Positions 1 to 64,000 of a DNA stretch of 64,000 bases are shown here, piece after piece. This stretch comes from Candidatus Eremiobacteria bacterium (lineage in GTDB: Bacteria; Vulcanimicrobiota; Vulcanimicrobiia; Vulcanimicrobiales; Vulcanimicrobiaceae): positions 160,001 through 224,000 of the forward strand of contig CAVTRC010000001.1 in NCBI GenBank assembly GCA_963737065.1. The letters are read 5' to 3'. Within the stretch, counting starts at the first letter, position 1; every line of letters starts with the position of its first letter. The notes beneath the pieces are model-generated. The model did not search any database. It had not been told where the DNA came from and saw only the letters and a list, made by a program, of their open reading frames with translations. Position numbers and translations under genes: made by a program.

Positions 1-1202
1 GGCGCATCGGAATCGTCAACGCGTAAGTGCGCGATAATGGGAACGTCGCTGAAATTCGCGGCGCGCGGCAGACTATACGTGCCGACGTATATTCCCGGAC
101 TGCGCTCGGCCATCGAAACGTTCGTCACATACGGCCCGATGTCGAACGTCGCCGCGCCGCGCGGCGTGCCGTGCACCGTGACGGTGATGGAGTCGCCGGC
201 TTTCAACGGATGGTTCGCATCCAGATCGACGCTGGATATCGACGGCCCGGACGTCGTCGCTTGCGTCGCGGCAACGTTACGGCTGAGCAGGATTGAGCGC
301 ACTTCATTGGTCTCGATGTTATACCGCACGCTCGCCATGTCGCCGACTCGTACGTCCGACATTTGCGCTGGCTTGCCGTTGACCGAGACCTGCGTCGTGC
401 GCGACGGCGCGACGACGTGGCCGTCGGTCAAAACGAAGCGATCGGCGGTCGCTGCAGCCACCGCGCCGTAGTACGAACCGAACGCGTCCTCTACGCGCAT
501 CACGTGGCCGTTCTTATCGATGTAGAGCCGTGCGAAGTCGCCGGGACGCACGTCGCCGAGCTCACCCGGACCCGTGACGTTCGCGTTCACGTCGTGCATT
601 TCCACGACCGCATTGCGCGTGATCGGAATCGTTTTCACGGTCGCATTCGACGCGAGCGTAACGGTCGGCGGATCGGAGTTGACGTCGATCGCGGAGACCG
701 TACCGAAGCGTTCGGTCTGATTGCCGTGCTGCACCACACCGGCATTGCTGCGCCCAACGAGTTCGGCATCGATTGAAACCGTGCTGGTGCGGCGATCGTA
801 CGTCGCTTGCGCGCCGAGCACATCCGTGAAGAAGCGCAACGGCGCATAGAGGACGTATTTGATCTCTACCGGCGCGGCGTCGAGTACTAAGGTCGACGTC
901 CCGTTATGCGCGAGCGTGCTGCCCAGCGTCAGCGAGACGACGTTTGCACCGACTTCCGTCCAAATCAATTTTCCGGAACGATTGAACTGCAGTCCGAGCG
1001 CCTCGATCGTGCGGCGTACCGGGACGAATAGGCGCCCGTTGATAAACTTGGGCGGTGGCTCGAGAGGCAGGCGCGCATTGTTGATGACGATCGAAATGCC
1101 CGGCGGCGGCGTCGGTGTGGCCTTCGGCATCGGTTTTGCCGGCGGCGCCGCGCCGGTGAGCGCGATCGCTAAAACGAGCGCAAGGGCGCGGGTCGCCTTC
1201 AC
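1..1202 (-). CDS. Secreted copper amine oxidase N-terminal (stalk) domain protein, 3' end outside window
   Basis: Translated by hand because it is absent from the ORF track: MKATRALALVLAIALTGAAPP..ISIVINNARLPLEPPPKFINGRLFVPVRRTIEALG..VLYAPLRFFTDVLGAQATYD. It has a signal peptide and the stalk-domain VPxR/APLRF motifs. The GTG start overlaps the upstream TGA. Confidence 0.8.
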   Translation of the reverse strand, partial: MKATRALALVLAIALTGAAPPAKPMPKATPTPPPGISIVINNARLPLEPPPKFINGRLFVPVRRTIEALGLQFNRSGKLIWTEVGANVVSLTLGSTLAHNGTSTLVLDAAPVEIKYVLYAPLRFFTDVLGAQATYDRRTSTVSIDAELVGRSNAGVVQHGNQTERFGTVSAIDVNSDPPTVTLASNATVKTIPITRNAVVEMHDVNANVTGPGELGDVRPGDFARLYIDKNGHVMRVEDAFGSYYGAVAAATADRFVLTDGHVVAPSRTTQVSVNGKPAQMSDVRVGDMASVRYNIETNEVRSILLSRNVAATQATTSGPSISSVDLDANHPLKAGDSITVTVHGTPRGAATFDIGPYVTNVSMAERSPGIYVGTYSLPRAANFSDVPIIAHLRVDDSDA

Positions 1203-2220
1203 TTTCCCTCCAGCACTTCGGCGTACACGTCGGCAGTTGCACGCGCCGTACGATCCCACGTTAGCGTTCGCACTACGCTAGCCCCGCGTTCGACGAGATC
1301 GCGCCGGACGCTTTCATCCTCGAACACGCGGCGCATATGATGTGCAGCGGCTTCCGCGTCCCCGACGGCAAACTGCAGCGAGACGTTCGAAAGCGGCTCC
1401 GGAATGGACTCGTCGGTTGCAATAACCGGGCACCCGGATACGATCGCCTCCACGAACGGCAATCCAAAGCCCTCGAGCATCGCCGGATGCACGAGCGCGA
1501 TCGCGCCGGCATAATACGACGCGAGCGCGTCATCGGTGACATTGCCGAGCGCGATTGCCTTGCGCCGCGCGGTGGAGTACCGCTGTAACTCGCCGTTCAA
1601 ATCATCCGGGCCCGTCAAGTACAAATCAGCGTCGTACTGCGGCGGAAGCGAGGCCCAGGCGCGCAGGAGCGTCGGGATGTCTTTGTGCTTGCGATGGTTT
1701 CCGACGTTGAGAAAATAGGGCCGCTCGCCGCGAAATGGTTGTGCGCGATTGAAGAACCGCTCGCGCGGCGCGAGCGGCACGACGCGAACCTTTGCCGGAT
1801 CGACGTTGAAGTAGTGAACGAGGTCGGCGACCGTTCGACGATCGGACGTAATGATGCGCGCGGCTTTGCGGCACGCGCGCTTCACGACACTGTTGTAGTA
1901 CGGGCCGATGTAGCTCCGAAAGAACTGCACGAAGCGTAAATGAATCAAATCGTGAATCGTGAAGACGAAGCGGCCGTCCGCAAGCGCCGGCACATAGTGC
2001 GCCATGAAGTGCGCGAGCTCGATACGATCTCGCCACATTTCGAGCGGCAATACCACCTGCTCGGCAATGCCGAGGTTCTCGCCCTTCGTATACCTGATGT
2101 ACTCGAACTCGGGCGCCACGCGCGGCAACCGGGAAGCAACCTCGCGAATATAGGTCGCCATTCCAACCGAAACGCGCCGCCCGCAGCGCACATCAAGACC
2201 GACCTTACGGCGCAGCTGCG

Positions 2221-2224
<4 letters not shown>
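1199..2224 (-). CDS. Glycosyltransferase family 4 (group 1)
   Basis: Motifs TIHDL, HKDIPTL and EGFGLPFVEA. Start moved to the ATG overlapping the upstream stop (ATGA). Confidence 0.9.
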
Positions 2225-4646
<2,422 letters not shown>

Positions 4647-5483
4647 TTATGCCCGGTTTCGTACCTTGACGTACCGCCCTCGGTGGCCGTAATCCTTACC
4701 GATCGTGACCTCGGCTTGCGGGAAAGCCGCACGGGCGAGGGTTGCGAGCTCGGCGATGACCGGCGGTGCCGCTTCCATTAATAGAAGGCCGTCCGACGCC
4801 AGCAGCAGGGGCGCGTGCTGGAGAAGGCCGCGGTATCGCTCGAGCCCGTCGGGTCCGCCATCGAGCGCGATACGCGGTTCGAAGCTCACGGGGTCCGGCG
4901 CCGGCGCAATATCGTCCGTTGGAACGTAGGGCAAGTTCGCGACGATCACGTCGTAGAACGGACGCAAGGCCGGCGTCGATGCGTCACCGAGGAAAACCGC
5001 GAGCCGTTCTTCGATACCGAGGCGGCCTGCATTCGCCGTCGCGACGGCGAGCGCATCGGCTGAGACGTCGACCGCATCTACGCGCACGTTGTTCCCCGCC
5101 GCCGCGAGAATCGAGCACGCGATCGCGCCGCTGCCGGTTCCTACGTCGAGCACTCGCGAACGCGCTTTCCCTCCGATGAATTCCAGCGCTTCATCGACAA
5201 GATGCTCGGTTTCCGGACGGGGCACCAGCACGCGATCGTTGACGACGAACGAATGACCGTGAAATCCAACGCTGCCAAGAATATACGCTAACGGTTCGCC
5301 GCAAGCGCGCCGCGCGGCGTATTCGCGCGCCTGTCGGCGCATCTTCGCGCTGACTTCAGCTTCACCGAACGCGCGAAGCCACGCTTCCGGCCGTCGCATG
5401 AGATGCGAAAGAATCCGCTCGACATCCAAGGCGTCAACGCCCGTCTCCGACACGAGCAATCCGCGCAATTCTTCGACGGTCAC
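4647..5483 (-). CDS. prmC: Release factor glutamine methyltransferase
   Basis: Motifs GEPLAYI, VLVPRPETE, DVGTGSG and ANLPY; lies directly downstream of prfA. Confidence 0.96.
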   Translation of the reverse strand: MTVEELRGLLVSETGVDALDVERILSHLMRRPEAWLRAFGEAEVSAKMRRQAREYAARRACGEPLAYILGSVGFHGHSFVVNDRVLVPRPETEHLVDEALEFIGGKARSRVLDVGTGSGAIACSILAAAGNNVRVDAVDVSADALAVATANAGRLGIEERLAVFLGDASTPALRPFYDVIVANLPYVPTDDIAPAPDPVSFEPRIALDGGPDGLERYRGLLQHAPLLLASDGLLLMEAAPPVIAELATLARAAFPQAEVTIGKDYGHRGRYVKVRNRA

Positions 5484-5497
5484 CGGTACATTCGAAC

Positions 5498-6625
5498 CTA
5501 TACGGGTTGCGCTTCACCGGCCAAGAGTCGCGCTTGTTCGTCTTTCAACAAATCTCCGACGATCGAATCGATCGCGCCATCCATGATGCCCCGGATGTTG
5601 CCGTAGTTTTCGTTGATGCGGTGATCGGTGACGCGGTCTTGCGGGAAATTATACGTACGAATCTTCTCCGAACGATCGCCCGTGCCCACTTGGCTTCGGC
5701 GCAGCGATCCCATCGCTTCATCTTTTTCGCGTTGTTGCCGCTCGTAGAGCATCGCACGCAGCATCTGCATTGCCTTCTCGCGGTTCTGCGTTTGCGAACG
5801 CTCTTGTTGCGAGGCGACGATGATGCCCGATGGAACGTGCGTAATACGAATCGCTGATTCCGTCTTGTTGACGTACTGGCCGCCGGCGCCGGACGCTTTA
5901 TACGTATCGATCTGCAAATCCGAGGCCTTGATGTCGATGTCGACGTCTTCGTCGACTTCCGGCAACACCGCGACCGTCGCAGTCGATGTGTGGACTCGCC
6001 CTTGCGCCTCGGTTGCGGGAACGCGCTGCACGCGATGAACGCCCGATTCGTGCTTGAAATAGCGGTACGGCGATTCACCGCGCACGCCGAAGACGATCTC
6101 CTTGTAGCCGCCGGCGTCGCTCTCGTTTTCGGAGACGAGTTCGACTCGCATGCCGTGCGATTCGGCATATCGCATGTACATGCGCGCGAGATCGCCAGCA
6201 AAGATTGCAGCCTCGTCGCCGCCCGCACCCGCGCGAATTTCGACGAAGACGTCTTTGTTGTCGTTGGGATCCTTGGGAATCATCAACACGTGCAGTTGGT
6301 CTTCGAGCTCGTCACGGCGCGCGCGCAGTTCCTCTGCCTCTTCTTCGGCGAGTTCGCGCAGCTCGAGGTCGTCGCTCGTCTCGCGCAGCAGCGCTTCGTT
6401 CGCGCGCAAGCCGTCGAGCGTTGTACGATAGCGGCGATACGCGTTAACCGTCTCTTCCAACTGCGCGCGCTCCTTCACGAGCGCGGTGTACCGTGCCTGA
6501 TCGAAAACTTGTCCTGAGCCCGTCGAAGGGCCGCCGGCGGGGTTAGCCAAACTTGCTTCGATTTCATCGAAGCGTCGAACGGTGGAATCGAGTCGTGCGA
6601 GCACACTTCGTGTTAATTCAGCCAT
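5498..6625 (-). CDS. prfA: Peptide chain release factor 1, with an in-frame repeat insertion near the N-terminus
   Basis: GGQ motif, PAT (PxT) stop-recognition motif, and ESGVHRVQRVP; lies next to prmC. Confidence 0.98.
   Translation of the reverse strand: MAELTRSVLARLDSTVRRFDEIEASLANPAGGPSTGSGQVFDQARYTALVKERAQLEETVNAYRRYRTTLDGLRANEALLRETSDDLELRELAEEEAEELRARRDELEDQLHVLMIPKDPNDNKDVFVEIRAGAGGDEAAIFAGDLARMYMRYAESHGMRVELVSENESDAGGYKEIVFGVRGESPYRYFKHESGVHRVQRVPATEAQGRVHTSTATVAVLPEVDEDVDIDIKASDLQIDTYKASGAGGQYVNKTESAIRITHVPSGIIVASQQERSQTQNREKAMQMLRAMLYERQQREKDEAMGSLRRSQVGTGDRSEKIRTYNFPQDRVTDHRINENYGNIRGIMDGAIDSIVGDLLKDEQARLLAGEAQPV
6508..6530. repeat. 23-bp dispersed REP-like element, copy 1 (inside prfA)
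   Basis: CTTGTCCTGAGCCCGTCGAAGGG; similar copies at 23439, 40825 and 44338. Confidence 0.85.
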
Positions 6626-6648
6626 ATGCGTTTCACCGGGTTAAGAGC

Positions 6649-6681
6649 AAAGAAAAGACGAGCCGCAAGCACGGCTCGTCT
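6649..6681 (-). terminator. Intrinsic terminator after rpmE
   Basis: Minus strand reads AGACGAGCCGT-GCTT-GCGGCTCGTCT followed by TTTCTTT. Confidence 0.75.
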
Positions 6682-6700
6682 CAAAGATATCTCCGGGCAG

Positions 6701-6973
6701 CTACGCTTCCGTTGCGGCCTTCTTCGCCTCTTTGGCGGCCTTGCGCGACGCAGCTTCCTGTTGCTTCTTCTCGGCCGCCGCGGCACGTTGGTTGAACTTG
6801 TCAACGCGTCCCGCGGTGTCGACGAGCTTCTGCTGGCCCGTGAAGAGCGGATGGCACGCGGAGCAAATTTCGACCGCGATCTCTTTCATCGTCGAGCCGG
6901 TCGTGAACGTATTGCCGCAGGCACAGTGAACGCGCGCCTCGGGGTACCAGTTTGGGTGAGTCTTCTCTTTCAC
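6701..6973 (-). CDS. rpmE: 50S ribosomal protein L31 (Zn-binding type)
   Basis: Motifs [21 protein letters not shown] and GRVDKF. Confidence 0.97.
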
Positions 6974-6982
6974 AGCCCCATG

Positions 6983-6991
6983 ATTATAGCA
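6983..6991 (-). promoter_or_regulatory. Extended -10 promoter for rpmE
   Basis: TGcTATAAT lies 9 nt upstream of the GTG start, and there is no Shine-Dalgarno sequence. Confidence 0.6.
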
Positions 6992-7073
6992 GGGGTGTCA
7001 AAGCGACTTCGGTAGACGAGACGGCGCGACTCCGGCAAGCGTTATTAAGGTAAGCCAACCTCGGGAGGGATGA

Positions 7074-7577
7074 ATGAAGAGACTGTTCCTCGCCGGACTC
7101 GTCATCGGAGCGGGAGTGAGCGCTGCGATCGTCGCTTTCGGGGCGGCGCAGCCGGACGGCGCGATCATTCGCAACTCGGGATCGACGAACACGGCGGCGT
7201 ACAACATCAAGATCTGGTCCGACGGACGCGGCGAGATCGTCATGGGCCGCATGGGGGGCGCCGGTAAAAGCTTCACGGTCGACTCGTCGCTCGCGAAGAG
7301 CTTCTTCGACAACCTGAAAGCCGCGCGCGACGATCCCGGCACGCCGGGCCGGTGCATGAAGAGCGCGTCGTTCGGTACAGCTACGACCGTGCAGTGGCAC
7401 GGCTGGAACTCGTTCGACCTGCAATGCCCACCGTGGTCACAGCCGGTTCGAGCGCTGGCTTCCGACGTACGAGCAATTCAGGCCGCTGCGAATATCGACA
7501 CAGGTCTCCATCGCATTCCATTGCCGCGCGAGCCTCGGATGATTCCGTCAACCGCTCCCGAAATTTCGCCAACGTGA
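7074..7577 (+). CDS. Secreted hypothetical protein
   Basis: GGAGGG RBS, signal peptide MKRLFLAGLVIG, and two Cys residues. Confidence 0.75.
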   Translation: MKRLFLAGLVIGAGVSAAIVAFGAAQPDGAIIRNSGSTNTAAYNIKIWSDGRGEIVMGRMGGAGKSFTVDSSLAKSFFDNLKAARDDPGTPGRCMKSASFGTATTVQWHGWNSFDLQCPPWSQPVRALASDVRAIQAAANIDTGLHRIPLPREPRMIPSTAPEISPT

Positions 7578-8224
7578 AATATTCGGTTCTCGTTCTCACC
7601 GCGGCGCTTGCGCTTCTCGCCGTTGCGCCGCCGCCTCCGCCGCCACCGCCCGTTCCCGGATCGACAAACACGACGAATACGGTCACGCCGGGAACAGCCG
7701 CCTCAACGCCGCCGCCAAGCGCGCAATCGCCCGCGACTGCGCCGACGGACGATCCGAACGGTTCACTCAATAATCTTTTCGGACCGCCGAAACCCGCTAC
7801 GAGCGCGTCACCCGGTCCGAACGAAAGCGCAACACCATCGCCGCCACCCGACGATCGCAAAGGGCTCGACGGCGTGTGGGAATTGCAAATTCAGCGCGGC
7901 GCGAACACCGAATACGAACATTTCAATTTGAAGCAAACGGGATCGGCGATCACCGGCACGTATCTCACCCAAGACAAGAAAAAGTTTCCGCTCGCGGGTT
8001 CGATGGATGGGCGCAACGTTCGCCTCGTTGTTTCGCTTGCGAACGGCTCTACGATCCTGCTGGAAGGCCGCGTCGACGGGACGACGGATATGCTCGGCAT
8101 GTTGACGGATTCACAAGAGCGCGTACCGTTCACCGCGGCATATCGGCCGAAAGAAAAGTGGAGTGACAACGTCAACGCTCAACCGGGCGGAATTGGGTCG
8201 CCAAACGGTTATCCTCCGCAGTAA
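7574..8224 (+). CDS. Secreted Pro/Thr-rich hypothetical protein
   Basis: GTG overlaps the upstream TGA. Signal peptide MKYSVLVLTAALALLA, a poly-Pro linker, then a beta-rich domain (GVWELQIQ..ITGTY). Confidence 0.75.
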   Translation: MKYSVLVLTAALALLAVAPPPPPPPPVPGSTNTTNTVTPGTAASTPPPSAQSPATAPTDDPNGSLNNLFGPPKPATSASPGPNESATPSPPPDDRKGLDGVWELQIQRGANTEYEHFNLKQTGSAITGTYLTQDKKKFPLAGSMDGRNVRLVVSLANGSTILLEGRVDGTTDMLGMLTDSQERVPFTAAYRPKEKWSDNVNAQPGGIGSPNGYPPQ

Positions 8225-8228
8225 CGTT

Positions 8229-8732
8229 CTACTTTGCTGCGAGTCGTCGCTCGACGTACGGAACGAGGCCACCCGAGTCAATTAATTCACGCATAAACGG
8301 CGGGAACTCGGCGGACTTGTACTCGGTTCCTTTCGTCGTGTTGCGAATGACGCCGCTCGCCGGTTCGACTTCGACGGCGTCGCCGTCTTCTATGCCATCG
8401 ACTGCCTCCGCCGATTCGAAGATCGGCAAGCCGATGTTCAGCGCGTTGCGGTAAAAGATCCGCGCGAAACTTTTCGCGATCACCGCCGACGTGCCGGAGC
8501 CCTTGATCGCGATCGGCGCGACTTCGCGGCTCGAGCCGCAGCCGAAATTCGTGCCGGCGACGATGATGTCGCCCGATTTCATTTTCGCCGTGTACTGCGG
8601 ATCGAGTCCCTCGAGTGCATGTTTGCCGAGTTCGACCGGATCGATGATGTTGCAGTACTTGCCGGGGATAATGACGTCGGTGTCGACGTTCTTTCCGTAC
8701 TTGTGTGCGGTTCCGTTCAGTTTGCTTTCCAT
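8229..8732 (-). CDS. leuD: 3-isopropylmalate dehydratase/homoaconitase family small subunit
   Basis: Motifs NVDTDVIIP, NFGCGSSRE and SFARIFYRN. Confidence 0.88.
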   Translation of the reverse strand: MESKLNGTAHKYGKNVDTDVIIPGKYCNIIDPVELGKHALEGLDPQYTAKMKSGDIIVAGTNFGCGSSREVAPIAIKGSGTSAVIAKSFARIFYRNALNIGLPIFESAEAVDGIEDGDAVEVEPASGVIRNTTKGTEYKSAEFPPFMRELIDSGGLVPYVERRLAAK

Positions 8733-10016
8733 CTATACTCCCGCCAGTTCTAAGACGCGGGGATCGGTGATTTTTCCGGTTAGTGCGGATACCGCGCACG
8801 TAGCGGGCGAGGCGAGATACACTTCGGACTTCGGCGAACCCATGCGGCCGACATAGTTACGATTCGTCGTCGAGATCGCACGTTCTCCATCGCCGAGCGT
8901 GCCCATATGTCCGCCGAAACAGGCGCCGCATCCGGGCGTATTCACGGCGCAACCCGCTCCCGCGAGCGTCGTAAGCACGCCTTCGGACGCCGCCTGCATC
9001 CAGACTTCTTGCGATCCGGGATTGACGATCACGCGAACGTTCGACGCGATCTTCTTTCCGTCGAGAATCTTCGCCACGATCCGCAGATCATCGATGTAGC
9101 CGTTCGTGCACGACCCGATGAAGACTTGATCCACTTCGATCTTGTCGCGCGCGACCTCGGAGATCGGATGCACGTTGTCCGGCGTGTGCGGGCAGGCGAC
9201 TTGCGGTTCGAGCTGGTCGACGTCGATTTCAATCGTACGCTCGTAGTTCGCGTCCGCGTCTGCGCGCTCGACGATGAACGGACGATCCGTACGCTCCTTC
9301 ACGAATGCAACGGCTTTTTCGTCGGCGTGGAAGATGCCGTTCTTCGCGCCGGCTTCGATTGCCATGTTCGCCATCGTGAAGCGGCCGGTAACCGAAAGAT
9401 TGTCGACCGTCGTGCCGTGATATTCGATCGCGCGATAGGTCGCGCCGTCGATCCCCAGTTCGCCGACCGTTCGCAACATGAGATCTTTCGCGTACACCAT
9501 GCGGCCGAGCTCGCCGTTGTAGACGATCTTGATCGTCCCCGGGACTTTCAACCACACTTCGCCGAGGACGAACGCTGCCGCGATATCCGTCGATCCCATG
9601 CCGGTCGCAAACGCGCCGAGCGCGCCGTACGTACAGGTGTGCGAATCGCCGCCGACGATAACCTCACCGGGTGCGACGAGTCCTTGTTGCGGCAAAACGA
9701 CGTGCTCGATCCCGCCGCGCCCGACATCGAAGAAATGCGTGATCTTCTGCTCGGCGGCGAAGTCTTTCATCAGCTTTGCGAGCTTTGCGGATTGCGCGTC
9801 TTTCGCCGGAACGAAATGATCCTCGACGAGCGCAATCTTGTCGCGATCGAAGACGGTCGAAGCGCCTTTCATGTTCCGCATAACGCCGATTGCAACGGCG
9901 GCGGAAAGTTCGTTTGCGAGCACCAAGTCGACGTTCGCGTTGATAATTTGGCCGGGCTCAATGCGATCGAGACCGGCGTGGCGGGCGAGTATTTTTTCGG
10001 TGAGTGTCATCCCCAT
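8733..10016 (-). CDS. leuC: 3-isopropylmalate dehydratase/homoaconitase family large subunit (short LeuC2/HacA type)
   Basis: Motifs DSHTCTYGA, IGSCTNG, PGCGACFG and STTNRNYVGRMG. Confidence 0.88.
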   Translation of the reverse strand: MGMTLTEKILARHAGLDRIEPGQIINANVDLVLANELSAAVAIGVMRNMKGASTVFDRDKIALVEDHFVPAKDAQSAKLAKLMKDFAAEQKITHFFDVGRGGIEHVVLPQQGLVAPGEVIVGGDSHTCTYGALGAFATGMGSTDIAAAFVLGEVWLKVPGTIKIVYNGELGRMVYAKDLMLRTVGELGIDGATYRAIEYHGTTVDNLSVTGRFTMANMAIEAGAKNGIFHADEKAVAFVKERTDRPFIVERADADANYERTIEIDVDQLEPQVACPHTPDNVHPISEVARDKIEVDQVFIGSCTNGYIDDLRIVAKILDGKKIASNVRVIVNPGSQEVWMQAASEGVLTTLAGAGCAVNTPGCGACFGGHMGTLGDGERAISTTNRNYVGRMGSPKSEVYLASPATCAVSALTGKITDPRVLELAGV

Positions 10017-10057
10017 AGGCAAGCGGTTCTTGGCGCATCGTGCAGAATCCCGGGCTC

Positions 10058-10480
10058 ATGATTCTCAGCTCGGCCGCCGAGCGCAAGGCACTTCTGGAGC
10101 GCAGTTCAACAGTTGCCGTAGTCGGTGCGTCCGCAAAACCGGACCGCCCGAGCCACGGCGTGTTTGCATACCTTCGCGCGCATGGCTACGATGTGACGCC
10201 TATCGCGCCGAAACTTGACGAGCTTCACGGGGTCAAGGCATACCCGAATCTCACCGCGTACGCCGCGGAGCGCGGTGCGCCGGACGTGGTTGACGTCTTT
10301 CGTAAACCCTCGGAGGTACTTCCGATCGTCGACGAAGCGGTCGCGGTCGGCGCCAAAGCGATTTGGTTTCAGCTCGGCGTGATCAACGAGGAAGCAATCA
10401 ACCGCGCAGATAGGGCCGGTTTAGCGGTCGTTGTCGACAAGTGTATGAAGGTGGAGCACCGTGATCGCGTATCCGGATGA
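10058..10480 (+). CDS. CoA-binding protein (YccU-like)
   Basis: Motifs VAVVGAS.KPDRPS, DVVDVFR, WFQLGV and DKCMKVEH. Confidence 0.9.
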   Translation: MILSSAAERKALLERSSTVAVVGASAKPDRPSHGVFAYLRAHGYDVTPIAPKLDELHGVKAYPNLTAYAAERGAPDVVDVFRKPSEVLPIVDEAVAVGAKAIWFQLGVINEEAINRADRAGLAVVVDKCMKVEHRDRVSG

Positions 10481-11612
10481 ATCGCGGCGGCTCGATGAAA
10501 CGTTGTTACGGTACATCGAGCGCTGGCGCAGCACGGGAGAAGCGATGACGGACGGCGAGTTCAACGATCTCGCCCTCACGATCTTTGCGTACCAGCTTCA
10601 GTACAATACGCCCTACGCGCAGTATTGCGCTTCGTTGGATGTTACGCGCGAAAACTTCCCGTCGCAATGGGAAGAAATTCCGTCGCTGCCGAGCGCCGCG
10701 TTCAAAGAAACGCGACTCGCGACATTCGATCCGCTCACCGCGGCAGCCGTCTTCGAAACAAGCGGTACGACGCGCGGCGAAGGCGGCCGGCATTATATGG
10801 AGACGACCGCAATCTACGACGCATCGTTGTTAGCAACGTTCAGCGCGTTCATGCTGTCGGATCATGCGTCGCTGCGATACCTCAACCTCGTGCCGAACCC
10901 CGCCGAGAATCCGCACTCGTCGCTCGGTTACATGATGGCGAAGGTGTCGCAGCAATTCGGTGACGGACGAACGGGCTGGTTCATCAGCAACGGCGTGCTG
11001 GACGTCGAATCACTCATCGCGGAACTGCAGACGGCCGCCGAGCGCGATCGTCCTGTGTGCATCGCAACGACGTCCTTCGCGCTCGTACATCTGCTCGACG
11101 CGCTGGAACAACGGGCGCGCTACTTCGCGCTGCCCGCCGGCTCGCGTATCATGGAAACCGGCGGCTTCAAGGGACGCTCGCGCTACGTCGATCGTTTCGA
11201 ACTGTACCGAACGACCGCGGAACGGTTGGGCACGAGGCTTGAAACGATCGTTTCGGAATACGGTATGACCGAACTCAGTTCGCAATACTACGACGACGTC
11301 TTGGTGCGGCGCGCGGGTGCGCATGGGACGGAACCCCGATATAAGACGCCTCCGCCCTGGATGCGCGCCCGCGTTGTCGGCGCGGATGGAAAGACCTTAC
11401 CGCATGGGACGGCCGGCGCGCTGGTTCACGTCGATCTCGCGAACCGTTCGTCGTGTATCGCAATCCAAACCGAAGATGTCGGTGTCGAATTCGCGCCGTC
11501 GATCTACGGGCAACGCATCGTCCTGATGGGACGCGACGCCGGCGCCTCGTTGCGCGGCTGTTCGCTCACCGCCGAGGATCTCGCCGTGCCCGATCACCGC
11601 ATCCTGCGATGA
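10461..11612 (+). CDS. LuxE/PaaK-like acyl-protein synthetase
   Basis: Motifs FETSGTT, METGGFKGR, SEYGMTELSSQYY, DLAN, IQTEDVG and LRGCS. Confidence 0.85.
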   Translation: MIAYPDESRRLDETLLRYIERWRSTGEAMTDGEFNDLALTIFAYQLQYNTPYAQYCASLDVTRENFPSQWEEIPSLPSAAFKETRLATFDPLTAAAVFETSGTTRGEGGRHYMETTAIYDASLLATFSAFMLSDHASLRYLNLVPNPAENPHSSLGYMMAKVSQQFGDGRTGWFISNGVLDVESLIAELQTAAERDRPVCIATTSFALVHLLDALEQRARYFALPAGSRIMETGGFKGRSRYVDRFELYRTTAERLGTRLETIVSEYGMTELSSQYYDDVLVRRAGAHGTEPRYKTPPPWMRARVVGADGKTLPHGTAGALVHVDLANRSSCIAIQTEDVGVEFAPSIYGQRIVLMGRDAGASLRGCSLTAEDLAVPDHRILR

Positions 11613-11718
11613 TGGGGCACCAATACACCTCCTGTGCGGTGCCTGATCACCGCATCCTGCGATGATGGGGCACGAATACACCTCCTGTGCGGTGCCCGAT
11701 CACCGCATCCTGCGATGA
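11586..11718. repeat. 2.5 tandem copies of a 53-bp palindromic unit
   Basis: GTGCCCGATCACCGCATCCTGCGATGATGGGGCACCAATACACCTCCTGTGCG at 11586, a copy with 2 mismatches at 11639, and a partial copy at 11692. Confidence 0.95.
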
Positions 11719-12935
11719 CCGCTCTTGCGGCGGTGCCGGCGCGGCGGATTATCGCGGCGGTTTCCGGCGCGGCGGCGCGGTGGGCCGACGCGGATTTTCC
11801 TCCGCGCGTGCGGGTTCTCGATTCGATCGTGAAGCGGACCGGATACTCGGTTCCCGTCGTCGAGTACGCGCTCGATCAGCTCTTCACCGCGGTGAACGCC
11901 GCTGACCTCGAAGCAACGATCGCGAACGAACTGGGATCGGTCGATATTCTGGACCGATTTGTCGAACGCACGTCGCGAAGCAAAGCGCGTGCGCGTCCGG
12001 TGGGATCGGTATGCGTCATTTCCAGCCGTACGACGATCGGCGTCGCGATCGTTCCGGCCGTCTTTGCGCTGTGCGCCAAATGCGACGTGCTCGTGAAGGA
12101 CCGCGAAGACGGCATCGTGCGCGGCTTTTTCACCACGCTGTGCGACGAGCTCGATGAGTTCGTAACCGCGGCTCGCGCCGGCGCGTGGCGCGGCGAGGAC
12201 CATGCGGTCGATCTCGCGCAGTTCGGCGTCGTCGTTGCGTTCGGCAGCGATTCGACGTTGGCGCGCATCGCGAAAAACGCGGCGCCGAGCGCGTTTATCG
12301 GCTACGGATCCAAGGCGACGATCGGGTACGCCGGCCGCGATGCGCTCTCCGATGAGGCGAACGTGAAGGCGATCGCTCAGTGCGCTGCGCGCGATCTCGT
12401 GCTCTACGAAAGCCAAGGTTGCCTGTCGTTGCATGCGCTCTTCGTAGAACACGGCGGTGCGGTAACGCCGCAGCGCTTCTGCACGCTCCTCGCCGAAGCG
12501 GTCGAACGCGCCGCGGTCGAATTTCCGCCGGGACCACGCGATGTCCGCGCCAGCGCGCGCATCGCACATGCACGCAAACTCGCCGCATTTCGCTCGGCGA
12601 CGGGCCGTGGCGCGGTTTTTTCAGACGAACGCGCAAGTTATCTCGCGGTCCTCGATCCTCCGCCGAGCGAGCCGCCGGCGTTTCTGCCGCGCGCGCTGTC
12701 GATACACACGGTGAATTCGCCGGATGATGCCGTCGCATACGTGCGCCGGCATGAACTTTCGCTTGAAGCCATCGCTGTTGCGGGCGTTCGCGATGATATC
12801 GTCGATGCGGCGCTGTCGCTCAGCGTCAATCGCATCACCGCATTCGGTGAACTGCAGCGTCCGCCGGCAAGCGGAAGCCACGGCGGACGCGCGCGCATCG
12901 CCGATTTCGTTCGCTGGGTCAGCTTCGAAACGTGA
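11715..12935 (+). CDS. LuxC-like acyl-CoA/acyl-protein reductase
   Basis: ALDH-like fold motifs VVAFGSD, FIGYGSK and the catalytic-Cys region RDLVLYESQGCLS, with C-terminal HGGR..DFVRW. Directly follows the LuxE-like gene. Confidence 0.8.
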   Translation: MTALAAVPARRIIAAVSGAAARWADADFPPRVRVLDSIVKRTGYSVPVVEYALDQLFTAVNAADLEATIANELGSVDILDRFVERTSRSKARARPVGSVCVISSRTTIGVAIVPAVFALCAKCDVLVKDREDGIVRGFFTTLCDELDEFVTAARAGAWRGEDHAVDLAQFGVVVAFGSDSTLARIAKNAAPSAFIGYGSKATIGYAGRDALSDEANVKAIAQCAARDLVLYESQGCLSLHALFVEHGGAVTPQRFCTLLAEAVERAAVEFPPGPRDVRASARIAHARKLAAFRSATGRGAVFSDERASYLAVLDPPPSEPPAFLPRALSIHTVNSPDDAVAYVRRHELSLEAIAVAGVRDDIVDAALSLSVNRITAFGELQRPPASGSHGGRARIADFVRWVSFET

Positions 12936-14215
12936 ACGACGAATTCGAAGCCGTGCGCGGGCCGATCCCCGGGCCGCGCACTACCGCGTTGCACGCGCAG
13001 CTCGCCGAATACGAATCGCAGAACGTCACGTATCTGAGCGATGAGTTCCCGGTTTTTTGGGAGACGGCATCGGGTTCGAGCGTGACGGACGTCGACGGCA
13101 ACCGCTATATCGATCTCACGTCGGCGTTCGGCGTTGCCAGCGTCGGTCATGCGAATCGGAGCGTGACCGCGGCCATCGCGCGGCAGGCCGCGACGCTCAT
13201 GCACGGCATGGGCGACGTGCATCCCACCGAAGTTCGTTCGCGTTTGCTCGAGCGGCTCGCGGGACTGCTTCCCACCGGACTGACCAAAACGTTTCTTGCG
13301 ACAACCGGATCCGAAGCGATCGAGGCGGCGTTGAAAACCGCGATCATGGCGAGCGGTAAGCATCGTTTCCTCGCGTATCGCGGCGCGTATCACGGGCTGT
13401 CGCTCGGTGCGCTCACCGTATGCGGGATCGACAAGTTCGTCGACCGCTTCCGCGGACTCGTTCCCGGCGTGACGACGCTGCTCCACTATCCCGACGCGCA
13501 ACGCATCACGCTCGATGAAGCAACCGCGCAACTCGAACGGGAAGCCGGAGATTGCAACGACATTGCGGCGCTCGTCGTCGAGCCGCTGCAAGGACGCGGC
13601 GGGTGCATCGTTCCGCCGGGCGGCTATCTTACAGCGCTTCGCCGCTTCTGCGACGAGCGCGGCATCATCATGATCGTCGACGAGATCTACACGGGGTTCG
13701 GCCGCACCGGCTGCTGGTTTGCGTGCGAAGCGGAAGCCGTCGTACCCGATATCGTCTGCATCGGGAAAGCGATGGGCGGAGGATTTCCGATCAGCGCGGC
13801 CGTTGGGCGGCCGGCGATTATGGACCGGTGGCCGCGTTCGTCCGGCGAAGCGCTGCACACGTCGACCTATTTAGGCAATCCGATGGGCTGTTCGGCCGCG
13901 CTCGCGACGATTGAGGAAGTGGAACGCGAGGATCTCCCGAAACGCGCGCGCGAGCTCGGCGACGTCGTCGGCTTGCAGCTCGAGCGGTTTCTGGCGCGCG
14001 AATCGGTCGTCGCGGTCCGCGGGCGCGGCATGATGTGGGGCGTCCAACTTCAGAGCGCCGAGGATGCGGGCCGCGTTGTGAAACGCGCGTTGGCGCGCGG
14101 TGTGATTCTTCTTCAATCGGGGCCGGCGGGCGACGTGCTGTCGATCACACCGCCGCTTGTTATCGATCGGCCCGTACTTTTACGTGCTCTCGACATCATC
14201 AACGAGGAACTGTGA
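12932..14215 (+). CDS. Class III PLP-dependent aminotransferase (GabT/ArgD family)
   Basis: Motifs DVDGNRYIDL, TGSEAIE, YHG, EPLQGRGG, DEIYTGFGRTG and GKAMGGG. Confidence 0.93.
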   Translation: MNDEFEAVRGPIPGPRTTALHAQLAEYESQNVTYLSDEFPVFWETASGSSVTDVDGNRYIDLTSAFGVASVGHANRSVTAAIARQAATLMHGMGDVHPTEVRSRLLERLAGLLPTGLTKTFLATTGSEAIEAALKTAIMASGKHRFLAYRGAYHGLSLGALTVCGIDKFVDRFRGLVPGVTTLLHYPDAQRITLDEATAQLEREAGDCNDIAALVVEPLQGRGGCIVPPGGYLTALRRFCDERGIIMIVDEIYTGFGRTGCWFACEAEAVVPDIVCIGKAMGGGFPISAAVGRPAIMDRWPRSSGEALHTSTYLGNPMGCSAALATIEEVEREDLPKRARELGDVVGLQLERFLARESVVAVRGRGMMWGVQLQSAEDAGRVVKRALARGVILLQSGPAGDVLSITPPLVIDRPVLLRALDIINEEL

Positions 14216-15246
14216 AAACATATCGCGTTGGCATCAGCGGCGCCGGCTTCGGCGTAAAAGCACATCTTCCGGCGCTGCTTGCGCATCCGCGCTTCGATGT
14301 CGTGGCCGTTGCTTCACCATCATCGGCGCAGGCCGTTGCCAAGGAACGAAACATTCCGCATGCATTCTCGAGCGCTGCTGAAATGGTCGATGGCTGCGAA
14401 CTGGACGCAGTGGTCGTCGCGTCGCCGCCGTTCGCGCATCGCGACGATGTGCTGGCGGCGCTCGACGTGCGCAAGCACGTATTGTGCGAAAAACCGTTTG
14501 CGCTCAACGTCGAGGAGGCTGAAGAAATGCTCGCGGCGTCGCTCAATGCGCAGAGCGCCTGCGGCGTCGCGCACGAGTTTCGTTTCGTACCGCAGCGTAT
14601 GGCGATCAAGCAACTCGTCGAGAATGGGCACTTGACGCCGCTTCGCGAGATCGAGATCACGCAACTCGGCACATTCTTACGATGCGACGGCACGCGGTCA
14701 CGCGGCTGGTGGTTCGAACGCCAACGCGGCGGCGGCGTTGCCGGTGCGTTGATGTCGCATGTGATCGATAGCGCGAACTGGACGATCGGACGGCCGCCGA
14801 AGTCCGTCACCGGTCTGCTCCGTACGGCGAACGCGCAGCGTACCGATGCAGCCGGCATCTTCACGAGCACCTCAGACGACGGCGCCTTCGCGTTACTCGA
14901 TTACGGCGACGGGTTGATCGGACGGCTGTCGGTGGACGCCGCTGTTGCGGTCGAATCGTTCACGCTCGCCGTACACGCCGAGAACCGCACGGCGGTTGCG
15001 AGCGGCCAAACGATCGTTGATATGACGCTGTTCTCTATCGATGATGAAGAGACGAACGAACTGGAATGCAAGCCGTCGCCGTATGCGAAGTTCAGCAGCA
15101 TCAATGCCAACGTTCCGCTGCTGATGGAACTGTACGACGAATGGATCAAGCAGATCGAAACGGGCGCCAGCGCGCTGCCGAGCTTTGAGGACGCCTTGGA
15201 AACACAACGCGTGCTGGCGGCGATCGGCTATACCGCGGCATCCTAG
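14212..15246 (+). CDS. Gfo/Idh/MocA family oxidoreductase
   Basis: Motifs GAGFG, KHVLCEKP and GGG..SHVID; GTG overlaps the upstream stop. Confidence 0.9.
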   Translation: MKTYRVGISGAGFGVKAHLPALLAHPRFDVVAVASPSSAQAVAKERNIPHAFSSAAEMVDGCELDAVVVASPPFAHRDDVLAALDVRKHVLCEKPFALNVEEAEEMLAASLNAQSACGVAHEFRFVPQRMAIKQLVENGHLTPLREIEITQLGTFLRCDGTRSRGWWFERQRGGGVAGALMSHVIDSANWTIGRPPKSVTGLLRTANAQRTDAAGIFTSTSDDGAFALLDYGDGLIGRLSVDAAVAVESFTLAVHAENRTAVASGQTIVDMTLFSIDDEETNELECKPSPYAKFSSINANVPLLMELYDEWIKQIETGASALPSFEDALETQRVLAAIGYTAAS

Positions 15247-15286
15247 AACGGCGGCCGGTTTTCCTCGCCGATGCCGTGTGCCGCGA

Positions 15287-16555
15287 CTATGTGAGCCGTT
15301 CGCTGAGCGGCGTCCGTAATTCGTGCCAAAACAGGCCGAGCGCCATGACCGTTGCGCGCCGTTGGATCGCATCGCGATCGCCTAAAAAGGTATACGAACG
15401 CGCGGTCACGCGCTGCGCATCCGCGATGCCGAACCACACGAGCCCTACCGGCTTGTCGTCTGTACCACCGGCCGGACCGGCGACGCCGGTCGTCGACATG
15501 CCATACGTTGTCCCGAGCCGCATGCGAACGCCGCGCGCCATTTCGATCGCGGTTTGCTCGCTGACCGCGCCGTAACGAGCGAGCGTCTCTTGCGAAACGT
15601 TCACTTCACCGACTTTCACGGAATTGTCGTACGCGACGACGCCGCCCCAAAACGTTTCCGATGACCCGGGAAGACGCGTAAACGCTGAGGCGATGCGACC
15701 GCCTGTGCACGATTCAGCGGTAGCAACCGTTGCGCCGCGATTGCGCAGCAACTCCGCAACTGCCGATTCGATCGTCGCCTCGCCAGTACCGAACACGAAG
15801 CCTTGCAGACGCTCTTCGATCCGTTGCTGCAGCGGTGCAATCATCGTTTCAGCTTCGGCCGCTGACGTGGCTTTCACCATGATCTTCACGTCGCATATGC
15901 CTTCGTGCGCGAGCACGGCGATCTTCGGGTTCTCGCCGGCGCGAAAGAGGTCGCCGATGCGATGATCGATCTCGGACTCGCCGATGTTGATCGTGTGTAC
16001 GACGCGCGTAAAAATCGCGGCGCGCAGCTCGTACCGTTCGCGCAAAAAGGGGATGAGGTGCTCGGTCAACATCGGTTGCATCTCGCGCGGTACGCCGGGC
16101 ATCGATGCAACGAACTTTCCCGACGAAGCGAACGCAACGAACCCAGGAGCCGTGCCTCGAGGATTTTTCAGCACAAAACTCCCGCGAGGCACGTCGGCTT
16201 GTTTGCGATTGTTCTCGCGCATCTCCCGCCCGCTCTTTGCAAAGAAATCTTTCATCTGGCGCAGCGAACGTTCGTCCGGCACGGTGTCGACGCCGAGCGC
16301 ATCGCACACTGCCTCTTTCGTCAAATCATCCACGGTCGGTCCCAGTCCGCCCGTGGTGATGACGCCGTCGACGCGACCCAGCGCCGCCCGCAACGCGTTT
16401 GCGATACGAACGCGATTATCACCAACCGCATGCGTGCCCAATACATCGATTCCGGCGTTCGCGCAGTGACGCGCGACAAACGCGGTGTTCGTATCCGCCA
16501 ACTGCCCCAGCAGCAGCTCGGTGCCGACCGCGACGAGTTCAACCGCGAGCGACAC
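15287..16555 (-). CDS. cinA: CinA (competence/damage-inducible protein with C-terminal NMN deamidase PncC domain)
   Basis: Motifs VGTELLLG, TGGLGPTVDDLT, AESCTGG and TGVAGP. Confidence 0.95.
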   Translation of the reverse strand: MSLAVELVAVGTELLLGQLADTNTAFVARHCANAGIDVLGTHAVGDNRVRIANALRAALGRVDGVITTGGLGPTVDDLTKEAVCDALGVDTVPDERSLRQMKDFFAKSGREMRENNRKQADVPRGSFVLKNPRGTAPGFVAFASSGKFVASMPGVPREMQPMLTEHLIPFLRERYELRAAIFTRVVHTINIGESEIDHRIGDLFRAGENPKIAVLAHEGICDVKIMVKATSAAEAETMIAPLQQRIEERLQGFVFGTGEATIESAVAELLRNRGATVATAESCTGGRIASAFTRLPGSSETFWGGVVAYDNSVKVGEVNVSQETLARYGAVSEQTAIEMARGVRMRLGTTYGMSTTGVAGPAGGTDDKPVGLVWFGIADAQRVTARSYTFLGDRDAIQRRATVMALGLFWHELRTPLSERLT

Positions 16556-17150
16556 GCGGGCGCAATCCTTCCAATTCGTCCTCAAACCATTGGGGATACG
16601 AGAACGTCACCGCAACGTCGAAGCCGTCCGCCGCGTCGATCATGGCCTTGCGGCGAACGCCGCTGTTTTCGGCTCCGGGATGGGCGCGTTTTATTCTCGT
16701 TTTTTGCGTCCCCAAACATTCGATGAAACGGGCGAACGTCGCATCCATCGCCGCCTGAAGGCGCGACTTCAGTCGCTTGCCGACGCGCGGCGCAAGCCCC
16801 GTCGTCGAGATTGCGACACGCACCGGCCCCGCTTTTGCGATGGCCGCCATCGCGACGAATCCGTGCTGCGGCTGATCGATGCAGCACAACAAGAACCGGT
16901 GCCGGTCGGCGAGCTTGCGCAACCGAGCGGACAGCTCTTCATTCTGCGGGGTGGAGATCACAAAAAATGCGTCCACTACATCGTCATCGCGCAACGCATC
17001 CGGCTTGGTGATCCAGCGGACGACCGCACCCGATTCGCGCAGCGACGTTTCTTTTTCGATCGCTTCGCGGTCGTCGCGCTCGCCGATCACGACGCAACGA
17101 CGCCCCACGAGATTGAGGCTCACCGGAAAGAAAACGCCTTGGTCCAGCAT
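16539..17150 (-). CDS. Precorrin-2 dehydrogenase/sirohydrochlorin ferrochelatase (CysG N-terminal/SirC-like), divergent
   Basis: Motifs FPVSLNLVGRRCVVIG, CIDQP..GFVAMAAI..GPVRVAISTTGLAP. Confidence 0.7.
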   Translation of the reverse strand: MLDQGVFFPVSLNLVGRRCVVIGERDDREAIEKETSLRESGAVVRWITKPDALRDDDVVDAFFVISTPQNEELSARLRKLADRHRFLLCCIDQPQHGFVAMAAIAKAGPVRVAISTTGLAPRVGKRLKSRLQAAMDATFARFIECLGTQKTRIKRAHPGAENSGVRRKAMIDAADGFDVAVTFSYPQWFEDELEGLRPRVARG

Positions 17151-17152
17151 AT

Positions 17153-18010
17153 TCAAAAATCCACCGGGCGGAGGTAGAACTCGTTGATGGCGGTGTTCGT
17201 GAGCATGGCGGTCGTCGGTAGATGGCGTTTCCAATGCGTGGAGTCCACGCGCCGACGAACGATGGCGACGTCGCGCTCCTCGAAGCCGCGTTCGACGAGT
17301 TGCGCGTCGCTGTAGCCGAGAAGCATCTGCGCGAGAATCGCATCCGCTTGCGCGTACGTGATGCCGAGATCGCCCTCGTCGGTTTGATTCGCTTCCAGAT
17401 CCGCACTCGGCGCTTTTTCGATCAGCGATTCTGGAACACCGAGGTAACGCGCCAGATCCCATACCTGCGTTTTAAAAAGATCGCCGAGCGGATTCACCGG
17501 CGGCGTGTCGTCGGCATGCCAGGTGAAATACCCTAAGAGCCGTTCGGTTTTATTGCCGGTTCCGATCGGGAGTGCGTCGAGCTTCGCCGACTGATCGAAG
17601 AGGACGAGCATACGCGTGCGGGCCATGACGTTTCCGCGCCGCCGCGCGTCAGCGTCCGGCTCAAATTGCAAATATCCATCGACCGCTCCGGTAATTTCGA
17701 TTGTCCGGCAATGAATGCCGAGCGCATCGACGACGAGCTGCGCGTCGGAAAGGCTCGCGGAACTCGACGTACGGTACGGCATCCGAAACGCGTGCACGTT
17801 ATCCGGCCCGAGCGCGCGCGCGCAGAGAAACGCCGTGACGGCCGAATCGATTCCGCCGGAGAGACCGACGACCGCACCATGGATCTTGCGACGCGCGATC
17901 AATTCGTCGTGCAGAAACGCAACAAGCCAACGCGTTGCCAGTTCGCCGTTGATCCGCGGACCGTCCAGAACGCCGTCCAATGTCGCGCGCACTTGTACGA
18001 GCGGCTTCAT
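17153..18010 (-). CDS. nadE: NAD+ synthetase, synthetase-only subunit
   Basis: Motifs GLSGGIDSAV, GNVMARTRM, TGNKTE, PLGDLFKTQV and KAPSADL. Confidence 0.96.
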   Translation of the reverse strand: MKPLVQVRATLDGVLDGPRINGELATRWLVAFLHDELIARRKIHGAVVGLSGGIDSAVTAFLCARALGPDNVHAFRMPYRTSSSASLSDAQLVVDALGIHCRTIEITGAVDGYLQFEPDADARRRGNVMARTRMLVLFDQSAKLDALPIGTGNKTERLLGYFTWHADDTPPVNPLGDLFKTQVWDLARYLGVPESLIEKAPSADLEANQTDEGDLGITYAQADAILAQMLLGYSDAQLVERGFEERDVAIVRRRVDSTHWKRHLPTTAMLTNTAINEFYLRPVDF

Positions 18011-18927
18011 GCGCGTCCTTTCGGCAGCGGTAGCTCTTCATCGAGAATCAAATCGGGGAGCACCGCACTCAGATCGCCGAGCAGCGGAAGGCTCGCGCGC
18101 GCGAGGTCACCTTCACGCGGATCGATGAAACCGCGCACGACACATTCGCCGATGGCCGGAGCCTCGACTTGCATGCGTCCCCACGGATCGATCACCGACG
18201 ACGATCCCGTCATTCCTTTGCCGCCTTCGAAACCCGTTAGGCCGGCGTAGAGCACGTAGACGCCGTGTTCTGCCGCAATCGCGCGCAGCAGTTCGCGCCA
18301 GCGCGTAATCGACGTCAGCTCTCGGTCGCCGTCGATTCCGCGTCCGGGTGACGCCGACGGAACGATCAGGATGCGGGCGCCCTTCACCGCGGCGATCGTC
18401 GGCATGATGGCGTGCCACGAATCTTCGCAGATCAACATCGCGGCGCGGCCAAGGGACGTTTCGAACACCGAGAGCCGGCGGCCGCGCGAGAGAAAACGCT
18501 CCTCGTCGAAAACACCGTACGTCGGCAAAAACATCTTTCGGTGCACGTGCACGATCTCGTGCGTGTTGGCGCGCACGCGGATATAGAGCGAGCTATTGTA
18601 GTACGTCCCGCCGTCGTTTTCGTAGAACCCGCAGCAGAGCTCGACCGGCGTATCGCCCGCGCCGTCGTGCCACGCGCGCGCCAAGTCGGCGGCGAAGCGC
18701 GACGCGGGAAGTGCCAGATCGTACACCGCTCCTTCCAAGAAGTATCCGGTCGTCGCGGCTTCGGGAAGGACGACGATATCAGGTGAATCGCCGTTGCTCA
18801 GCAGCTCCGCGAACGTCTGGGCAATGTTCGCGAGATTTTCCGTGTAACGGCCTTTCACCGGCTGCACTTGTACGATGGCGACGTCGCCCGTACGCGGCGT
18901 GCCCCCGACGTTAACCGGCGGTTCCAC
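18007..18927 (-). CDS. Nitrilase-family C-N hydrolase, probable glutaminase partner of NadE
   Basis: E-K-C triad motifs LPEAATTGY, HRKMFLPTYGVFDEERF and ICEDSWH; its stop overlaps the nadE start. Confidence 0.85.
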   Translation of the reverse strand: MEPPVNVGGTPRTGDVAIVQVQPVKGRYTENLANIAQTFAELLSNGDSPDIVVLPEAATTGYFLEGAVYDLALPASRFAADLARAWHDGAGDTPVELCCGFYENDGGTYYNSSLYIRVRANTHEIVHVHRKMFLPTYGVFDEERFLSRGRRLSVFETSLGRAAMLICEDSWHAIMPTIAAVKGARILIVPSASPGRGIDGDRELTSITRWRELLRAIAAEHGVYVLYAGLTGFEGGKGMTGSSSVIDPWGRMQVEAPAIGECVVRGFIDPREGDLARASLPLLGDLSAVLPDLILDEELPLPKGRA

Positions 18928-20347
18928 TCGTTGCGACCTCGATCATCTGGTCGTCGGGACCCTTGAGGCCGAGTTGCGCCGCGCACTCTTCCGCCGGATA
19001 CGTCCAAATTTCCGCGAGCGTGGGATGCAGATGCGGAATGCGCATGAACTGCTCGACCGTCGCGTCATAGTTCATTGCCACGATCACTTCATGAATGAGC
19101 TCCGAGGCTTGCGGACCGATGACTGCCGCGCCGAGAATTTCCCCGGTAAACGGTTCGGCCATCATCTTCACGAAGCCGTCGGTTTTGTTCAAGCACATGG
19201 CTTTGCCGTGTTCGGCGAAATCGTAGCGTCCGCGTACGTATGGAGTACACGCGCGCGTCAAAGACTTCTCGGTTTCGCCGACGACGGCAACTTGCGGGTC
19301 GCTGAAGATCGTATGCGCCGTAACGATCCGGTAGTCGGCTTCTTCGTTGGTTCCCTCGACGGCGTTACGCGCCGCAATCTCGCCTTGATAGATCGCGACG
19401 TGGACGAGCGCATAGTCACCGGTTACATCGCCGATCGCAAAGATATCCGGATTGCTCGTGCGCAACGCGAGATCGACGTCGATTCCCGAAACGGGATGAA
19501 AGTTCACGCCGGCAATATCAAGTCCCAGACCTTGAACGTTCGGTACGCGCCCCAGTGCGTAGAAAATCTCTTCTGCGGCAAACGTTCGTTCTTCGCCGTC
19601 GACGCTCGCGACGACCACCTTCACGCCGTCATGGACTTCAACGCGATGCAGCACGGCATGCGTGACGACGTCGATCCCGTCGCGCCGGAAGCATCTCACG
19701 AGTTCTTCGCCGATGTCATCATCGGTTTCGGTTAGTAGGTGTCCGCTGCGGATGATCATCGTGATCTTCGCGCCGACACGCGACAGAAACTGGCCGAGTT
19801 CACACGCGGTATATCCGCCGCCGAGCACGACGATCGACTTCGGGATACGTTCGAGTTCGAGCACGGAATCGCTATCGAGGTAGCCGGCCTCGGCAAGTCC
19901 CGGAAGCACCGGCGGAGCAATCGAACTTCCGGTCGCGATGATAAACTTGGGGGCACGAAGCCGCGTGCCGTCACCGACCTGCACTTCGTGCGGCGATAGG
20001 AATTTCGCGCGCCCGATGTACGTCGGAAAACCCTTGATGCCGTCGATGCGGTAATCGGCGAAATCCTTCACCAAGGCGCGCTTGCGTTGGACGATGTACG
20101 GCATGTCGGCCGTAACTGTACCGCCGATACGAATGCCGAGCGCATCGGCATGCTGCGCATCGTGCATCGCATCGCTCGACGCGAGGAACGCTTTGCTCGG
20201 CATGCATCCGCGCAGAATACAAAGGCCGCCGAGCGGCCCTTGGTCGACGAACGCAACCGCGGCGCCGCAATCGCGCGCGGTTCGCGCAGCCGCATAGCCG
20301 CCCGATCCGGCTCCGACGACGACGAGATCGTAATCCTGAATCTCCAT
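18911..20347 (-). CDS. Dihydrolipoyl dehydrogenase-family pyridine nucleotide-disulfide oxidoreductase
   Basis: Motifs GAGSGG, GGLCILRGCMPSK, GGGYTACE, FAIGD and HPTLAE. Confidence 0.9.
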   Translation of the reverse strand: MEIQDYDLVVVGAGSGGYAAARTARDCGAAVAFVDQGPLGGLCILRGCMPSKAFLASSDAMHDAQHADALGIRIGGTVTADMPYIVQRKRALVKDFADYRIDGIKGFPTYIGRAKFLSPHEVQVGDGTRLRAPKFIIATGSSIAPPVLPGLAEAGYLDSDSVLELERIPKSIVVLGGGYTACELGQFLSRVGAKITMIIRSGHLLTETDDDIGEELVRCFRRDGIDVVTHAVLHRVEVHDGVKVVVASVDGEERTFAAEEIFYALGRVPNVQGLGLDIAGVNFHPVSGIDVDLALRTSNPDIFAIGDVTGDYALVHVAIYQGEIAARNAVEGTNEEADYRIVTAHTIFSDPQVAVVGETEKSLTRACTPYVRGRYDFAEHGKAMCLNKTDGFVKMMAEPFTGEILGAAVIGPQASELIHEVIVAMNYDATVEQFMRIPHLHPTLAEIWTYPAEECAAQLGLKGPDDQMIEVATSGTAG

Positions 20348-20387
20348 CCGACCCTCGTAACGCCGCAATCCGGCGAAAGGTTGAGCG

Positions 20388-21335
20388 CTAACGTCCGCTC
20401 GGACGCGCGCCGAGCCGATGCACCGACTCGATCATGCGCACCGTGCCGCGGGCGTGCACGAGGATCGAATGCGTGCGCGCGTGATTTCCGAAGAAACGCA
20501 CGCCCTGCATCAAGTCGCCGTCGGTGATCCCTGTTGCGCAAAAGATCACATCGTCACTTTTAACGAGATCGTCGATCTCGAGAACGCGGTCGATCTCGCC
20601 GAACCCCATAGCAATCGCACGCTCTGCCTCTTCGCGGTTGCGCGGCTGCAGCCGCCCCATGAAGTTGCCGCCGAGACATTTGATCGCCGCGGCCGCCAGC
20701 ACACCTTCGGGCGCTCCGCCGGTGCCCATCGCGACGTGAATACCGGTCGTTTCGATCGCCGTCGCAATGCAAGCGTCCACGTCTCCGTCCGAGATCAGCT
20801 TGATGCGCGCGCCCGATTCGCGTACTTCACGAATCAACTCGGCGTGGCGCGGACGGTCGAGGATTACCGCGCAGATATCGTTGCGCGGTTTTTCGAGCGC
20901 ATTCGCAACCGCTTCGATATTCTCACGAACCGGCGCATCGATGTGGACGTATGGTGCGGCCTTCGGGCCGACCGCGAGTTTCTTCATATATGAGTCCGGC
21001 GCATGGAGCAGGCCGCCGCGTTCCGCGATCGCCATCACGGCGATCGAGTTCGGCAACCCGTTCGCAACCAGATTCGTACCTTCAACCGGGTCGACTGCGA
21101 TGTCGACCGGAGCGCCGCCGCGGCCCACTTCCTCGCCGATATAGAGCATCGGGGCCTCGTCGCGCTCGCCTTCGCCGATGACGATACGGCCGGCGATATC
21201 CATTTTGCCGAGCGATTCGCGCATCTTCTCCACGGCAGCCCCGTCGGCGGCGTCCCGTTCACCGCGACCAATCCATCGGGACGCGGCAAGGGCGGCGCTC
21301 TCGGTGACCTTCACGAAGTCGAGCGAATTTACCAT
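20388..21335 (-). CDS. glpX: Class II fructose-1,6-bisphosphatase
   Basis: Motifs [31 protein letters not shown] and ATGITDG. Confidence 0.97.
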
Positions 21336-21537
21336 AGCTCCTCGTTTGCATGCTCATCGGCGCAGGCGGTGAACGGGCCGCGTTCGAGCCGTGCTTTCGT
21401 CCGCCCTTGCATTGCCTCGGCGCGCCGGTGCGTCACTGCGCCGTAGGTGCGCTGCGCGCTCCTCAGGAAAATGGTGGGCCGTGTCGGCCCGTATTCACGC
21501 ATCGCGCGCACCGGTTCACCTCGAAATCATTGCGGAA

Positions 21538-23007
21538 TTGACGAGCGGCGGAACGCTTCCGCTCGCCGTCGTGGCCGCCGCCGGAATCACGCTTGGATTT
21601 TTCGCGTGGCTGATGGTCGTGGTGCCCCGCCACGACGCGCTTCTCTCGAATCTGGCGCTGGCCGGCTCCGTCGTCGTTGCAGCCGGCGTCGTCCTCCTCG
21701 CGTGGAACGGGTATGCGAAGTACTTCGCGCGGCGAACCGGGATCACGTTCGCGCGCGCGCTGCAGTACGATGCGATCGCGTGGGCACCGTTTATCCTGTT
21801 GTGGCTCACATTCGCGCTCTCGGTGACCTTCACGCGCGATGGTTCGACGGTGCTTGGGATCTCGCTCGGGCTCTTCGCAATAGCGAAAGTGCTGATCGCA
21901 GCGCGGTTCAATCAAACCGTGCGCGAGGTGCTGATTGACTTTGTCGCGACACGAGCCGCCGTGATCGTCATCGCGGAACTTGCGGCCGTCATTATCGGAC
22001 AGCGCGCGGGCACGCACGTGCAAGAGTCTTCGAACCTCTTGCTCAACGTGTGGGGTCGCTGGGACGCCGTACATTATCTCGATATCGCGACGCAAGGCTA
22101 CCAGGGAACCGACATGGCGTTCTTCCCGCTCTTTCCACTAATGATCCGCGTGCTCGGCAACTTGATGGGAAACCATCTCGTCGCCGGTATCCTGATCGCG
22201 AACGCCTCGTTCTTCTTCGCGCTGCTCTACCTCTATAAGCTGCTCGAGCACGAATTCGACCGGTCGGTGGCGCGACGTGCGATCTTCTACGTCTCCATTT
22301 TTCCGACCGCGCTCTTCTTCTCGGCCGTGTACACCGAGTCGCTGTTCTTCATGCTGACCGTCGCGTCGTTCTATTACATGCGCATGCATCGGTGGTGGCT
22401 GGCGGCGGTCATCGGACTGTTCGCATCGACGTCGCGGGTCGAAGGCATCCTGCTCGTCGTGCCGTTCGTGATGGAGTGGTATGCGCAGCATCGCGACAAT
22501 ATTCGCGACCGCCGCGCGCTCATCGACCTGTGCGCCGCCGCGCTGATTCCGGTCGGGCTCGCGTTCTACATGGCCTACCTCTGGGTGTTGCGCGCGGATC
22601 CGCTCTACTTCTCGCACGTGCAGATTCATTGGAATCGTCACTTCGCGCCGCCGTGGGTTAGCGTAATCAATGCCTTCTCGAAGATCGGCCACGCGACGCA
22701 AGCGCAAACGATCGCGAATCAGTCGCTCGAGATCGTGTTCACCGCACTCATGATCGCCGTGCTGCTCGGCGGATGGAAACAACTGCGGCCCTCCTATATC
22801 GCCTACATGGCGCTTTCGGTTCTGATTCCGATGTCCACATCGAGCTTGATGAGCATGCCGCGCTTCGCGCTCGTCCTCTTTCCGATGTTCGCGATCCTCG
22901 CGCGCTGGGGTGAACGTCCGGCAGTGAATAACTTGATCGTCGCGCTCTCGCTCCCGCTCCTAGGTCTCTTCACCGTTCTCTACGCAGATTGGTATTGGGT
23001 TGCATAA
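21538..23007 (+). CDS. GT-C mannosyltransferase (PIG-V/GT76-like) membrane protein; start uncertain
   Basis: Motifs RWDAVHYLDIATQGY, AFFPLFP, YTESLF and SMPRF; many transmembrane segments. Confidence 0.85.
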   Translation: MTSGGTLPLAVVAAAGITLGFFAWLMVVVPRHDALLSNLALAGSVVVAAGVVLLAWNGYAKYFARRTGITFARALQYDAIAWAPFILLWLTFALSVTFTRDGSTVLGISLGLFAIAKVLIAARFNQTVREVLIDFVATRAAVIVIAELAAVIIGQRAGTHVQESSNLLLNVWGRWDAVHYLDIATQGYQGTDMAFFPLFPLMIRVLGNLMGNHLVAGILIANASFFFALLYLYKLLEHEFDRSVARRAIFYVSIFPTALFFSAVYTESLFFMLTVASFYYMRMHRWWLAAVIGLFASTSRVEGILLVVPFVMEWYAQHRDNIRDRRALIDLCAAALIPVGLAFYMAYLWVLRADPLYFSHVQIHWNRHFAPPWVSVINAFSKIGHATQAQTIANQSLEIVFTALMIAVLLGGWKQLRPSYIAYMALSVLIPMSTSSLMSMPRFALVLFPMFAILARWGERPAVNNLIVALSLPLLGLFTVLYADWYWVA

Positions 23008-23431
23008 CAATCTCTCGTCGATCGCGGGACGCCGCGGCGTCCGTCAATTCGTAAAGTTCGGCATCGTCGGCGCGTCTGGTTTCCTCGTCAACTTCATCGT
23101 CTTCACGCTGCTGCAAAAAGTCGATCCGCAGCACGATGAAGCCTTGCACTATTACGTGCTCTATTCCATCGCATTTCTCTCCGGCGGCGTCTCCAATTAC
23201 TGGTTCAACCGCATCTGGACGTTTCGTTCGACCGGACACGCGGTGCACGAAGGCGCAAAATTTCTCACCGTGTCCATCATCGCAATGGTCGTCGGCTGGG
23301 TCGCATCGGCCGCCGTCGCGCCGTGGTATGGGCACGGGCATCGCACGTGGTTCGTCGGTACGCTCGCCGGTATTTTCGTGAATTTCTTCGTCAACAAATA
23401 CTGGACGTTTAAAAATGGCGCTCCGGCCTAG
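23000..23431 (+). CDS. GtrA family protein
   Basis: Motifs QFVKFGIVGASG, NYWFNRIWTF and NFFVNKYWTF. Confidence 0.92.
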   Translation: MHNNLSSIAGRRGVRQFVKFGIVGASGFLVNFIVFTLLQKVDPQHDEALHYYVLYSIAFLSGGVSNYWFNRIWTFRSTGHAVHEGAKFLTVSIIAMVVGWVASAAVAPWYGHGHRTWFVGTLAGIFVNFFVNKYWTFKNGAPA

Positions 23432-23438
23432 CTCGGAG

Positions 23439-23461
23439 CCTGTCCTAAGCTTGTCGAACGA
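23439..23461. repeat. 23-bp dispersed REP-like element, copy 2 (intergenic, degenerate)
   Basis: CCTGTCCTAAGCTTGTCGAACGA. Confidence 0.8.
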
Positions 23462-23590
23462 CGCCGGCCGCCTGCGGTGGGGCCCCCGAGTAATGGGGCG
23501 CTCGACGTGCCGGTAAGCGAAGACTCCCCTAGGGCGCCCCAAATAAACATCACGTCTTCAAGCAACGTTCATCGGGACTTCGTCGCGCTC

Positions 23591-25240
23591 TTGTTCGACA
23601 AGTATTTTTTATGGATACTTGGCGCGGTCGTGCTGCTTGCGGCGGTGTTGCGGTATAAGGGAATCCATAGCCCGATTCTCGATCACCCGGGATGGCGGCA
23701 AGGTGATACGGCCAGTATCGCGCGCAACTTTGCGGTCCTGCAGTACAACATTTTATTTCCGCAGACGAACTACAACGGACCGCCGCCAAACTACGTCGAG
23801 CTCGAACTGCAGATCGTGCCGTTTCTCGCGGCGACGCTGTACAAAATGTTCGGCGTTCACGAGATCTTCGGACGGCTGATTTCCGTAGCGTTTTCGCTCG
23901 GAACGGTCGCGGTCACCGGCCTTTTCGCCCGTTGGCTCTTTACGAGCAGCGTTGCCGGAATTATCGCGGCATTCTTTTACGCGATCTTTCCGGGAAGTCT
24001 CTACTACGGGCGGACGTTCACGCCGGATACGACGATGGTCTTCTTCTTGACGGCCGCACTCTACGTAACGACGCGCCTTATTATCGAAGACGAAATCTTC
24101 TCGCAGCGTTCGCTCGCGCGGGCAACAGCGCTTCTGACCTTCGCATACCTCGCCAAGCCCGTCGCGGTCGCCGGAATCGTGCCGGTGATTGCGGCGTTGT
24201 GGGAACGCGTGCGCAGCGGGCGCACGATGCGGCCGACCGCGATTGCCGTCATGCTCGTCGTACCGCTCGTGATTCTGTATCTTTACGATGTGCGCGTCGG
24301 CGAACACGCGGAGTGGCATTGGGCTAGCGGCATTACGAAGCTGCACGTCCTGCCGTCGCTCATCGCGGCGGTTACTCATCCGCGCGCATTCGTTGAGAAG
24401 GCGGAAACGTTCTGGCAGGTGCTCGGGATGCTGCGCGATACGATGCTCGGAACGATCGGCTTCTGCGTAGCGATTGCTTCGTTCATTGCGCTTCCGTGGC
24501 TCGCCGCGCGCAGTCGCGCGATGGTATGGGGCTGGCTCGCCGGCGGCCTCGCCTACACGTACGTCGTCGTGACGGTGGAGCGCGTCGACTACTACCTCTA
24601 TCTGTTCCTGCCGCTTTGCGCGCTCGTTATCGGCGGCGCGCTCGCCGCGTTCTTTGAACGCATGCTTCGCACCGATGCCGCGCCCGCAACGCGGTACGCC
24701 ATCGCATCGCTCGTCCCGATCGTCGCCATCGCGTCCGCCGTCAACGGTCATGCTGCGATCCGCGGCTACTACGCATATAACAAACAAACGTATCGTAATG
24801 CCGTTGCGCTCGACCGGACGCTGCCGAAAAACGCGATCGTCGTCATCGGCCACTACGGTCCGGACGTGCAGTACTACATCAATCGCTATGGCTGGGAAGA
24901 AGACCCGTACCTTTGGACGCCGTTCGACGAACAGAGCGCAATCCGAAAAGGCGCGCGCTACTTCATCTCGATCGAAGACAACCGATTCCGCCGAAACCTA
25001 GAACTCTGCGCGTGGATGTCGCGCTTTCCGGTGCGCGATGCGAACGCGACGGGTTCCCGCGTTGCGCGGGAACCCATCTGGCCGGTTTATGAGACCGACC
25101 CGGCGCGCGTGCGTCCCGGCACGCAAGCGTTTTGGCGCGCGTTCCGCAGCGCGGAACGAGCGGGCAGCGGACGCGCGTTCTTAGACGTTCGCGGCGTATG
25201 CATGCTCCGCCCGAATAGTGTCCGTCGCATTCGGACGTAA
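23591..25240 (+). CDS. ArnT/PMT-like GT-C glycosyltransferase (GT39/83-like); start uncertain
   Basis: Motifs [27 protein letters not shown] and LAKP; multi-pass membrane protein. Confidence 0.82.
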
Positions 25241-26395
25241 GAAGGTCTTCACCATTGCGTCGCGATGGCGCGCCATTTCCTTGTAATAGCGCGGCGCATC
25301 ATCGAGCGAGCCGCGATGGGTGATGATGAACGACGGGTCAATTTCGCCTCGCGAGATACGTTCGAGCAACGGCTGCATGTAGCGCTGCACGTGCGTCTGC
25401 CCCGTGCGTAGCTGCAGCCCTTTGCCGAACACGGTGCCCATCGGCATCATATCGATGAAGCCCGTATAGACGCCCGGAATCGACACCGTTCCTCCCTTCG
25501 CACATGCGGTAATCGCTTCGCGAAGGACGTGGGGACGGTCCAATTCCAGCCGCAGTTCCTGCTTCATTTTGTCGAGCATGGCGTCGGGAGTGACCGCGTG
25601 TGCTTCCATACCGACGCAATCGATGCACGCGTCGGGTCCTCGTCCACCGGTATACTGATAGAGCGCTTCGAGCACGTTGTTCTCATCGTGATTGATGACG
25701 TCTGCGCCGGCTTCGCGCGCGAGATCGAGGCGCTCGTTGAACCGGTCGATCGCAATCACGCGCGCCGCGCCGAGCAAGAACGCGCTGCGAATCGCAAACT
25801 GGCCGACGGGTCCGCAGCCCCACACGGCGACGACATCGCCCGGCTTGATGTCGGCGTTCTCCGCCGCCATATAGCCCGTCGGCAAGATATCGGACAAATA
25901 CAACACTTGCTCGTCGCGCAACTCATCAGGGACCTTGAGCGGCCCCGAATCGGCAAACGGCACACGCACGTACTCTGCTTGGCCGCCGGAGTAACCGCCG
26001 AAGAGATGCGAATATCCATACAGGCCGGCCGGCGAATAGCCGTACAGCTTTTCGACGACCGCGGCGTTTGGATTGGAGTTGTCGCAAAGCGAGTATAGCG
26101 CTCGACGGCACGGCTCGCACCCGCCGCACGAAATCGTAAACGGAACCACGACCCGGTCGCCGGGCCTAAGCGTCCGCACTTCCGGGCCGACTTCTTCGAT
26201 CACGCCCATGAATTCGTGGCCGAGGATATCGCCCGGCTTCATCATGAGGACGAGCCCGTTGTACAGGTGCAGATCCGAACCGCAAATCGCCGTCGACGTC
26301 ACGCGGACGATCGCATCATGCGGATTGATAATTGCCGGATCTTCAACGTTCTCGACGCGCACGTCGTGCGTTCCGTGCCAAACAACCGCCTTCAT
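25181..26395 (-). CDS. Zn-dependent alcohol/formaldehyde dehydrogenase (MDR family)
   Basis: Motifs ICGSDLH, GHEFMG, CGGCEPC..C, SDILPTG and GCGPVG. Confidence 0.93.
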
Positions 26396-26811
26396 TGGCG
26401 CGCTCCCGTTGCGATCTCACCGGTTTCGAGCAGCATCTTCATGCGGCGCACGATTTCTTTCACATGGTACTTCTCGCCGTGCATCGCCGCGTGCAACTCC
26501 GTACCGCGGCGTTCCGGCGCGGCGATCAGTGCAAGCCGTCCGCTTTCCTCCGGATGCGGCCCACAACTCCACTCGATCAGGCGATTGTCCGCGAGATCTC
26601 GGACAATCATGAGTTGGTCGCAGCCAACGGATGTTTGAATGATATCGTCGGTCAAGCGATCGATCGCCGTTTCACGATCGAGCGAGACCGTCATCGTCTG
26701 CGCCGTCATTTGGCGTTTTCCGCTCGTGTACGAGCGGATGATTCGCGCTGCTACGGCTGCGGCAAGTACACCGCCTGCCGCAATAGCTACATTTCGATAC
26801 GAAGACTTCAT
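26392..26811 (-). CDS. Short SRPBCC/cyclase-like protein with N-terminal membrane anchor
   Basis: C-terminal [23 protein letters not shown] resembles the SRPBCC proteins that precede this dehydrogenase; ATGA overlap with it. Confidence 0.6.
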
Positions 26812-26842
26812 GCGCACGCTTTTCCCCGGGTAAAACTCGCCC

Positions 26843-27854
26843 ATGCGTACTCGTCTGATTTCCTTGACCGCGCTCCTCGCCGGCACGTATGCGATCGCGT
26901 CGGCGGTCAGACGCTTGCGTGCAAAGCGACTTGACGGGCAGGTGGTCGTCATTACCGGCGGCTCGCGCGGACTTGGCTTGGCGGTGGCGCGCGAGTTCGT
27001 ACGGCGGAAGGCGCGCGTGGTGTTGATCGCTCGCGACGGCGACGAACTCGCCCGCGCTCGAGACCAGCTCATGAGTATCGGTGCCGAATCAATGGCCGTG
27101 CAAGCAGACGTGCGTAATCGCCGACGACGCACGGCTGGCGGTTGCGCGAGCGTTGGAGTCGTTTGGAAAGATCGACGTGCTTGTAAACGATGCGGGCACG
27201 ATTGTCGTGGGGCCGATGGAGACGATGACGCGTGAAGACTACGCCGACGCACTCGACACGCATTTCTGGGGAACGTACAACATGGTGGAGGCGGCTTGGG
27301 ACGAGCTTCGCCGCAGTCACGGCGCGATCGTGAACGTCACGTCGATCGGTGGACGAATCAGCGTACCGCATCTCCTTCCATATAGCGTGAGCAAGTTTGC
27401 CCAAGTCGGATACTCCGAAGGTCTTCGCGCCGAGGCGGCGCGCTTCGGCATCTCCGTTACGACCGTCACACCGGGACTCATGCGCACCGGAAGTCCCCGC
27501 AACGCGTGGTTCAAAGGAAACAACCGCGCGGAGTACGCGTGGTTCCATGTCTCGGATGCGCTACCGGTTCTTTCGGTTTCCGCATCATATGCTGCGCGCC
27601 GCATCGCCGATGCGTGCGCGCGCGGAGAAGCTAACGTCAGCATCGGGCCGTCGGCGTTTTTCGCAACGCGCATCCACGGACTTTCACCCGGCCTCACCGC
27701 ACGCGCATTGGAAGTCGCGGCTTTTTTGCTGCCGAAGTCTCCCGCGAACGAAACGCCACGCCGGCGAGGAATGGAAAGCGAAACGGCAGTCACGGCATCG
27801 CCGCTCACCGCGCTCAGCAGAAAAGCCGAGCGGGAGTACAATCAACTGCCTTAA
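26843..27854 (+). pseudogene. SDR oxidoreductase split by a 1-nt frameshift at about 27116-27119
   Basis: Frame A carries VVITGGSRGLG..VQADV. Frame B carries ADDARLAV..IDVLVNDAG..YSVSK. One extra base separates them in CGT AAT C GCC GAC. Confidence 0.85.
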
Positions 27855-28648
27855 TGTTGCGAGTCGATGGTATGAAACGTCGTGAGGGCGCGTTCGAACG
27901 CGTCGGGCCCGACGTGGACGTTCCCGCGGAACGGATAATCGAGACTCATCGTAAGAAAAATCACCAAGCCGATCAGTAAGGCGAGGGTCCCGACCATCGC
28001 GGTCTGCATCGCGGATTGCTTGAATCCGAAGAGATACGTAAATGCGACGGTAATGAACCCACCCAGAATGACGGTGAGCCACATCATCCCATTGAGTCCG
28101 GTGGCGTCCTGCGTCAGCCGCTCGTCTCGCGCAGCGAGCGACGCAGCCATCGCGCCGATCATCTGCTCGTGGAGGTTTACTTCGCGCGAATCGCGCGGGT
28201 CGAGCGCGTTGACGTCGTGCGAGAGCCGCTCGGCTTCAGCTTCCGTGTCATCGCTTACGCGACCGGCTTGCATTGCGGGCCATCCGCGTGCGATCACGTC
28301 GTTAACGTACGAATGTAGATCTCTGCGAATGAACCCGCTTTCCGGCAACGATGCGGCAGCGCGATAAACCGTCGCGAGACTGCTAGCCTCGCGATACGTT
28401 GCCGCCTCCGAATCGCTGAATCGTTCCCAAACACCGATCGCGATGAAGCCTAAGACGACGGCGTAGATGACCCCGACGACAGCGAAGATGAAGCCCGTGA
28501 GGTCGTTGTGATCGCGCAACATCTCGGGCGATGAGAACCGGCGCGAAACGCGCGCGAGCGCAATGGAAAGCCCGACGAAGCCGCCCACGACGATGATCGC
28601 GCCAAGCAGCAACGGAAGCCGTTCGAAGAAAGCGACCAAGTACGTCAT
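27851..28648 (-). CDS. DUF4239-like membrane protein
   Basis: Motifs HNDLTGFIFAVVGVIYAVVLGF, VWERF..EASSL and LDYPFRG. Confidence 0.8.
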   Translation of the reverse strand: MTYLVAFFERLPLLLGAIIVVGGFVGLSIALARVSRRFSSPEMLRDHNDLTGFIFAVVGVIYAVVLGFIAIGVWERFSDSEAATYREASSLATVYRAAASLPESGFIRRDLHSYVNDVIARGWPAMQAGRVSDDTEAEAERLSHDVNALDPRDSREVNLHEQMIGAMAASLAARDERLTQDATGLNGMMWLTVILGGFITVAFTYLFGFKQSAMQTAMVGTLALLIGLVIFLTMSLDYPFRGNVHVGPDAFERALTTFHTIDSQH

Positions 28649-29319
28649 GGCAACGGCAAGAGCGACGCCGCGCTCGAGGACGTCGGCGCGTGCGCCGATT
28701 CGGGAATTCCCGCGCTCACGAGTTCGCGGTAATTGATCAACCGGTTCGTGTTGCGTGCGACGTCGAGTTCGAGCGAATAGCTGCGCTTGATCGCGCTCGT
28801 AAGATCGACGGTATCGTACGTATACGAGAAGCGTGTTATGCTCGCGAGGATGCCTTTGTTCGTGGCGTTGAGCTGCTCGTAGGCTTTTTGAATCGTCGCA
28901 CCGGCTTCTTTATACGTCGGATAGTTCGAGATCACGATCTCGCGCTTGAGCTTGGCATCTTCGATCGTCGATTTCAATCCGGCAAGACGCACGCTAGCGG
29001 GATCGACCTTCAACCCCTCATCGAGCGTAACCAGGGCATCGTCGAAGTCGCCGCTCGTGTAGAGGTCTTGCGCGAGCGCACCGGAGGCTTGAACGAGTCC
29101 CGCGCGCGCTCGTGGATCTTTCGGATCGACGCGCAGCGCAAGACGGTATGCGAGTTCCGCGTCCCGCACGTTGCCGCGGTCCATCGCGACGTCGCCTTGA
29201 TGCACGCGCGTATTGACGATCCAATGCTCGACGCTGCCGGCACAGCCCGCGAGCGGGAATGCCGCCAATGCGACAGCCAGAATCCTAAAAGTGAACCACA
29301 TTTGCGAACCGTGCCACAT
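28645..29319 (-). CDS. Putative lipoprotein with TPR-like helices
   Basis: Lipobox LAGC; AELAYRLALRVDPKD and ALVTLDEGLKVDP repeats. Confidence 0.7.
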   Translation of the reverse strand: MWHGSQMWFTFRILAVALAAFPLAGCAGSVEHWIVNTRVHQGDVAMDRGNVRDAELAYRLALRVDPKDPRARAGLVQASGALAQDLYTSGDFDDALVTLDEGLKVDPASVRLAGLKSTIEDAKLKREIVISNYPTYKEAGATIQKAYEQLNATNKGILASITRFSYTYDTVDLTSAIKRSYSLELDVARNTNRLINYRELVSAGIPESAHAPTSSSAASLLPLP

Positions 29320-30205
29320 ATTCGATCACCAAAGCGGCTTGGACGAAGACGAGCTGTGAGAGGAGCGAGCCGACAATTGCCGTCACGCTCAAGTAGAACA
29401 CCATCGTACGGACTTCCTCGACCGTACGTTGGCCGTGGATGGCCTGATCGGTGATCATCGACGATGTCGGATCGACGAAGAGCGTGAAAAGGATCGTTCC
29501 GATCCCGTTGATGACGCCCGAAAGGCTCGTTGCGGTACGCGCGACGTTTGGATCGAATACCGAGGCGAGAAACGCGGCCTGCACCCCGATCGAATACACG
29601 CCGGTCACCAAAATGTTGGAGATCAGCAATCGTCGGGGTACCGAACGCCAATCGAACGATCGCACTTCCTCCCACGATGGGAGATGTTCTGAGCGCAGCA
29701 CCTCCGCGACGTTTTTTGGTTTGAGCAGTTGGGCGAGCGCGTGCGGAACGGACCCTCGAAGTTCGAACGATCGCACGCCGCGGCGGAACAGATATGTGAA
29801 CAACGGCAACAAGATCGCGCACACGAGCATGCCAAACGTTCCCGCGAATACGATGAGCCGCAGTTGCCATTCGAACGTGTGCTGCCAGACGCCGAGATCG
29901 GCGTGATGTCCTTGCAATTGCGCCGCCGCATTTCCGGCTGCATCGGAGAGCGGAGCGATGAAAAAGACGGAAAAGAGCGTTGCCAGGCGGCCAACCGTCA
30001 TGAAGAGGTTGTAGAGCGAGATCGACGTGGCGATACGATGCGTCTGAACGCCGGCCAGCCGCGCGGCATATGCGCCGATCGTGACGCCTTGCGTGATGAA
30101 CGTGATGATCATCGCGCCGATGAGGCGGCCCGACCACAAATGGGGAGTGACGTCGATGACCGTCTTGACGGTCTTCGTAATCGTGATGTAGTGGTCGGCG
30201 CTCAC
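29285..30205 (-). CDS. amj: Amj (DUF2837) family lipid II flippase
   Basis: Motifs AYAARLAGVQTHRIATSISLYN, LSGVINGIGTILFTLFVDP and MITDQ. Confidence 0.8.
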   Translation of the reverse strand: MSADHYITITKTVKTVIDVTPHLWSGRLIGAMIITFITQGVTIGAYAARLAGVQTHRIATSISLYNLFMTVGRLATLFSVFFIAPLSDAAGNAAAQLQGHHADLGVWQHTFEWQLRLIVFAGTFGMLVCAILLPLFTYLFRRGVRSFELRGSVPHALAQLLKPKNVAEVLRSEHLPSWEEVRSFDWRSVPRRLLISNILVTGVYSIGVQAAFLASVFDPNVARTATSLSGVINGIGTILFTLFVDPTSSMITDQAIHGQRTVEEVRTMVFYLSVTAIVGSLLSQLVFVQAALVIEYVARFANVVHF

Positions 30206-30211
30206 CGAGCG

Positions 30212-31468
30212 TTACGCTGCGTCTCGATTAAACTCGATTGCCGCCTCATCGACCGGTCCAAGGATGCATAAGCCGAGTTGATCGTCGGTGAAAAGCTCTT
30301 GCGCAACGTCGGTGATTTGCGGCGCCGTGACGCCGTCGACGCGTTCTTCGAGCTCTTCGGGCGTCATGTGACGTCCGAGCGTAAACTCGTTGCGGCCCAG
30401 ACGAATCATACGGCTCGACGTCGACTCGAGCGAAAGCGTTAGGCTCCCTTTGATGTGTTCCTTCGCCAGTTGCAACTCTGCATCGGAGATGCGAACGTTA
30501 CGCAGTGCGCCGAGTTGCTCGACGATAAGATCGATACACGGCTGCACGGTATCCGGTGATGTTCCGGCGTAGATGCCGAACAACCCCGCCTCACGATATG
30601 CGGCTTGAAACGAATACACGGTATACACGAGCCCGCGCTTCTCGCGAATCTCTTGGAAGAGCCGGCTCGACATTCCGCCGCCCAGCACCGTGTCGAGCAC
30701 CGAAAGCGCGAAACGCCGGTCGTCGCGCGCGGAAAGTCCGCGCGACCCGACAACGACGTAAGCTTGCTCGCTGTCCTTATGCCGGATCAACGTTCCAGGC
30801 GTCGTGGACGGCGCGTCGGGTTCGAAGCTTTCGCTCGTCCCGCGGAAATTCGCAAAACACTCCGCAACGAGTTCGACGAAGCGGTCATGATCGACGTTGC
30901 CGGCAGCCGCGACGACGACCGAATTCGGCGCATAGTGGCGCTTCATGTGCGCCCGTAGGTCCGCCGGCGTGACACGCGTCACGGTATCGACGAAACCGAT
31001 CGTCGGATCGCCGAGATTCGACCCGCTCCACATCGTCTGCAGAAAAAGATCGTGAATCAACTCGTCCGGTGAGTCTTCGTACATTTTGATCTCTTCGAGC
31101 ACGACTTTTTGTTCTTTTGCGAGCTCGTCGGGATCGAACGCGGAATGCAGGAACATGTCGGCCAGCACGTCGAGCGCGAGCGGCACGTGCCGGTCGATGA
31201 CCTTCGCATAATAGCAGGTCGTCTCTTTATCGGTGAATGCGTTCAGATTGCCGCCGACGCCGTCCATCGTCTCGGCAATGTCGCGCGCGCTCCTGCGGGC
31301 GGTTCCTTTGAACAGCATGTGCTCGACGAGGTGCGAAATGCCGCGATCGCCGGGCGTTTCCAACGACGAGCCGACGTCGGCCCAGATGCCGATCGTCGCG
31401 GAGCGCACCGCGGGCATGGTTTCGGTCAGCACCCGCAAGCCGTTCGGGAGCGTCGTCTTCTTATACAC
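30212..31468 (-). CDS. M16 family zinc peptidase
   Basis: Motifs HLVEHMLFKGT, NAFTDKE and MSSRLFQEIREKRGLVY. Confidence 0.95.
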   Translation of the reverse strand: MYKKTTLPNGLRVLTETMPAVRSATIGIWADVGSSLETPGDRGISHLVEHMLFKGTARRSARDIAETMDGVGGNLNAFTDKETTCYYAKVIDRHVPLALDVLADMFLHSAFDPDELAKEQKVVLEEIKMYEDSPDELIHDLFLQTMWSGSNLGDPTIGFVDTVTRVTPADLRAHMKRHYAPNSVVVAAAGNVDHDRFVELVAECFANFRGTSESFEPDAPSTTPGTLIRHKDSEQAYVVVGSRGLSARDDRRFALSVLDTVLGGGMSSRLFQEIREKRGLVYTVYSFQAAYREAGLFGIYAGTSPDTVQPCIDLIVEQLGALRNVRISDAELQLAKEHIKGSLTLSLESTSSRMIRLGRNEFTLGRHMTPEELEERVDGVTAPQITDVAQELFTDDQLGLCILGPVDEAAIEFNRDAA

Positions 31469-31479
31469 TCAGGATCTCC

Positions 31480-32004
31480 CTAGGTACTACTTTTGAAAGC
31501 GGTGCGTGCCCATTCCTCGTCGACGAAGACGTCTTCGCCGCCGCGGAGGCGCTCGGCAAGCGCGGCCGGCGTCTCACTACGCCGCGCGCTCAGCGTGAAC
31601 ACCGTACGCGAGGTCGGTTTCGCAAGGTCACCGGCGACGATCACGCCTTTGCCCACATTGAGCGGCACAGTGGTCCAAACATCGATTTCTTCAGCCTGCG
31701 GCGCAGCCGCAAAACATTCTCCAACGAGCGAGGCAATCTCGTCGTAAAACGCTTCGCGTGTAAGGGAACGGTGGAAATGCACCCCGTTGAGCCGCAGTCC
31801 GAGCACGAGATGCGTGCCGATCTGGTTGGCCGCGACCTGCATCACTTGCGCGGGCCATTCTTGACGAAAAACGTGATCGCCCACGGCAATCGCAATATCT
31901 TTACGATTACCTGTGGCGCGCGCGTGCGCATCGAGATCGGCAACGCTCGGCGTCGATGCAACAGACGTCGCCGCCGTTACAGCCGCTAGGATTGCTGCTA
32001 ACAT
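31480..32004 (-). CDS. Secreted hypothetical protein
   Basis: Signal-like MLAAILAAVTAA; co-directional between proS and the M16 peptidase gene. Confidence 0.65.
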   Translation of the reverse strand: MLAAILAAVTAATSVASTPSVADLDAHARATGNRKDIAIAVGDHVFRQEWPAQVMQVAANQIGTHLVLGLRLNGVHFHRSLTREAFYDEIASLVGECFAAAPQAEEIDVWTTVPLNVGKGVIVAGDLAKPTSRTVFTLSARRSETPAALAERLRGGEDVFVDEEWARTAFKSST

Positions 32005-32050
32005 AGCAGGTGACTTTAGCCAGCGAGGCTTTAGCTTTGATGGACAAAGT

Positions 32051-33517
32051 CTAGTAACTTTGCGCAAAGTATGCTCTCACCGTGGCTGGTTCGCCGCATG
32101 CTACGCAACGCGCGCCCGGCTCATCGAGCGGGCGGGTAACGCGCGTTGTTGCGCCCGATTGCGCTTTCACGTGCGCTTCGCACTCCGCGCGCCCGCACCA
32201 CGCGATGTCGATCATGCCGGCGCGCGCTTTCGCTTTGGCATAAAACTCGTCGCGATCGCGTACCGCGAAGGTGTGCGCGTCGAGGAACTGCTTCGCTTGC
32301 GCATACAGCGACGACTGAATTTCTTCGAGCAGCGCGCGTAGTCGCTGCGCGAGCTGATCGATCGGCACGTCTTGCTTCTGTTCGGCATCCTCCTTCGCGC
32401 GATCGCGCCGAACGAGCACCACATTTCCCTTATCGATGTCGCGCGGCCCGATGTCGATGCGAACCGGCACGCCCCGGACGTCCCATTCAGCGTATTTCCA
32501 TCCCGGCTGCTGATCGCGATCGTCGACCTTGACCCGAAATCCGCCCTTGCGCAGCGCGGCAGCAGCTTCATGCGCAACATGCACGGCGCGATCGTCGCCG
32601 GAGCGAACGATCGGCACGAATACCGCTTCCAGCGGCGCCATCTTCGGCGGAATACGCAGGCCGCGATCGTCGCCGTGCGCCATGATCATCGCGCCGAGCA
32701 TGCGCCACGACATGCCCCATGACGTCGTGTACGCGTATTTTATCTGCTGATCGGCGTCGAGAAATTTGATGTCGTACGCTTTGGCAAAGTTTTGGCCGAG
32801 GTCGTGCGACGTTGCGGACTGCAGCGCTTTCCCGTCCGGCATGAGTGCTTCGATCGAAAACGTTTCAACGGCGCCCGGAAACCGCTCGCTCGCGCTTTTG
32901 ATGCCCGCGTAAACGGGCACGGCGGCAACGTTCTCGGCAAACTCGCGATACACGTCGAGCATCCGCAGCGTCTCTTCGCGCGCTTCCTGCGGGTGCGCGT
33001 GCGCCGTGTGCCCCTCTTGCCAAAGAAACTCCATGGTGCGCAAGAACGGGCGCGTGGACTTCTCCCAGCGCAGTACGTTCGCCCACTGATTGATCAGAAT
33101 CGGAAGATCGCGATACGACTCGACCCACTGCGAATACATAACGCCGATGATCACTTCGGATGTCGGACGGATCGCGAGCGGCTCCGTCAGCTCTTCTTGT
33201 CCGCCGCGCGTCACCCAAGCGACTTCCGGCGCGAAGCCCTCGACGTGTTCGGCTTCTTTGAGCAGCAGCGACTCCGGTATGAGCAGCGGGAAGTACGCGT
33301 TCTCGTGTCCGGTTTCTTTAAACGCGGCGTCGAGGTGCTTCTGAAGATTCTCCCACAAGCCATAGCCGTACGGCCGCAGGACCACGCAACCACGCACCGG
33401 AGAATACGACGAAAGTTCCGCCTTCAGACAGACGGCAGTGTACCATGCAGAAAGGTCGGCCGCCTTTTGCGGGATCTCCTTAACGTCCTTCGATTGGAGC
33501 GGCTCGGCGTCGGACAT
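32051..33517 (-). CDS. proS: Proline--tRNA ligase (archaeal/eukaryotic-type)
   Basis: Motifs IRPTSE, RWE..TRPFLRTMEFLWQEGHT, TSHDLGQNF and TSWGMSWR, a C-terminal Zn site, and the terminus FAQSY. Confidence 0.97.
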   Translation of the reverse strand: MSDAEPLQSKDVKEIPQKAADLSAWYTAVCLKAELSSYSPVRGCVVLRPYGYGLWENLQKHLDAAFKETGHENAYFPLLIPESLLLKEAEHVEGFAPEVAWVTRGGQEELTEPLAIRPTSEVIIGVMYSQWVESYRDLPILINQWANVLRWEKSTRPFLRTMEFLWQEGHTAHAHPQEAREETLRMLDVYREFAENVAAVPVYAGIKSASERFPGAVETFSIEALMPDGKALQSATSHDLGQNFAKAYDIKFLDADQQIKYAYTTSWGMSWRMLGAMIMAHGDDRGLRIPPKMAPLEAVFVPIVRSGDDRAVHVAHEAAAALRKGGFRVKVDDRDQQPGWKYAEWDVRGVPVRIDIGPRDIDKGNVVLVRRDRAKEDAEQKQDVPIDQLAQRLRALLEEIQSSLYAQAKQFLDAHTFAVRDRDEFYAKAKARAGMIDIAWCGRAECEAHVKAQSGATTRVTRPLDEPGARCVACGEPATVRAYFAQSY

Positions 33518-33596
33518 GACCGGCCCCGCTTCGGCTCGCACGGCGGTGGGGCCTTGTGGCGGGAGCGACGCTGCTCGCCGCGTAAGCGCAATCAAC

Positions 33597-34196
33597 ATGC
33601 CCAAACTCACTCGCATTTACACGCGCACCGGCGACGAAGGCATGACCGGATTGGTCGGCGGGCAGCGTGTGAAAAAGAACGCGCTTCGCATCGAGGGCTA
33701 CGGAACGATCGACGAGACGTCGAGCGCGATCGGTCTTGCGCGCAGCGCGATGCGACCAATCCTCGCGGAAACGCCGCGCGCGGCGCGTTTGGATGCCTGG
33801 CTTGCGTGGACGCAAGATGCGCTCTTTAATCTCGGCAGCGACTTGGCAACGCTAGCCAAGGATCGTTGGGACGGCATGCCGCGCATTACGCAGGGCGACG
33901 TCGACGCGCTGGAGCGCGCAATCGATGAAGCGCAACGGGATCTCCCGCCACTCGACACCTTCATTCATCCCGGCGGGTCGATGGCCGGCGCATTCCTGCA
34001 TCTTGCGCGCACGGTCTGCCGCCGTGCAGAGCGCCTGCTGGTGCCGCTGCGCGACGAAGACGGTGACATTTCAGGCGAAGCGATCCGGTACGTGAATCGC
34101 TTGTCGGATGCGCTCTTCGTCTGGTCGCGGTGGATCAGTGAGGCCGTCGACGAGCCCGAATATCTTTGGAATCCCGCGACCAAAGCGCCCGAATAA
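33597..34196 (+). CDS. ATP:cob(I)alamin adenosyltransferase, PduO type
   Basis: Motifs IYTRTGDEG.T, YGTIDE, ARTVCRRAER and YVNRLSD. Confidence 0.94.
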   Translation: MPKLTRIYTRTGDEGMTGLVGGQRVKKNALRIEGYGTIDETSSAIGLARSAMRPILAETPRAARLDAWLAWTQDALFNLGSDLATLAKDRWDGMPRITQGDVDALERAIDEAQRDLPPLDTFIHPGGSMAGAFLHLARTVCRRAERLLVPLRDEDGDISGEAIRYVNRLSDALFVWSRWISEAVDEPEYLWNPATKAPE

Positions 34197-34197
34197 C

Positions 34198-36867
34198 ATG
34201 CGCAGTTGGCTACCGGTAATTCTGGCGTGCGTGTTTGCGTTTACGCCGAGATCGCCCGCATGCGCGGCGATCGGCGTTTCGGGCATCGTCATCGATGCGT
34301 CATCGGGCGTTGCGCTTGCGTCAACGCGCGTACAGGTCGTCGAAACGCGCGCGTGGACGCTCACCGATGCGTCCGGCCGGTTCACCGTCGACGTCGCGCG
34401 GACGGGATCGTATCACATTGCGTTGACGCGCGCGGGCTATCAGCCGGCGCTTTCGGCCGTCGTTCACGTCGGCGCTTCACGCGTCGCCGTGACGCTCGTG
34501 ATGCATCGCGCAACCGACAATCTTCGAACGATCGCCGTAACGTCGACGTCGCGTTCGCAGAGCATCGTTCAACCGAGCACGTACACCGTGACGCTCAATG
34601 CGGAGCAACTGACGCGCAGCGGACGCGTTCGCGCGGCGGATTCACTGCGTCAGATTCCGGGCGTCAATAACGGCATCACCGGCGACACCGGTGCGCTCGG
34701 CGACGACGTGAACTTGAGCATTCGCGGCATCGGCACGGCGGAAACGATTGCGGCAATCGACGGTCATCCGGTCGGCTACGGCATCAAGGGCGGCTACAAC
34801 TATCAGCTTTCGCCGGTATATCCGTACCGCAACATTTCCGTGCTCTTTGGTTCGGGCGGTAGCGACATTCTGGGCGTCAACGCGATCGGCGGGGTCGTGA
34901 ACTTTTCGACCCTCGACCCGACCCTCGATCAACGCGTCTCTGCAACGCAAGGCTACGGAACCTTTGAACGCCTCGCGACAAACATCGGCGCGACCGGCAC
35001 GGCGGGGAAGGCCGGTTATGCGTTCTCGTACGGAGCCTCGGGGCTCGACGGGCCGTTCCGTAATGCAACGTTTTACCAGCCCGCTGCGTCGTCCGATGTT
35101 TCCGCCCCGCCCGGAACGCTCCCATACGATCGCGCGATCTACACCGATGACTCATCCGTAACGTCGAAAGCCGGACTCGTAAAGCTTCGCTTCGATCCGA
35201 GCAGTACGACGTCCGTGACGTTCACCGGCGTGACGCAATCGTACTGGGAGAATAAAACCGGGAACGGCGACGGCGATTATCTTCCCTACGACACCGCGCT
35301 TGCACGTGCGAGCGCGCGGCTCGCAACCAACGGGTCCGGCAGCTGTTCACCGGGACAGCTGCAGACGCATAACCAATACCCGGTCGACGGCCAGGCGCAG
35401 GGATGCCAAACACCCGCGCAATTCGCGGCGCTCAACGCCGGTTGGCAAGGCGCGGGTCCGGCGTGGCATTCGTTCAATCTTTGGTATGATAACGGCGAGC
35501 TTCGTCAGCGCCTCGGCGCGGGCACGCTGCGTTTCGATGGTTTCACCACGCGCTACGAGGACACGCAGTGGCGCGACAATCTACCGTTCAAAAAGGTGCC
35601 GGGCGACACGCGAAAGACGACGTTCGAAAGCGTCACCACATCGGGTAGTTCGTTTTCGTACGATGTCGAGAATTCAAATAACGATTTCGAGGGCGGGCTC
35701 AACTACCTCAATAACGCGTACCGTTATGCAACAATGAGGGTTAGCAGCTCCTCCGAATCCGACCCGTTTGCAACCGAGTCGTCGTATTTCTTGCGCGACG
35801 TCTACCATCACGAATCCTCGCCGTTCACGATTCTCGCGAATCTCTGGTTGAAACGAGCGGCGCTGACCCGCTCATCGTACACCGATGCGCGATTGTCGGC
35901 GCTCGAGCATCTCGATGCGCACGACGTCGTGCGCGTCGCGTACGGTGCGACGACGACGGAGCCGACGGCAGACGAACTGAGGCAGCCGTTCTCTGCCGGT
36001 GCACTCGCGGAGGGGACACTGCAAGGCGCGGGCGGCGGACAGTCGTACGTGTGCGGAGGGTTGAACTCGCTCGGAACCGGCGCGCCGCAGTTGCAATCGT
36101 CGCTCATTCCCGAGCGCGGCGTCGACTATGAAGCCGCGTATGCGCACGGTTGGAAGAACGGCTCGACGTTCACCGCGCAGCTGTACGACGTCAATGTCTT
36201 CGACAAGCTCTTTCCGACGATCGTGCCGCTCTCGCAGACCGGGACGGCGTTTTTGCCCGCGAATGCCGTCGCGAATGCGACCACCGCCCTCGACTCCGTC
36301 TGCGGAGCCGGCAATTACGACCTGGGCGTGACACAAACGCTCAACGTCGGAACGATGCGCGCGCAGGGCGCCGATCTGTCGGGACGCTGGCGGTTCACGT
36401 CTCGCCTGTTCGCCGACTATGACTGGGCGGTGACGTCCACGACGCTGGTCGACGCGCCCCCGGGATTGCTGGCGTCAAATCTGACGTACATCCCCGGCAG
36501 TCAGCTGGCGCGCGTGCCGCTCCACACGTTCGACGGTTCGCTCGACGCACTCGTGGGCCGAAATCTCGACATTCGCTACACGCTGCATACCGTTTCTGCG
36601 AACAACACGAAAGCGTTACCGGCGTACAACTACAGCGATCTGCTTCTGACGTACACGCCGCCCGGCAACGGCACGCTGACGTGCTTCATATCGAATCTGT
36701 TCGATCAATACGCAAACATCGCCGGACTGATCGGCATGGGCGTCCCGCTACCGCTCAACAACTACGCGAACATGGCAAGCTACACGCCGCTCATCGGCAC
36801 GTCTGCAACGGAACGATACGGATTGCCGTATCGCCAAATTTACTTCAGCTACCAGTTCCATTGGTGA
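34198..36867 (+). CDS. TonB-dependent receptor
   Basis: Signal peptide, carboxypeptidase-regulatory-like N-domain, plug motifs (LRQIPGV, LSIRG, IDGHP, AIGGVVNF), SNLFD, and terminal YQFHW. Confidence 0.9.
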   Translation: MRSWLPVILACVFAFTPRSPACAAIGVSGIVIDASSGVALASTRVQVVETRAWTLTDASGRFTVDVARTGSYHIALTRAGYQPALSAVVHVGASRVAVTLVMHRATDNLRTIAVTSTSRSQSIVQPSTYTVTLNAEQLTRSGRVRAADSLRQIPGVNNGITGDTGALGDDVNLSIRGIGTAETIAAIDGHPVGYGIKGGYNYQLSPVYPYRNISVLFGSGGSDILGVNAIGGVVNFSTLDPTLDQRVSATQGYGTFERLATNIGATGTAGKAGYAFSYGASGLDGPFRNATFYQPAASSDVSAPPGTLPYDRAIYTDDSSVTSKAGLVKLRFDPSSTTSVTFTGVTQSYWENKTGNGDGDYLPYDTALARASARLATNGSGSCSPGQLQTHNQYPVDGQAQGCQTPAQFAALNAGWQGAGPAWHSFNLWYDNGELRQRLGAGTLRFDGFTTRYEDTQWRDNLPFKKVPGDTRKTTFESVTTSGSSFSYDVENSNNDFEGGLNYLNNAYRYATMRVSSSSESDPFATESSYFLRDVYHHESSPFTILANLWLKRAALTRSSYTDARLSALEHLDAHDVVRVAYGATTTEPTADELRQPFSAGALAEGTLQGAGGGQSYVCGGLNSLGTGAPQLQSSLIPERGVDYEAAYAHGWKNGSTFTAQLYDVNVFDKLFPTIVPLSQTGTAFLPANAVANATTALDSVCGAGNYDLGVTQTLNVGTMRAQGADLSGRWRFTSRLFADYDWAVTSTTLVDAPPGLLASNLTYIPGSQLARVPLHTFDGSLDALVGRNLDIRYTLHTVSANNTKALPAYNYSDLLLTYTPPGNGTLTCFISNLFDQYANIAGLIGMGVPLPLNNYANMASYTPLIGTSATERYGLPYRQIYFSYQFHW

Positions 36868-37089
36868 GCGTTTCTCGCGGGCTACGCAATCGCTTAACTT
36901 CGTAGACCGGGGTTGCAGCCGGAAGCCTTTCAAACATGCGAAAACCGCGCGCTGAAGTGTCGAGGGCAATCTTCGCGTCGTTGCTTTTCTGCTATAGGAC
37001 CGGTCCGGCTAAATCTTCGTTACCGGTGTGCTAATCACCCGAATCGCTTGCGAGGAAAACAGGGCATGAGGCGGCGTATACGCAGCGCA

Positions 37090-37587
37090 ATGAAGCCGCA
37101 AATCCTCGGAGCGCTCGTATTGGCGACGGCGGCTACTGCGCTGCCCTTCGTCGAAACATCGGCGACCGTTCTTCCGCCGCTCGCAGGATCACGATGTCCG
37201 CTCGCGCAATCCGGCCGAGCGCTCGCGCAATACATCGGGCCACAGCGTAGAGCAAACGAAATCACGCAGATCGCAGTGCTGTCTAAATACGATTCAGTCT
37301 TAGGCTGGATCTACTACACATTCAGCGGCCAAGAATGGTTTGAGCCGAACTTCACCGTTGCGTTAAGCGCAACGTCAAGCCGGATCGTGAACGGAAAGTC
37401 CTCCGGCGGCGTGGCATATCTCCGCGCGCACGATGCCGTCGCGATACATGCTGCAACACTCGACGTCGTACGACTCTACGGCTTACCGGCATCGGACCTT
37501 CCCGCTGGCTATTCCGTCGAGTCGCTAGCGGCAAAGGACGTCACACTAGCGAACTGTTTCAGCCGTCCCTACGAAGGAGCGCAGTAA
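37090..37587 (+). CDS. Secreted hypothetical protein
   Basis: Signal peptide MKPQILGALVLATAATA and a Cys pair. Confidence 0.55.
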   Translation: MKPQILGALVLATAATALPFVETSATVLPPLAGSRCPLAQSGRALAQYIGPQRRANEITQIAVLSKYDSVLGWIYYTFSGQEWFEPNFTVALSATSSRIVNGKSSGGVAYLRAHDAVAIHAATLDVVRLYGLPASDLPAGYSVESLAAKDVTLANCFSRPYEGAQ

Positions 37588-37808
37588 GCTGCGAAGCTCG
37601 CCGTTTCGGCGCGTGCAGCCTTCATACGTAAAGCGTGGGGGCGCGGGCCCGCAACCGCGTGAAGAGCGCGTCGCTACGAGCAATCGCGTGTAATGCTTGC
37701 TTCAGCTCGATGCGGCGCAAGACTTCGCCGGGGTGATAGATGGCGCGAACCTCGTGCGTCCGCTTGAAGCGACGAGCCGTGGAACTGCGATGGCCATAAC
37801 GGTTGAAA

Positions 37809-38342
37809 TCATGGCAGCCTCATCAGCCGATAACGCAGCATCGCCGCGAGCGTCACCGCGTCGTCGATCGTGCCGTCGAGCGCGGCGCGATACGCGTCGT
37901 CGATCGGCATGCGCACTTCTTTGATCTCTTCGACGTGTTCTTGATCCGTCTCTACGCGCAGCAGTCGTGACGCGAGGAACAGAGCAACGGGGGAATCCAT
38001 GATCGACGGAATCTCATACGTTGCGCCGAGCGGTGTCCATTGCGCCGCGTGGAGACCGAGTTCTTCTCGCAACTCCCTTTTCGCGCAATCGAATGCGGAT
38101 TCGCCGTCGCCCGCGCCCCCTTTCACAATCTCCACGTATTGCGCGCGCGCGCCGAAGCGCGGCTGCGACGCGAAAAGAAACGCATCGCCTTCAACGACGA
38201 GCACGCCGCTCGGGCGGCCGCCCACAACCAATACGTGTTCACCGCGTGCGCCCGTTGGATGGACGATCTCGTGCACCTCGACCGCAAGCCACGGATTGCG
38301 GTACACCTCGCGCTTCGCGATGCGCTGATAGGGATCGTTCAT
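37809..38342 (-). CDS. NUDIX hydrolase (ADP-ribose pyrophosphatase-like)
   Basis: Nudix box GG..GE....AKRELREELG, plus VYRNPW and IDDAVT. Confidence 0.92.
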   Translation of the reverse strand: MNDPYQRIAKREVYRNPWLAVEVHEIVHPTGARGEHVLVVGGRPSGVLVVEGDAFLFASQPRFGARAQYVEIVKGGAGDGESAFDCAKRELREELGLHAAQWTPLGATYEIPSIMDSPVALFLASRLLRVETDQEHVEEIKEVRMPIDDAYRAALDGTIDDAVTLAAMLRYRLMRLP

Positions 38343-38395
38343 AGGACGTTCCTTTCCGGGGGGACGGCCGACCCGTCCTTGCGAACGTGCGCGGA

Positions 38396-39922
38396 ATGTC
38401 CTTTGTGTCCCAGCTGTTCGCGACGACGAACGTCGACAAACTTCGCGCGCTCGGTGCGCAGAGAATTCTCAAACGAGCGCTCACGGCAAAGGACCTGGTC
38501 GCGATCGGCCTCGGCACGATGATCGGCGGCGGCATCTTCACGACGATCGGCACGGGCGTCAAAGGCGCCGGCCCGGCGGTCATCGTCTCATATCTGCTCG
38601 CCGGACTCACGTCGTTCTTCGCGGCGCTCTGCTATGCGGAACTCGGATCGATGGTTCCGGTCGCGGGAAGTGCCTACACGTACGCGTATGCAACGCTCGG
38701 CAAACTCTTTGCATGGATCATCGGATTCGCGTTGATTTTCGAATACGGCATTAGTGCCGCGCCGGTCGCACAGCAATTTTCCGCTGCGATTCAAGACGTG
38801 CTAAAGACGATTGGAATCGCACTTCCAAACTGGGCCCAACAGTCGAATCTGATCATGCACGGACCGTGGTGGCAGATCTGGACGTGGGATTTCGCGCACT
38901 CGCAGTACGACCTCGTCGGTGCCTTGTTCGTGATCGGCCTATCGATGATTCTCTCGGTCGGCATCCGTGAATCGGCGACGACGAACAACGTCTTCGTCGT
39001 ACTCAAAATCTCAGCACTCATCATTTTCGTCATTGCGGGCGTGTCGCTATTTCACGGCGCACATTTCGCTCAGTTTGCGCCGCACGGATGGGGCGCGCTT
39101 CAACCGTTCGGCGGCATGGCGGATTACATGTCGTCGGCGCAGCCGTACGGTATCATTGCGATCTCGGCATACGTCTTCTTCAGCTACATCGGGTTTGATA
39201 CGGCAACGACGACCGCGGAAGAATGTAAGAATCCTCAATTCGACGTGCCGATGGGTGTGATGGGCGCTCTTGCGATCGGAACGCTCATCTATTGCGCTAC
39301 CGCGATCATCCTCATCGGTGCCGTACCGTGGAATCAAGTGCCGATCAAAGACCCGCTCGTGTACGCGCTTGCACCATTGCATCAGCCTTGGCTCACATGG
39401 GTGATTACGATCGGCGTGCTCGCGGGAACGACCAGCGTCGCGCTAAGCTCGCTGCTCGGTCAGACGCGTATCTTTTACGTTATGGCGCGCGATAAGATGC
39501 TTCCCGACGCTGTCGCGTACGTCAATCCGCGTTTCAAAACGCCGGTCCGCACCACGATGCTGACCGGCGTTGCGGTCGCGCTTCTCACGCTGATCGTACC
39601 GCTCAATGAGTTGCTGAATCTCGTGAACATTGGAACGCTCATCGCCTTCACCGTCGTCTGCGGAGGCGTCATCTACCTGCGCAAGCGCCGACCGGATCTC
39701 CCGCGCGCGTTCCGCGTGCCGTTCGTGCCGCTCTTCCCGATCCTCGGCATCGTATGCTCGCTTTTCCTCGCGATCTTTGGGCTGTCGAGAACCACCTGGT
39801 CGTGGTTTGCCGGAGCGCTGATCGTCGGCTTGATCTTCTTCTTTAGCTACGGCTTCCGTAAATCGAATCCCGAAAACGTTAAGCCGGTGGAAGAGCCCGA
39901 AGGCCTCGCGGAATACGCGTGA
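38396..39922 (+). CDS. APC family amino acid permease
   Basis: Motifs GLGTMIGGGIF, CYAELGSMVPVAGSAY, FFSYIGFD and AFRVP. Confidence 0.95.
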   Translation: MSFVSQLFATTNVDKLRALGAQRILKRALTAKDLVAIGLGTMIGGGIFTTIGTGVKGAGPAVIVSYLLAGLTSFFAALCYAELGSMVPVAGSAYTYAYATLGKLFAWIIGFALIFEYGISAAPVAQQFSAAIQDVLKTIGIALPNWAQQSNLIMHGPWWQIWTWDFAHSQYDLVGALFVIGLSMILSVGIRESATTNNVFVVLKISALIIFVIAGVSLFHGAHFAQFAPHGWGALQPFGGMADYMSSAQPYGIIAISAYVFFSYIGFDTATTTAEECKNPQFDVPMGVMGALAIGTLIYCATAIILIGAVPWNQVPIKDPLVYALAPLHQPWLTWVITIGVLAGTTSVALSSLLGQTRIFYVMARDKMLPDAVAYVNPRFKTPVRTTMLTGVAVALLTLIVPLNELLNLVNIGTLIAFTVVCGGVIYLRKRRPDLPRAFRVPFVPLFPILGIVCSLFLAIFGLSRTTWSWFAGALIVGLIFFFSYGFRKSNPENVKPVEEPEGLAEYA

Positions 39923-40311
39923 AGCTACCGTTTGATCCGCCGACCGTTCAACGAAAGGACGTTCGGGCGCTGTCGGCCGTATTCGTCAGCGTGCTCTTCG
40001 GTCTCGGCGCATATTGCGCAGCGATGCGCGGTACGTTCTACCCGGACAAACCGTACTGGCACGTCCTCGGAACGTTTCTTCTATCGAACGCTGTGGCATG
40101 GGTGCTCATCATTTTCGTGGTACGGCCGCTTCGTGGAATGCCGCCGCTGATTCGAAAGAGGCCGCAAGACGATTTCGAAACGTGGCTTACGGGTTATGGC
40201 TTTCGTTGGGGGCGCTTACGTGAACGGTACAGCACGAACGAACTGATTTGGCTCTTTGGTGTGCTCGTGGTCCCCTGCGTCGCCGCATTCGTCTCGTCTA
40301 TACGAATGTAG
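39919..40311 (+). CDS. Small membrane protein
   Basis: Three hydrophobic segments; GTGA overlap with the permease gene. Confidence 0.55.
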   Translation: MKLPFDPPTVQRKDVRALSAVFVSVLFGLGAYCAAMRGTFYPDKPYWHVLGTFLLSNAVAWVLIIFVVRPLRGMPPLIRKRPQDDFETWLTGYGFRWGRLRERYSTNELIWLFGVLVVPCVAAFVSSIRM

Positions 40312-40346
40312 ACCGAACGCAAGCGGTCCCGGGGCGCCAAGGAAAG

Positions 40347-40817
40347 TTATTGTGTGTCGGGTGACGCGGGCGTGGCGGCGGTACCGAGGCCGGAGAGGAT
40401 TTCTACGCGCGCACTTCGCGCGTTGTAGCTGGCGCTGACGCCGAAAGCATCGGCGATCGGTTTGAGCCCGATCATAACGCGGCCGCGAACGCGAAACGGC
40501 GCGTGATGCATCGTGAAATGCATGCCGTTGATCGTTGCCTTGTCGCTGCCCAGTTGGACGCGTAGCGATCGCGTGCCGCGCACAACGAAGATCTTGTCTC
40601 CGTCGAGGATCGTTTGCGCGCCGAGCGCATCCGCGACCGACCGTAGCGGCACGTAGACGCGTTGCGCCGAAGTTGTGACGGGCGGCACGTCGCTCTGCAC
40701 CGGTTGACCATCGACGAGCATGTCGACCGGCCGCGAGAAGGTCAGTATTCCACCGCACGCCGTTGCAACGATCGCGGTGACGATCAGCGTTTGCGCGCGC
40801 GGCCAGCGGTACACCAC
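40347..40817 (-). CDS. Copper amine oxidase N-terminal (stalk) domain protein
   Basis: Motifs VDGQPV..VYVPLRSVADALGA and ATING..APF..GRVMI. Confidence 0.85.
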   Translation of the reverse strand: MVYRWPRAQTLIVTAIVATACGGILTFSRPVDMLVDGQPVQSDVPPVTTSAQRVYVPLRSVADALGAQTILDGDKIFVVRGTRSLRVQLGSDKATINGMHFTMHHAPFRVRGRVMIGLKPIADAFGVSASYNARSARVEILSGLGTAATPASPDTQ

Positions 40818-41962
40818 TAATGAGCCTGTCCTGAACCTGTCGAAGGATGTTCCGGGTATTTTTCTGCGATCACTTTCTCGATTTCTAGTCGCAACATGCC
40901 GAGAAGTTGATCTTCGGGAAACGTGCCGACCAGCTCACCCGCGCGGTAGATCGCACCCTTACCCTTGCCGCCCGCTACGCCGACGTCGGCCATCTTCGAT
41001 TCGCCTGGGCCATTGACGACGCAGCCCATGACGGCTACTTTCACAGGCGCCGTATACTCTTTCGCAATCGCTTCGACCGCGCGCCCCAGTTCAAGCACCG
41101 AAATTTCGGCGCGCCCGCACGACGGGCATGCGGTGATTTCGAATCCTTTTTCGCGCAAGCCGAGCGACTTCAAAATCGACCAGCACACCGGCACTTCTTC
41201 GATCGGATCGGCTGCAAGCGACACGCGGACTGTATCGCCGATGCCTTCGAAGAGAAGAATGCCCAGACCAATCGAGGATTTGATCGTGCCGTCGCGGAGC
41301 AGTCCCGCTTCCGTGATGCCGAGATGCAGCGGATATGGCGTGTCGCGCTCGCGAAGGCGTTTGTCCATCAGGCGATACGCTGCAACGGTCGTCATAACGT
41401 CGTGCGCTTTGAGCGAGATTGCGATATCGTGGTGGCCGTACTCCTCGATCAGTTCCACGTGGCGCAACGCAGACTCGACCATAGCCTCCGCCGTGTGGCC
41501 GAGCGTCTTCTCGAGATCGGGCGCAAGCGAACCCATGTTCACGCCGACCCGAATCGGAATACCCTTTGCTTTCGCCGCCGTGACCACTTCGGCGACCTTC
41601 TTCGGATCGCGAATGTTGCCCGGATTGAGCCGCAACTTCGCGACCCCGGCTTCGATTGCGGCGAGCGCCATTTTGTGATCGAAATGAATGTCCGCGACGA
41701 TCGGAACGGGCGAACGATAGACGATCGCCGGAAGTCCGGCGGCGTCGGGTGGGTCTTTCACGGTCACGCGAACGACTTCACACCCTTCCATTGCAAGGCC
41801 GTAAATCTGTTCGAGCGTTTTATCGGCGTCCGCTGTATCCGTCGTCGTCATTGACTGCACGACAACGGGATGATCGCCGCCGATCCACACGCTCTTCGCA
41901 TCGGCTTTGCCGGTTTTGTTCTGAAGAAAAATCGGCTTCGACTTACGGCGCAAACGAATCAC
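40817..41962 (-). CDS. ispG: (E)-4-hydroxy-3-methylbut-2-enyl-diphosphate synthase
   Basis: Motifs VQSMT, ADIHF, RLNPGN, HLGITEAG, ACPSCGR and MGCVVNGPGE. Confidence 0.98.
   Translation of the reverse strand: MIRLRRKSKPIFLQNKTGKADAKSVWIGGDHPVVVQSMTTTDTADADKTLEQIYGLAMEGCEVVRVTVKDPPDAAGLPAIVYRSPVPIVADIHFDHKMALAAIEAGVAKLRLNPGNIRDPKKVAEVVTAAKAKGIPIRVGVNMGSLAPDLEKTLGHTAEAMVESALRHVELIEEYGHHDIAISLKAHDVMTTVAAYRLMDKRLRERDTPYPLHLGITEAGLLRDGTIKSSIGLGILLFEGIGDTVRVSLAADPIEEVPVCWSILKSLGLREKGFEITACPSCGRAEISVLELGRAVEAIAKEYTAPVKVAVMGCVVNGPGESKMADVGVAGGKGKGAIYRAGELVGTFPEDQLLGMLRLEIEKVIAEKYPEHPSTGSGQAH
40825..40847. repeat. 23-bp dispersed REP-like element, copy 3 (ispG C-terminus)
   Basis: CCTGTCCTGAACCTGTCGAAGGA, which encodes PSTGSGQ. 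Confidence 0.85.
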
Positions 41963-42023
41963 GAGTGTTTCCCGCCGTTGCTACAGCGCCGACCGGCTGA
42001 CGCGTTGTTGATGGGGGCAAACA

Positions 42024-43145
42024 CTATAGCACTCCTTTGCCCGACACGATGCGAGCGATGTCGTGGAACGCAACCAGGACCATCAAAGCCATCAACGCCG
42101 CAAAGCCCGCGATGTGAACGAGTGCCTCTTTTTCCGGATCGACCGGTTTTCCGCGCACGAGTTCTGCGATGATGAACACGCCGCGACCGCCGTCAAGCGC
42201 CGGAAACGGCAACAGATTGAAGAGACCGAGCGCGAACGAAATTGTCGCGGCGAGCGCGAAATATGGGCCCCAGCCGAAATCTTGAATGACGCCGGCCGCT
42301 TGCCCCATACCGACCGGTCCGGAAACTTGCCCGGCGTACTTCGTGAAGTGCGTAACGAGCAACCCGAGCTGTCCCACCATTTGATCGGTAACGTTGGCGT
42401 ACTCGATAGCGCTATATCGAATCGATTGCGCAAAGCCGACGCGTTCGAAAGCCGGTTCCGGGACGAATCCGATACAGCCTTGTTTTGCGTTTCCCGGACA
42501 CGCCGCGGGTACGACGTCAATCGTCGTCTGGGCGCCGTTGCGCGTGTACGTCACGCTCATCGGCTTGCCGAGCGATCCGTGAATCGTATCGATCAATCTC
42601 GACGCATTTGTAACCTTGGCGCCGCTGATGTCAACGGAGAGGATCCGGTCTCCGGGCTGTAATCCCGCCCTCGCGGCAGGCGTATTCGGAACGACCTCCG
42701 TTACGACGGCGCGGTCGATGCGATCGCTCGGCACGCCGAACGCAAGCGCGCCGACGAGCAGGATGATATAGGCGAGAATGAAGTTCGCGACGGGACCCGC
42801 CACAATAATTGCGAGACGCCGCCACGCCGACTTCGATTGAAAGTTCCCGCCGGGGTCGACCGGGCGCTCGCGGTAATCGCGCTGCTGCTCGGCCTCACTT
42901 GTCTTATTGTCCTCGCCCTCCATCGAACAGAACCCGCCGATGGGCAGCGCGCGTAGCGAGTAGAGCGTCCCGCTGCGCGGACTTCGCCAACCGGCAAGTT
43001 TGGGACCCATGCCGACGGCAAACTCGTTCACCTTGACGCGGTTGCGGCGGGCGACGATGAAGTGCCCGAGCTCGTGGAGGACCACGAGGATCGAGAGCAT
43101 CACGAGGAACGTGATGATTTTGTCGATCGACGCAACACTGACCAT
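42024..43145 (-). CDS. rseP: RIP metalloprotease RseP
   Basis: HELGH, PIGGF, AGPVAN, a PDZ domain and NLLPFPALDGG; follows dxr. Confidence 0.94.
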   Translation of the reverse strand: MVSVASIDKIITFLVMLSILVVLHELGHFIVARRNRVKVNEFAVGMGPKLAGWRSPRSGTLYSLRALPIGGFCSMEGEDNKTSEAEQQRDYRERPVDPGGNFQSKSAWRRLAIIVAGPVANFILAYIILLVGALAFGVPSDRIDRAVVTEVVPNTPAARAGLQPGDRILSVDISGAKVTNASRLIDTIHGSLGKPMSVTYTRNGAQTTIDVVPAACPGNAKQGCIGFVPEPAFERVGFAQSIRYSAIEYANVTDQMVGQLGLLVTHFTKYAGQVSGPVGMGQAAGVIQDFGWGPYFALAATISFALGLFNLLPFPALDGGRGVFIIAELVRGKPVDPEKEALVHIAGFAALMALMVLVAFHDIARIVSGKGVL

Positions 43146-43147
43146 GG

Positions 43148-44368
43148 CTAAGACACTGAACACTTCGTCTTGATTTCCTCGATATATCGGCCGGCTCGGA
43201 CACGCGCGTCCCGGTCTGCTTTCCTAATACCGTCGAGCGTCGCCGGCCGTTGCGCGACAGCGTCTACGGTCGATTCGACGACTTCGGCGATCCGCGTGAA
43301 TCCGATTTGCCCTTCGACGAACGCCGCCACAGCGACTTCGTTCGCGGCGGAGAGGACGGCGGGCGCGACACCGCCACGCTCGAGCGCCTCGTAAGCAAGC
43401 TGGACGCACGGGAACCGTTCGGGATCCGGCCGCTCGAAGTCATAACGTAGCGGCCCGTTCTCAGATTTCGCTCCAAGCATGATAAGGGGATCCGGGGCCC
43501 CCGGGGAGCCCGCGGGCGAAGGCGAGGTGCCTTTTACACGTTTGGGAGCCGCCAGCACTGGCAGCCGATTGGGGAACGCAAGTGCGTATCCAATCGGAAC
43601 CCGCATGTCGGGGGCGCAGAGTTGGCCCTTCACGCTGCCGTCGGTAAAGACGACGAAGCCGTGGGCGATGGATTGCGGATGAACGGCGACCTGCAAACGC
43701 TCCGCCGGCGTCGAGAACAGACGGCTCGCTTCGATGATCTCGAGGCCCTTGTTCATCATCGTCGCGGAATCGATCGTATTCTTCTGCCCCATCCGCCACG
43801 TCGGATGCGCGAGCGCTTGCGACACCGTCGCGCGCTCGAGCTCATGCAACGAAAATCGCCAAAACGGCCCGCCCGACGCCGTCAGAATGATCGATCCGAC
43901 CGACGACGGATCTTCGCCGACCAGGCACTGGAAAATCGCGCTGTGTTCGCTATCCACGGGAACAATACGCGCGCCGCTTTCACGCGCGCTCGCCATCAGC
44001 AACTCACCGGCAGCAACGATCAACTCTTTGTTTGCAACCGCAACGTCAGTGCCGCGACGCACCGCTTCGAACACCGCATCAAACGCAACCGCACCGTCCG
44101 TCGCCGCGAGCAGGATATCCGGCTCACTCTCGACGGCGACGCGCATCAGTCCCTCAGGACCGTCCGCCGCGCTCGTTACGATAACCGGATGAAACCGCTC
44201 GGCCTGGCGGCTCAATAGTTCGATGTTGCGTCCCGCAGCAAGCGCAACAACGGCAAAGCGTTCCGGATACCGTGCGATTACGTCGAGCGCTTGCGTCCCG
44301 ATCGAACCGGTGCTCCCTAAGATCGCAACTCTCTTAGCCTGTCCTGAGCTTGTCGAAGGGCGTTTCAT
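43148..44368 (-). CDS. dxr: 1-deoxy-D-xylulose-5-phosphate reductoisomerase, with two insertions
   Basis: Motifs ILGSTGSIGTQ, ANKE, PVDSEHSAI, TASGGPF, MNKGLE and AANEVAV. Confidence 0.98.
   Translation of the reverse strand: MKRPSTSSGQAKRVAILGSTGSIGTQALDVIARYPERFAVVALAAGRNIELLSRQAERFHPVIVTSAADGPEGLMRVAVESEPDILLAATDGAVAFDAVFEAVRRGTDVAVANKELIVAAGELLMASARESGARIVPVDSEHSAIFQCLVGEDPSSVGSIILTASGGPFWRFSLHELERATVSQALAHPTWRMGQKNTIDSATMMNKGLEIIEASRLFSTPAERLQVAVHPQSIAHGFVVFTDGSVKGQLCAPDMRVPIGYALAFPNRLPVLAAPKRVKGTSPSPAGSPGAPDPLIMLGAKSENGPLRYDFERPDPERFPCVQLAYEALERGGVAPAVLSAANEVAVAAFVEGQIGFTRIAEVVESTVDAVAQRPATLDGIRKADRDARVRAGRYIEEIKTKCSVS
44338..44360. repeat. 23-bp dispersed REP-like element, copy 4 (dxr N-terminus)
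   Basis: CCTGTCCTGAGCTTGTCGAAGGG, which encodes PSTSSGQ. Confidence 0.85.
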
Positions 44369-45210
44369 ATCTGTACCTGCATCACGCCGAGCAAATGGAC
44401 GGTTCCGAAGAACGCCATGCCGCCGAAAAGATACGAATCGAAGCGGTCGAGTACGCCGCCGTGTCCTTGAATCATCGTGCCGGTGTCCTTCACGCCGGCA
44501 TCGCGTTTCAACGCGGATTCCGCAAGGTCACCGGCTTGCGCCGCGATGCACGTAACGAAGCCGACCGCGGCCGCCTGCCACCATCGCAGGTGCAACTCCG
44601 GTAGCCAGAATGCCGCGAGCGCCGCCACCGCGGTAACGATGATGAGCGCGCCAAGCGAACCTTCGACGGTTTTACGCGGCGAGATTTTCGTGAGCTGATG
44701 ACGCCCGACCATCGTGCCGATCAGCATCCCGAATATGTCGGTCAGTGCAATCAACACGATGACGTAAAGCGTCCAATAGAACCCGACACCCGGCACACTT
44801 CGAATAAAAACGAAATACGTTAGCAGCTTGCCGATGTACAGCACGGCAAGCAGCGTGTAAGCCGTGCGCGCAAAATAGCCTTGCTGTTCGCCGTACATAC
44901 CGATCGAAAAACTCGCGATCGTGACGCCGGCGAGTAAGACGCCTTCCCACGTGTGCAATCGTCCGATTGCGGCCAGAATAACATAGGCCGCAACGCCAAA
45001 TATCGCGACCGGATATTCCAACGGCTGCCCTTTCATCGCGCATAGTGCATTCAACTCGTAGAGCGAGGTCAGCGCGATGACGAGCACGAGCAGTGAAAAG
45101 AGCCACGGCACGAACACGGTCGCAAGGCCGACCGCCGCAACGATACATCCGACGACGACGCGGCGAATGGTGATCGGATGCGCCCGCGCTCCCGCGACGC
45201 CCGCGCTCAC
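44365..45210 (-). CDS. cdsA: Phosphatidate cytidylyltransferase
   Basis: Motifs ISPRKTVEG, GDLAESALKRDAGVKD and GHGGVLDRFDS. Confidence 0.95.
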   Translation of the reverse strand: MSAGVAGARAHPITIRRVVVGCIVAAVGLATVFVPWLFSLLVLVIALTSLYELNALCAMKGQPLEYPVAIFGVAAYVILAAIGRLHTWEGVLLAGVTIASFSIGMYGEQQGYFARTAYTLLAVLYIGKLLTYFVFIRSVPGVGFYWTLYVIVLIALTDIFGMLIGTMVGRHQLTKISPRKTVEGSLGALIIVTAVAALAAFWLPELHLRWWQAAAVGFVTCIAAQAGDLAESALKRDAGVKDTGTMIQGHGGVLDRFDSYLFGGMAFFGTVHLLGVMQVQI

Positions 45211-45550
45211 GATCGGCCGTACCACGATTGACACGGGGCGAGCTTTCGCACGGCGTCGTAGAAATCTGCGCGCAAAGTAGGCCGGTGGACCTCGGTCATC
45301 AGGTTTTCAGTGTACGGTGCGGCGACTTCGACGACGATCATGGCTTGTTACTGTCGTTTCTCGTACGATTCGTAACCGCAAACGAGGTGCACCATTCCAA
45401 CGTGCTCGGCCGCGCGAAGCACGCGCAAGCGGCCGACTCCCAACCACAACCCGACGGGAGCAAGGATGGAGATGCGGATCGAGCGGCCGGAGAGAGCCGC
45501 CCGAGCATCTATGTCGGTCATGAGCGTCAGGTCGCCGGGATGCGCCGACA

Positions 45551-45551
<1 letters not shown>
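45207..45551 (-). pseudogene. uppS: Probable degraded undecaprenyl diphosphate synthase relic
   Basis: Occupies the canonical slot between frr and cdsA. Residual YTE.LMTEVH.P..RADFYDAVRK....Q..YG resembles the UppS C-terminus. It has an internal TAA and is about 115 codons long. Confidence 0.6.
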
Positions 45552-47443
<1,892 letters not shown>

Positions 47444-47460
47444 GGTTTTTCCTTATGTAG

Positions 47461-48243
47461 CTACAGCGATGCTTCGGCTTGCGCAAGGGTCATCGGGGCT
47501 TCTTCTTCGTACGTGTCGCTCGCTTCCGCATACGCGGTCTCGGACTCGTACGCACTCTCGCCTTCCGTCTTCCCGTTGATGATGGCGTCGGCAATCTTGC
47601 TGACCATCAGCTTGACGGCACGTATCGCGTCGTCGTTACCCGGGATCGGATAATTGATCTCGTCCGGATCGCAATTCGTATCGATCACCGCGATGATCGG
47701 AATGCCGAGTTTGCGCGCCTCGAGCACTGCGATGCGCTCTTTCTTCGGATCGACGATGAAGATTGCGTCGGGCAAGCGATGCATGTCTTTGATGCCGCCG
47801 AGGAAACGCTCGAGCTTGTTCATCTCATCTTGAAGCTTCGCGACTTCCTTTTTGGGAAGGCGGTCGAAGTCGCCTTGCATCTTCATGCCTTCGAGCTCGC
47901 GCAAACGCGCGATGCGTTTTTGAATCGTCGCGAAGTTCGTCAGCGTGCCGCCGAGCCAGCGCTGGTTGATGTAGAACGTACCGGCGCGTTCGGCTTCTTC
48001 GCGCACGACGTCCTGCGCTTGCTTCTTGGTGCCGACGAACAGGATGACTTTCTTCTCGCGCGCCATCTGCTTGACGGCCTCGTACGTTTCGCGCAGTTTC
48101 TGCACGGTGAGCGCGAGATCGATGATGTAGATGCCGTTGCGCTCCTGGAAGATGTACGGTTTCATCTTCGGGTTCCAGCGCCGGGTCTGATGACCGAAGT
48201 GCACGCCGGCCTCGAGGAGCTCACGCATGGAAATGACAGACAC
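47461..48243 (-). CDS. rpsB: 30S ribosomal protein S2
   Basis: Motifs [24 protein letters not shown] and IPGNDDAIR. Confidence 0.99.
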
Positions 48244-48400
48244 AGGGTTCTCCCTTCTGGCCCCGGGCCGCGTGCGTCGTGCGTGCGATCCGTGTCGTGG
48301 GACCATATGGGTTTCCGCGCGACGCGGAAGCCCTCGCCCAGCGTCCGTGCCGGAGCATAGTGAGATGCGCCCTCTCAAGGGCAGCCGGACGAGTATATCA
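48244..48400 (-). promoter_or_regulatory. rpsB extended -10 promoter and structured 5' leader
   Basis: TGaTATACT at 48392-48400 followed by a GC-rich leader with short hairpins (e.g. GCCCT-TGAG-AGGGC). rpsB leaders are commonly S2-autoregulated. Confidence 0.5.
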
Positions 48401-48514
48401 CGCAGCTCAAATATTGCGGAAGTGGGGATTCGGCGCAGCCGAGGGCCGCACGGCGAATCGTCGATGCGGGACACCGGATTAAGGACGTGACCTCAACGAC
48501 CGAAGACCTGTACG

Positions 48515-49519
48515 ATGCGCTGGCTAGTTACGGGCGGACTCGGCTTCATCGGGTCCAACTTCATTCGATTGGCCCTTCGCGAGCGTCCGGGCCTCGAGGT
48601 GATCAACCTCGACGCGGTGACGTATGCGGGGAATCCCGCAAATCTGCGCGACGTGGAGTTCGATCCACGCTACCGTTTCGTTCGCGGCGATATTTGCGAT
48701 CCGGCCGCAATCCAGTCGGCAATCGGAACCGGAGTGGACGCAATCGTAAACTTCGCGGCGGAGACCCACGTGGATCGATCGATTCTCGAGCCCGAAGCGT
48801 TCCTCCGCACCGATATTCTTGGCACGCACATGCTGCTCGAAGCGGTGCGTGAACGATCGATCCCACGCTACCTTCAGGTATCGACGGACGAAGTGTACGG
48901 CGATGTCACGGAGGGGAGTTCGGTCGAAACCGATGCGTTACGCCCGCGCAGTCCGTACTCAGCTAGTAAGGCCGGCGGCGACCTGCAAGTGCTCGCTTAC
49001 TGGGCGACATACAGAACGCCCGTTCTAGTCACGCGCGGCAGCAACACGTACGGACCGTATCAATATCCCGAGAAGCTGATCCCGCTCTTCGTGAGCAACT
49101 TGCTCGACGATCGGCCCGTCCCGCTCTATGGCGACGGAATGCAAATACGGGATTGGCTGCACGTGGAAGATCACGCGCGCGGGATTCTGCACGTGCTCGA
49201 GAACGGGGCGGCCGGGAACGCATACAACATTGGCGGCGGCAATCCGCGTACGAATGTTGAGATTACGGAGCTGCTCGTACGCGAATGCGGACGCCGGATG
49301 GAAACACATGTGCGGCATGTCACCGATCGGCCGGGCCACGATCGGCGCTATGCGATCGACACGTCGAAAGTGCGTGCGCTCGGTTGGATGCCTCGCGTGG
49401 CCTTCGACGAGGGTCTTGTTCGCACGATTGCTTGGTACCGCGAGAACGAAGACTGGTGGCGTCCCCTCAAGTCGGGCGAGTTCGTCGATTATTACAAACG
49501 ACAGTACGCCCACCGATAA
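48515..49519 (+). CDS. rfbB: dTDP-glucose 4,6-dehydratase
   Basis: Motifs TGGLGFIGSNF, AAETHVDRS, STDEVYG, YSASK and DRPGHDRRY. Confidence 0.96.
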   Translation: MRWLVTGGLGFIGSNFIRLALRERPGLEVINLDAVTYAGNPANLRDVEFDPRYRFVRGDICDPAAIQSAIGTGVDAIVNFAAETHVDRSILEPEAFLRTDILGTHMLLEAVRERSIPRYLQVSTDEVYGDVTEGSSVETDALRPRSPYSASKAGGDLQVLAYWATYRTPVLVTRGSNTYGPYQYPEKLIPLFVSNLLDDRPVPLYGDGMQIRDWLHVEDHARGILHVLENGAAGNAYNIGGGNPRTNVEITELLVRECGRRMETHVRHVTDRPGHDRRYAIDTSKVRALGWMPRVAFDEGLVRTIAWYRENEDWWRPLKSGEFVDYYKRQYAHR

Positions 49520-49530
49520 CTGAAGAGACT

Positions 49531-50280
49531 ATGAAAGGCGTCATTCTCGCCGGCGGCCTCGGTTCGCGCCTCCGCCCGCTCACGAAGGTGACCAATAAGC
49601 ACCTCTTACCGATCTACGACAAGCCGATGATCTACTACCCGATCGAAACGCTTGTACGCGCGGGCATCAAAGACATCATGATCGTTACCGGCGGTAATTC
49701 CGCGGGCGATTTTCTGCGTCTTCTGGGAAATGGCAAAGAGTTCGGTCTCAAAGACATCTACTACACGTATCAAGAAGGTGAAGGCGGCATCGCGGACGCC
49801 TTGAAGCTGTGCGAACATTTCGCTGAAGGACAACGTATCGCCGTTATTCTCGGCGATAATATCATCCAAGACGACATCGCGCCGTTCGTTCGAAAGTTCC
49901 AGGACCAGGACTCCGGCGCGCGCATTCTTCTCAAAGAGGTCGACGATCCCGAGCGCTTTGGCTGCCCGCAGCTCGATGGCGATCGAATCGTTCGAATCGA
50001 GGAAAAACCGGTTACGCCCAAGAGCCGCTACGCCGTAACGGGCATCTACATGTACGACCGGCGCGTATTCGACTTTTGTAAGCGCTTGCGGCCGTCCGCA
50101 CGCGGTGAACTCGAGATCACCGACGTCAACAACGCATACATCAGAGAAGGCGATCTTTTCTACGACGTGCTCGATGGCTGGTGGACTGACGCCGGTCAAT
50201 TTGAATCGCTGTATCGAGCAGCAGAACTCGTAGCAAAAGAGCGCCAAAGGCCGACACTCGTTGCAGCCTCTTCCCGATGA
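49531..50280 (+). CDS. rfbA: Glucose-1-phosphate thymidylyltransferase (short form)
   Basis: Motifs GVILAGGLGSRLRPLT, KHLLPIYDKPMI, EEKP and RGELEITD. Confidence 0.9.
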   Translation: MKGVILAGGLGSRLRPLTKVTNKHLLPIYDKPMIYYPIETLVRAGIKDIMIVTGGNSAGDFLRLLGNGKEFGLKDIYYTYQEGEGGIADALKLCEHFAEGQRIAVILGDNIIQDDIAPFVRKFQDQDSGARILLKEVDDPERFGCPQLDGDRIVRIEEKPVTPKSRYAVTGIYMYDRRVFDFCKRLRPSARGELEITDVNNAYIREGDLFYDVLDGWWTDAGQFESLYRAAELVAKERQRPTLVAASSR

Positions 50281-51400
50281 ACCGGCGGAGCAGCCGCTCT
50301 ATGTAACGCAGCCGTATCTGCCGCCCATACGCGAGTTTCTGCCGTACGTCGAACGCATCTGGGAATCGAAGTGGCTCACGAACGGCGGCCCGTTTCATGC
50401 GGAACTCGAAGCCCGCCTCTGCGAGCACCTCGACGTCGAGCACCTCTCGCTTTTTTCAAACGGTACGATCGCGCTGATCACGGCTCTTCAGGCGCTGCGC
50501 GTGACGGGCGAGGTCATTACGACGCCGTACAGCTTCGTCGCGACGACGCACGCGCTGCATTGGAACGCGATCACGCCGGTCTTTGTCGACATCGACAGCC
50601 GCACGTTGAATCTCGATCCGCTGAAGGTCGAGGCGGCAATTACGCCGCGCACGACCGCCATTATGCCCGTTCACGTGTACGGCGTTCCGTGCGACGTCGG
50701 CGCGCTCGAAACGATGGCGAACCGATACGGCCTTCGCGTGATCTACGACGCGGCTCATGCATTCGGCGTGCGCGCGTCGTCGCGCTCCATCGCTTCCGCG
50801 GGCGATCTTTCGGTCCTCAGCTTCCATGCGACGAAAGCATTCAACACGTTCGAAGGGGGTGCGATCGTCTGCAAAGATCGAGCGATGAAACAACGGATCG
50901 ATCTGCTGAAGAACTTTGGGTTCGAGGATGAAACGACGGTCGTCGCGCCGGGCATCAATGGAAAAATGAACGAGCTGCAAGCCGCGTTTGGGCTCGTTCA
51001 TCTGCGACATATGGGCGAAATCCTCGCGAAGCGCCGTGCCGTCTACGACCGCTATGCCGACGCGCTCGAGCGCGTTCCGGGAATCCGGTTCGGCGTCGCA
51101 CTCCCGGACGCGACTGACTGGAACTACTCGTATTGCCCGATCTTCGTTGAGCACAACTTTGCGATGAGCCGCGATGGCCTTTACGAACGTTTGAAGACGC
51201 GCGGCATCCACAGCCGGCGCTATTTCTATCCGCTCATCAGCCAATTTCCGCCCTATCGCGCGCTCGCGTCCGCGACGGCCGCGAACTTGCCCGTCGCGAC
51301 GCGAATTGCTCGGCAAGTTCTTTGTCTGCCGATCTTTCCCGACCTCGACGAGCGGCGCCAGAACGACGTCATTTCGGTCATCGTGGAAGCATCGCGATGA
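50261..51400 (+). CDS. vioA: DegT/DnrJ aminotransferase, VioA-like (dTDP-4-amino-4,6-dideoxyglucose synthase)
   Basis: Motifs YVTQP.LP, WLTNGGP, SFHATKAFNTFEGG, NGKMNE and RRYFYPLIS. Confidence 0.85.
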   Translation: MQPLPDEPAEQPLYVTQPYLPPIREFLPYVERIWESKWLTNGGPFHAELEARLCEHLDVEHLSLFSNGTIALITALQALRVTGEVITTPYSFVATTHALHWNAITPVFVDIDSRTLNLDPLKVEAAITPRTTAIMPVHVYGVPCDVGALETMANRYGLRVIYDAAHAFGVRASSRSIASAGDLSVLSFHATKAFNTFEGGAIVCKDRAMKQRIDLLKNFGFEDETTVVAPGINGKMNELQAAFGLVHLRHMGEILAKRRAVYDRYADALERVPGIRFGVALPDATDWNYSYCPIFVEHNFAMSRDGLYERLKTRGIHSRRYFYPLISQFPPYRALASATAANLPVATRIARQVLCLPIFPDLDERRQNDVISVIVEASR

Positions 51401-52686
51401 ACGTTCTCGTTGTTCCGTCCGGCACCGAAATCGGTCTTGACATTTTTGATGCGCTCGTGCGCCGGCGTGATATCGCGCTCTTCGGAGCGGAATCGACGGA
51501 TAACAGCCATGCGCAGTTCGTGTATCGGTCGAATCATCGCGTCGCACACTTTGATGCTCCATCGTTTGTTTCGGACGTGAACGCTCTCGTCCAAGCGTAC
51601 GCGATCGATTACATCTTCCCGGCTCACGACGACGTACAGCTCGCGCTGATGGCCGCGCAATCAGCGATCCCCTGCGATATCCTCTCTTCGCCCTTGTCCA
51701 CGGTCAGCATCACACGATTCAAATCAGCAACATACGAGGCCCTCGAAGGCCGCGTGCCCGTTCCGCGAAGATACATGCCGGATGAGATTCCCGAGCGGTT
51801 TCCGGTGTTCATAAAGCCGGATCGCGGACAAGGCTCCCAAGGCGTGCTCCTGTGCCACAACGAGGCGGAACGGCGACGCGCGGCGTCGTCGATGCACGGC
51901 ACCGTCGTGTGCGAGTATCTGCCGGGGCGCGAGGTCACCGTCGACTGTTTCTCCGACCGAGAGCATGGGTTGTTGTACGCCGCCCCTCGCGAGCGCGTTC
52001 GCGTTCGCGCCGGCATCTCGGTGCGTTCGCAGGGGGTCGAGGTTATGCGCGCGCGAGAGTATGCCGAATCGATCGCGCGGCGTTTCCAATTTTATGGCGC
52101 GTGGTTCTTTCAGCTCAAGGAACGCGCCGCGGACGATTGGGTGCTGCTCGAAGTGGGCGCACGCATTCCGGGCGGCGCGACATTGGCGCGCGTGAATGGC
52201 GTCAACCTTCCCTTAATGACGATCTTCGAGCATCGGCGGCTGCCCGTCGATGTTTCGCCCACGGCTCACGCGACCGTAATGGATCGCTCGTTCGTGTCTC
52301 GCTTCCACCTCGATCTGGACTTTGACGATCTATTCGTGGATTTCGACGACACTCTGTGCATCCGAGGGGTGCCGAATTTTCAATTGATCGCCTTGCTTTT
52401 CGCGGCGAAACATTACGGGAAGCGCATCGTCCTGCTCTCGCGCAATGCGGGCGACGCCGTTCAATGGTTGCACGAACGGCATTTGATCGAGCTCTTCGAC
52501 GACCTTGTATTCATCGATCGCAGCGCCGTGAAAGCCGAGTACGTGAGGCGCGGCGGTCTGCTGATCGACGACAGTTTTGCCGACAGGCAGGCGTGCATCG
52601 ACGCCGGTATCCCGTGCTTCGATACGGACGCCGTACCCGCGGTACTCGAACATCTAGAAAGGAGCATGCATGTTTACGCCCGATAA
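51397..52686 (+). CDS. ATP-grasp domain protein fused to a C-terminal HAD-like domain
   Basis: ATP-grasp motifs FIKPDRGQGSQG, EYLPGREVTVD and LLEVGARIPG; HAD motifs VDFDDTL and LIDDSFADR. Confidence 0.8.
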   Translation: MNVLVVPSGTEIGLDIFDALVRRRDIALFGAESTDNSHAQFVYRSNHRVAHFDAPSFVSDVNALVQAYAIDYIFPAHDDVQLALMAAQSAIPCDILSSPLSTVSITRFKSATYEALEGRVPVPRRYMPDEIPERFPVFIKPDRGQGSQGVLLCHNEAERRRAASSMHGTVVCEYLPGREVTVDCFSDREHGLLYAAPRERVRVRAGISVRSQGVEVMRAREYAESIARRFQFYGAWFFQLKERAADDWVLLEVGARIPGGATLARVNGVNLPLMTIFEHRRLPVDVSPTAHATVMDRSFVSRFHLDLDFDDLFVDFDDTLCIRGVPNFQLIALLFAAKHYGKRIVLLSRNAGDAVQWLHERHLIELFDDLVFIDRSAVKAEYVRRGGLLIDDSFADRQACIDAGIPCFDTDAVPAVLEHLERSMHVYAR

Positions 52687-53401
52687 ACTTGACTCGCTCG
52701 TCGAAACGTATGCGATCGATACGGTTTCCGAGCAATACAAACGCCTCGAGTTCATCGATAAGCTGACGGATCATGTCGCAGTCGCGGACGCCGGCGTCAT
52801 AGAACTCGGATCGGCGTCGGGGCGGCTTACACGGTTGCTCGCGCAACAATGCCGCCATGTAACGGCGGTTGATGGTTCGGCACGCTTCATTGCAATCGCT
52901 CGGGAACACGTCGCGCCGTTCGAGGTCGACTTCGTTCACTCGATGTTCGAGACGTTTGCGCCGGGGTCTCCGTGCGATCTCGTCGTGATGCATCATATCC
53001 TCGAACACGTCGACGATCCCATAACGCTCATGACACACGTGAAAGGGTTCATGAAGCGGGGTGGGCACCTTGCGCTAACCGTGCCGAACGCAAGGGCGCT
53101 CTCGCGTCAGCTGGCGGTCGAGATGGGATTGCTCGAATCGGTCTACGCGCTCACGGAAAACGACTACCATCATGGCCACCAGCGCGTGTACGACTGGGAT
53201 GCACTGCGTCATGATGTGCGCGCGGCCGGATTCGAAATCGTTGGCGAACACGGTCTTGCCTTTAAGCTTTTCGCCGACTTCCAAAACGAGAAAATTGCCG
53301 AGGCGGGCATTATCGGCGACCGCCAATTCCGTGGCTTGTGGCCGATCGGCGATCGCTACCGCGACGTCGCGGGCGCGATCATGATCGTGGCGCGCCGCTA
53401 G
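52670..53401 (+). CDS. Class I SAM-dependent methyltransferase
   Basis: Motifs IELGSASG, AVDGS, HILEHVDDP and TVPNA. Confidence 0.9.
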   Translation: MFTPDKLDSLVETYAIDTVSEQYKRLEFIDKLTDHVAVADAGVIELGSASGRLTRLLAQQCRHVTAVDGSARFIAIAREHVAPFEVDFVHSMFETFAPGSPCDLVVMHHILEHVDDPITLMTHVKGFMKRGGHLALTVPNARALSRQLAVEMGLLESVYALTENDYHHGHQRVYDWDALRHDVRAAGFEIVGEHGLAFKLFADFQNEKIAEAGIIGDRQFRGLWPIGDRYRDVAGAIMIVARR

Positions 53402-54318
53402 ACCGCCACGGCGGGTCGTGCAAGTGACGCGACACGCGCGCGCAGGATCTCGTTTGCCCCGCCCAAATCTTTGCGCGTGTAGAAGGCGTGAAACGCTTCT
53501 TCGCTGCCCCACGTAACGGGACGGGGACCGAGAACCTCTTCGTTGAGGTAGTGAAGTACGCGGACATCTGCCAAATCGATGAGAAATTTGCGCTCGGCCC
53601 AGTCGAGGTTCGGAAAGTTGAACCTCGGTTCGAGCGCGAGGTGCGGCAATCCGACCTTGTAGATAGCGAGCGTAAGCGCAAATTGCGCCCGGTAAGCTGC
53701 GTAAACCGCTGCGCGTTCGAAGACGAGATCGAGACAACGCTCGTATTCCGGCCCAAAATCCTTCATCGCCGGCCCCGGCACGAACACCGCACCGAAGTTG
53801 TAGTAGATCGGAGCGAAGCGGTTCACTTCTTCGTTGTACATCGTGCCCCAGCCCAGGTGCTGAAAGCGGTCTACCGGGAGCCGGTATCCTACCGACGCAA
53901 AAACTTGCTCCCATGACAAACCGCTTCCGCGAAAAGGCGGAACGTGCGCCATAACCCCCGCAGCAACCGGCTGGGCGAGGAGGCTGACGATGATATCATC
54001 GAGCGGCCGGATCAGAACGGTGTCGGCGTCGAGGAAGAGCACCAGATCAGCGTCCGTATCCATTCTGATACGATCCGGTGCAAAGTACGACATTCGGCGG
54101 AATTTTTCGCGGTCGATGAACCGCCATTCAATGTTTGCTTCTCGAGCCCACGCGTACCGCGCCGGCACATCGAACGGATCGCAATCTTCCCCGATAAATA
54201 CGATGAACTGCGCGGTCGCCGTAATGCCGCCGCATGCAAGAAACGACCGCCAGACGTATTCGACCTGACGAAAAAATGCGGGCGTCGGGCTGATGTGGAT
54301 GCGTACTTCAACGTTCAT
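53398..54318 (-). CDS. GT8-like glycosyltransferase (putative)
   Basis: Motifs LFLDADT, YYNFGAVF, FNFP and VLHY. Confidence 0.6.
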   Translation of the reverse strand: MNVEVRIHISPTPAFFRQVEYVWRSFLACGGITATAQFIVFIGEDCDPFDVPARYAWAREANIEWRFIDREKFRRMSYFAPDRIRMDTDADLVLFLDADTVLIRPLDDIIVSLLAQPVAAGVMAHVPPFRGSGLSWEQVFASVGYRLPVDRFQHLGWGTMYNEEVNRFAPIYYNFGAVFVPGPAMKDFGPEYERCLDLVFERAAVYAAYRAQFALTLAIYKVGLPHLALEPRFNFPNLDWAERKFLIDLADVRVLHYLNEEVLGPRPVTWGSEEAFHAFYTRKDLGGANEILRARVASLARPAVAV

Positions 54319-55256
54319 TGGCGCGCCTCTTCAGCCACGCGATATGCGGCCCGTACCCGTTGCATTTCGACCTGCGCGTTCGCGACCACTCGATCGAGCT
54401 CGGTTTTGAACTCCGCCCGCGCACCCGCCAACATCACTTGCGCGAAACCGCGCGAAATATTGAGCACTTCCGTTAGGCCGATCAGCTGGTGAAGGTCGCG
54501 CGAGAGCAGCGCCGAGTACATCGGCGCGGTGAACGGAAGCCGAAACCCTGCGTTCGAGCCAGCGTGATGCGCAAGGCGCGAATCGATCACGCTGCTCGTT
54601 AGCGACGCGAGTTGTTCACGCGTTCCCGTCCATGGCAAGTGCAAACGGTCGACCAAATATGCGGCTTGATCGACCGGTGTCTCCATCCAGTAACGGTAGT
54701 CCACGATCGCGTGAACGTTGCCCTTCAGCCGGGAGATGGCGTCGGCATTGTGCTCGAGCCACATTACCTCCGAATGCATCGGATCGATGCCGTCACGCGC
54801 CTCCAGCGACTTCGCAACGTCGTTCGGGTTGCGCGTGACCAGAACGAAATGCGCGTCGAATCCCCGTTGCTCGATGATGTCGAGCCACACCGGTAACAAT
54901 CGTGCTGTTCGCGGATCCTTAAATCCCCACAAACCGCCGTAACGATCCAGCTCTCGTACCGCAATGCCGGCGAGCTCTTCGCGAAATTGCTCGATTTGCG
55001 GCACGTGCCACCAATCTTTGGGGAACGGCACGATCATCGAGCTCGTCTTCCACTCCATTCCCATCGTGGCCAAAATCGCGTCGTGAAGACGAGAAATCTC
55101 TTTGGATTCGAAATAGCCCTTGGCGTTGTGAGCGGTGGGGGGCATCAAGTCGTCACTGAGCGGAACGCCGAGTGCATTGAGCAGATTCGTCGTTACCGAC
55201 GTACCCGAACGATGCATTCCGAGAACGACGATGAGGCGCGGGCGGCTGGCGGTCAC
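54315..55256 (-). CDS. Sulfotransferase family protein
   Basis: PAPS-binding-type loop VLGMHRSGTS, plus GYFES, WGFKDPR and RNP.DVA.SL. Confidence 0.8.
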   Translation of the reverse strand: MTASRPRLIVVLGMHRSGTSVTTNLLNALGVPLSDDLMPPTAHNAKGYFESKEISRLHDAILATMGMEWKTSSMIVPFPKDWWHVPQIEQFREELAGIAVRELDRYGGLWGFKDPRTARLLPVWLDIIEQRGFDAHFVLVTRNPNDVAKSLEARDGIDPMHSEVMWLEHNADAISRLKGNVHAIVDYRYWMETPVDQAAYLVDRLHLPWTGTREQLASLTSSVIDSRLAHHAGSNAGFRLPFTAPMYSALLSRDLHQLIGLTEVLNISRGFAQVMLAGARAEFKTELDRVVANAQVEMQRVRAAYRVAEEARQ

Positions 55257-55288
55257 AGAGGATGTATCGGCTTCGCGGAGGACGGGCG

Positions 55289-57133
55289 TTAGAAGACGCC
55301 GGCGCGCGCGAGTACCTGTGCCTCGATGAACTCGAGAAGCCCGGCTGCCGATTCGTCGACGCGTTGCGATGCCGTATCGACCACGTAATCGGGCGTTTCC
55401 GGCGCTTCGTACGGCGATGAGATGCCGGTAAAATGCGCGAGCTCTCCGCGGCGCGCCCGCTGGTAGTGACCCTTCACGTCGCGACGTTCGGCGGTCGCCA
55501 GATCGCACGATACGTAAACTTCGTAGAAGGCGTTCGGATAGGCGGCGCGCGCCAGCTCGCGGTCGGCGGCGAACGGTGAAATCAACGCGCACACGACAAC
55601 GAACCCCGCGTCCGCAAAAACGCCCGCGACCGCAGCCGTGCGCCGAACGTTCTCCGCCCGATCTTCGTCGGTGAATCCGAGATCGACGTTGAGCGTCGTG
55701 CGTAGTGTGTCCCCGTCGAGAACGTAGACGTTGCGGCCGCGTTCGAACAGCATTCGCTGAACCGCCATTGCAACCGTCGATTTGCCGGCGCTCGGCAACC
55801 CCGTGAGCCAGAACACGCCGCCGCTATGTCCGTTACGTTGCGCGCGTTCCTGCGCGTCGACCGACGACGTCATTGCTACGACGTTCGTCGCGCCTTCGCC
55901 GCGCGCGCGGCCGACGACGGCGTCGACGCGTCCGCCGGCAACGATCGTGCCGTTCCGCACGAGAATAAATCGCGTAATGCTCGATCCGTCGAGTCCCACG
56001 TCGGCTGCAATCAGTTCGCGCGAGACGAGCGTCACCACGGCGACGTCGCCGCTGCGCAGCTCTTCGCCGGTTTTCGGCTCGAGCGTCTCGGGATCGACGA
56101 TCTCATCGATGCGCTGAATCGTGATCGGAATTTCACGCGTTCCCAGACGCAAGCGCAGCGTTTCACCCGCCTTTGCGGGATCCGCGCCGAGCCAGACCAC
56201 ACGGGCTTGCAGTACATGTCCGAGCTCCGGAGCATCGGAAGCACGGCTTCCGACTGCGCCGCGATCGACGAAGACACGCGAATCGAGTTCGATTGCAACC
56301 GGCGAACCGGCGGCTGCGCGTCCGACGTCGTGCGGCCATTGCACGACGCGCGTTACGCGCGCACCGGTCTGGAGCGGCCAAAACGTCAAGTAGTCGCCGC
56401 GACGCAGTTCTCCGCTCTCGACGCGGCCCGCGATAAAGCGAGAACCGTCGCGACGATAAACGTCTTGTACGAGCACGCGCAGCGGCCCGCCCGCAGCCTG
56501 CTCCGCCCGTTCCAACGATTTCAACGCGTCGAGCAACGTGGGTCCGTTCCACCAGGACGTCAGCGAACCGCGGTTGACGACGTTGTCACCGGTACGCGCG
56601 GCGACCGGAACAATCGCATGCGCTTCGATCTGCAACTGTCCGAGAAACTCGGCAACTTCGACTTTGCGGCGTTGAAATTCCGTTTGCGCGTCTCGCACAA
56701 GATCGAGTTTGTTGACTGCGACGAGAATGTCTCGGAATCCGAGCCACTGCAAGAACAACGCCTGCTTGCGCGTCTGCGGCGTGATGCCTTCGTCGGCCGC
56801 CACGACCATTACGGGCGCATCGACTTCAGAGGCACCGCTCAACAGATTACGGATCAGTTCGCGGTGTCCGGGCGCATCGACGAAGACGAACTCGGCGTCC
56901 GTGGTTCGGACCCACACGCGCGAAACGTCCAGCGTAATCGCTTGATCGCGCTCGACCTGAAATGCGTCCAAGAGAAACGAGTACTCGATCGGAACGCCCC
57001 GTTTGGCGCTCGACGATTCAAGTTCACGGAGTTTCTCTTCGGTGACTTGTCCGACGTCAACGAGCAGACGGCCGAGAATCGTCGATTTGCCGGCGTCGAC
57101 GTCGCCGACCATGACGACGCGCAGTTGTTTCAC
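55289..57133 (-). CDS. cysNC: Bifunctional sulfate adenylyltransferase subunit 1 / adenylylsulfate kinase
   Basis: GTPase motifs GDVDAGKST, DAPGH and NKLD; APS kinase motifs WLTGLPSAGKST, LDGD and FTGISSPYE. Confidence 0.93.
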   Translation of the reverse strand: MKQLRVVMVGDVDAGKSTILGRLLVDVGQVTEEKLRELESSSAKRGVPIEYSFLLDAFQVERDQAITLDVSRVWVRTTDAEFVFVDAPGHRELIRNLLSGASEVDAPVMVVAADEGITPQTRKQALFLQWLGFRDILVAVNKLDLVRDAQTEFQRRKVEVAEFLGQLQIEAHAIVPVAARTGDNVVNRGSLTSWWNGPTLLDALKSLERAEQAAGGPLRVLVQDVYRRDGSRFIAGRVESGELRRGDYLTFWPLQTGARVTRVVQWPHDVGRAAAGSPVAIELDSRVFVDRGAVGSRASDAPELGHVLQARVVWLGADPAKAGETLRLRLGTREIPITIQRIDEIVDPETLEPKTGEELRSGDVAVVTLVSRELIAADVGLDGSSITRFILVRNGTIVAGGRVDAVVGRARGEGATNVVAMTSSVDAQERAQRNGHSGGVFWLTGLPSAGKSTVAMAVQRMLFERGRNVYVLDGDTLRTTLNVDLGFTDEDRAENVRRTAAVAGVFADAGFVVVCALISPFAADRELARAAYPNAFYEVYVSCDLATAERRDVKGHYQRARRGELAHFTGISSPYEAPETPDYVVDTASQRVDESAAGLLEFIEAQVLARAGVF

Positions 57134-57939
57134 ATGTACCCCGACGTACGCAAACGTTCGAACGCGTCTTCGCTTTCACTGTCCATTGTGCGGCCTGCGC
57201 GCTCCGGTTGACGCGTTACTTCCAATTCGGCGATGACGCGCTCGACCGTATCGGCGTCGCTGTCGATCGGGAACGTGATATTGCTCTCACCGAGCGAACG
57301 GTAGCGCTTCCCGTCCTTCGCGAGATACAACGGAACGTACGGAATGTTCTCGCGCAGCGTATAGCGCCAAATATCGAGTTCCGTCCAATGCAAGAGCGGA
57401 TGAATTCGAACGTGAGCGCCGTCCGGAATGTCGTACGGGAAGTACTCCCAGAGCTCCGGCGGCTGCGTGCGCGGATCCCAGGATCCGTCCGCGTTTCGCG
57501 GGGAGAAGATGCGTTCTTTTGCGCGGATCGCTTGTTCGTCGCGCCGGATGCCGAGGATGATCCCGCGATACTTGCCGCGCTCGATCAATGCGCGCAAACC
57601 TGCGGTTTTCCGCGCAGCGTGACGCGCGGCCGGAGGCAGCGTCTGGTCGACCGTACTCTCCGGCGGGCAGCGTTCCGCGTCCACCGGAAGATTCCACGCT
57701 CCCACGAGCCAATCGCGGAACGCGTAGACTTCCGGAAATTCCATGCCGGTATCGAGCAAAACAACGGGAAACGGCACGTCTCCGAGAAACGCTTTGCGCA
57801 CCATCCAAAGAAGTGCGGTCGAGTCCTTGCCGATTGACCACAACATCGCCAGCGGATTCACGCACGAATACGCCTCCCGCAAGATGTAGATCGTCCGAGC
57901 TTCGAGTTCGTCGAGATAGGCGTCGAGCGACGTGGGCAT
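57130..57939 (-). CDS. cysD: Sulfate adenylyltransferase subunit 2
   Basis: Motifs LWSIGKDS, GIRRDE..RAKER.FS, HPLLHWTELDIW and RYRSLG. Confidence 0.95.
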   Translation of the reverse strand: MPTSLDAYLDELEARTIYILREAYSCVNPLAMLWSIGKDSTALLWMVRKAFLGDVPFPVVLLDTGMEFPEVYAFRDWLVGAWNLPVDAERCPPESTVDQTLPPAARHAARKTAGLRALIERGKYRGIILGIRRDEQAIRAKERIFSPRNADGSWDPRTQPPELWEYFPYDIPDGAHVRIHPLLHWTELDIWRYTLRENIPYVPLYLAKDGKRYRSLGESNITFPIDSDADTVERVIAELEVTRQPERAGRTMDSESEDAFERLRTSGYM

Positions 57940-57979
57940 GCCGTTTAATGAATCGGCACTGCGGTCCGATAGCTTAGAA

Positions 57980-59020
57980 GTGACCGAGCGCATTTGTGTG
58001 CTTCATATCGGGACGCACAAGACGGCGACCACCCTCCTCCAAAACTTCTTACAGTGGAACGCGACGACGCTGACCGACGCTGGACTCTATTTTCCATGCG
58101 TCGGCTGGTATGGCGTTGTACCGGGCCAGCATGCGGTCGCATGGGAGCTCCTCGACGGCGGAGATACCGCACAAACCGACCGGCTCATAGACGATTTAAC
58201 GGTGGCCACGGCTCCGCATGTCATCATCTCTTCCGAAGAGTTTTCCCTACTGTTCGACCGGCCGGCGGCTTTGCGGGTGCTCGTCGAGCGAATTCGCGCG
58301 GTTGGATATGACGCCAAAGTGCTCGTCTACTTACGCGCGCAACCGGCATTCGCGGAGTCGATGTACGCCGAGCGGATCAAGCACGGCGACATCCGGCTGT
58401 TCTCGCCATTCATCGGCGAGATACTGCAGCACGGCGGGTTTGAGGCGCGCGGCCGGCGTGTCACGGTGCAATCGAGCGAATTGCTCGACGCGTTCAAACG
58501 AGCGACCGGGCACGAGAACGTCCACGTGCGCCAATATACGGGGGGCGGCGATGCCGTCACGATCGTCCATGATTTCTTGGCTGCGCTAGCGACGCTCGTG
58601 CCGTGCTTCGATCCACGCAACCTTCGTCTCGACCTACATCGGACGCGAATGAACGAAAGTCTCAGTTTCGGCCATCTGCTCGGCACCGCATTCGTGCAAC
58701 TGTTTCCGGACATTGGTTTGCCGGCGAACCCTGAAGAGTTCATCGGTCAACATGTGCCTTCGCTCCCGCGCGATCTCTTCAACAAGCGTTTCTCGCTCTT
58801 GCACCGCGAAGAGTACATCGGCTTCTTGGAACGCTTCGCGGACGACAATCACCGCGTACGCTCGCGTTATGGTATGTCGGCAGCATTTTTGAACGACGCC
58901 GATATTCCGGCGGCGGACGATCCGCGGTGGACGATCGCTTCAATAGAACGACCGATCCTCGATGCGTGCGTCTCGCAATGGCTCGAACGCGCGAACCGTG
59001 CCGTAGGATATCGAGCGTGA
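57980..59020 (+). CDS. Sulfotransferase-like P-loop protein
   Basis: Motifs LHIGTHKTATTLLQ, IISSEEF, VYLRAQ and NES. Confidence 0.7.
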   Translation: MTERICVLHIGTHKTATTLLQNFLQWNATTLTDAGLYFPCVGWYGVVPGQHAVAWELLDGGDTAQTDRLIDDLTVATAPHVIISSEEFSLLFDRPAALRVLVERIRAVGYDAKVLVYLRAQPAFAESMYAERIKHGDIRLFSPFIGEILQHGGFEARGRRVTVQSSELLDAFKRATGHENVHVRQYTGGGDAVTIVHDFLAALATLVPCFDPRNLRLDLHRTRMNESLSFGHLLGTAFVQLFPDIGLPANPEEFIGQHVPSLPRDLFNKRFSLLHREEYIGFLERFADDNHRVRSRYGMSAAFLNDADIPAADDPRWTIASIERPILDACVSQWLERANRAVGYRA

Positions 59021-59841
59021 ATGCAAGCGCAGTCGTCGACCTCCATTTGCACACACGGTGCTCCGACGGCGTATGGACGGTCGCGCGTCTCTTGAACGAA
59101 GTCCGGGCGCGACGGCTCGATTGGTTTTGCATCTCAGATCACGACACACTCGAAGCATATCCAATGCCCGTAGATGTCGCGCCGCGTTGCATTCCCGGGC
59201 TTGAGGTCGATTCGCATCACGGCGGTCATACGGTCCATCTTCTTGCGTACGGCGTGAGCGACAACAGATCGCCGCTGCTCGAAGCGCTCCGCCGGCAGCG
59301 CGTTTCACGCGAAGAGCGCATGGCATCGATGGTAGATGCGGTGCGGCGCCAGGGCATCGATCTCTCGCTCGACGACGTGCGGGTGCAAGCGGCTGGCACG
59401 GCAAGTTTGGGCAGACCGCATTTAGCGCGCGCGCTCGTCGCATGTGGCGCGGTTTCGACGGTGCAAGATGCGTTCGATCGCTACTTGGCCGACGACGCGA
59501 AAGCGTACGTCGCGCTGGAGCGTTTAACGTCCGATAAAGCGATCGCGTTAATCCGGGAATCATGCGGCGTAGCGATCGCGGCACACCCGAAGCGCCTGCA
59601 CAGCGAATCGCATCTCGCCGAATTAATCGAGCTCGGAATCGACGGTATCGAAATCGCGCATCCAACCGCGGATGCGAAGATGCAGACGACGCTGCTCGAA
59701 CGCGTACACGCGCGCGAACTGCTTGCGACCGCGGGGACCGACTTTCACGCACCGGTCGACGGTCGCCCGATCGGCGTTCCGTTTCCTGCGGCGGAGATCG
59801 AACGGCTTCGCGAGGCGGTAGAACGCCGGGCGCGACAATGA
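59017..59841 (+). CDS. PHP domain phosphoesterase (YciV/TrpH-like)
   Basis: Motifs DLHLHTRCSDG, ISDHDT, GRPHLA, AHP and GTDFH. Confidence 0.92.
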   Translation: MNASAVVDLHLHTRCSDGVWTVARLLNEVRARRLDWFCISDHDTLEAYPMPVDVAPRCIPGLEVDSHHGGHTVHLLAYGVSDNRSPLLEALRRQRVSREERMASMVDAVRRQGIDLSLDDVRVQAAGTASLGRPHLARALVACGAVSTVQDAFDRYLADDAKAYVALERLTSDKAIALIRESCGVAIAAHPKRLHSESHLAELIELGIDGIEIAHPTADAKMQTTLLERVHARELLATAGTDFHAPVDGRPIGVPFPAAEIERLREAVERRARQ

Positions 59842-59876
59842 GCTTGCGCGTGTGAGGTCAAACTAGGCTTCACCCC

Positions 59877-60824
59877 ATGTCGAGGTATTTTCGCTTCTTC
59901 GGACTCGAGCGCGATCCGTTCTTAGATACGGCTGATCCGTATTTTTATTGCGAACTCGGAGCACTGCGCAAGGCCAAGGACCGGCTTTACGATTCCGTCG
60001 ACGCATCGCGAGGGCTCACCGTTGTCCTGGGCGATCCCGGGACCGGAAAGACGAGTCTGAGCGTTGCGCTCGAGCAAGAACTCCTCGGCGACGACCGCGT
60101 CGTCCTCGGCAAAATCCTCGACCCGTCATTTGCGACCGAGACGGAATTTCTGATCGCAATCGGCCGCGTTTTCGGCCTGGCGCTCCCGCCGCGTTCGAGC
60201 GCCGCGCTTAAGAATGCGCTGAAAAATTTCTTCTTCGAAACGGCGGTTCTCGAGAAACGCACGCTCGTACTAATCGTCGACGAGGCGCAGAATCTCAGCG
60301 ACGAAAACCTTGAAGCACTGCGCCTGCTGCTGAACTATCACGTGCCGCAGCGTAAACTGCTCAACATCCTGCTCTTCGGCCAAAGTGAGCTGGAAACGCG
60401 CATAAACGCGAAGGGTAATTTGGTCGATCGTGTCGATTCCTGGATCCGTTTGATGCCTCTGGACGAAACAACCTCAGTCGCGGTCCTCGACTATCGCCTC
60501 GCTCGTGCCGGACTGGCGGCCGGCACGCAGTTGTTCACACCTGAAGCGCGCACGCTACTGACCGAAGCGGCAGCCGGCGTTCCGCGACGGCTGACCATGA
60601 TCGCGCACCTGGCGATGCAAGAGGCTGCGGACCGCGCCAGCACGCTCGTCATCGAAGACCACGTGCGGACGTCGCTCGTTGCGCGCGGGATTACGTTGAA
60701 GCCGAAGCCCGTCCTAGCAGCGCCGCCGCCCGTCGAAACGCCATCAATCAACGGCGGCGCTTCGCACGCAGAAACGCCGCGTCCGCACGGGTTTTTCGCG
60801 CGACTCTTCGCCCGTCGAGCGTAG
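59877..60824 (+). CDS. ExeA/GspA-like AAA ATPase
   Basis: Motifs YFRFFGL..DPF, GDPGTGKT, IVDEAQNL, LFGQSEL and GVPR. Confidence 0.88.
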   Translation: MSRYFRFFGLERDPFLDTADPYFYCELGALRKAKDRLYDSVDASRGLTVVLGDPGTGKTSLSVALEQELLGDDRVVLGKILDPSFATETEFLIAIGRVFGLALPPRSSAALKNALKNFFFETAVLEKRTLVLIVDEAQNLSDENLEALRLLLNYHVPQRKLLNILLFGQSELETRINAKGNLVDRVDSWIRLMPLDETTSVAVLDYRLARAGLAAGTQLFTPEARTLLTEAAAGVPRRLTMIAHLAMQEAADRASTLVIEDHVRTSLVARGITLKPKPVLAAPPPVETPSINGGASHAETPRPHGFFARLFARRA

Positions 60825-62299
60825 TGAACGTCGATCCGGAGTTCGACCTGAGCGCGGATATGCGGCTGATCGAGCTTCAGCGCGCCGCGCTCGGACTTGC
60901 ACCGCCCGCGCCCACGGCATGGCAAACGCGTACGCTCGCTGAGGACGGAATGGCCGTCGAGGAAGCGCCCGTGCCGCGACCGCAGACCGCTGTGCTCGCC
61001 GCATCGCTGACGGCTAATCCGTCCGCGGACGTGATTCCGGGTGCCGTCGTCACCGCGTCGCTCAGCATCGCGAACGAGGGCGCCGAAATCGCAAGAAACG
61101 TCATCGTCGGCGTGCCGGTGCCGGGCGGCGCCGGCTATCGTCCGGGTTCATTTGTGATGGACGGGCGCAGCGTAGACGAAGACACGGCAGAGCAGTTCCT
61201 CGGCGCCGGGATAACGGTCGGCGAGATGGCAAGCGGAACGCGGCACACGTTTATCTGGAAGCTCGGTGTGAGGCTCGGCCGGCAGCCGCTGATTTTCGCG
61301 CCATCGGTGCGCGCAACGGGAGCCGCCGTCGTCGGTGCGCGGACATTTCAAGTCGATCGCAAACACCGCGCCTCGATCGGTTTCGCCACCGAGCTCGAAC
61401 GAACCGATCCGACGCTCTTCGTGCCGAAGCCGCTCGTCCCGGTCGATATTCCGGCCGAAGACCTGCCGTTCTACGAACTCGACGCCGAAGAGACGCTGAT
61501 TCACGAAGCTGCAGACGCTGCGCTCTCGTCCGCCGCACCGCGCGTTGAATCTGCAGTGGTCGCCGAAGCGCCGCCGCAACCCGAAGCGGTGCGCGAACCG
61601 CATCCGGGGCCGGAGAGCGAACCGGAACCGGCGCCGGCGCCTCGCGAAGCGGTCGTGCTCTACGCCAAGATAGACCGCGCTACGGTAGCGTTTTTCGAGC
61701 AGACCTTCAACGGTTCGAAAGCGCCGACGATTTTGAACCATTGTATCTTCGCAAGCGCGCTCGCATGCGCTACGGATGCCGATGGCAGCGACGCATTGGG
61801 GTTGCGCAAGCATCTCGACGCGCAATCGCAAGTGCTGCACCGGATTGCACTTCACGAGCGGCTCGGCAAAAAGGAACCGATAACGGAGTACGCGGGACGC
61901 CTCATCGCTTCGCTCGACGACATAACGCCGGCGCCGATACGCGATATCCATGCGTCGAGGGACGCCTTGTTCCTCGAAACGGAGCTGACGGAACCGACGC
62001 TCGTCGTCATCGCGAAGATCTATGAGGACCGCGAGCGATGGGACTTCGTCAAAGCACGGCAATTGACGCTCGCTCTGCAAGCTCGACGTCTCGCGGGGCG
62101 CGATCTCGATGTCGCATTAAGCGCGGCATTGGAAAACGCGCTTCGCGTCTATGCACAAACCGCAATGACGACATTGCAGAAGTTATTTGTTCGGTTGCGC
62201 CTCGATCGCACGACCGGCGTGTTGTTCCAAACCGAGCATCAGCTGGACGTCGCTGCCCGCGCGCTCGTGACCGCGTTCAAGAACGCGCTCGCGGAGTGA
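60824..62299 (+). CDS. Hypothetical protein with DUF11-like Ig domain, Pro/Glu linker and helical C-terminus
   Basis: PGAVVT..LSIANEG...ARNV....PVP.GAGY.PGS resembles a DUF11 repeat. Confidence 0.65.
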   Translation: MNVDPEFDLSADMRLIELQRAALGLAPPAPTAWQTRTLAEDGMAVEEAPVPRPQTAVLAASLTANPSADVIPGAVVTASLSIANEGAEIARNVIVGVPVPGGAGYRPGSFVMDGRSVDEDTAEQFLGAGITVGEMASGTRHTFIWKLGVRLGRQPLIFAPSVRATGAAVVGARTFQVDRKHRASIGFATELERTDPTLFVPKPLVPVDIPAEDLPFYELDAEETLIHEAADAALSSAAPRVESAVVAEAPPQPEAVREPHPGPESEPEPAPAPREAVVLYAKIDRATVAFFEQTFNGSKAPTILNHCIFASALACATDADGSDALGLRKHLDAQSQVLHRIALHERLGKKEPITEYAGRLIASLDDITPAPIRDIHASRDALFLETELTEPTLVVIAKIYEDRERWDFVKARQLTLALQARRLAGRDLDVALSAALENALRVYAQTAMTTLQKLFVRLRLDRTTGVLFQTEHQLDVAARALVTAFKNALAE

Positions 62300-63063
62300 A
62301 ACTTCTTATCGGGATCCCGACGAGCGGCTCGCCGGCGAAGCCGTTCCTCGAAAGTTTGAGCGCGCTAGAAATTCCCCAAACGTTCGCATCCGTCGATCGT
62401 GCCGTCGTAAGCGGAAACTATGTGCCGGCACAACGGGAGTTGATCGTGCGGCGCGCGCTTGCGCGCGGCGCGGATCGCTTGTTGATGTGCGACGACGACA
62501 TGATCGTGCCGAAGGACGCCGTCGCGAAGCTGGGCGCCGTGCTCGACGACGACCCGGCGTGCGCGCTTGCCGGAGCACTCTACTACTCGCGCGACGGCTT
62601 CCGCCCGATGGCGGTCGATGGTTGGAATCCGAACGACACGACGAGCGCAAACATTCCCGGCTTCACTGACGGCCCGGTTACGGTCGACGGCGTAGGCTTC
62701 GGATGCGTACTTTTGCGTCTCGATGCGCTCGCCGCGATGGACCCGCCGTACTTCAGCGCGCACGTTTTTATCGAGCCGAACGCGTCGCGCGTTCGCGTCT
62801 GCAACGAAGACTATCTCTTCTGCGCGCGACTCCGTGCGCAAAACGCACGCGTTGTTCTTCATGCCGGCGTGCGATGCGGTCACTTCGATCGCGCGACCGC
62901 TGCCGTGCAACCGCAGCCCTGGGAAGATCCGCGCGTAACGGCGGAGGCACGCATGGCGGTCGTCAAGGAGGGCCAACCACGGCTCGTTCCGGTCGCGGCG
63001 TCGCCGCCCGGTGCCGAACGGCACGAAACAGCGGCTATTTCGTACGTCTGGCCGGCGATTTAG
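62296..63063 (+). CDS. Glycosyltransferase family 2-like protein
   Basis: Motifs LLIGIPT, LMCDDD, VDGVGFGCVL, NEDYLFC and CGH. Confidence 0.8.
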   Translation: MKLLIGIPTSGSPAKPFLESLSALEIPQTFASVDRAVVSGNYVPAQRELIVRRALARGADRLLMCDDDMIVPKDAVAKLGAVLDDDPACALAGALYYSRDGFRPMAVDGWNPNDTTSANIPGFTDGPVTVDGVGFGCVLLRLDALAAMDPPYFSAHVFIEPNASRVRVCNEDYLFCARLRAQNARVVLHAGVRCGHFDRATAAVQPQPWEDPRVTAEARMAVVKEGQPRLVPVAASPPGAERHETAAISYVWPAI

Positions 63064-63458
63064 TGCCGGCTGTCTAATCCTGCCGAACGGCGCGGACTTT
63101 CTCCGATCGTCACGCCGCGCGCATACGTCTTCCAGCGCGAGAGCTGGCGCAATCGTTCACCGATGCGGTCGTGGATCGCTTGTAGCTTCTGCATCCGCTG
63201 CTGCCGGTACGCATAGACGTACCGGACCCGTGCAAACACGGCGTCGTCGAAGTCGAGCGTGCGATGCGCGACGGCGTCGTTCATCCCGTTGTGCAGTGAA
63301 TGCGTTACGCGGCGAGAATCCGCAAGCGCTACGCCGAGGCGGGTCCAATTACGCTCGTCGATCGACGCGTCGATCTCGACGCACAAGCGTTCCAGTTCGT
63401 TAAGGTCGCGTGCGACGGCTTCGAGCAACGCTTGGCCGCAGTCAGCCGACGGCTGCAA
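63060..63458 (-). CDS. FlgN/FliT-like flagellar chaperone (putative)
   Basis: Small helical protein directly downstream of fliS. Confidence 0.5.
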   Translation of the reverse strand: MQPSADCGQALLEAVARDLNELERLCVEIDASIDERNWTRLGVALADSRRVTHSLHNGMNDAVAHRTLDFDDAVFARVRYVYAYRQQRMQKLQAIHDRIGERLRQLSRWKTYARGVTIGESPRRSAGLDSRH

Positions 63459-63888
63459 ACGTCGACCCTCCTTCGCCGCCCGCTACACTGCGCTGCGCGT
63501 GCTTCATGACCTTGAACTGCCCGACGGCCATGTTCCACGTCTCGCGGTAGTCACGGAAATACGGCAACAAGCGCTCGACGCGGCTCGCGTCCTTCTGCAT
63601 GTTCGCCATCACGAGTTCGTGATGCCAGAATTCGTAGACGCGGAAGAGATTTTTTGAGAGGTCGCCGCCGATCTCCATATCGAGCGATCCCATCAGCAAA
63701 CTGCACGCGCGCTGCGCGCGGAGCAGCGCCTTGTGAATGCCGGTGATATCGTCGCGGTCGCTCGTCAGTTTCTCGAACGCTTGTTGTCCCGCGATAATGA
63801 GCACGTCGAAGATCTTGACGATCAAGTCTTCTTTCGACGCGGTCGCGATCGACGTCTCGAGATATTTCTGTTCGACGGATGCCTTCAT
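63442..63888 (-). CDS. fliS: Flagellin export chaperone FliS
   Basis: Y....I.TAS..DL...., SLDMEIGGDLSKNLFRVYEF, L..ANMQKD and RETW. Confidence 0.9.
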   Translation of the reverse strand: MKASVEQKYLETSIATASKEDLIVKIFDVLIIAGQQAFEKLTSDRDDITGIHKALLRAQRACSLLMGSLDMEIGGDLSKNLFRVYEFWHHELVMANMQKDASRVERLLPYFRDYRETWNMAVGQFKVMKHAQRSVAGGEGGSTFAAVG

Positions 63889-63894
63889 GAGACG

Positions 63895-64000
63895 TTAAGC
63901 GCCGCTGCTCTGGCTGAAAAAGCCGGAAAGCTGCTGTTGCAGCGATTGATAGACCGCCAATTGACCTTCCGTTGAAGTGAACTCGGTACGGAGTTGATCC
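63895..64000 (-). CDS. fliD: Flagellar filament cap FliD, C-terminal fragment
   Basis: Translated by hand as DQLRTEFTSTEGQLAVYQSLQQQLSGFFSQSSGA*, immediately upstream of fliS. Confidence 0.7.
   Translation of the reverse strand, partial: DQLRTEFTSTEGQLAVYQSLQQQLSGFFSQSSGA

Follow-up and report, generated by a model that had tools for sequence, protein, structure and literature searches.

What is a short repeat doing when it is read in frame within three essential proteins, and how did it come to lie there? The window analyzed here, a 64,000-nt stretch of a Candidatus Eremiobacteria genome (G000; contig CAVTRC010000001.1, positions 160,001 to 224,000), was described in a first-pass annotation as carrying four copies of a dispersed 23-bp element, three of them within the minus-strand genes for release factor 1 (RF1), IspG, and Dxr. 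All four copies are present at the positions given, 6508, 23439, 40825, and 44338 (3, 2, 2, and 0 mismatches to the consensus, respectively), and none of 100 dinucleotide shuffles, the control for chance occurrence, contains any match. The three copies in coding sequences share one frame, and the peptides PST(G/S)SGQ(A/V) read as had been proposed.

A 24-nt hairpin unit within essential genes

The repeat stands, although its length requires revision: the unit is 24 nt and starts 2 nt ahead of the 23-bp consensus, as seen from clean 24-nt inserts and from tandem copies with a 24-nt period (loci L187 and L204). The final G/A of the earlier consensus either belongs to the closing pair of the hairpin or opens the next tandem unit. 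Folding as a small hairpin with tandem G.A pairs, also suggested at first pass, is backed by compensatory changes, although the ViennaRNA energies are weak; among non-tandem, A/G-ending copies from 122 loci, the closing pair is C-G in 60, T-G in 32, T-A in 24, and C-A in 2 (Fisher p=9e-8). No Rfam family reaches its gathering score within the window. We note that a CCTGT variant of the unit contains an internal 8-nt direct repeat.

Table 1. Repeat units and their surroundings in the window
Feature	Coordinates	Strand	Remarks
prfA (RF1)	5498..6604	-	Intact; GGQ and PAT motifs present
Unit in prfA	6506..6529	+	Antisense reading PSTGSGQV, residues 26-33 counted from GTG at 6604; clean +24 nt
Larger second repeat	23417..23589		Carries the intergenic unit
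Degenerate unit	23437..23460	+	Non-coding, directly past the stop of a GtrA-family gene
ispG	40817..41962	-	Intact
Unit in ispG	40823..40846	+	PSTGSGQA, within the last 10 residues of IspG
dxr	43148..44368	-	Intact
Unit in dxr	44336..44359	+	Perfect consensus; PSTSSGQA is Dxr residues 4-11, ahead of the Rossmann strand

Each of the three host proteins scores above NCBIfam cut-offs. In RF1, the insert maps to the loop that joins helix 1 to helix 2 (residues 2-20 and 36-75) in an alignment-based structural model (pLDDT 76.4; the single-sequence model was poor, at 49.9), and the 24 nt are missing from all 28 assessable relatives, whose empty alleles are uniform. The Dxr insert is missing from 5/5 congeners, and 29/29 Dxr N termini in the family are without the repeat; because the dxr ATG overlaps the cdsA stop, as it does in congeners, and there is no later start before the GSTG motif, the Dxr peptide would be translated. 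The IspG insertion is older: G002, G001, and possibly G005 have copies that are related or decayed, and G003 and G006 have none; in G001, a stop codon inside the unit ends the protein.

Distribution and reading frame

The repeat recurs across the genome, and orthologs do not all carry the peptides; neither of the outcomes named at first pass as refuting the element was observed. In G000, 13 of 14 units lie in genes and 12 are in the PST frame, one of the five that are open (p=2e-7); this count leaves out two 2-mismatch matches on contig C2, because a reversed control gave 12 such matches. Further hosts include RF3, AlaRS, AtpD, LigA, and RecQ, for about ten other housekeeping genes in all, and each of ten further G000 sites has empty congeners. 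In other genomes of the family, internal inserts are antisense in 19 of 20 cases and in the PST frame in 13, with three antisense frames observed among inserts; the 25-nt variants there are more often without a coding match (18/35 versus 9/41). The empty orthologous sites, the strong frame bias, and the RF1 loop position bear out the proposal that the unit is tolerated in coding DNA at loops and termini through its flexible P/S/T/G reading. The long residence of core genes could account for the bias toward housekeeping hosts.

Beyond the family, the exact unit is present in many phyla, often in tandem or nested in other hairpins, and these copies are mostly non-coding; plasmids searched with the unit yielded, for the most part, short matches in Proteobacteria. 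A strict replication-strand rule was considered and set aside: contig C1 of G000 fits in 19 of 20 cases, but ten other genomes fit in just 36/53, a level to be expected roughly from leading-strand gene bias combined with the antisense rule. Both tallies were made by hand, that of G000 with two chance-level 2-substitution matches dropped, and that of the ten other genomes on dnaA-bearing contigs only, with dnaA as the origin and one tandem array counted once.

A tagged parent hairpin flanks a GIY-YIG nuclease gene

The first-pass annotation had pointed to RAYT/TnpA or GIY-YIG genes flanked by the repeat as the place to seek a mobilizing function. The RAYT part of this suggestion finds no support: Y1_Tnp (PF01797) was not found in G000, which is 95% complete, in a search whose control was positive in 6/14 genomes. 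The GIY-YIG part is borne out by a 100-amino-acid PF01541 gene (C1:1636823-1637125) lying between inverted copies of a parent hairpin; no other GIY-YIG gene flanked by the repeat was found in the genome, and this one lies outside the window, whose open reading frames are annotated in part. These flanking repeats and the 24-nt unit have a 17-nt core in common. The parent has eight stem positions (two of them G.A) and a 5-nt loop, with pairs 2-5 of the stem intact in 132-141 of the 142 contexts, including CG/GC swaps, and the first A paired in only 64/142. Parent copies (27) carry an unpaired CGTC/TGTC/CCTC end tag, where the 24-nt unit of the window has AGCCTG instead, and they lie in genes in only 9 of 27 cases (p=3e-4 versus 13/14 for the 24-nt units). 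Among 200 loci, 15 units are nested inside an opposite-strand parent and 12 inside a same-strand loop. The 24-nt unit likely derives from this TGTCA-tagged G.A hairpin, which is of the CGTC-REP type, and has lost the tag.

Such hairpins lie within 500 nt of all 22 family homologs of the nuclease gene (E ~1e-25 or better), and of none of eight weak homologs from other families. The nuclease is present in 17 of 21 genomes with at least five cores compared with 5 of 40 others, a count that takes in related, and thus not independent, genomes; of the four repeat-bearing genomes without a match to the query, two are 72-75% complete. In a 40-row tree, which has only four canonical NTS/SRM-flanked rows and an uncertain root, the nuclease falls outside the well-supported NTS/SRM-flanked group (branch length 1.29, 100/100) and outside YazA/UPF0213 (0.84); its best solved relatives are UPF0213 proteins. 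The nuclease looks like Ssn yet groups apart from canonical Ssn. We infer that it has a mobilizing role. The activities demonstrated for SsnA, in the available part of the report, are cleavage and restriction of transforming DNA only, and its cutting depends most on the bases directly upstream of the hairpin (PMC11893778). Because the unit is without the TGTCA tag, it may, by analogy, not be a nuclease substrate.

Insertion junctions and shared loops

Insert junctions have one sharp and one ragged end; the net length change ranges from +15 to +30 nt, target codons are lost or replaced, and there is no constant target duplication. The KR...KR arrangement around the Dxr insert was considered as a target-site duplication and rejected, as the codons are not the same and Dxr proteins of the family often begin with KR/RKR. 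In 20 empty sites, no fixed target motif or target hairpin was found, and folding energy was not below that of random coding DNA. Similarity between target and unit is weak (mean longest shared word 5.7 versus 5.2 nt, p=0.016); the best similarity statistic (p=0.002) was picked after the cases had been seen.

The same loops are filled in different genera in RF3, LigA, and an acyl-CoA dehydrogenase. The AtpD copies of G000 and G001 are 9 nt apart, the thiolase copies have different junctions, and LigA has a PST copy of 24 nt in G001 and an LRLR copy of 25 nt in G080. In the last of these, the unit has replaced a similar native stretch, such that PLKLR is nearly rebuilt as PLRLR. The RF3 locus tree groups G000 with G006 (0.94) and departs from the species tree; where insert sites are shared, the cause may be gene transfer, or old insertion followed by losses. 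Copies in the AccD tail, like those of IspG, are common to several congeners and decayed, and a G000 site (C1:2368017) resembles a decayed copy equal in length to a fresh copy in G005.

How the unit may spread

We favor, with a probability of about 0.62, the explanation that the unit is a selfish, tag-less hairpin derivative that spreads by nick and repair with the aid of the repeat-flanked GIY-YIG nuclease, and is kept in genes only where eight polar residues are harmless. The basis for this is the comparison of filled and empty sites, the 24-nt length, the hairpin, the shared core, the nesting, the frame bias, and the absence of a fixed duplication. An inverted copy nested within a parent loop is its likely origin, with independent movement afterward. 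The nuclease would, by analogy with SsnA, cut single-stranded DNA at the hairpin, with host repair capturing the piece; capture, at times aided by short target similarity, would leave one sharp and one ragged end. Readings that shift the frame, contain stops, or are hydrophobic would then be purged by selection, such that PSTSSGQA, and more rarely LRQAQDR, persists in loops and at termini. In a bolder version, which we offer tentatively, the unit of 24-25 nt is a minimal element, mobile in its own right in many bacterial phyla and moved by a GIY-YIG clade distinct from canonical Ssn, with separate genera repeatedly striking the same ~100 tolerant loops, those of RF3 and LigA included.

A dedicated enzyme may be unnecessary if host template switching or recombination copies the unit from hairpin reservoirs (parent loops or a carrier repeat) and the nuclease maintains only the tagged parent. 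The missing tag, the direct repeat inside the CCTGT variant, the frequent nesting and tandem arrangement, the ragged junctions, and the replacement in G080 ligA are all in keeping with this, but most coding targets barely resemble the unit, repeat abundance follows the presence of the nuclease, and the same exact unit with one sharp junction across many phyla suggests a defined cut; we consider enzyme-free copying rather unlikely. Shared inserts could also be old, and repeatedly lost or exchanged between relatives by recombination, with new insertion rare and the apparent hot loops inherited. The decayed IspG and AccD tails, the discordant RF3 tree, and the site at C1:2368017 fit such a history, which nonetheless seems improbable given that the copies found in shared loops of AtpD, LigA, and thiolase vary in their junctions, in the variant present, and even in frame, and that the empty RF1 alleles are uniform. 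Least plausible, and in our view very doubtful, is that the inserts are selected because the peptide, or the mRNA or DNA hairpin, functions in core genes, either as a modification tag or as a marker for nuclease restriction of incoming DNA at essential loci. The hosts are indeed mostly housekeeping genes, and SsnA restricts transforming DNA near its repeats (PMC11893778), but presence among congeners is patchy, copies decay (as in G001 IspG), three antisense frames are used, and copies in other phyla are mostly non-coding.

Relationship to known repeats

The label REP/MITE-like is apt in its first half, as the unit is dispersed and tolerated in coding DNA, but its second half finds no support: paired terminal inverted repeats enclosing a cargo are absent, as is a target duplication of fixed form. 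As in REP/REPIN-RAYT systems and MITEs, the repeats are short, palindromic, and non-autonomous, and they flank a small gene for an enzyme, although they lack the GTAG tag and no Y1_Tnp was found in G000. The cyanobacterial small dispersed repeats (SDRs) of Elhai et al. 2008 are reportedly ~20 bp long, apparently mobile, and nested in themselves. The unit is likewise a short dispersed repeat, a likeness drawn from description and not from sequence, and the SDR set may already include a relative of it.

Closer kin are the CGTC-type REPs and motifs related to Ssn, and the associated gene is of the GIY-YIG and not the RAYT type. As described in the available part of Di Nocera et al. 2013 (PMC3733652), the CGTC superfamily is defined by an 8-9-bp stem starting AT and a 4-5-nt loop, with intragenic copies reported in loops and termini and no transposase found; compared by description, the parent shares with CGTC-2 the TGTC tag and a 5-nt loop and resembles it in part in its stem, which starts AT and has eight positions, although two of these are G.A and the first A is usually unpaired. 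It departs from these REPs in its tandem G.A mismatches, and the coding unit is a tag-less single 24-mer, not a dimer. The unit is absent from the five rows of the intragenic table (PMC3733652, Additional file 3) matched by term search. As in the Ssn systems with NTS/SRM repeats (Chenal et al. 2025, available portion of PMC11893778), a single-domain GIY-YIG gene of ~100 amino acids lies between inverted YGTC-tagged hairpins, and the same hairpin is dispersed through the genome. However, the degenerate SRM pattern is matched by 0/13 plus-strand parent copies on C1 (16 matches genome-wide versus 5 in the reversed control), and only 2% of NTS lie in genes (PMC11893778), compared with 13/14 units here.

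Rickettsia palindromic elements (RPEs) had been cited as the precedent, which is valid, although coding repeats are more widely known than from RPEs alone. Both are palindromic repeats that sit in frame within conserved proteins of unrelated families, here with orthologs that are empty, and they are set apart by size and hosts, RPEs being about 100-150 bp in an intracellular genus in the parts of these sources available (PMC10969869, PMC3733652) and the unit 24 nt in many phyla. Coding palindromes as a general phenomenon are already known, with intragenic REPs and RPEs and Ssn/SRM cassettes published. No description of the 24-mer or its peptide was found among the literature matches listed (for one query, the best 30 of 2,989, mostly unrelated), in largely open-access literature.

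The 24-base repeat adds loops to RF1, RF3, AlaRS, AtpD, and LigA, at times the same loop across genera, which is relevant to the growth of protein loops and makes shared PSTSSGQA indels poor phylogenetic markers. Mobility was raised as a hypothesis in the available part of the Ssn report (PMC11893778); with many filled and empty pairs, readable junctions, and one candidate enzyme, the question of how such hairpins multiply becomes testable in this lineage. If the bolder version above is true, the nuclease would be the missing mobilizer of CGTC-type REPs, and the inserts would naturally map where core proteins tolerate insertions.

The intergenic copy and its carrier

The intergenic copy had been called the most degenerate; it has fewer consensus mismatches than the RF1 copy, although its core is the damaged one. 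The gap at the site of its carrier repeat is 188 nt here compared with 78-81 nt in four congeners. Four more partial copies of the carrier are present in G000, two of which hold a 25-nt unit at the equivalent position.

The repeat family and its two forms

The first-pass annotation described a short element at four positions in the window, three of them within RF1, IspG and Dxr. All four copies are present, with none arising in any of 100 shuffles, and the three host genes are as proposed. The family also extends well beyond the window: in the 3.08-Mb genome, whose two contigs are C1, with the window at 160001-224000, and C2, a 17-nt core occurs in 30 exact and 17 one-mismatch copies, compared with none of either class in the reversed sequence. 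The repeat family is real and well supported. Gene context was taken from a dicodon model made for this analysis rather than from a standard annotator.

Two forms can be distinguished. Copies of the parent form, 27 in all, bear a TGTCA(T/C) tag; 14 lie between genes, three are at gene edges, one forms the tail of a nuclease gene, and nine are within called genes, where they are read in four frames. The tag-less form, a 24-nt unit starting AG(C)CTG(T/C), has 14 copies (leaving out two chance-level matches), including all four in the window; 13 are in genes and 12 are read antisense in the PST frame, which gives PST(G/S)SGQ(A/V) in the three window proteins. The two forms differ in gene location (p=3e-4), and the genic units are filtered by frame, a single one of the five open frames holding 12 of the 13 (p=2e-7). 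Further hosts are RF3, AlaRS, AtpD, LigA, a RecQ-family helicase, thiolase, a FadJ/B-type protein, an acyl-CoA dehydrogenase-like protein, and the AccD tail. A few 25-nt copies join the set once the loop length is allowed to vary; four of them are genic, again antisense. Elsewhere on C1, four parent hairpins stand in tandem at ~74-nt spacing, the first providing the stop codon of a gene.

The closing pair covaries (C-G 60, C-A 2, T-G 32, T-A 24; p=9e-8), and parent stem pairs 2-5 are retained in 132-141 of 142 contexts through CCT/AGG, GCT/AGC, and GGT/ACC swaps; these contexts take in unpublished genomes G027 and G034 and are not independent events, because related and tandem copies are among them. 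The covariation and swaps together indicate that the tandem-G.A hairpin is conserved, although its standard folding energies are weak.

The exact 24-mer pattern is found in at least 122 stretches of GTDB genomes, and 80 titles among the matches listed include Acidobacteriota, Chloroflexota, Pseudomonadota, Bacteroidota, Planctomycetota, Thermodesulfobacteriota, Nitrospirales, Myxococcales, Chlamydiota, and Eremiobacterota, among others. Most of the 122 matches listed are outside long open frames, with 13 falling in PST-frame ORFs of 200 codons or more; many of those listed are embedded in another hairpin repeat, and tandem copies with a 24-nt period also occur. Nesting in the parent form was examined at 200 loci: 15 units sit within a parent on the opposite strand, and 12 sit within the loop of a parent on the same strand.

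Filled and empty sites

Empty orthologous sites were found for all three coding copies in the window. The RF1 insert is a clean 24 nt and is missing in 28 of 28 assessable relatives (including unpublished G025 and G034, with one further, broken locus set aside); in the structural model it falls, at low confidence, between helices H2-20 and H36-75, and the GGQ and PAT motifs, both intact, are elsewhere. In comparison with 5/5 congeners, Dxr has 30 extra nt, the unit accounting for 24 of these, and the repeat is present at none of 29 family Dxr N-termini. The IspG copy is an older insertion, with a related copy in congener G002, a decayed one with a stop in G001, perhaps another decayed in G005, and no copy in G003 or G006. 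Ten more sites have empty congeners and, reciprocally, the study genome is empty at sites that congeners have filled, among them UvrA, a second loop of LigA, and further genes. Net length changes are +15 to +30 nt, and junctions are sharp at the GAAGG end and ragged at the opposite end, with no fixed duplication at the junctions. These within-genus pairs are independent of the unpublished genomes (G025, G027, G034, G035, G048, and G059).

In a glycosyltransferase-sized gene on C1, a decayed unit is matched by a fresh unit of equal length at locus L089 of G005, which suggests either that old fixed copies become unrecognizable as repeats or that copies are refreshed by gene conversion.

Recurrent use of protein loops

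Among 76 further family copies, 20 are inside proteins with homologs in the study genome (G000), 19 of them antisense and 13 in the PST frame. One loop can be used in several lineages: RF3 is occupied in G000, G006, and G120, the last from another genus; a LigA loop holds a 24-nt PST-frame copy in G001 and a 25-nt LRLR-frame copy in G080; and an acyl-CoA dehydrogenase loop is shared by G000 and G031. The AtpD copies in G000 and G001 are nine bases apart, and the thiolase copies in G000 and G002 have different junctions. None of these cases depends on unpublished genomes. Given the species tree, ((G000,G003,G005),(G001,G002),G006), several require separate gains, transfer, or repeated loss; for RF3, the locus tree joins G000 with G006 (0.94), favoring transfer for that pair.

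A rough calculation sets 15 internal sites from the genus against 25 from other genera: three are shared, where uniform insertion over ~890,000 codons predicts an overlap of ~0.005. Capture-recapture roughly puts usable sites on the order of 100, a figure that is too low if some sharing is due to transfer or inheritance. The resemblance of empty sites to the unit is only slight, with striking single cases in RF1, RF3, and G080 ligA.

A candidate nuclease and a proposed origin of the unit

Y1_Tnp was not found in the genome. A GIY-YIG gene (100 aa) lies between two inverted parent copies, and the protein's tail reads PSTSSG; the unit is kin to these nuclease-flanking repeats. Truncated half-hairpin arrays with a ~19-21-nt period are on both sides of the cassette. 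Hairpins are near 22/22 strong family homologs (including those in G027 and G034) versus 0/8 weak homologs from other families.

We propose that the unit began as a copy of the parent core, nested in inverted orientation, that the GIY-YIG enzyme would free it from single-stranded DNA, that host repair would insert it, and that units would persist in flexible loops and termini. The main rival is that the unit is copied by a host-only route. The nuclease is present in 17 of 21 genomes with at least five cores versus 5 of 40 others, in a 61-genome set that takes in all six unpublished genomes and in which kin are not independent.

Ssn/SRM cassettes (PMC11893778), intragenic CGTC REPs (PMC3733652), and RPEs (via PMC10969869) are already published. 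The locus resembles an Ssn cassette in layout, but its hairpin matches the SRM pattern in 0/13 copies, and its protein is on long branches apart from four NTS/SRM-flanked proteins and YazA/UPF0213 in a tree including G027, G034, and G059. The literature searched yielded no description of the tag-less G.A 24-mer, its tie to a non-canonical GIY-YIG group, or its repeated use of the same protein loops. Cyanobacterial SDRs, reportedly described by Elhai in 2008, may be close to the unit.

In Sphingomonas gilva (L210), G.A-type units lie next to a GIY-YIG gene of the canonical Ssn type that also has SRM matches, placing both hairpin types together in one cultured species. A Sphingomonas parapaucimobilis plasmid (L419) carries three G.A hairpins close to a GIY-YIG gene that belongs to the G.A-hairpin group, giving a cultured host in which the enzyme could be tested.

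The intergenic copy and a larger repeat

The intergenic copy directly follows a GtrA-family gene, where the gap is 188 nt, compared with 78-81 nt in four congeners. It lies within a larger repeat, a second multi-hairpin family that sometimes has a 24/25-nt unit at a fixed place; two other copies in this genome are occupied there by a 25-nt unit.

Coordinates of repeat features and the candidate nuclease gene
Feature	Sequence	Position
Tag-less unit, RF1	Window	6506-6529
Tag-less unit, intergenic	Window	23437-23460
Tag-less unit, IspG	Window	40823-40846
Tag-less unit, Dxr	Window	44336-44359
Larger multi-hairpin repeat	Window	23417-23589
Larger multi-hairpin repeat	C1	2414735-2414869, 2360935-2361049, 2068713-2068778
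Larger multi-hairpin repeat	C2	211802-211883, 235837-235904
Three 53-nt units	Window	11583-11741
GIY-YIG gene	C1	1636823-1637125
Half-hairpin arrays	L051 (C1 near 1636600-1637200)	1240-1440, 1790-1865
Four tandem parent hairpins	C1	2221100-2221340
Decayed unit	C1	2368017

Elsewhere in the window, a 53-nt unit is repeated three times head-to-tail where two plus-strand genes meet, the later copies being 94% and 60% identical to the first.

Follow-up and report, generated by a model that had tools for sequence, protein, structure and literature searches.

The chemistry of LuxE and LuxC, that of class III aminotransferases and the canonical queuosine (Q) pathway are all established. In that pathway QueC chemistry begins with ATP activation of a carboxylate, a start that we also propose for the enzymes described here. 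The available sections of one review describe queuosine synthesis as needing QueD, QueE, QueC and QueF (PMC11130926), with QueC and QueF converting 7-carboxy-7-deazaguanine (CDG) via preQ0 to preQ1 (PMC11130926; PMC13740343, in part). QueF is considered too narrow for biocatalysis (PMC13740343), and in the accessible portion of a QueF review 7-formyl-7-deazaguanine is mentioned solely as a by-product formed by mutant QueF. Tambjamine biosynthesis (TabE with TabA; TamA with TamH) is described as first reducing a thioester to the aldehyde and then transaminating it with a class III enzyme; TabE clusters with LuxC (bioRxiv 2025.08.11.669332).

Here we describe a locus of class Vulcanimicrobiia that lies in a 64,000-nucleotide stretch of DNA (the window) from Candidatus Eremiobacteria bacterium, a soil organism, and joins luxE- and luxC-like genes to a class III aminotransferase gene (Table 1). 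Judged from sequence comparisons, it is quite likely that, in making queuosine de novo, this trio takes the place of QueC and QueF.

Table 1. Features of the luxE-luxC-aminotransferase locus, in window coordinates
Feature	Position	Strand	Basis or remark
CoA_binding_2 protein (PF13380)	10058-10480	+	profile match; co-oriented passenger
LuxE-like adenylating / acyl-protein synthetase	10461-11612	+	Pfam LuxE PF04443, E 2e-14
Tandem repeat, 53-bp unit x2.5, luxE-luxC gap	11586-11718	+	TRF
LuxC-like acyl-thioester reductase	11715-12935	+	Pfam LuxC PF05893, E 3e-39
Class III PLP aminotransferase, distinct clade	12932-14215	+	Pfam Aminotran_3, E 2e-98
Gfo/Idh/MocA oxidoreductase	14212-15246	+	co-oriented passenger

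The conserved gene unit and its enzymes

ORF calls and profile matches bore out the five reading frames and family assignments of the first-pass annotation, along with its three overlapping junctions out of four (20 nt, GTGA and GTGA). Likely, luxC starts at the ATG at 11715. Each extra unit of the repeat that precedes it forms a mini-ORF of 18 codons, joined by ATGA stop/start overlaps, which could preserve luxE-luxC coupling; the repeat is unique within the genome and its region folds strongly (z -6.1). Aconitase-family, leuCD-like genes diverge from the run at 8229-10022. The absence of luxAB and luxD, previously noted for the window, extends to the whole genome (95.3% complete), which holds zero matches to luciferase PF00296 or LuxD PF02273.

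The conserved unit comprises the middle three genes only. Adjacency of the aminotransferase and luxC genes, whose neighbourhood the first-pass annotation had named as a check, was found in 53/53 genomes with both detected, and aminotransferase-LuxE (P0263) and LuxE-LuxC gene fusions exist. The same annotation had seen an apparent operon of all five genes, but the outer two do not travel with the others. The CoA-binding gene is present in 11 of the 21 class loci compared, usually behind a metY-like gene (neighbour Cys_Met_Meta_PP), is absent from all six loci of family f3, and gave no match near luxE in loci outside Vulcanimicrobiota. The Gfo/Idh/MocA gene occurs in 10/21 class loci, is missing from the f3 loci and from two luxC-aminotransferase loci of genus g4, and outside Vulcanimicrobiota is represented by weak matches only (48-56 bit, 3 loci). 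Both genes are passengers outside the pathway, and a five-gene operon as the functional unit was rejected on this patchiness across class loci and other phyla. No ACP, acyltransferase, LuxD or fatty acyl-AMP ligase-ACP genes were found among the conserved neighbours of the trio, and no tailoring genes are conserved around it in the loci compared.

The LuxE- and LuxC-like proteins score far under the NCBIfam equivalog cut-offs (49.5 vs 550 bits and 40.9 vs 750 bits, respectively). LuxE Lys237, Arg358 and Cys367 (codon 11559-11561) are invariant among 89 homologues and align with Lys238, Arg355 and Cys364 of Photobacterium phosphoreum LuxE (7XC6; PMC9157457, in part), and Cys236 of the LuxC-like protein (codon 12420-12422), which the first-pass annotation had correctly picked out as the catalytic Cys in QGCLS, occupies the position of the 7XC6 LuxC catalytic Cys in an alignment. 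An AlphaFold model of the LuxE-like protein (pLDDT 92.5) has a flexible C-terminal Cys loop, and a fold search with it placed PaaK, ClxA and BT_0428 nearest, with aryl-acid ligases at the top; this ranking does not discriminate for substrate because luminous LuxE is also PaaK-like according to the part of PMC9157457 available. Family membership likewise leaves the substrate of LuxE unfixed, since the subfamily also occurs in thiamin and homocitrate-synthase contexts.

The aminotransferase belongs to a clade of its own (support 98 in a quick tree), marked by the motifs GDVH, QGRGG, DEIY/FTG (DEIYTG in this protein) and EALHT and by the lack of an Arg before xxPP. PLP-binding Lys279 and pyridine-binding Asp250 are invariant in alignment A2, where the first row numbers them K270 and D241. 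Compared with the putrescine aminotransferase 4UOX, Leu156 replaces Lys, Arg222 replaces Glu, Tyr253 replaces Gln and Ser404 replaces Arg. The Glu/Arg switch and the carboxylate-binding Arg of GabT/ArgD/PatA-type omega-aminotransferases are missing. An unrelated second aminotransferase clade lies directly 3' of luxE-luxC in Binatia, Eisenbacteria and Nitrospiria. The protein falls under every NCBIfam cut-off listed, and its best NCBIfam matches include acetylornithine and GABA transaminases, which together with the divergent aconitase-family genes might suggest a carrier-free amino-acid route from alpha-aminoadipate or glutamate to lysine or ornithine. Such a route is extremely improbable, as the aminotransferase is without the arginines that presumably bind amino-acid carboxylates and the genome encodes an ornithine aminotransferase; lysine/ornithine synthesis via the adjacent leuCD-like genes was rejected given LysA over cut-off, no LysX and one leuCD pair only.

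Queuosine genes in the genome, the class and other phyla

FolE type IA was not found in the genome, a gap that is filled because a FolK-FolE2 fusion is present (FolE2 domain E 4e-64). In profile tests confined to this genome, QueD and Tgt exceed their cut-offs (TIGR03367 and TIGR00430). The gene for QueE, whose best matches are QueE models yet lie below all QueE equivalog cut-offs, adjoins queD. Tgt keeps the Asp-x-Cys and GLSVG motifs of a Z. mobilis-type chain, with Cys158 and Val233 being presumably marks of the bacterial preQ1-type enzyme; QueA, QueG and four GUN tRNAs are also present. QueF was not found in the genome at 95.3% completeness, QueC gave only off-target matches there with E values of at least 2e-5, and YhhQ was found neither in the genome nor over cut-off in the class. 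The trio and queDE lie 600 kb apart in this genome (C1, ~170 kb and ~770 kb). No Rfam match to a preQ1 riboswitch was obtained in the window, five genome loci or 15 further loci.

Across the class, LuxE and QueE each occur in 58/58 genomes (this one included), QueF in 0/58 and QueC in two, both weak matches. The clade aminotransferase is present in 56 of the 57 other genomes, the 57th having a frameshifted copy, and QueA is kept in all 41 genomes sampled. Among 63 genomes from the rest of the phylum, all 16 that are QueE-positive carry QueC, and LuxE gave four weak matches only. Being inherited, the class-wide pattern counts as a single event. In family f3, queE lies 12-21 kb from the trio; in the f1 and f2 loci compared, none has queE within the stretch covered.

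Other phyla were represented by 39 non-thiamin luxE genomes. Eight loci assigned to Vulcanimicrobiota or closely matching the class were left out of this count; of the 33 thiamin-type loci, 11 served as controls and 22 were not used. The clade aminotransferase was detected in 26/39, and these 26 genomes have QueE in 22, QueA in 24, canonical QueC in one and QueF in none, vs QueF in 10/11, QueC in 9/11 and the clade aminotransferase in 0/11 controls. QueE was not found in four of the 26 (G121, G136, G147 and G148), genomes that may be incomplete. Canonical QueC in G148 and G140 is beside a TGT paralogue and in a small queC-queD-queE-folE contig, and divergent QueC-like proteins occur in three clade genomes.

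In metagenome contigs queE adjoins the clade aminotransferase gene at 12/32 loci vs 0/48 other class III loci, where L212 is counted in the clade (clade motifs by eye, 487 bits on the clade profile) and L229, a borderline member without queE, is kept among the 48; the motif pattern alone, which missed L212, gave 11/31 vs 1/49. Nine of the 12 represent one lineage (57-70% identical), and with L111 and L123, where queE also clusters with the trio, about five unrelated lineages are involved overall. On L212 the order is aminotransferase-luxE-luxC-queD-queE, with tight or overlapping junctions. Viral contigs yielded 44 pattern matches, none a relative.

A sister LuxE-LuxC clade is controlled by TPP riboswitches and occurs with NMT1/THI5 transporters, an SDR and thiD/thiE/thiM, and folK is divergent beside the Myxococcota-type operon. 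This could indicate that a different heteroaromatic cofactor acid, such as a pterin carboxylate or the acid of the thiamin pyrimidine or thiazole, is salvaged or repaired by conversion to the aminomethyl compound. For the present trio such a role is highly improbable: the thiamin clade is separate in the LuxE tree (FastTree, 19 class loci dropped; support 99), keeps QueC/QueF and is without the clade aminotransferase, and the window has no TPP riboswitch. Thiamin salvage at this locus was rejected, the thiamin LuxE being a separate clade.

A proposed route to preQ1

From the genes, their catalytic residues, the gene clustering and the phyletic pattern, all directly observed, we infer CDG as substrate, an aldehyde intermediate, preQ1 as product and the use of an amino donor. 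FolE2, QueD and QueE would convert GTP to CDG, which the LuxE-like protein, the proposed CDG-activating enzyme, would adenylate (CDG-AMP) and then hold as a thioester on Cys367. The acyl group would be handed to Cys236 of the LuxC-like protein, proposed to reduce the CDG thioester to 7-formyl-7-deazaguanine with NAD(P)H; the proposed role of the aminotransferase is to turn this aldehyde into preQ1, and Tgt, QueA and QueG would complete queuosine on tRNA-His/Asp/Asn/Tyr. The second aminotransferase clade behind luxE-luxC and the gene fusions also speak for this route. Weighing against it are the 600 kb between trio and queDE in this genome, the single inherited origin of the class pattern, the preponderance of one lineage among the queE-linked metagenome loci, the clade genomes with QueC or with no QueE found, the sub-cut-off score of QueE, the negative preQ1 riboswitch and viral scans, and the use of the LuxE subfamily in other contexts. 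No mention of such a route was found in the literature searched, which stopped short of the main subscription reviews of 7-deazaguanine pathways and the bioRxiv supplements.

The first-pass annotation had proposed an acid-to-aldehyde-to-amine route. Its adenylation, reduction and transamination steps and independence from luciferase hold up in view of the 53/53 adjacency and the P0263 fusion; the fatty, amino-lipid or omega-amino acid substrates suggested for it gained no support. Because gene clustering and the phyletic pattern point to CDG, that compound, and not a fatty acid, is probably the substrate. Reduction and amination of a fatty, dicarboxylic or omega-amino acid, as for the tambjamine tail and with a coincidental que link, has precedent in that myristate is the substrate of the one LuxE/LuxC pair characterised so far (PMC9157457), TabE with TabA and TamH make dodecylamine (bioRxiv 2025.08.11.669332), and Vulcanimicrobium alpinus has unidentified lipids (PMC9758169), each according to the portions of these sources at hand. 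It is nevertheless very unlikely, as it leaves both the queE clustering in about five lineages and the lack of QueC/QueF unexplained, the conserved neighbours include no gene for an ACP, an acyltransferase or LuxD, and the genome has a separate pair of acyl-ACP-reductase-like and PigE-like aminotransferase genes elsewhere.

It is also unlikely that the trio acts on CDG or another QueDE product to give something other than tRNA-bound preQ1 (e.g., a free deazapurine), or catalyzes another PLP reaction, with Q coming from salvage. CDG is used without QueC in the tubercidin and roseomycin pathways (bioRxiv 10.64898/2026.04.15.718813, in part), many Q-precursor transporters still lack assignment (PMC11130926, sections available), and the aminotransferase site is atypical at the four positions that differ from 4UOX; against this, the single-copy, near-universal presence of the trio genes in the class looks like housekeeping, tailoring genes are not conserved around them, and QueA is kept in 41/41 class genomes with no YhhQ over cut-off.

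Should the trio indeed make preQ1, de novo synthesis of this compound would have a second route that avoids the nitrile, many orphan luxE/luxC genes would gain their first function outside luminescence, and a natural aryl-acid-to-aminomethyl enzyme cascade would exist. Since genomes without queC/queF get scored as salvagers, Vulcanimicrobiia, many Gemmatimonadota and some Myxococcota, Acidobacteriota and Verrucomicrobiota may be mis-scored producers of queuosine, a micronutrient. We lean slightly towards the broader view, which leaves aside the order of descent, that the wide LuxE/LuxC subfamily is a CoA-free heteroaromatic-acid reductase in several cofactor pathways, yielding nitrile-free preQ1 with a dedicated aminotransferase in at least seven phyla and a whole soil class, and, where a TPP riboswitch controls it together with an SDR or Zn-ADH, salvaging thiamin precursors that have become oxidised by turning them into alcohols; the luminous fatty-acid reductase would be one specialised relative of a housekeeping enzyme pair.

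Comparison with known systems

The trio shares families and catalytic residues with LuxC-LuxE of luminous bacteria (P. phosphoreum, 7XC6; PMC9157457, in part), and an acid-to-aldehyde relay is likewise expected; it differs in scoring under the equivalog cut-offs, in being without luxAB/luxD and in its coupling to an aminotransferase and queE instead of luciferase. The aminotransferase has the fold family, PLP Lys279 and Asp250 in common with PatA, GabT and ArgD, but is ~35% identical to them at best and forms its own clade with changed pocket residues. Tambjamine biosynthesis differs in its ACP, C12 chain and role in secondary metabolism and has no LuxE, whereas the trio consists of core genes with no ACP linked. 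With QueC and QueF the trio shares its proposed input, CDG, and output, preQ1; the enzymes are unrelated, the intermediate would be an aldehyde and not a nitrile, and nitrogen would come from transamination. As the proposed route runs without preQ0, it would provide no shared precursor for archaeosine or for ADG/preQ0 DNA marks.

The window genes and their conserved core

The five genes described in the first-pass annotation are all present, with matches to CoA_binding_2, LuxE, LuxC, Aminotran_3 and Gfo/Idh/MocA and with three overlapping junctions, and among the NCBIfam families listed none reached an equivalog cut-off. The luxAB search that it called for agreed with its luciferase-less reading, returning no luciferase-family or LuxD match across the genome (3.08 Mb, 95.3% complete). 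The names carried by close homologues assign this genome to Vulcanimicrobiota/Eremiobacterota. The LuxC catalytic cysteine is indeed kept: Cys236 aligns with the catalytic residue of the P. phosphoreum LuxC-LuxE complex 7XC6, and LuxE Lys237, Arg358 and Cys367 likewise align with catalytic residues of that complex, as given in PMC9157457. The luxE-luxC gap holds a 53-bp tandem unit (2.5 copies) with no further copies elsewhere in the genome; each added unit there forms an 18-codon mini-ORF, the two mini-ORFs being joined in series through ATGA overlaps, and the region is computed to fold into a strong hairpin.

In a sample of 121 genomes of the phylum, every one of the 58 Vulcanimicrobiia (class) genomes had LuxE, against only weak matches in 4 of the 63 others. 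With a single query, LuxC was detected in 54 of the remaining 57 genomes of the class, and in the three that it missed a LuxC-like ORF sits between luxE and the aminotransferase gene; the aminotransferase was found in 56 of 57 and is frameshifted in the remaining one. Its proposed coupling to the lux genes extends to other genomes, luxC adjoining it in 53/53 having both, while luxE adjoins luxC in 30/54 and often lies 160-220 kb away in one genus. The CoA-binding gene stands behind a metY-like gene, the Gfo gene drops out, and neither occurs at the six loci that represent the most distant family; the proposed five-gene operon therefore reduces to its middle three genes, luxE, luxC and the aminotransferase gene, a conserved unit that behaves like a housekeeping function.

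An acid-to-amine gap in the queuosine pathway

The source genome encodes a queD-queE operon, a FolK-FolE2 fusion, Tgt, QueA, QueG and four GUN tRNAs. Searches of it for QueF, YhhQ and FolE type IA found no match, and those for QueC nothing beyond off-target matches. Its pathway gap is exactly an acid-to-amine conversion, because QueE yields the carboxylic acid 7-carboxy-7-deazaguanine (CDG) and Tgt requires the matching aminomethyl compound, preQ1. Across the class, QueE is present in 58/58 genomes, QueA in 41/41 sampled, QueF in 0/58 and QueC in 2/58 as weak matches (E 3e-29 and 2e-24); in the rest of the phylum, QueC occurs in 16/16 QueE-positive genomes.

The trio is unlinked to queDE in the source genome and in the compared loci of class families f1 and f2, and in family f3 queE lies 12-21 kb from it; related genomes and loci are non-independent samples. 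No preQ1 riboswitch was found in the window or in the 20 loci scanned, nor were viral homologues. It is possible that the trio makes another CDG-derived amine instead, since CDG serves some natural-product pathways without QueC, according to a preprint (bioRxiv 10.64898/2026.04.15.718813). Most likely the class-wide core module uses enzymes of known families for a step to preQ1 that needs neither QueC nor QueF and has not been described before; the literature searched yielded no paper tying LuxE/LuxC or an aminotransferase to preQ1 synthesis.

Features and their coordinates (L, locus; G, genome; G000:C1, contig of the source genome)
Feature	Location	Observation
53-bp repeat	window 11586-11718	luxE-luxC gap
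FolK-FolE2 fusion protein	L063:10809-12260 (G000:C1 2175808-2177259)	
Second QueA-family gene	G038, G068, G086, G094, G096, G100, G044, G111, G112, G120	divergent (E 1e-66 to 1e-79); 10/41 class genomes
PigE/putrescine-type class III aminotransferase	L059:4649-7792 (G000:C1 2062648-2065800)	near protein matching PigE N-terminal part, presumably acyl-ACP-reductase-like; candidate second aldehyde-to-amine pair of source genome
Putrescine-aminotransferase-like gene	L057:3610-6483 (G000:C1 593606-596329)	apparently frameshifted (possibly an assembly error), in frame with downstream aldehyde dehydrogenase
Thiamin sister clade	L064-L098 (33 loci), e.g. L072:6728-12908, L083:6731-10404, L065:4895-10274	Pseudomonadota, Bacillota; TPP riboswitches
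Homocitrate-type clade	L104:1031-9582, L106:1206-9426, L116:3-6788	third luxE-luxC clade, three phyla; in operon with homocitrate-synthase-like gene, aconitase large/small subunits, flavoprotein; B12 radical SAM gene in L104, L106
Sumerlaeota loci	L118:6902-9251, L131:6914-9315	luxE then class I/II aminotransferase; no luxC detected near luxE; both genomes with QueE and QueA, no QueC/QueF match
Canonical QueC	L278:5498-8279 (G148)	then FmrO-like methyltransferase, then divergent TGT paralogue; may be a cassette for deazaguanine modification of nucleic acids
Divergent QueC-like gene	L275:4888-6742 (G112)	behind PfkB/nucleoside deoxyribosyltransferase fusion close to the end of its contig; resembles a mobile or defence island

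Family context, linkage and co-occurrence

A profile search gave 2864 cluster representatives, and the 15 long ones scanned included seven LuxE-LuxC fusions, three Zn-ADH-LuxE fusions and one aminotransferase-LuxE fusion. Among the best 80 of at least 596 genome loci, 33 group together as a thiamin clade (support 99). Most of its loci carry an SDR gene and genes for either an NMT1/THI5 ABC transporter or a xanthine/uracil-family permease, and some have thiD/thiE/thiM or thiW; TPP riboswitches were found at 13 of the 16 scanned. This clade likely represents an undescribed thiamin salvage step from heteroaryl acid to alcohol, on which the literature searched yielded no paper. In the LuxE tree, Zn-ADH-LuxE fusions P0133 and P0151 are its sister group.

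Three of these best 80 loci form the homocitrate-synthase/aconitase clade, and the remainder include class III aminotransferases of two kinds: the clade of the window enzyme (support 98; Vulcanimicrobiota, Myxococcota, Verrucomicrobiota, Omnitrophota) and a second, unrelated clade behind luxC (Binatia, Eisenbacteria, Nitrospiria). Two separate recruitments favour the acid-to-amine chemistry of the first-pass annotation, with preQ1 now proposed as end product in place of a fatty amine, amino-lipid or omega-amino acid. Six loci (L113-L115, L100, L107, L102) whose titles (Verrucomicrobiia, Acidiferrales, Spirochaetales, Gammaproteobacteria) conflict with their placement among Vulcanimicrobiota, Myxococcota and Gemmatimonadota in the trees were not counted as extra phyla.

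At L111 and L123, queE adjoins the aminotransferase gene or luxE, the L111 QueE scoring above the TIGR04349 cut-off. A metagenome scan with the aminotransferase alignment gave 80 loci, 32 of the clade and 48 with other class III enzymes as internal control, of similar mean length. The queE gene adjoined the aminotransferase gene or shared its gene run in 12/32 clade loci versus 0/48 controls, and luxE or luxC lay within 9/32 versus 0/48. Nine of the 12 belong to one lineage, and with L192/L111, L212, L221 and L123 the linkage spans about five unrelated lineages; L212 (38% GC), assigned to the clade by eye, carries a five-gene run aminotransferase-luxE-luxC-queD-queE.

Fifty genomes, of unstated completeness, from the 80 behind the compared loci (39 non-thiamin and 11 thiamin-type) were also searched. 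The clade aminotransferase with its motifs occurs in 26 of the 39, often unlinked to luxE. These 26 genomes gave no QueF, one canonical QueC, three divergent QueC-like genes, QueA in 24 and QueE in 22 (17 via the L111 query, five via TIGR04508), QueE not being found in four. Six genomes with the second clade had QueF in none, QueC in one and QueE in five, and the sole QueF among the 39 was in a homocitrate-type genome. Thiamin-type controls had QueF in 10/11, QueC in 9/11 and the clade aminotransferase in 0/11. The two canonical QueC exceptions may be DNA-modification cassettes: the one in G148 has a TGT paralogue beside it, and that of G140 belongs to a short contig reading queC-queD-queE-folE.

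Proposed chemistry and comparison with known enzymes

What the trio acts on, which intermediate it forms, what it produces and which amino donor it uses are all inferred. The LuxE-like enzyme would convert CDG and ATP to CDG-AMP, from which a thioester would form at LuxE Cys367 and be transferred onto LuxC Cys236; NAD(P)H hydride would reduce the bound thioester to 7-formyl-7-deazaguanine, and PLP-dependent transamination would give preQ1. In a fold search, the predicted LuxE model (pLDDT 92.5, C-terminal Cys loop flexible) lay nearest PaaK and other aryl-acid ligases, a modelled match that is compatible with the CDG proposal and does not discriminate. His91, Asp95 and the EALHT motif are retained across the aminotransferase clade and, at a guess, the acidic residues among these might read the guanine face. 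Compared with the putrescine aminotransferase PatA (4UOX), the window enzyme differs at four pocket positions, Leu156, Arg222, Tyr253 and Ser404.
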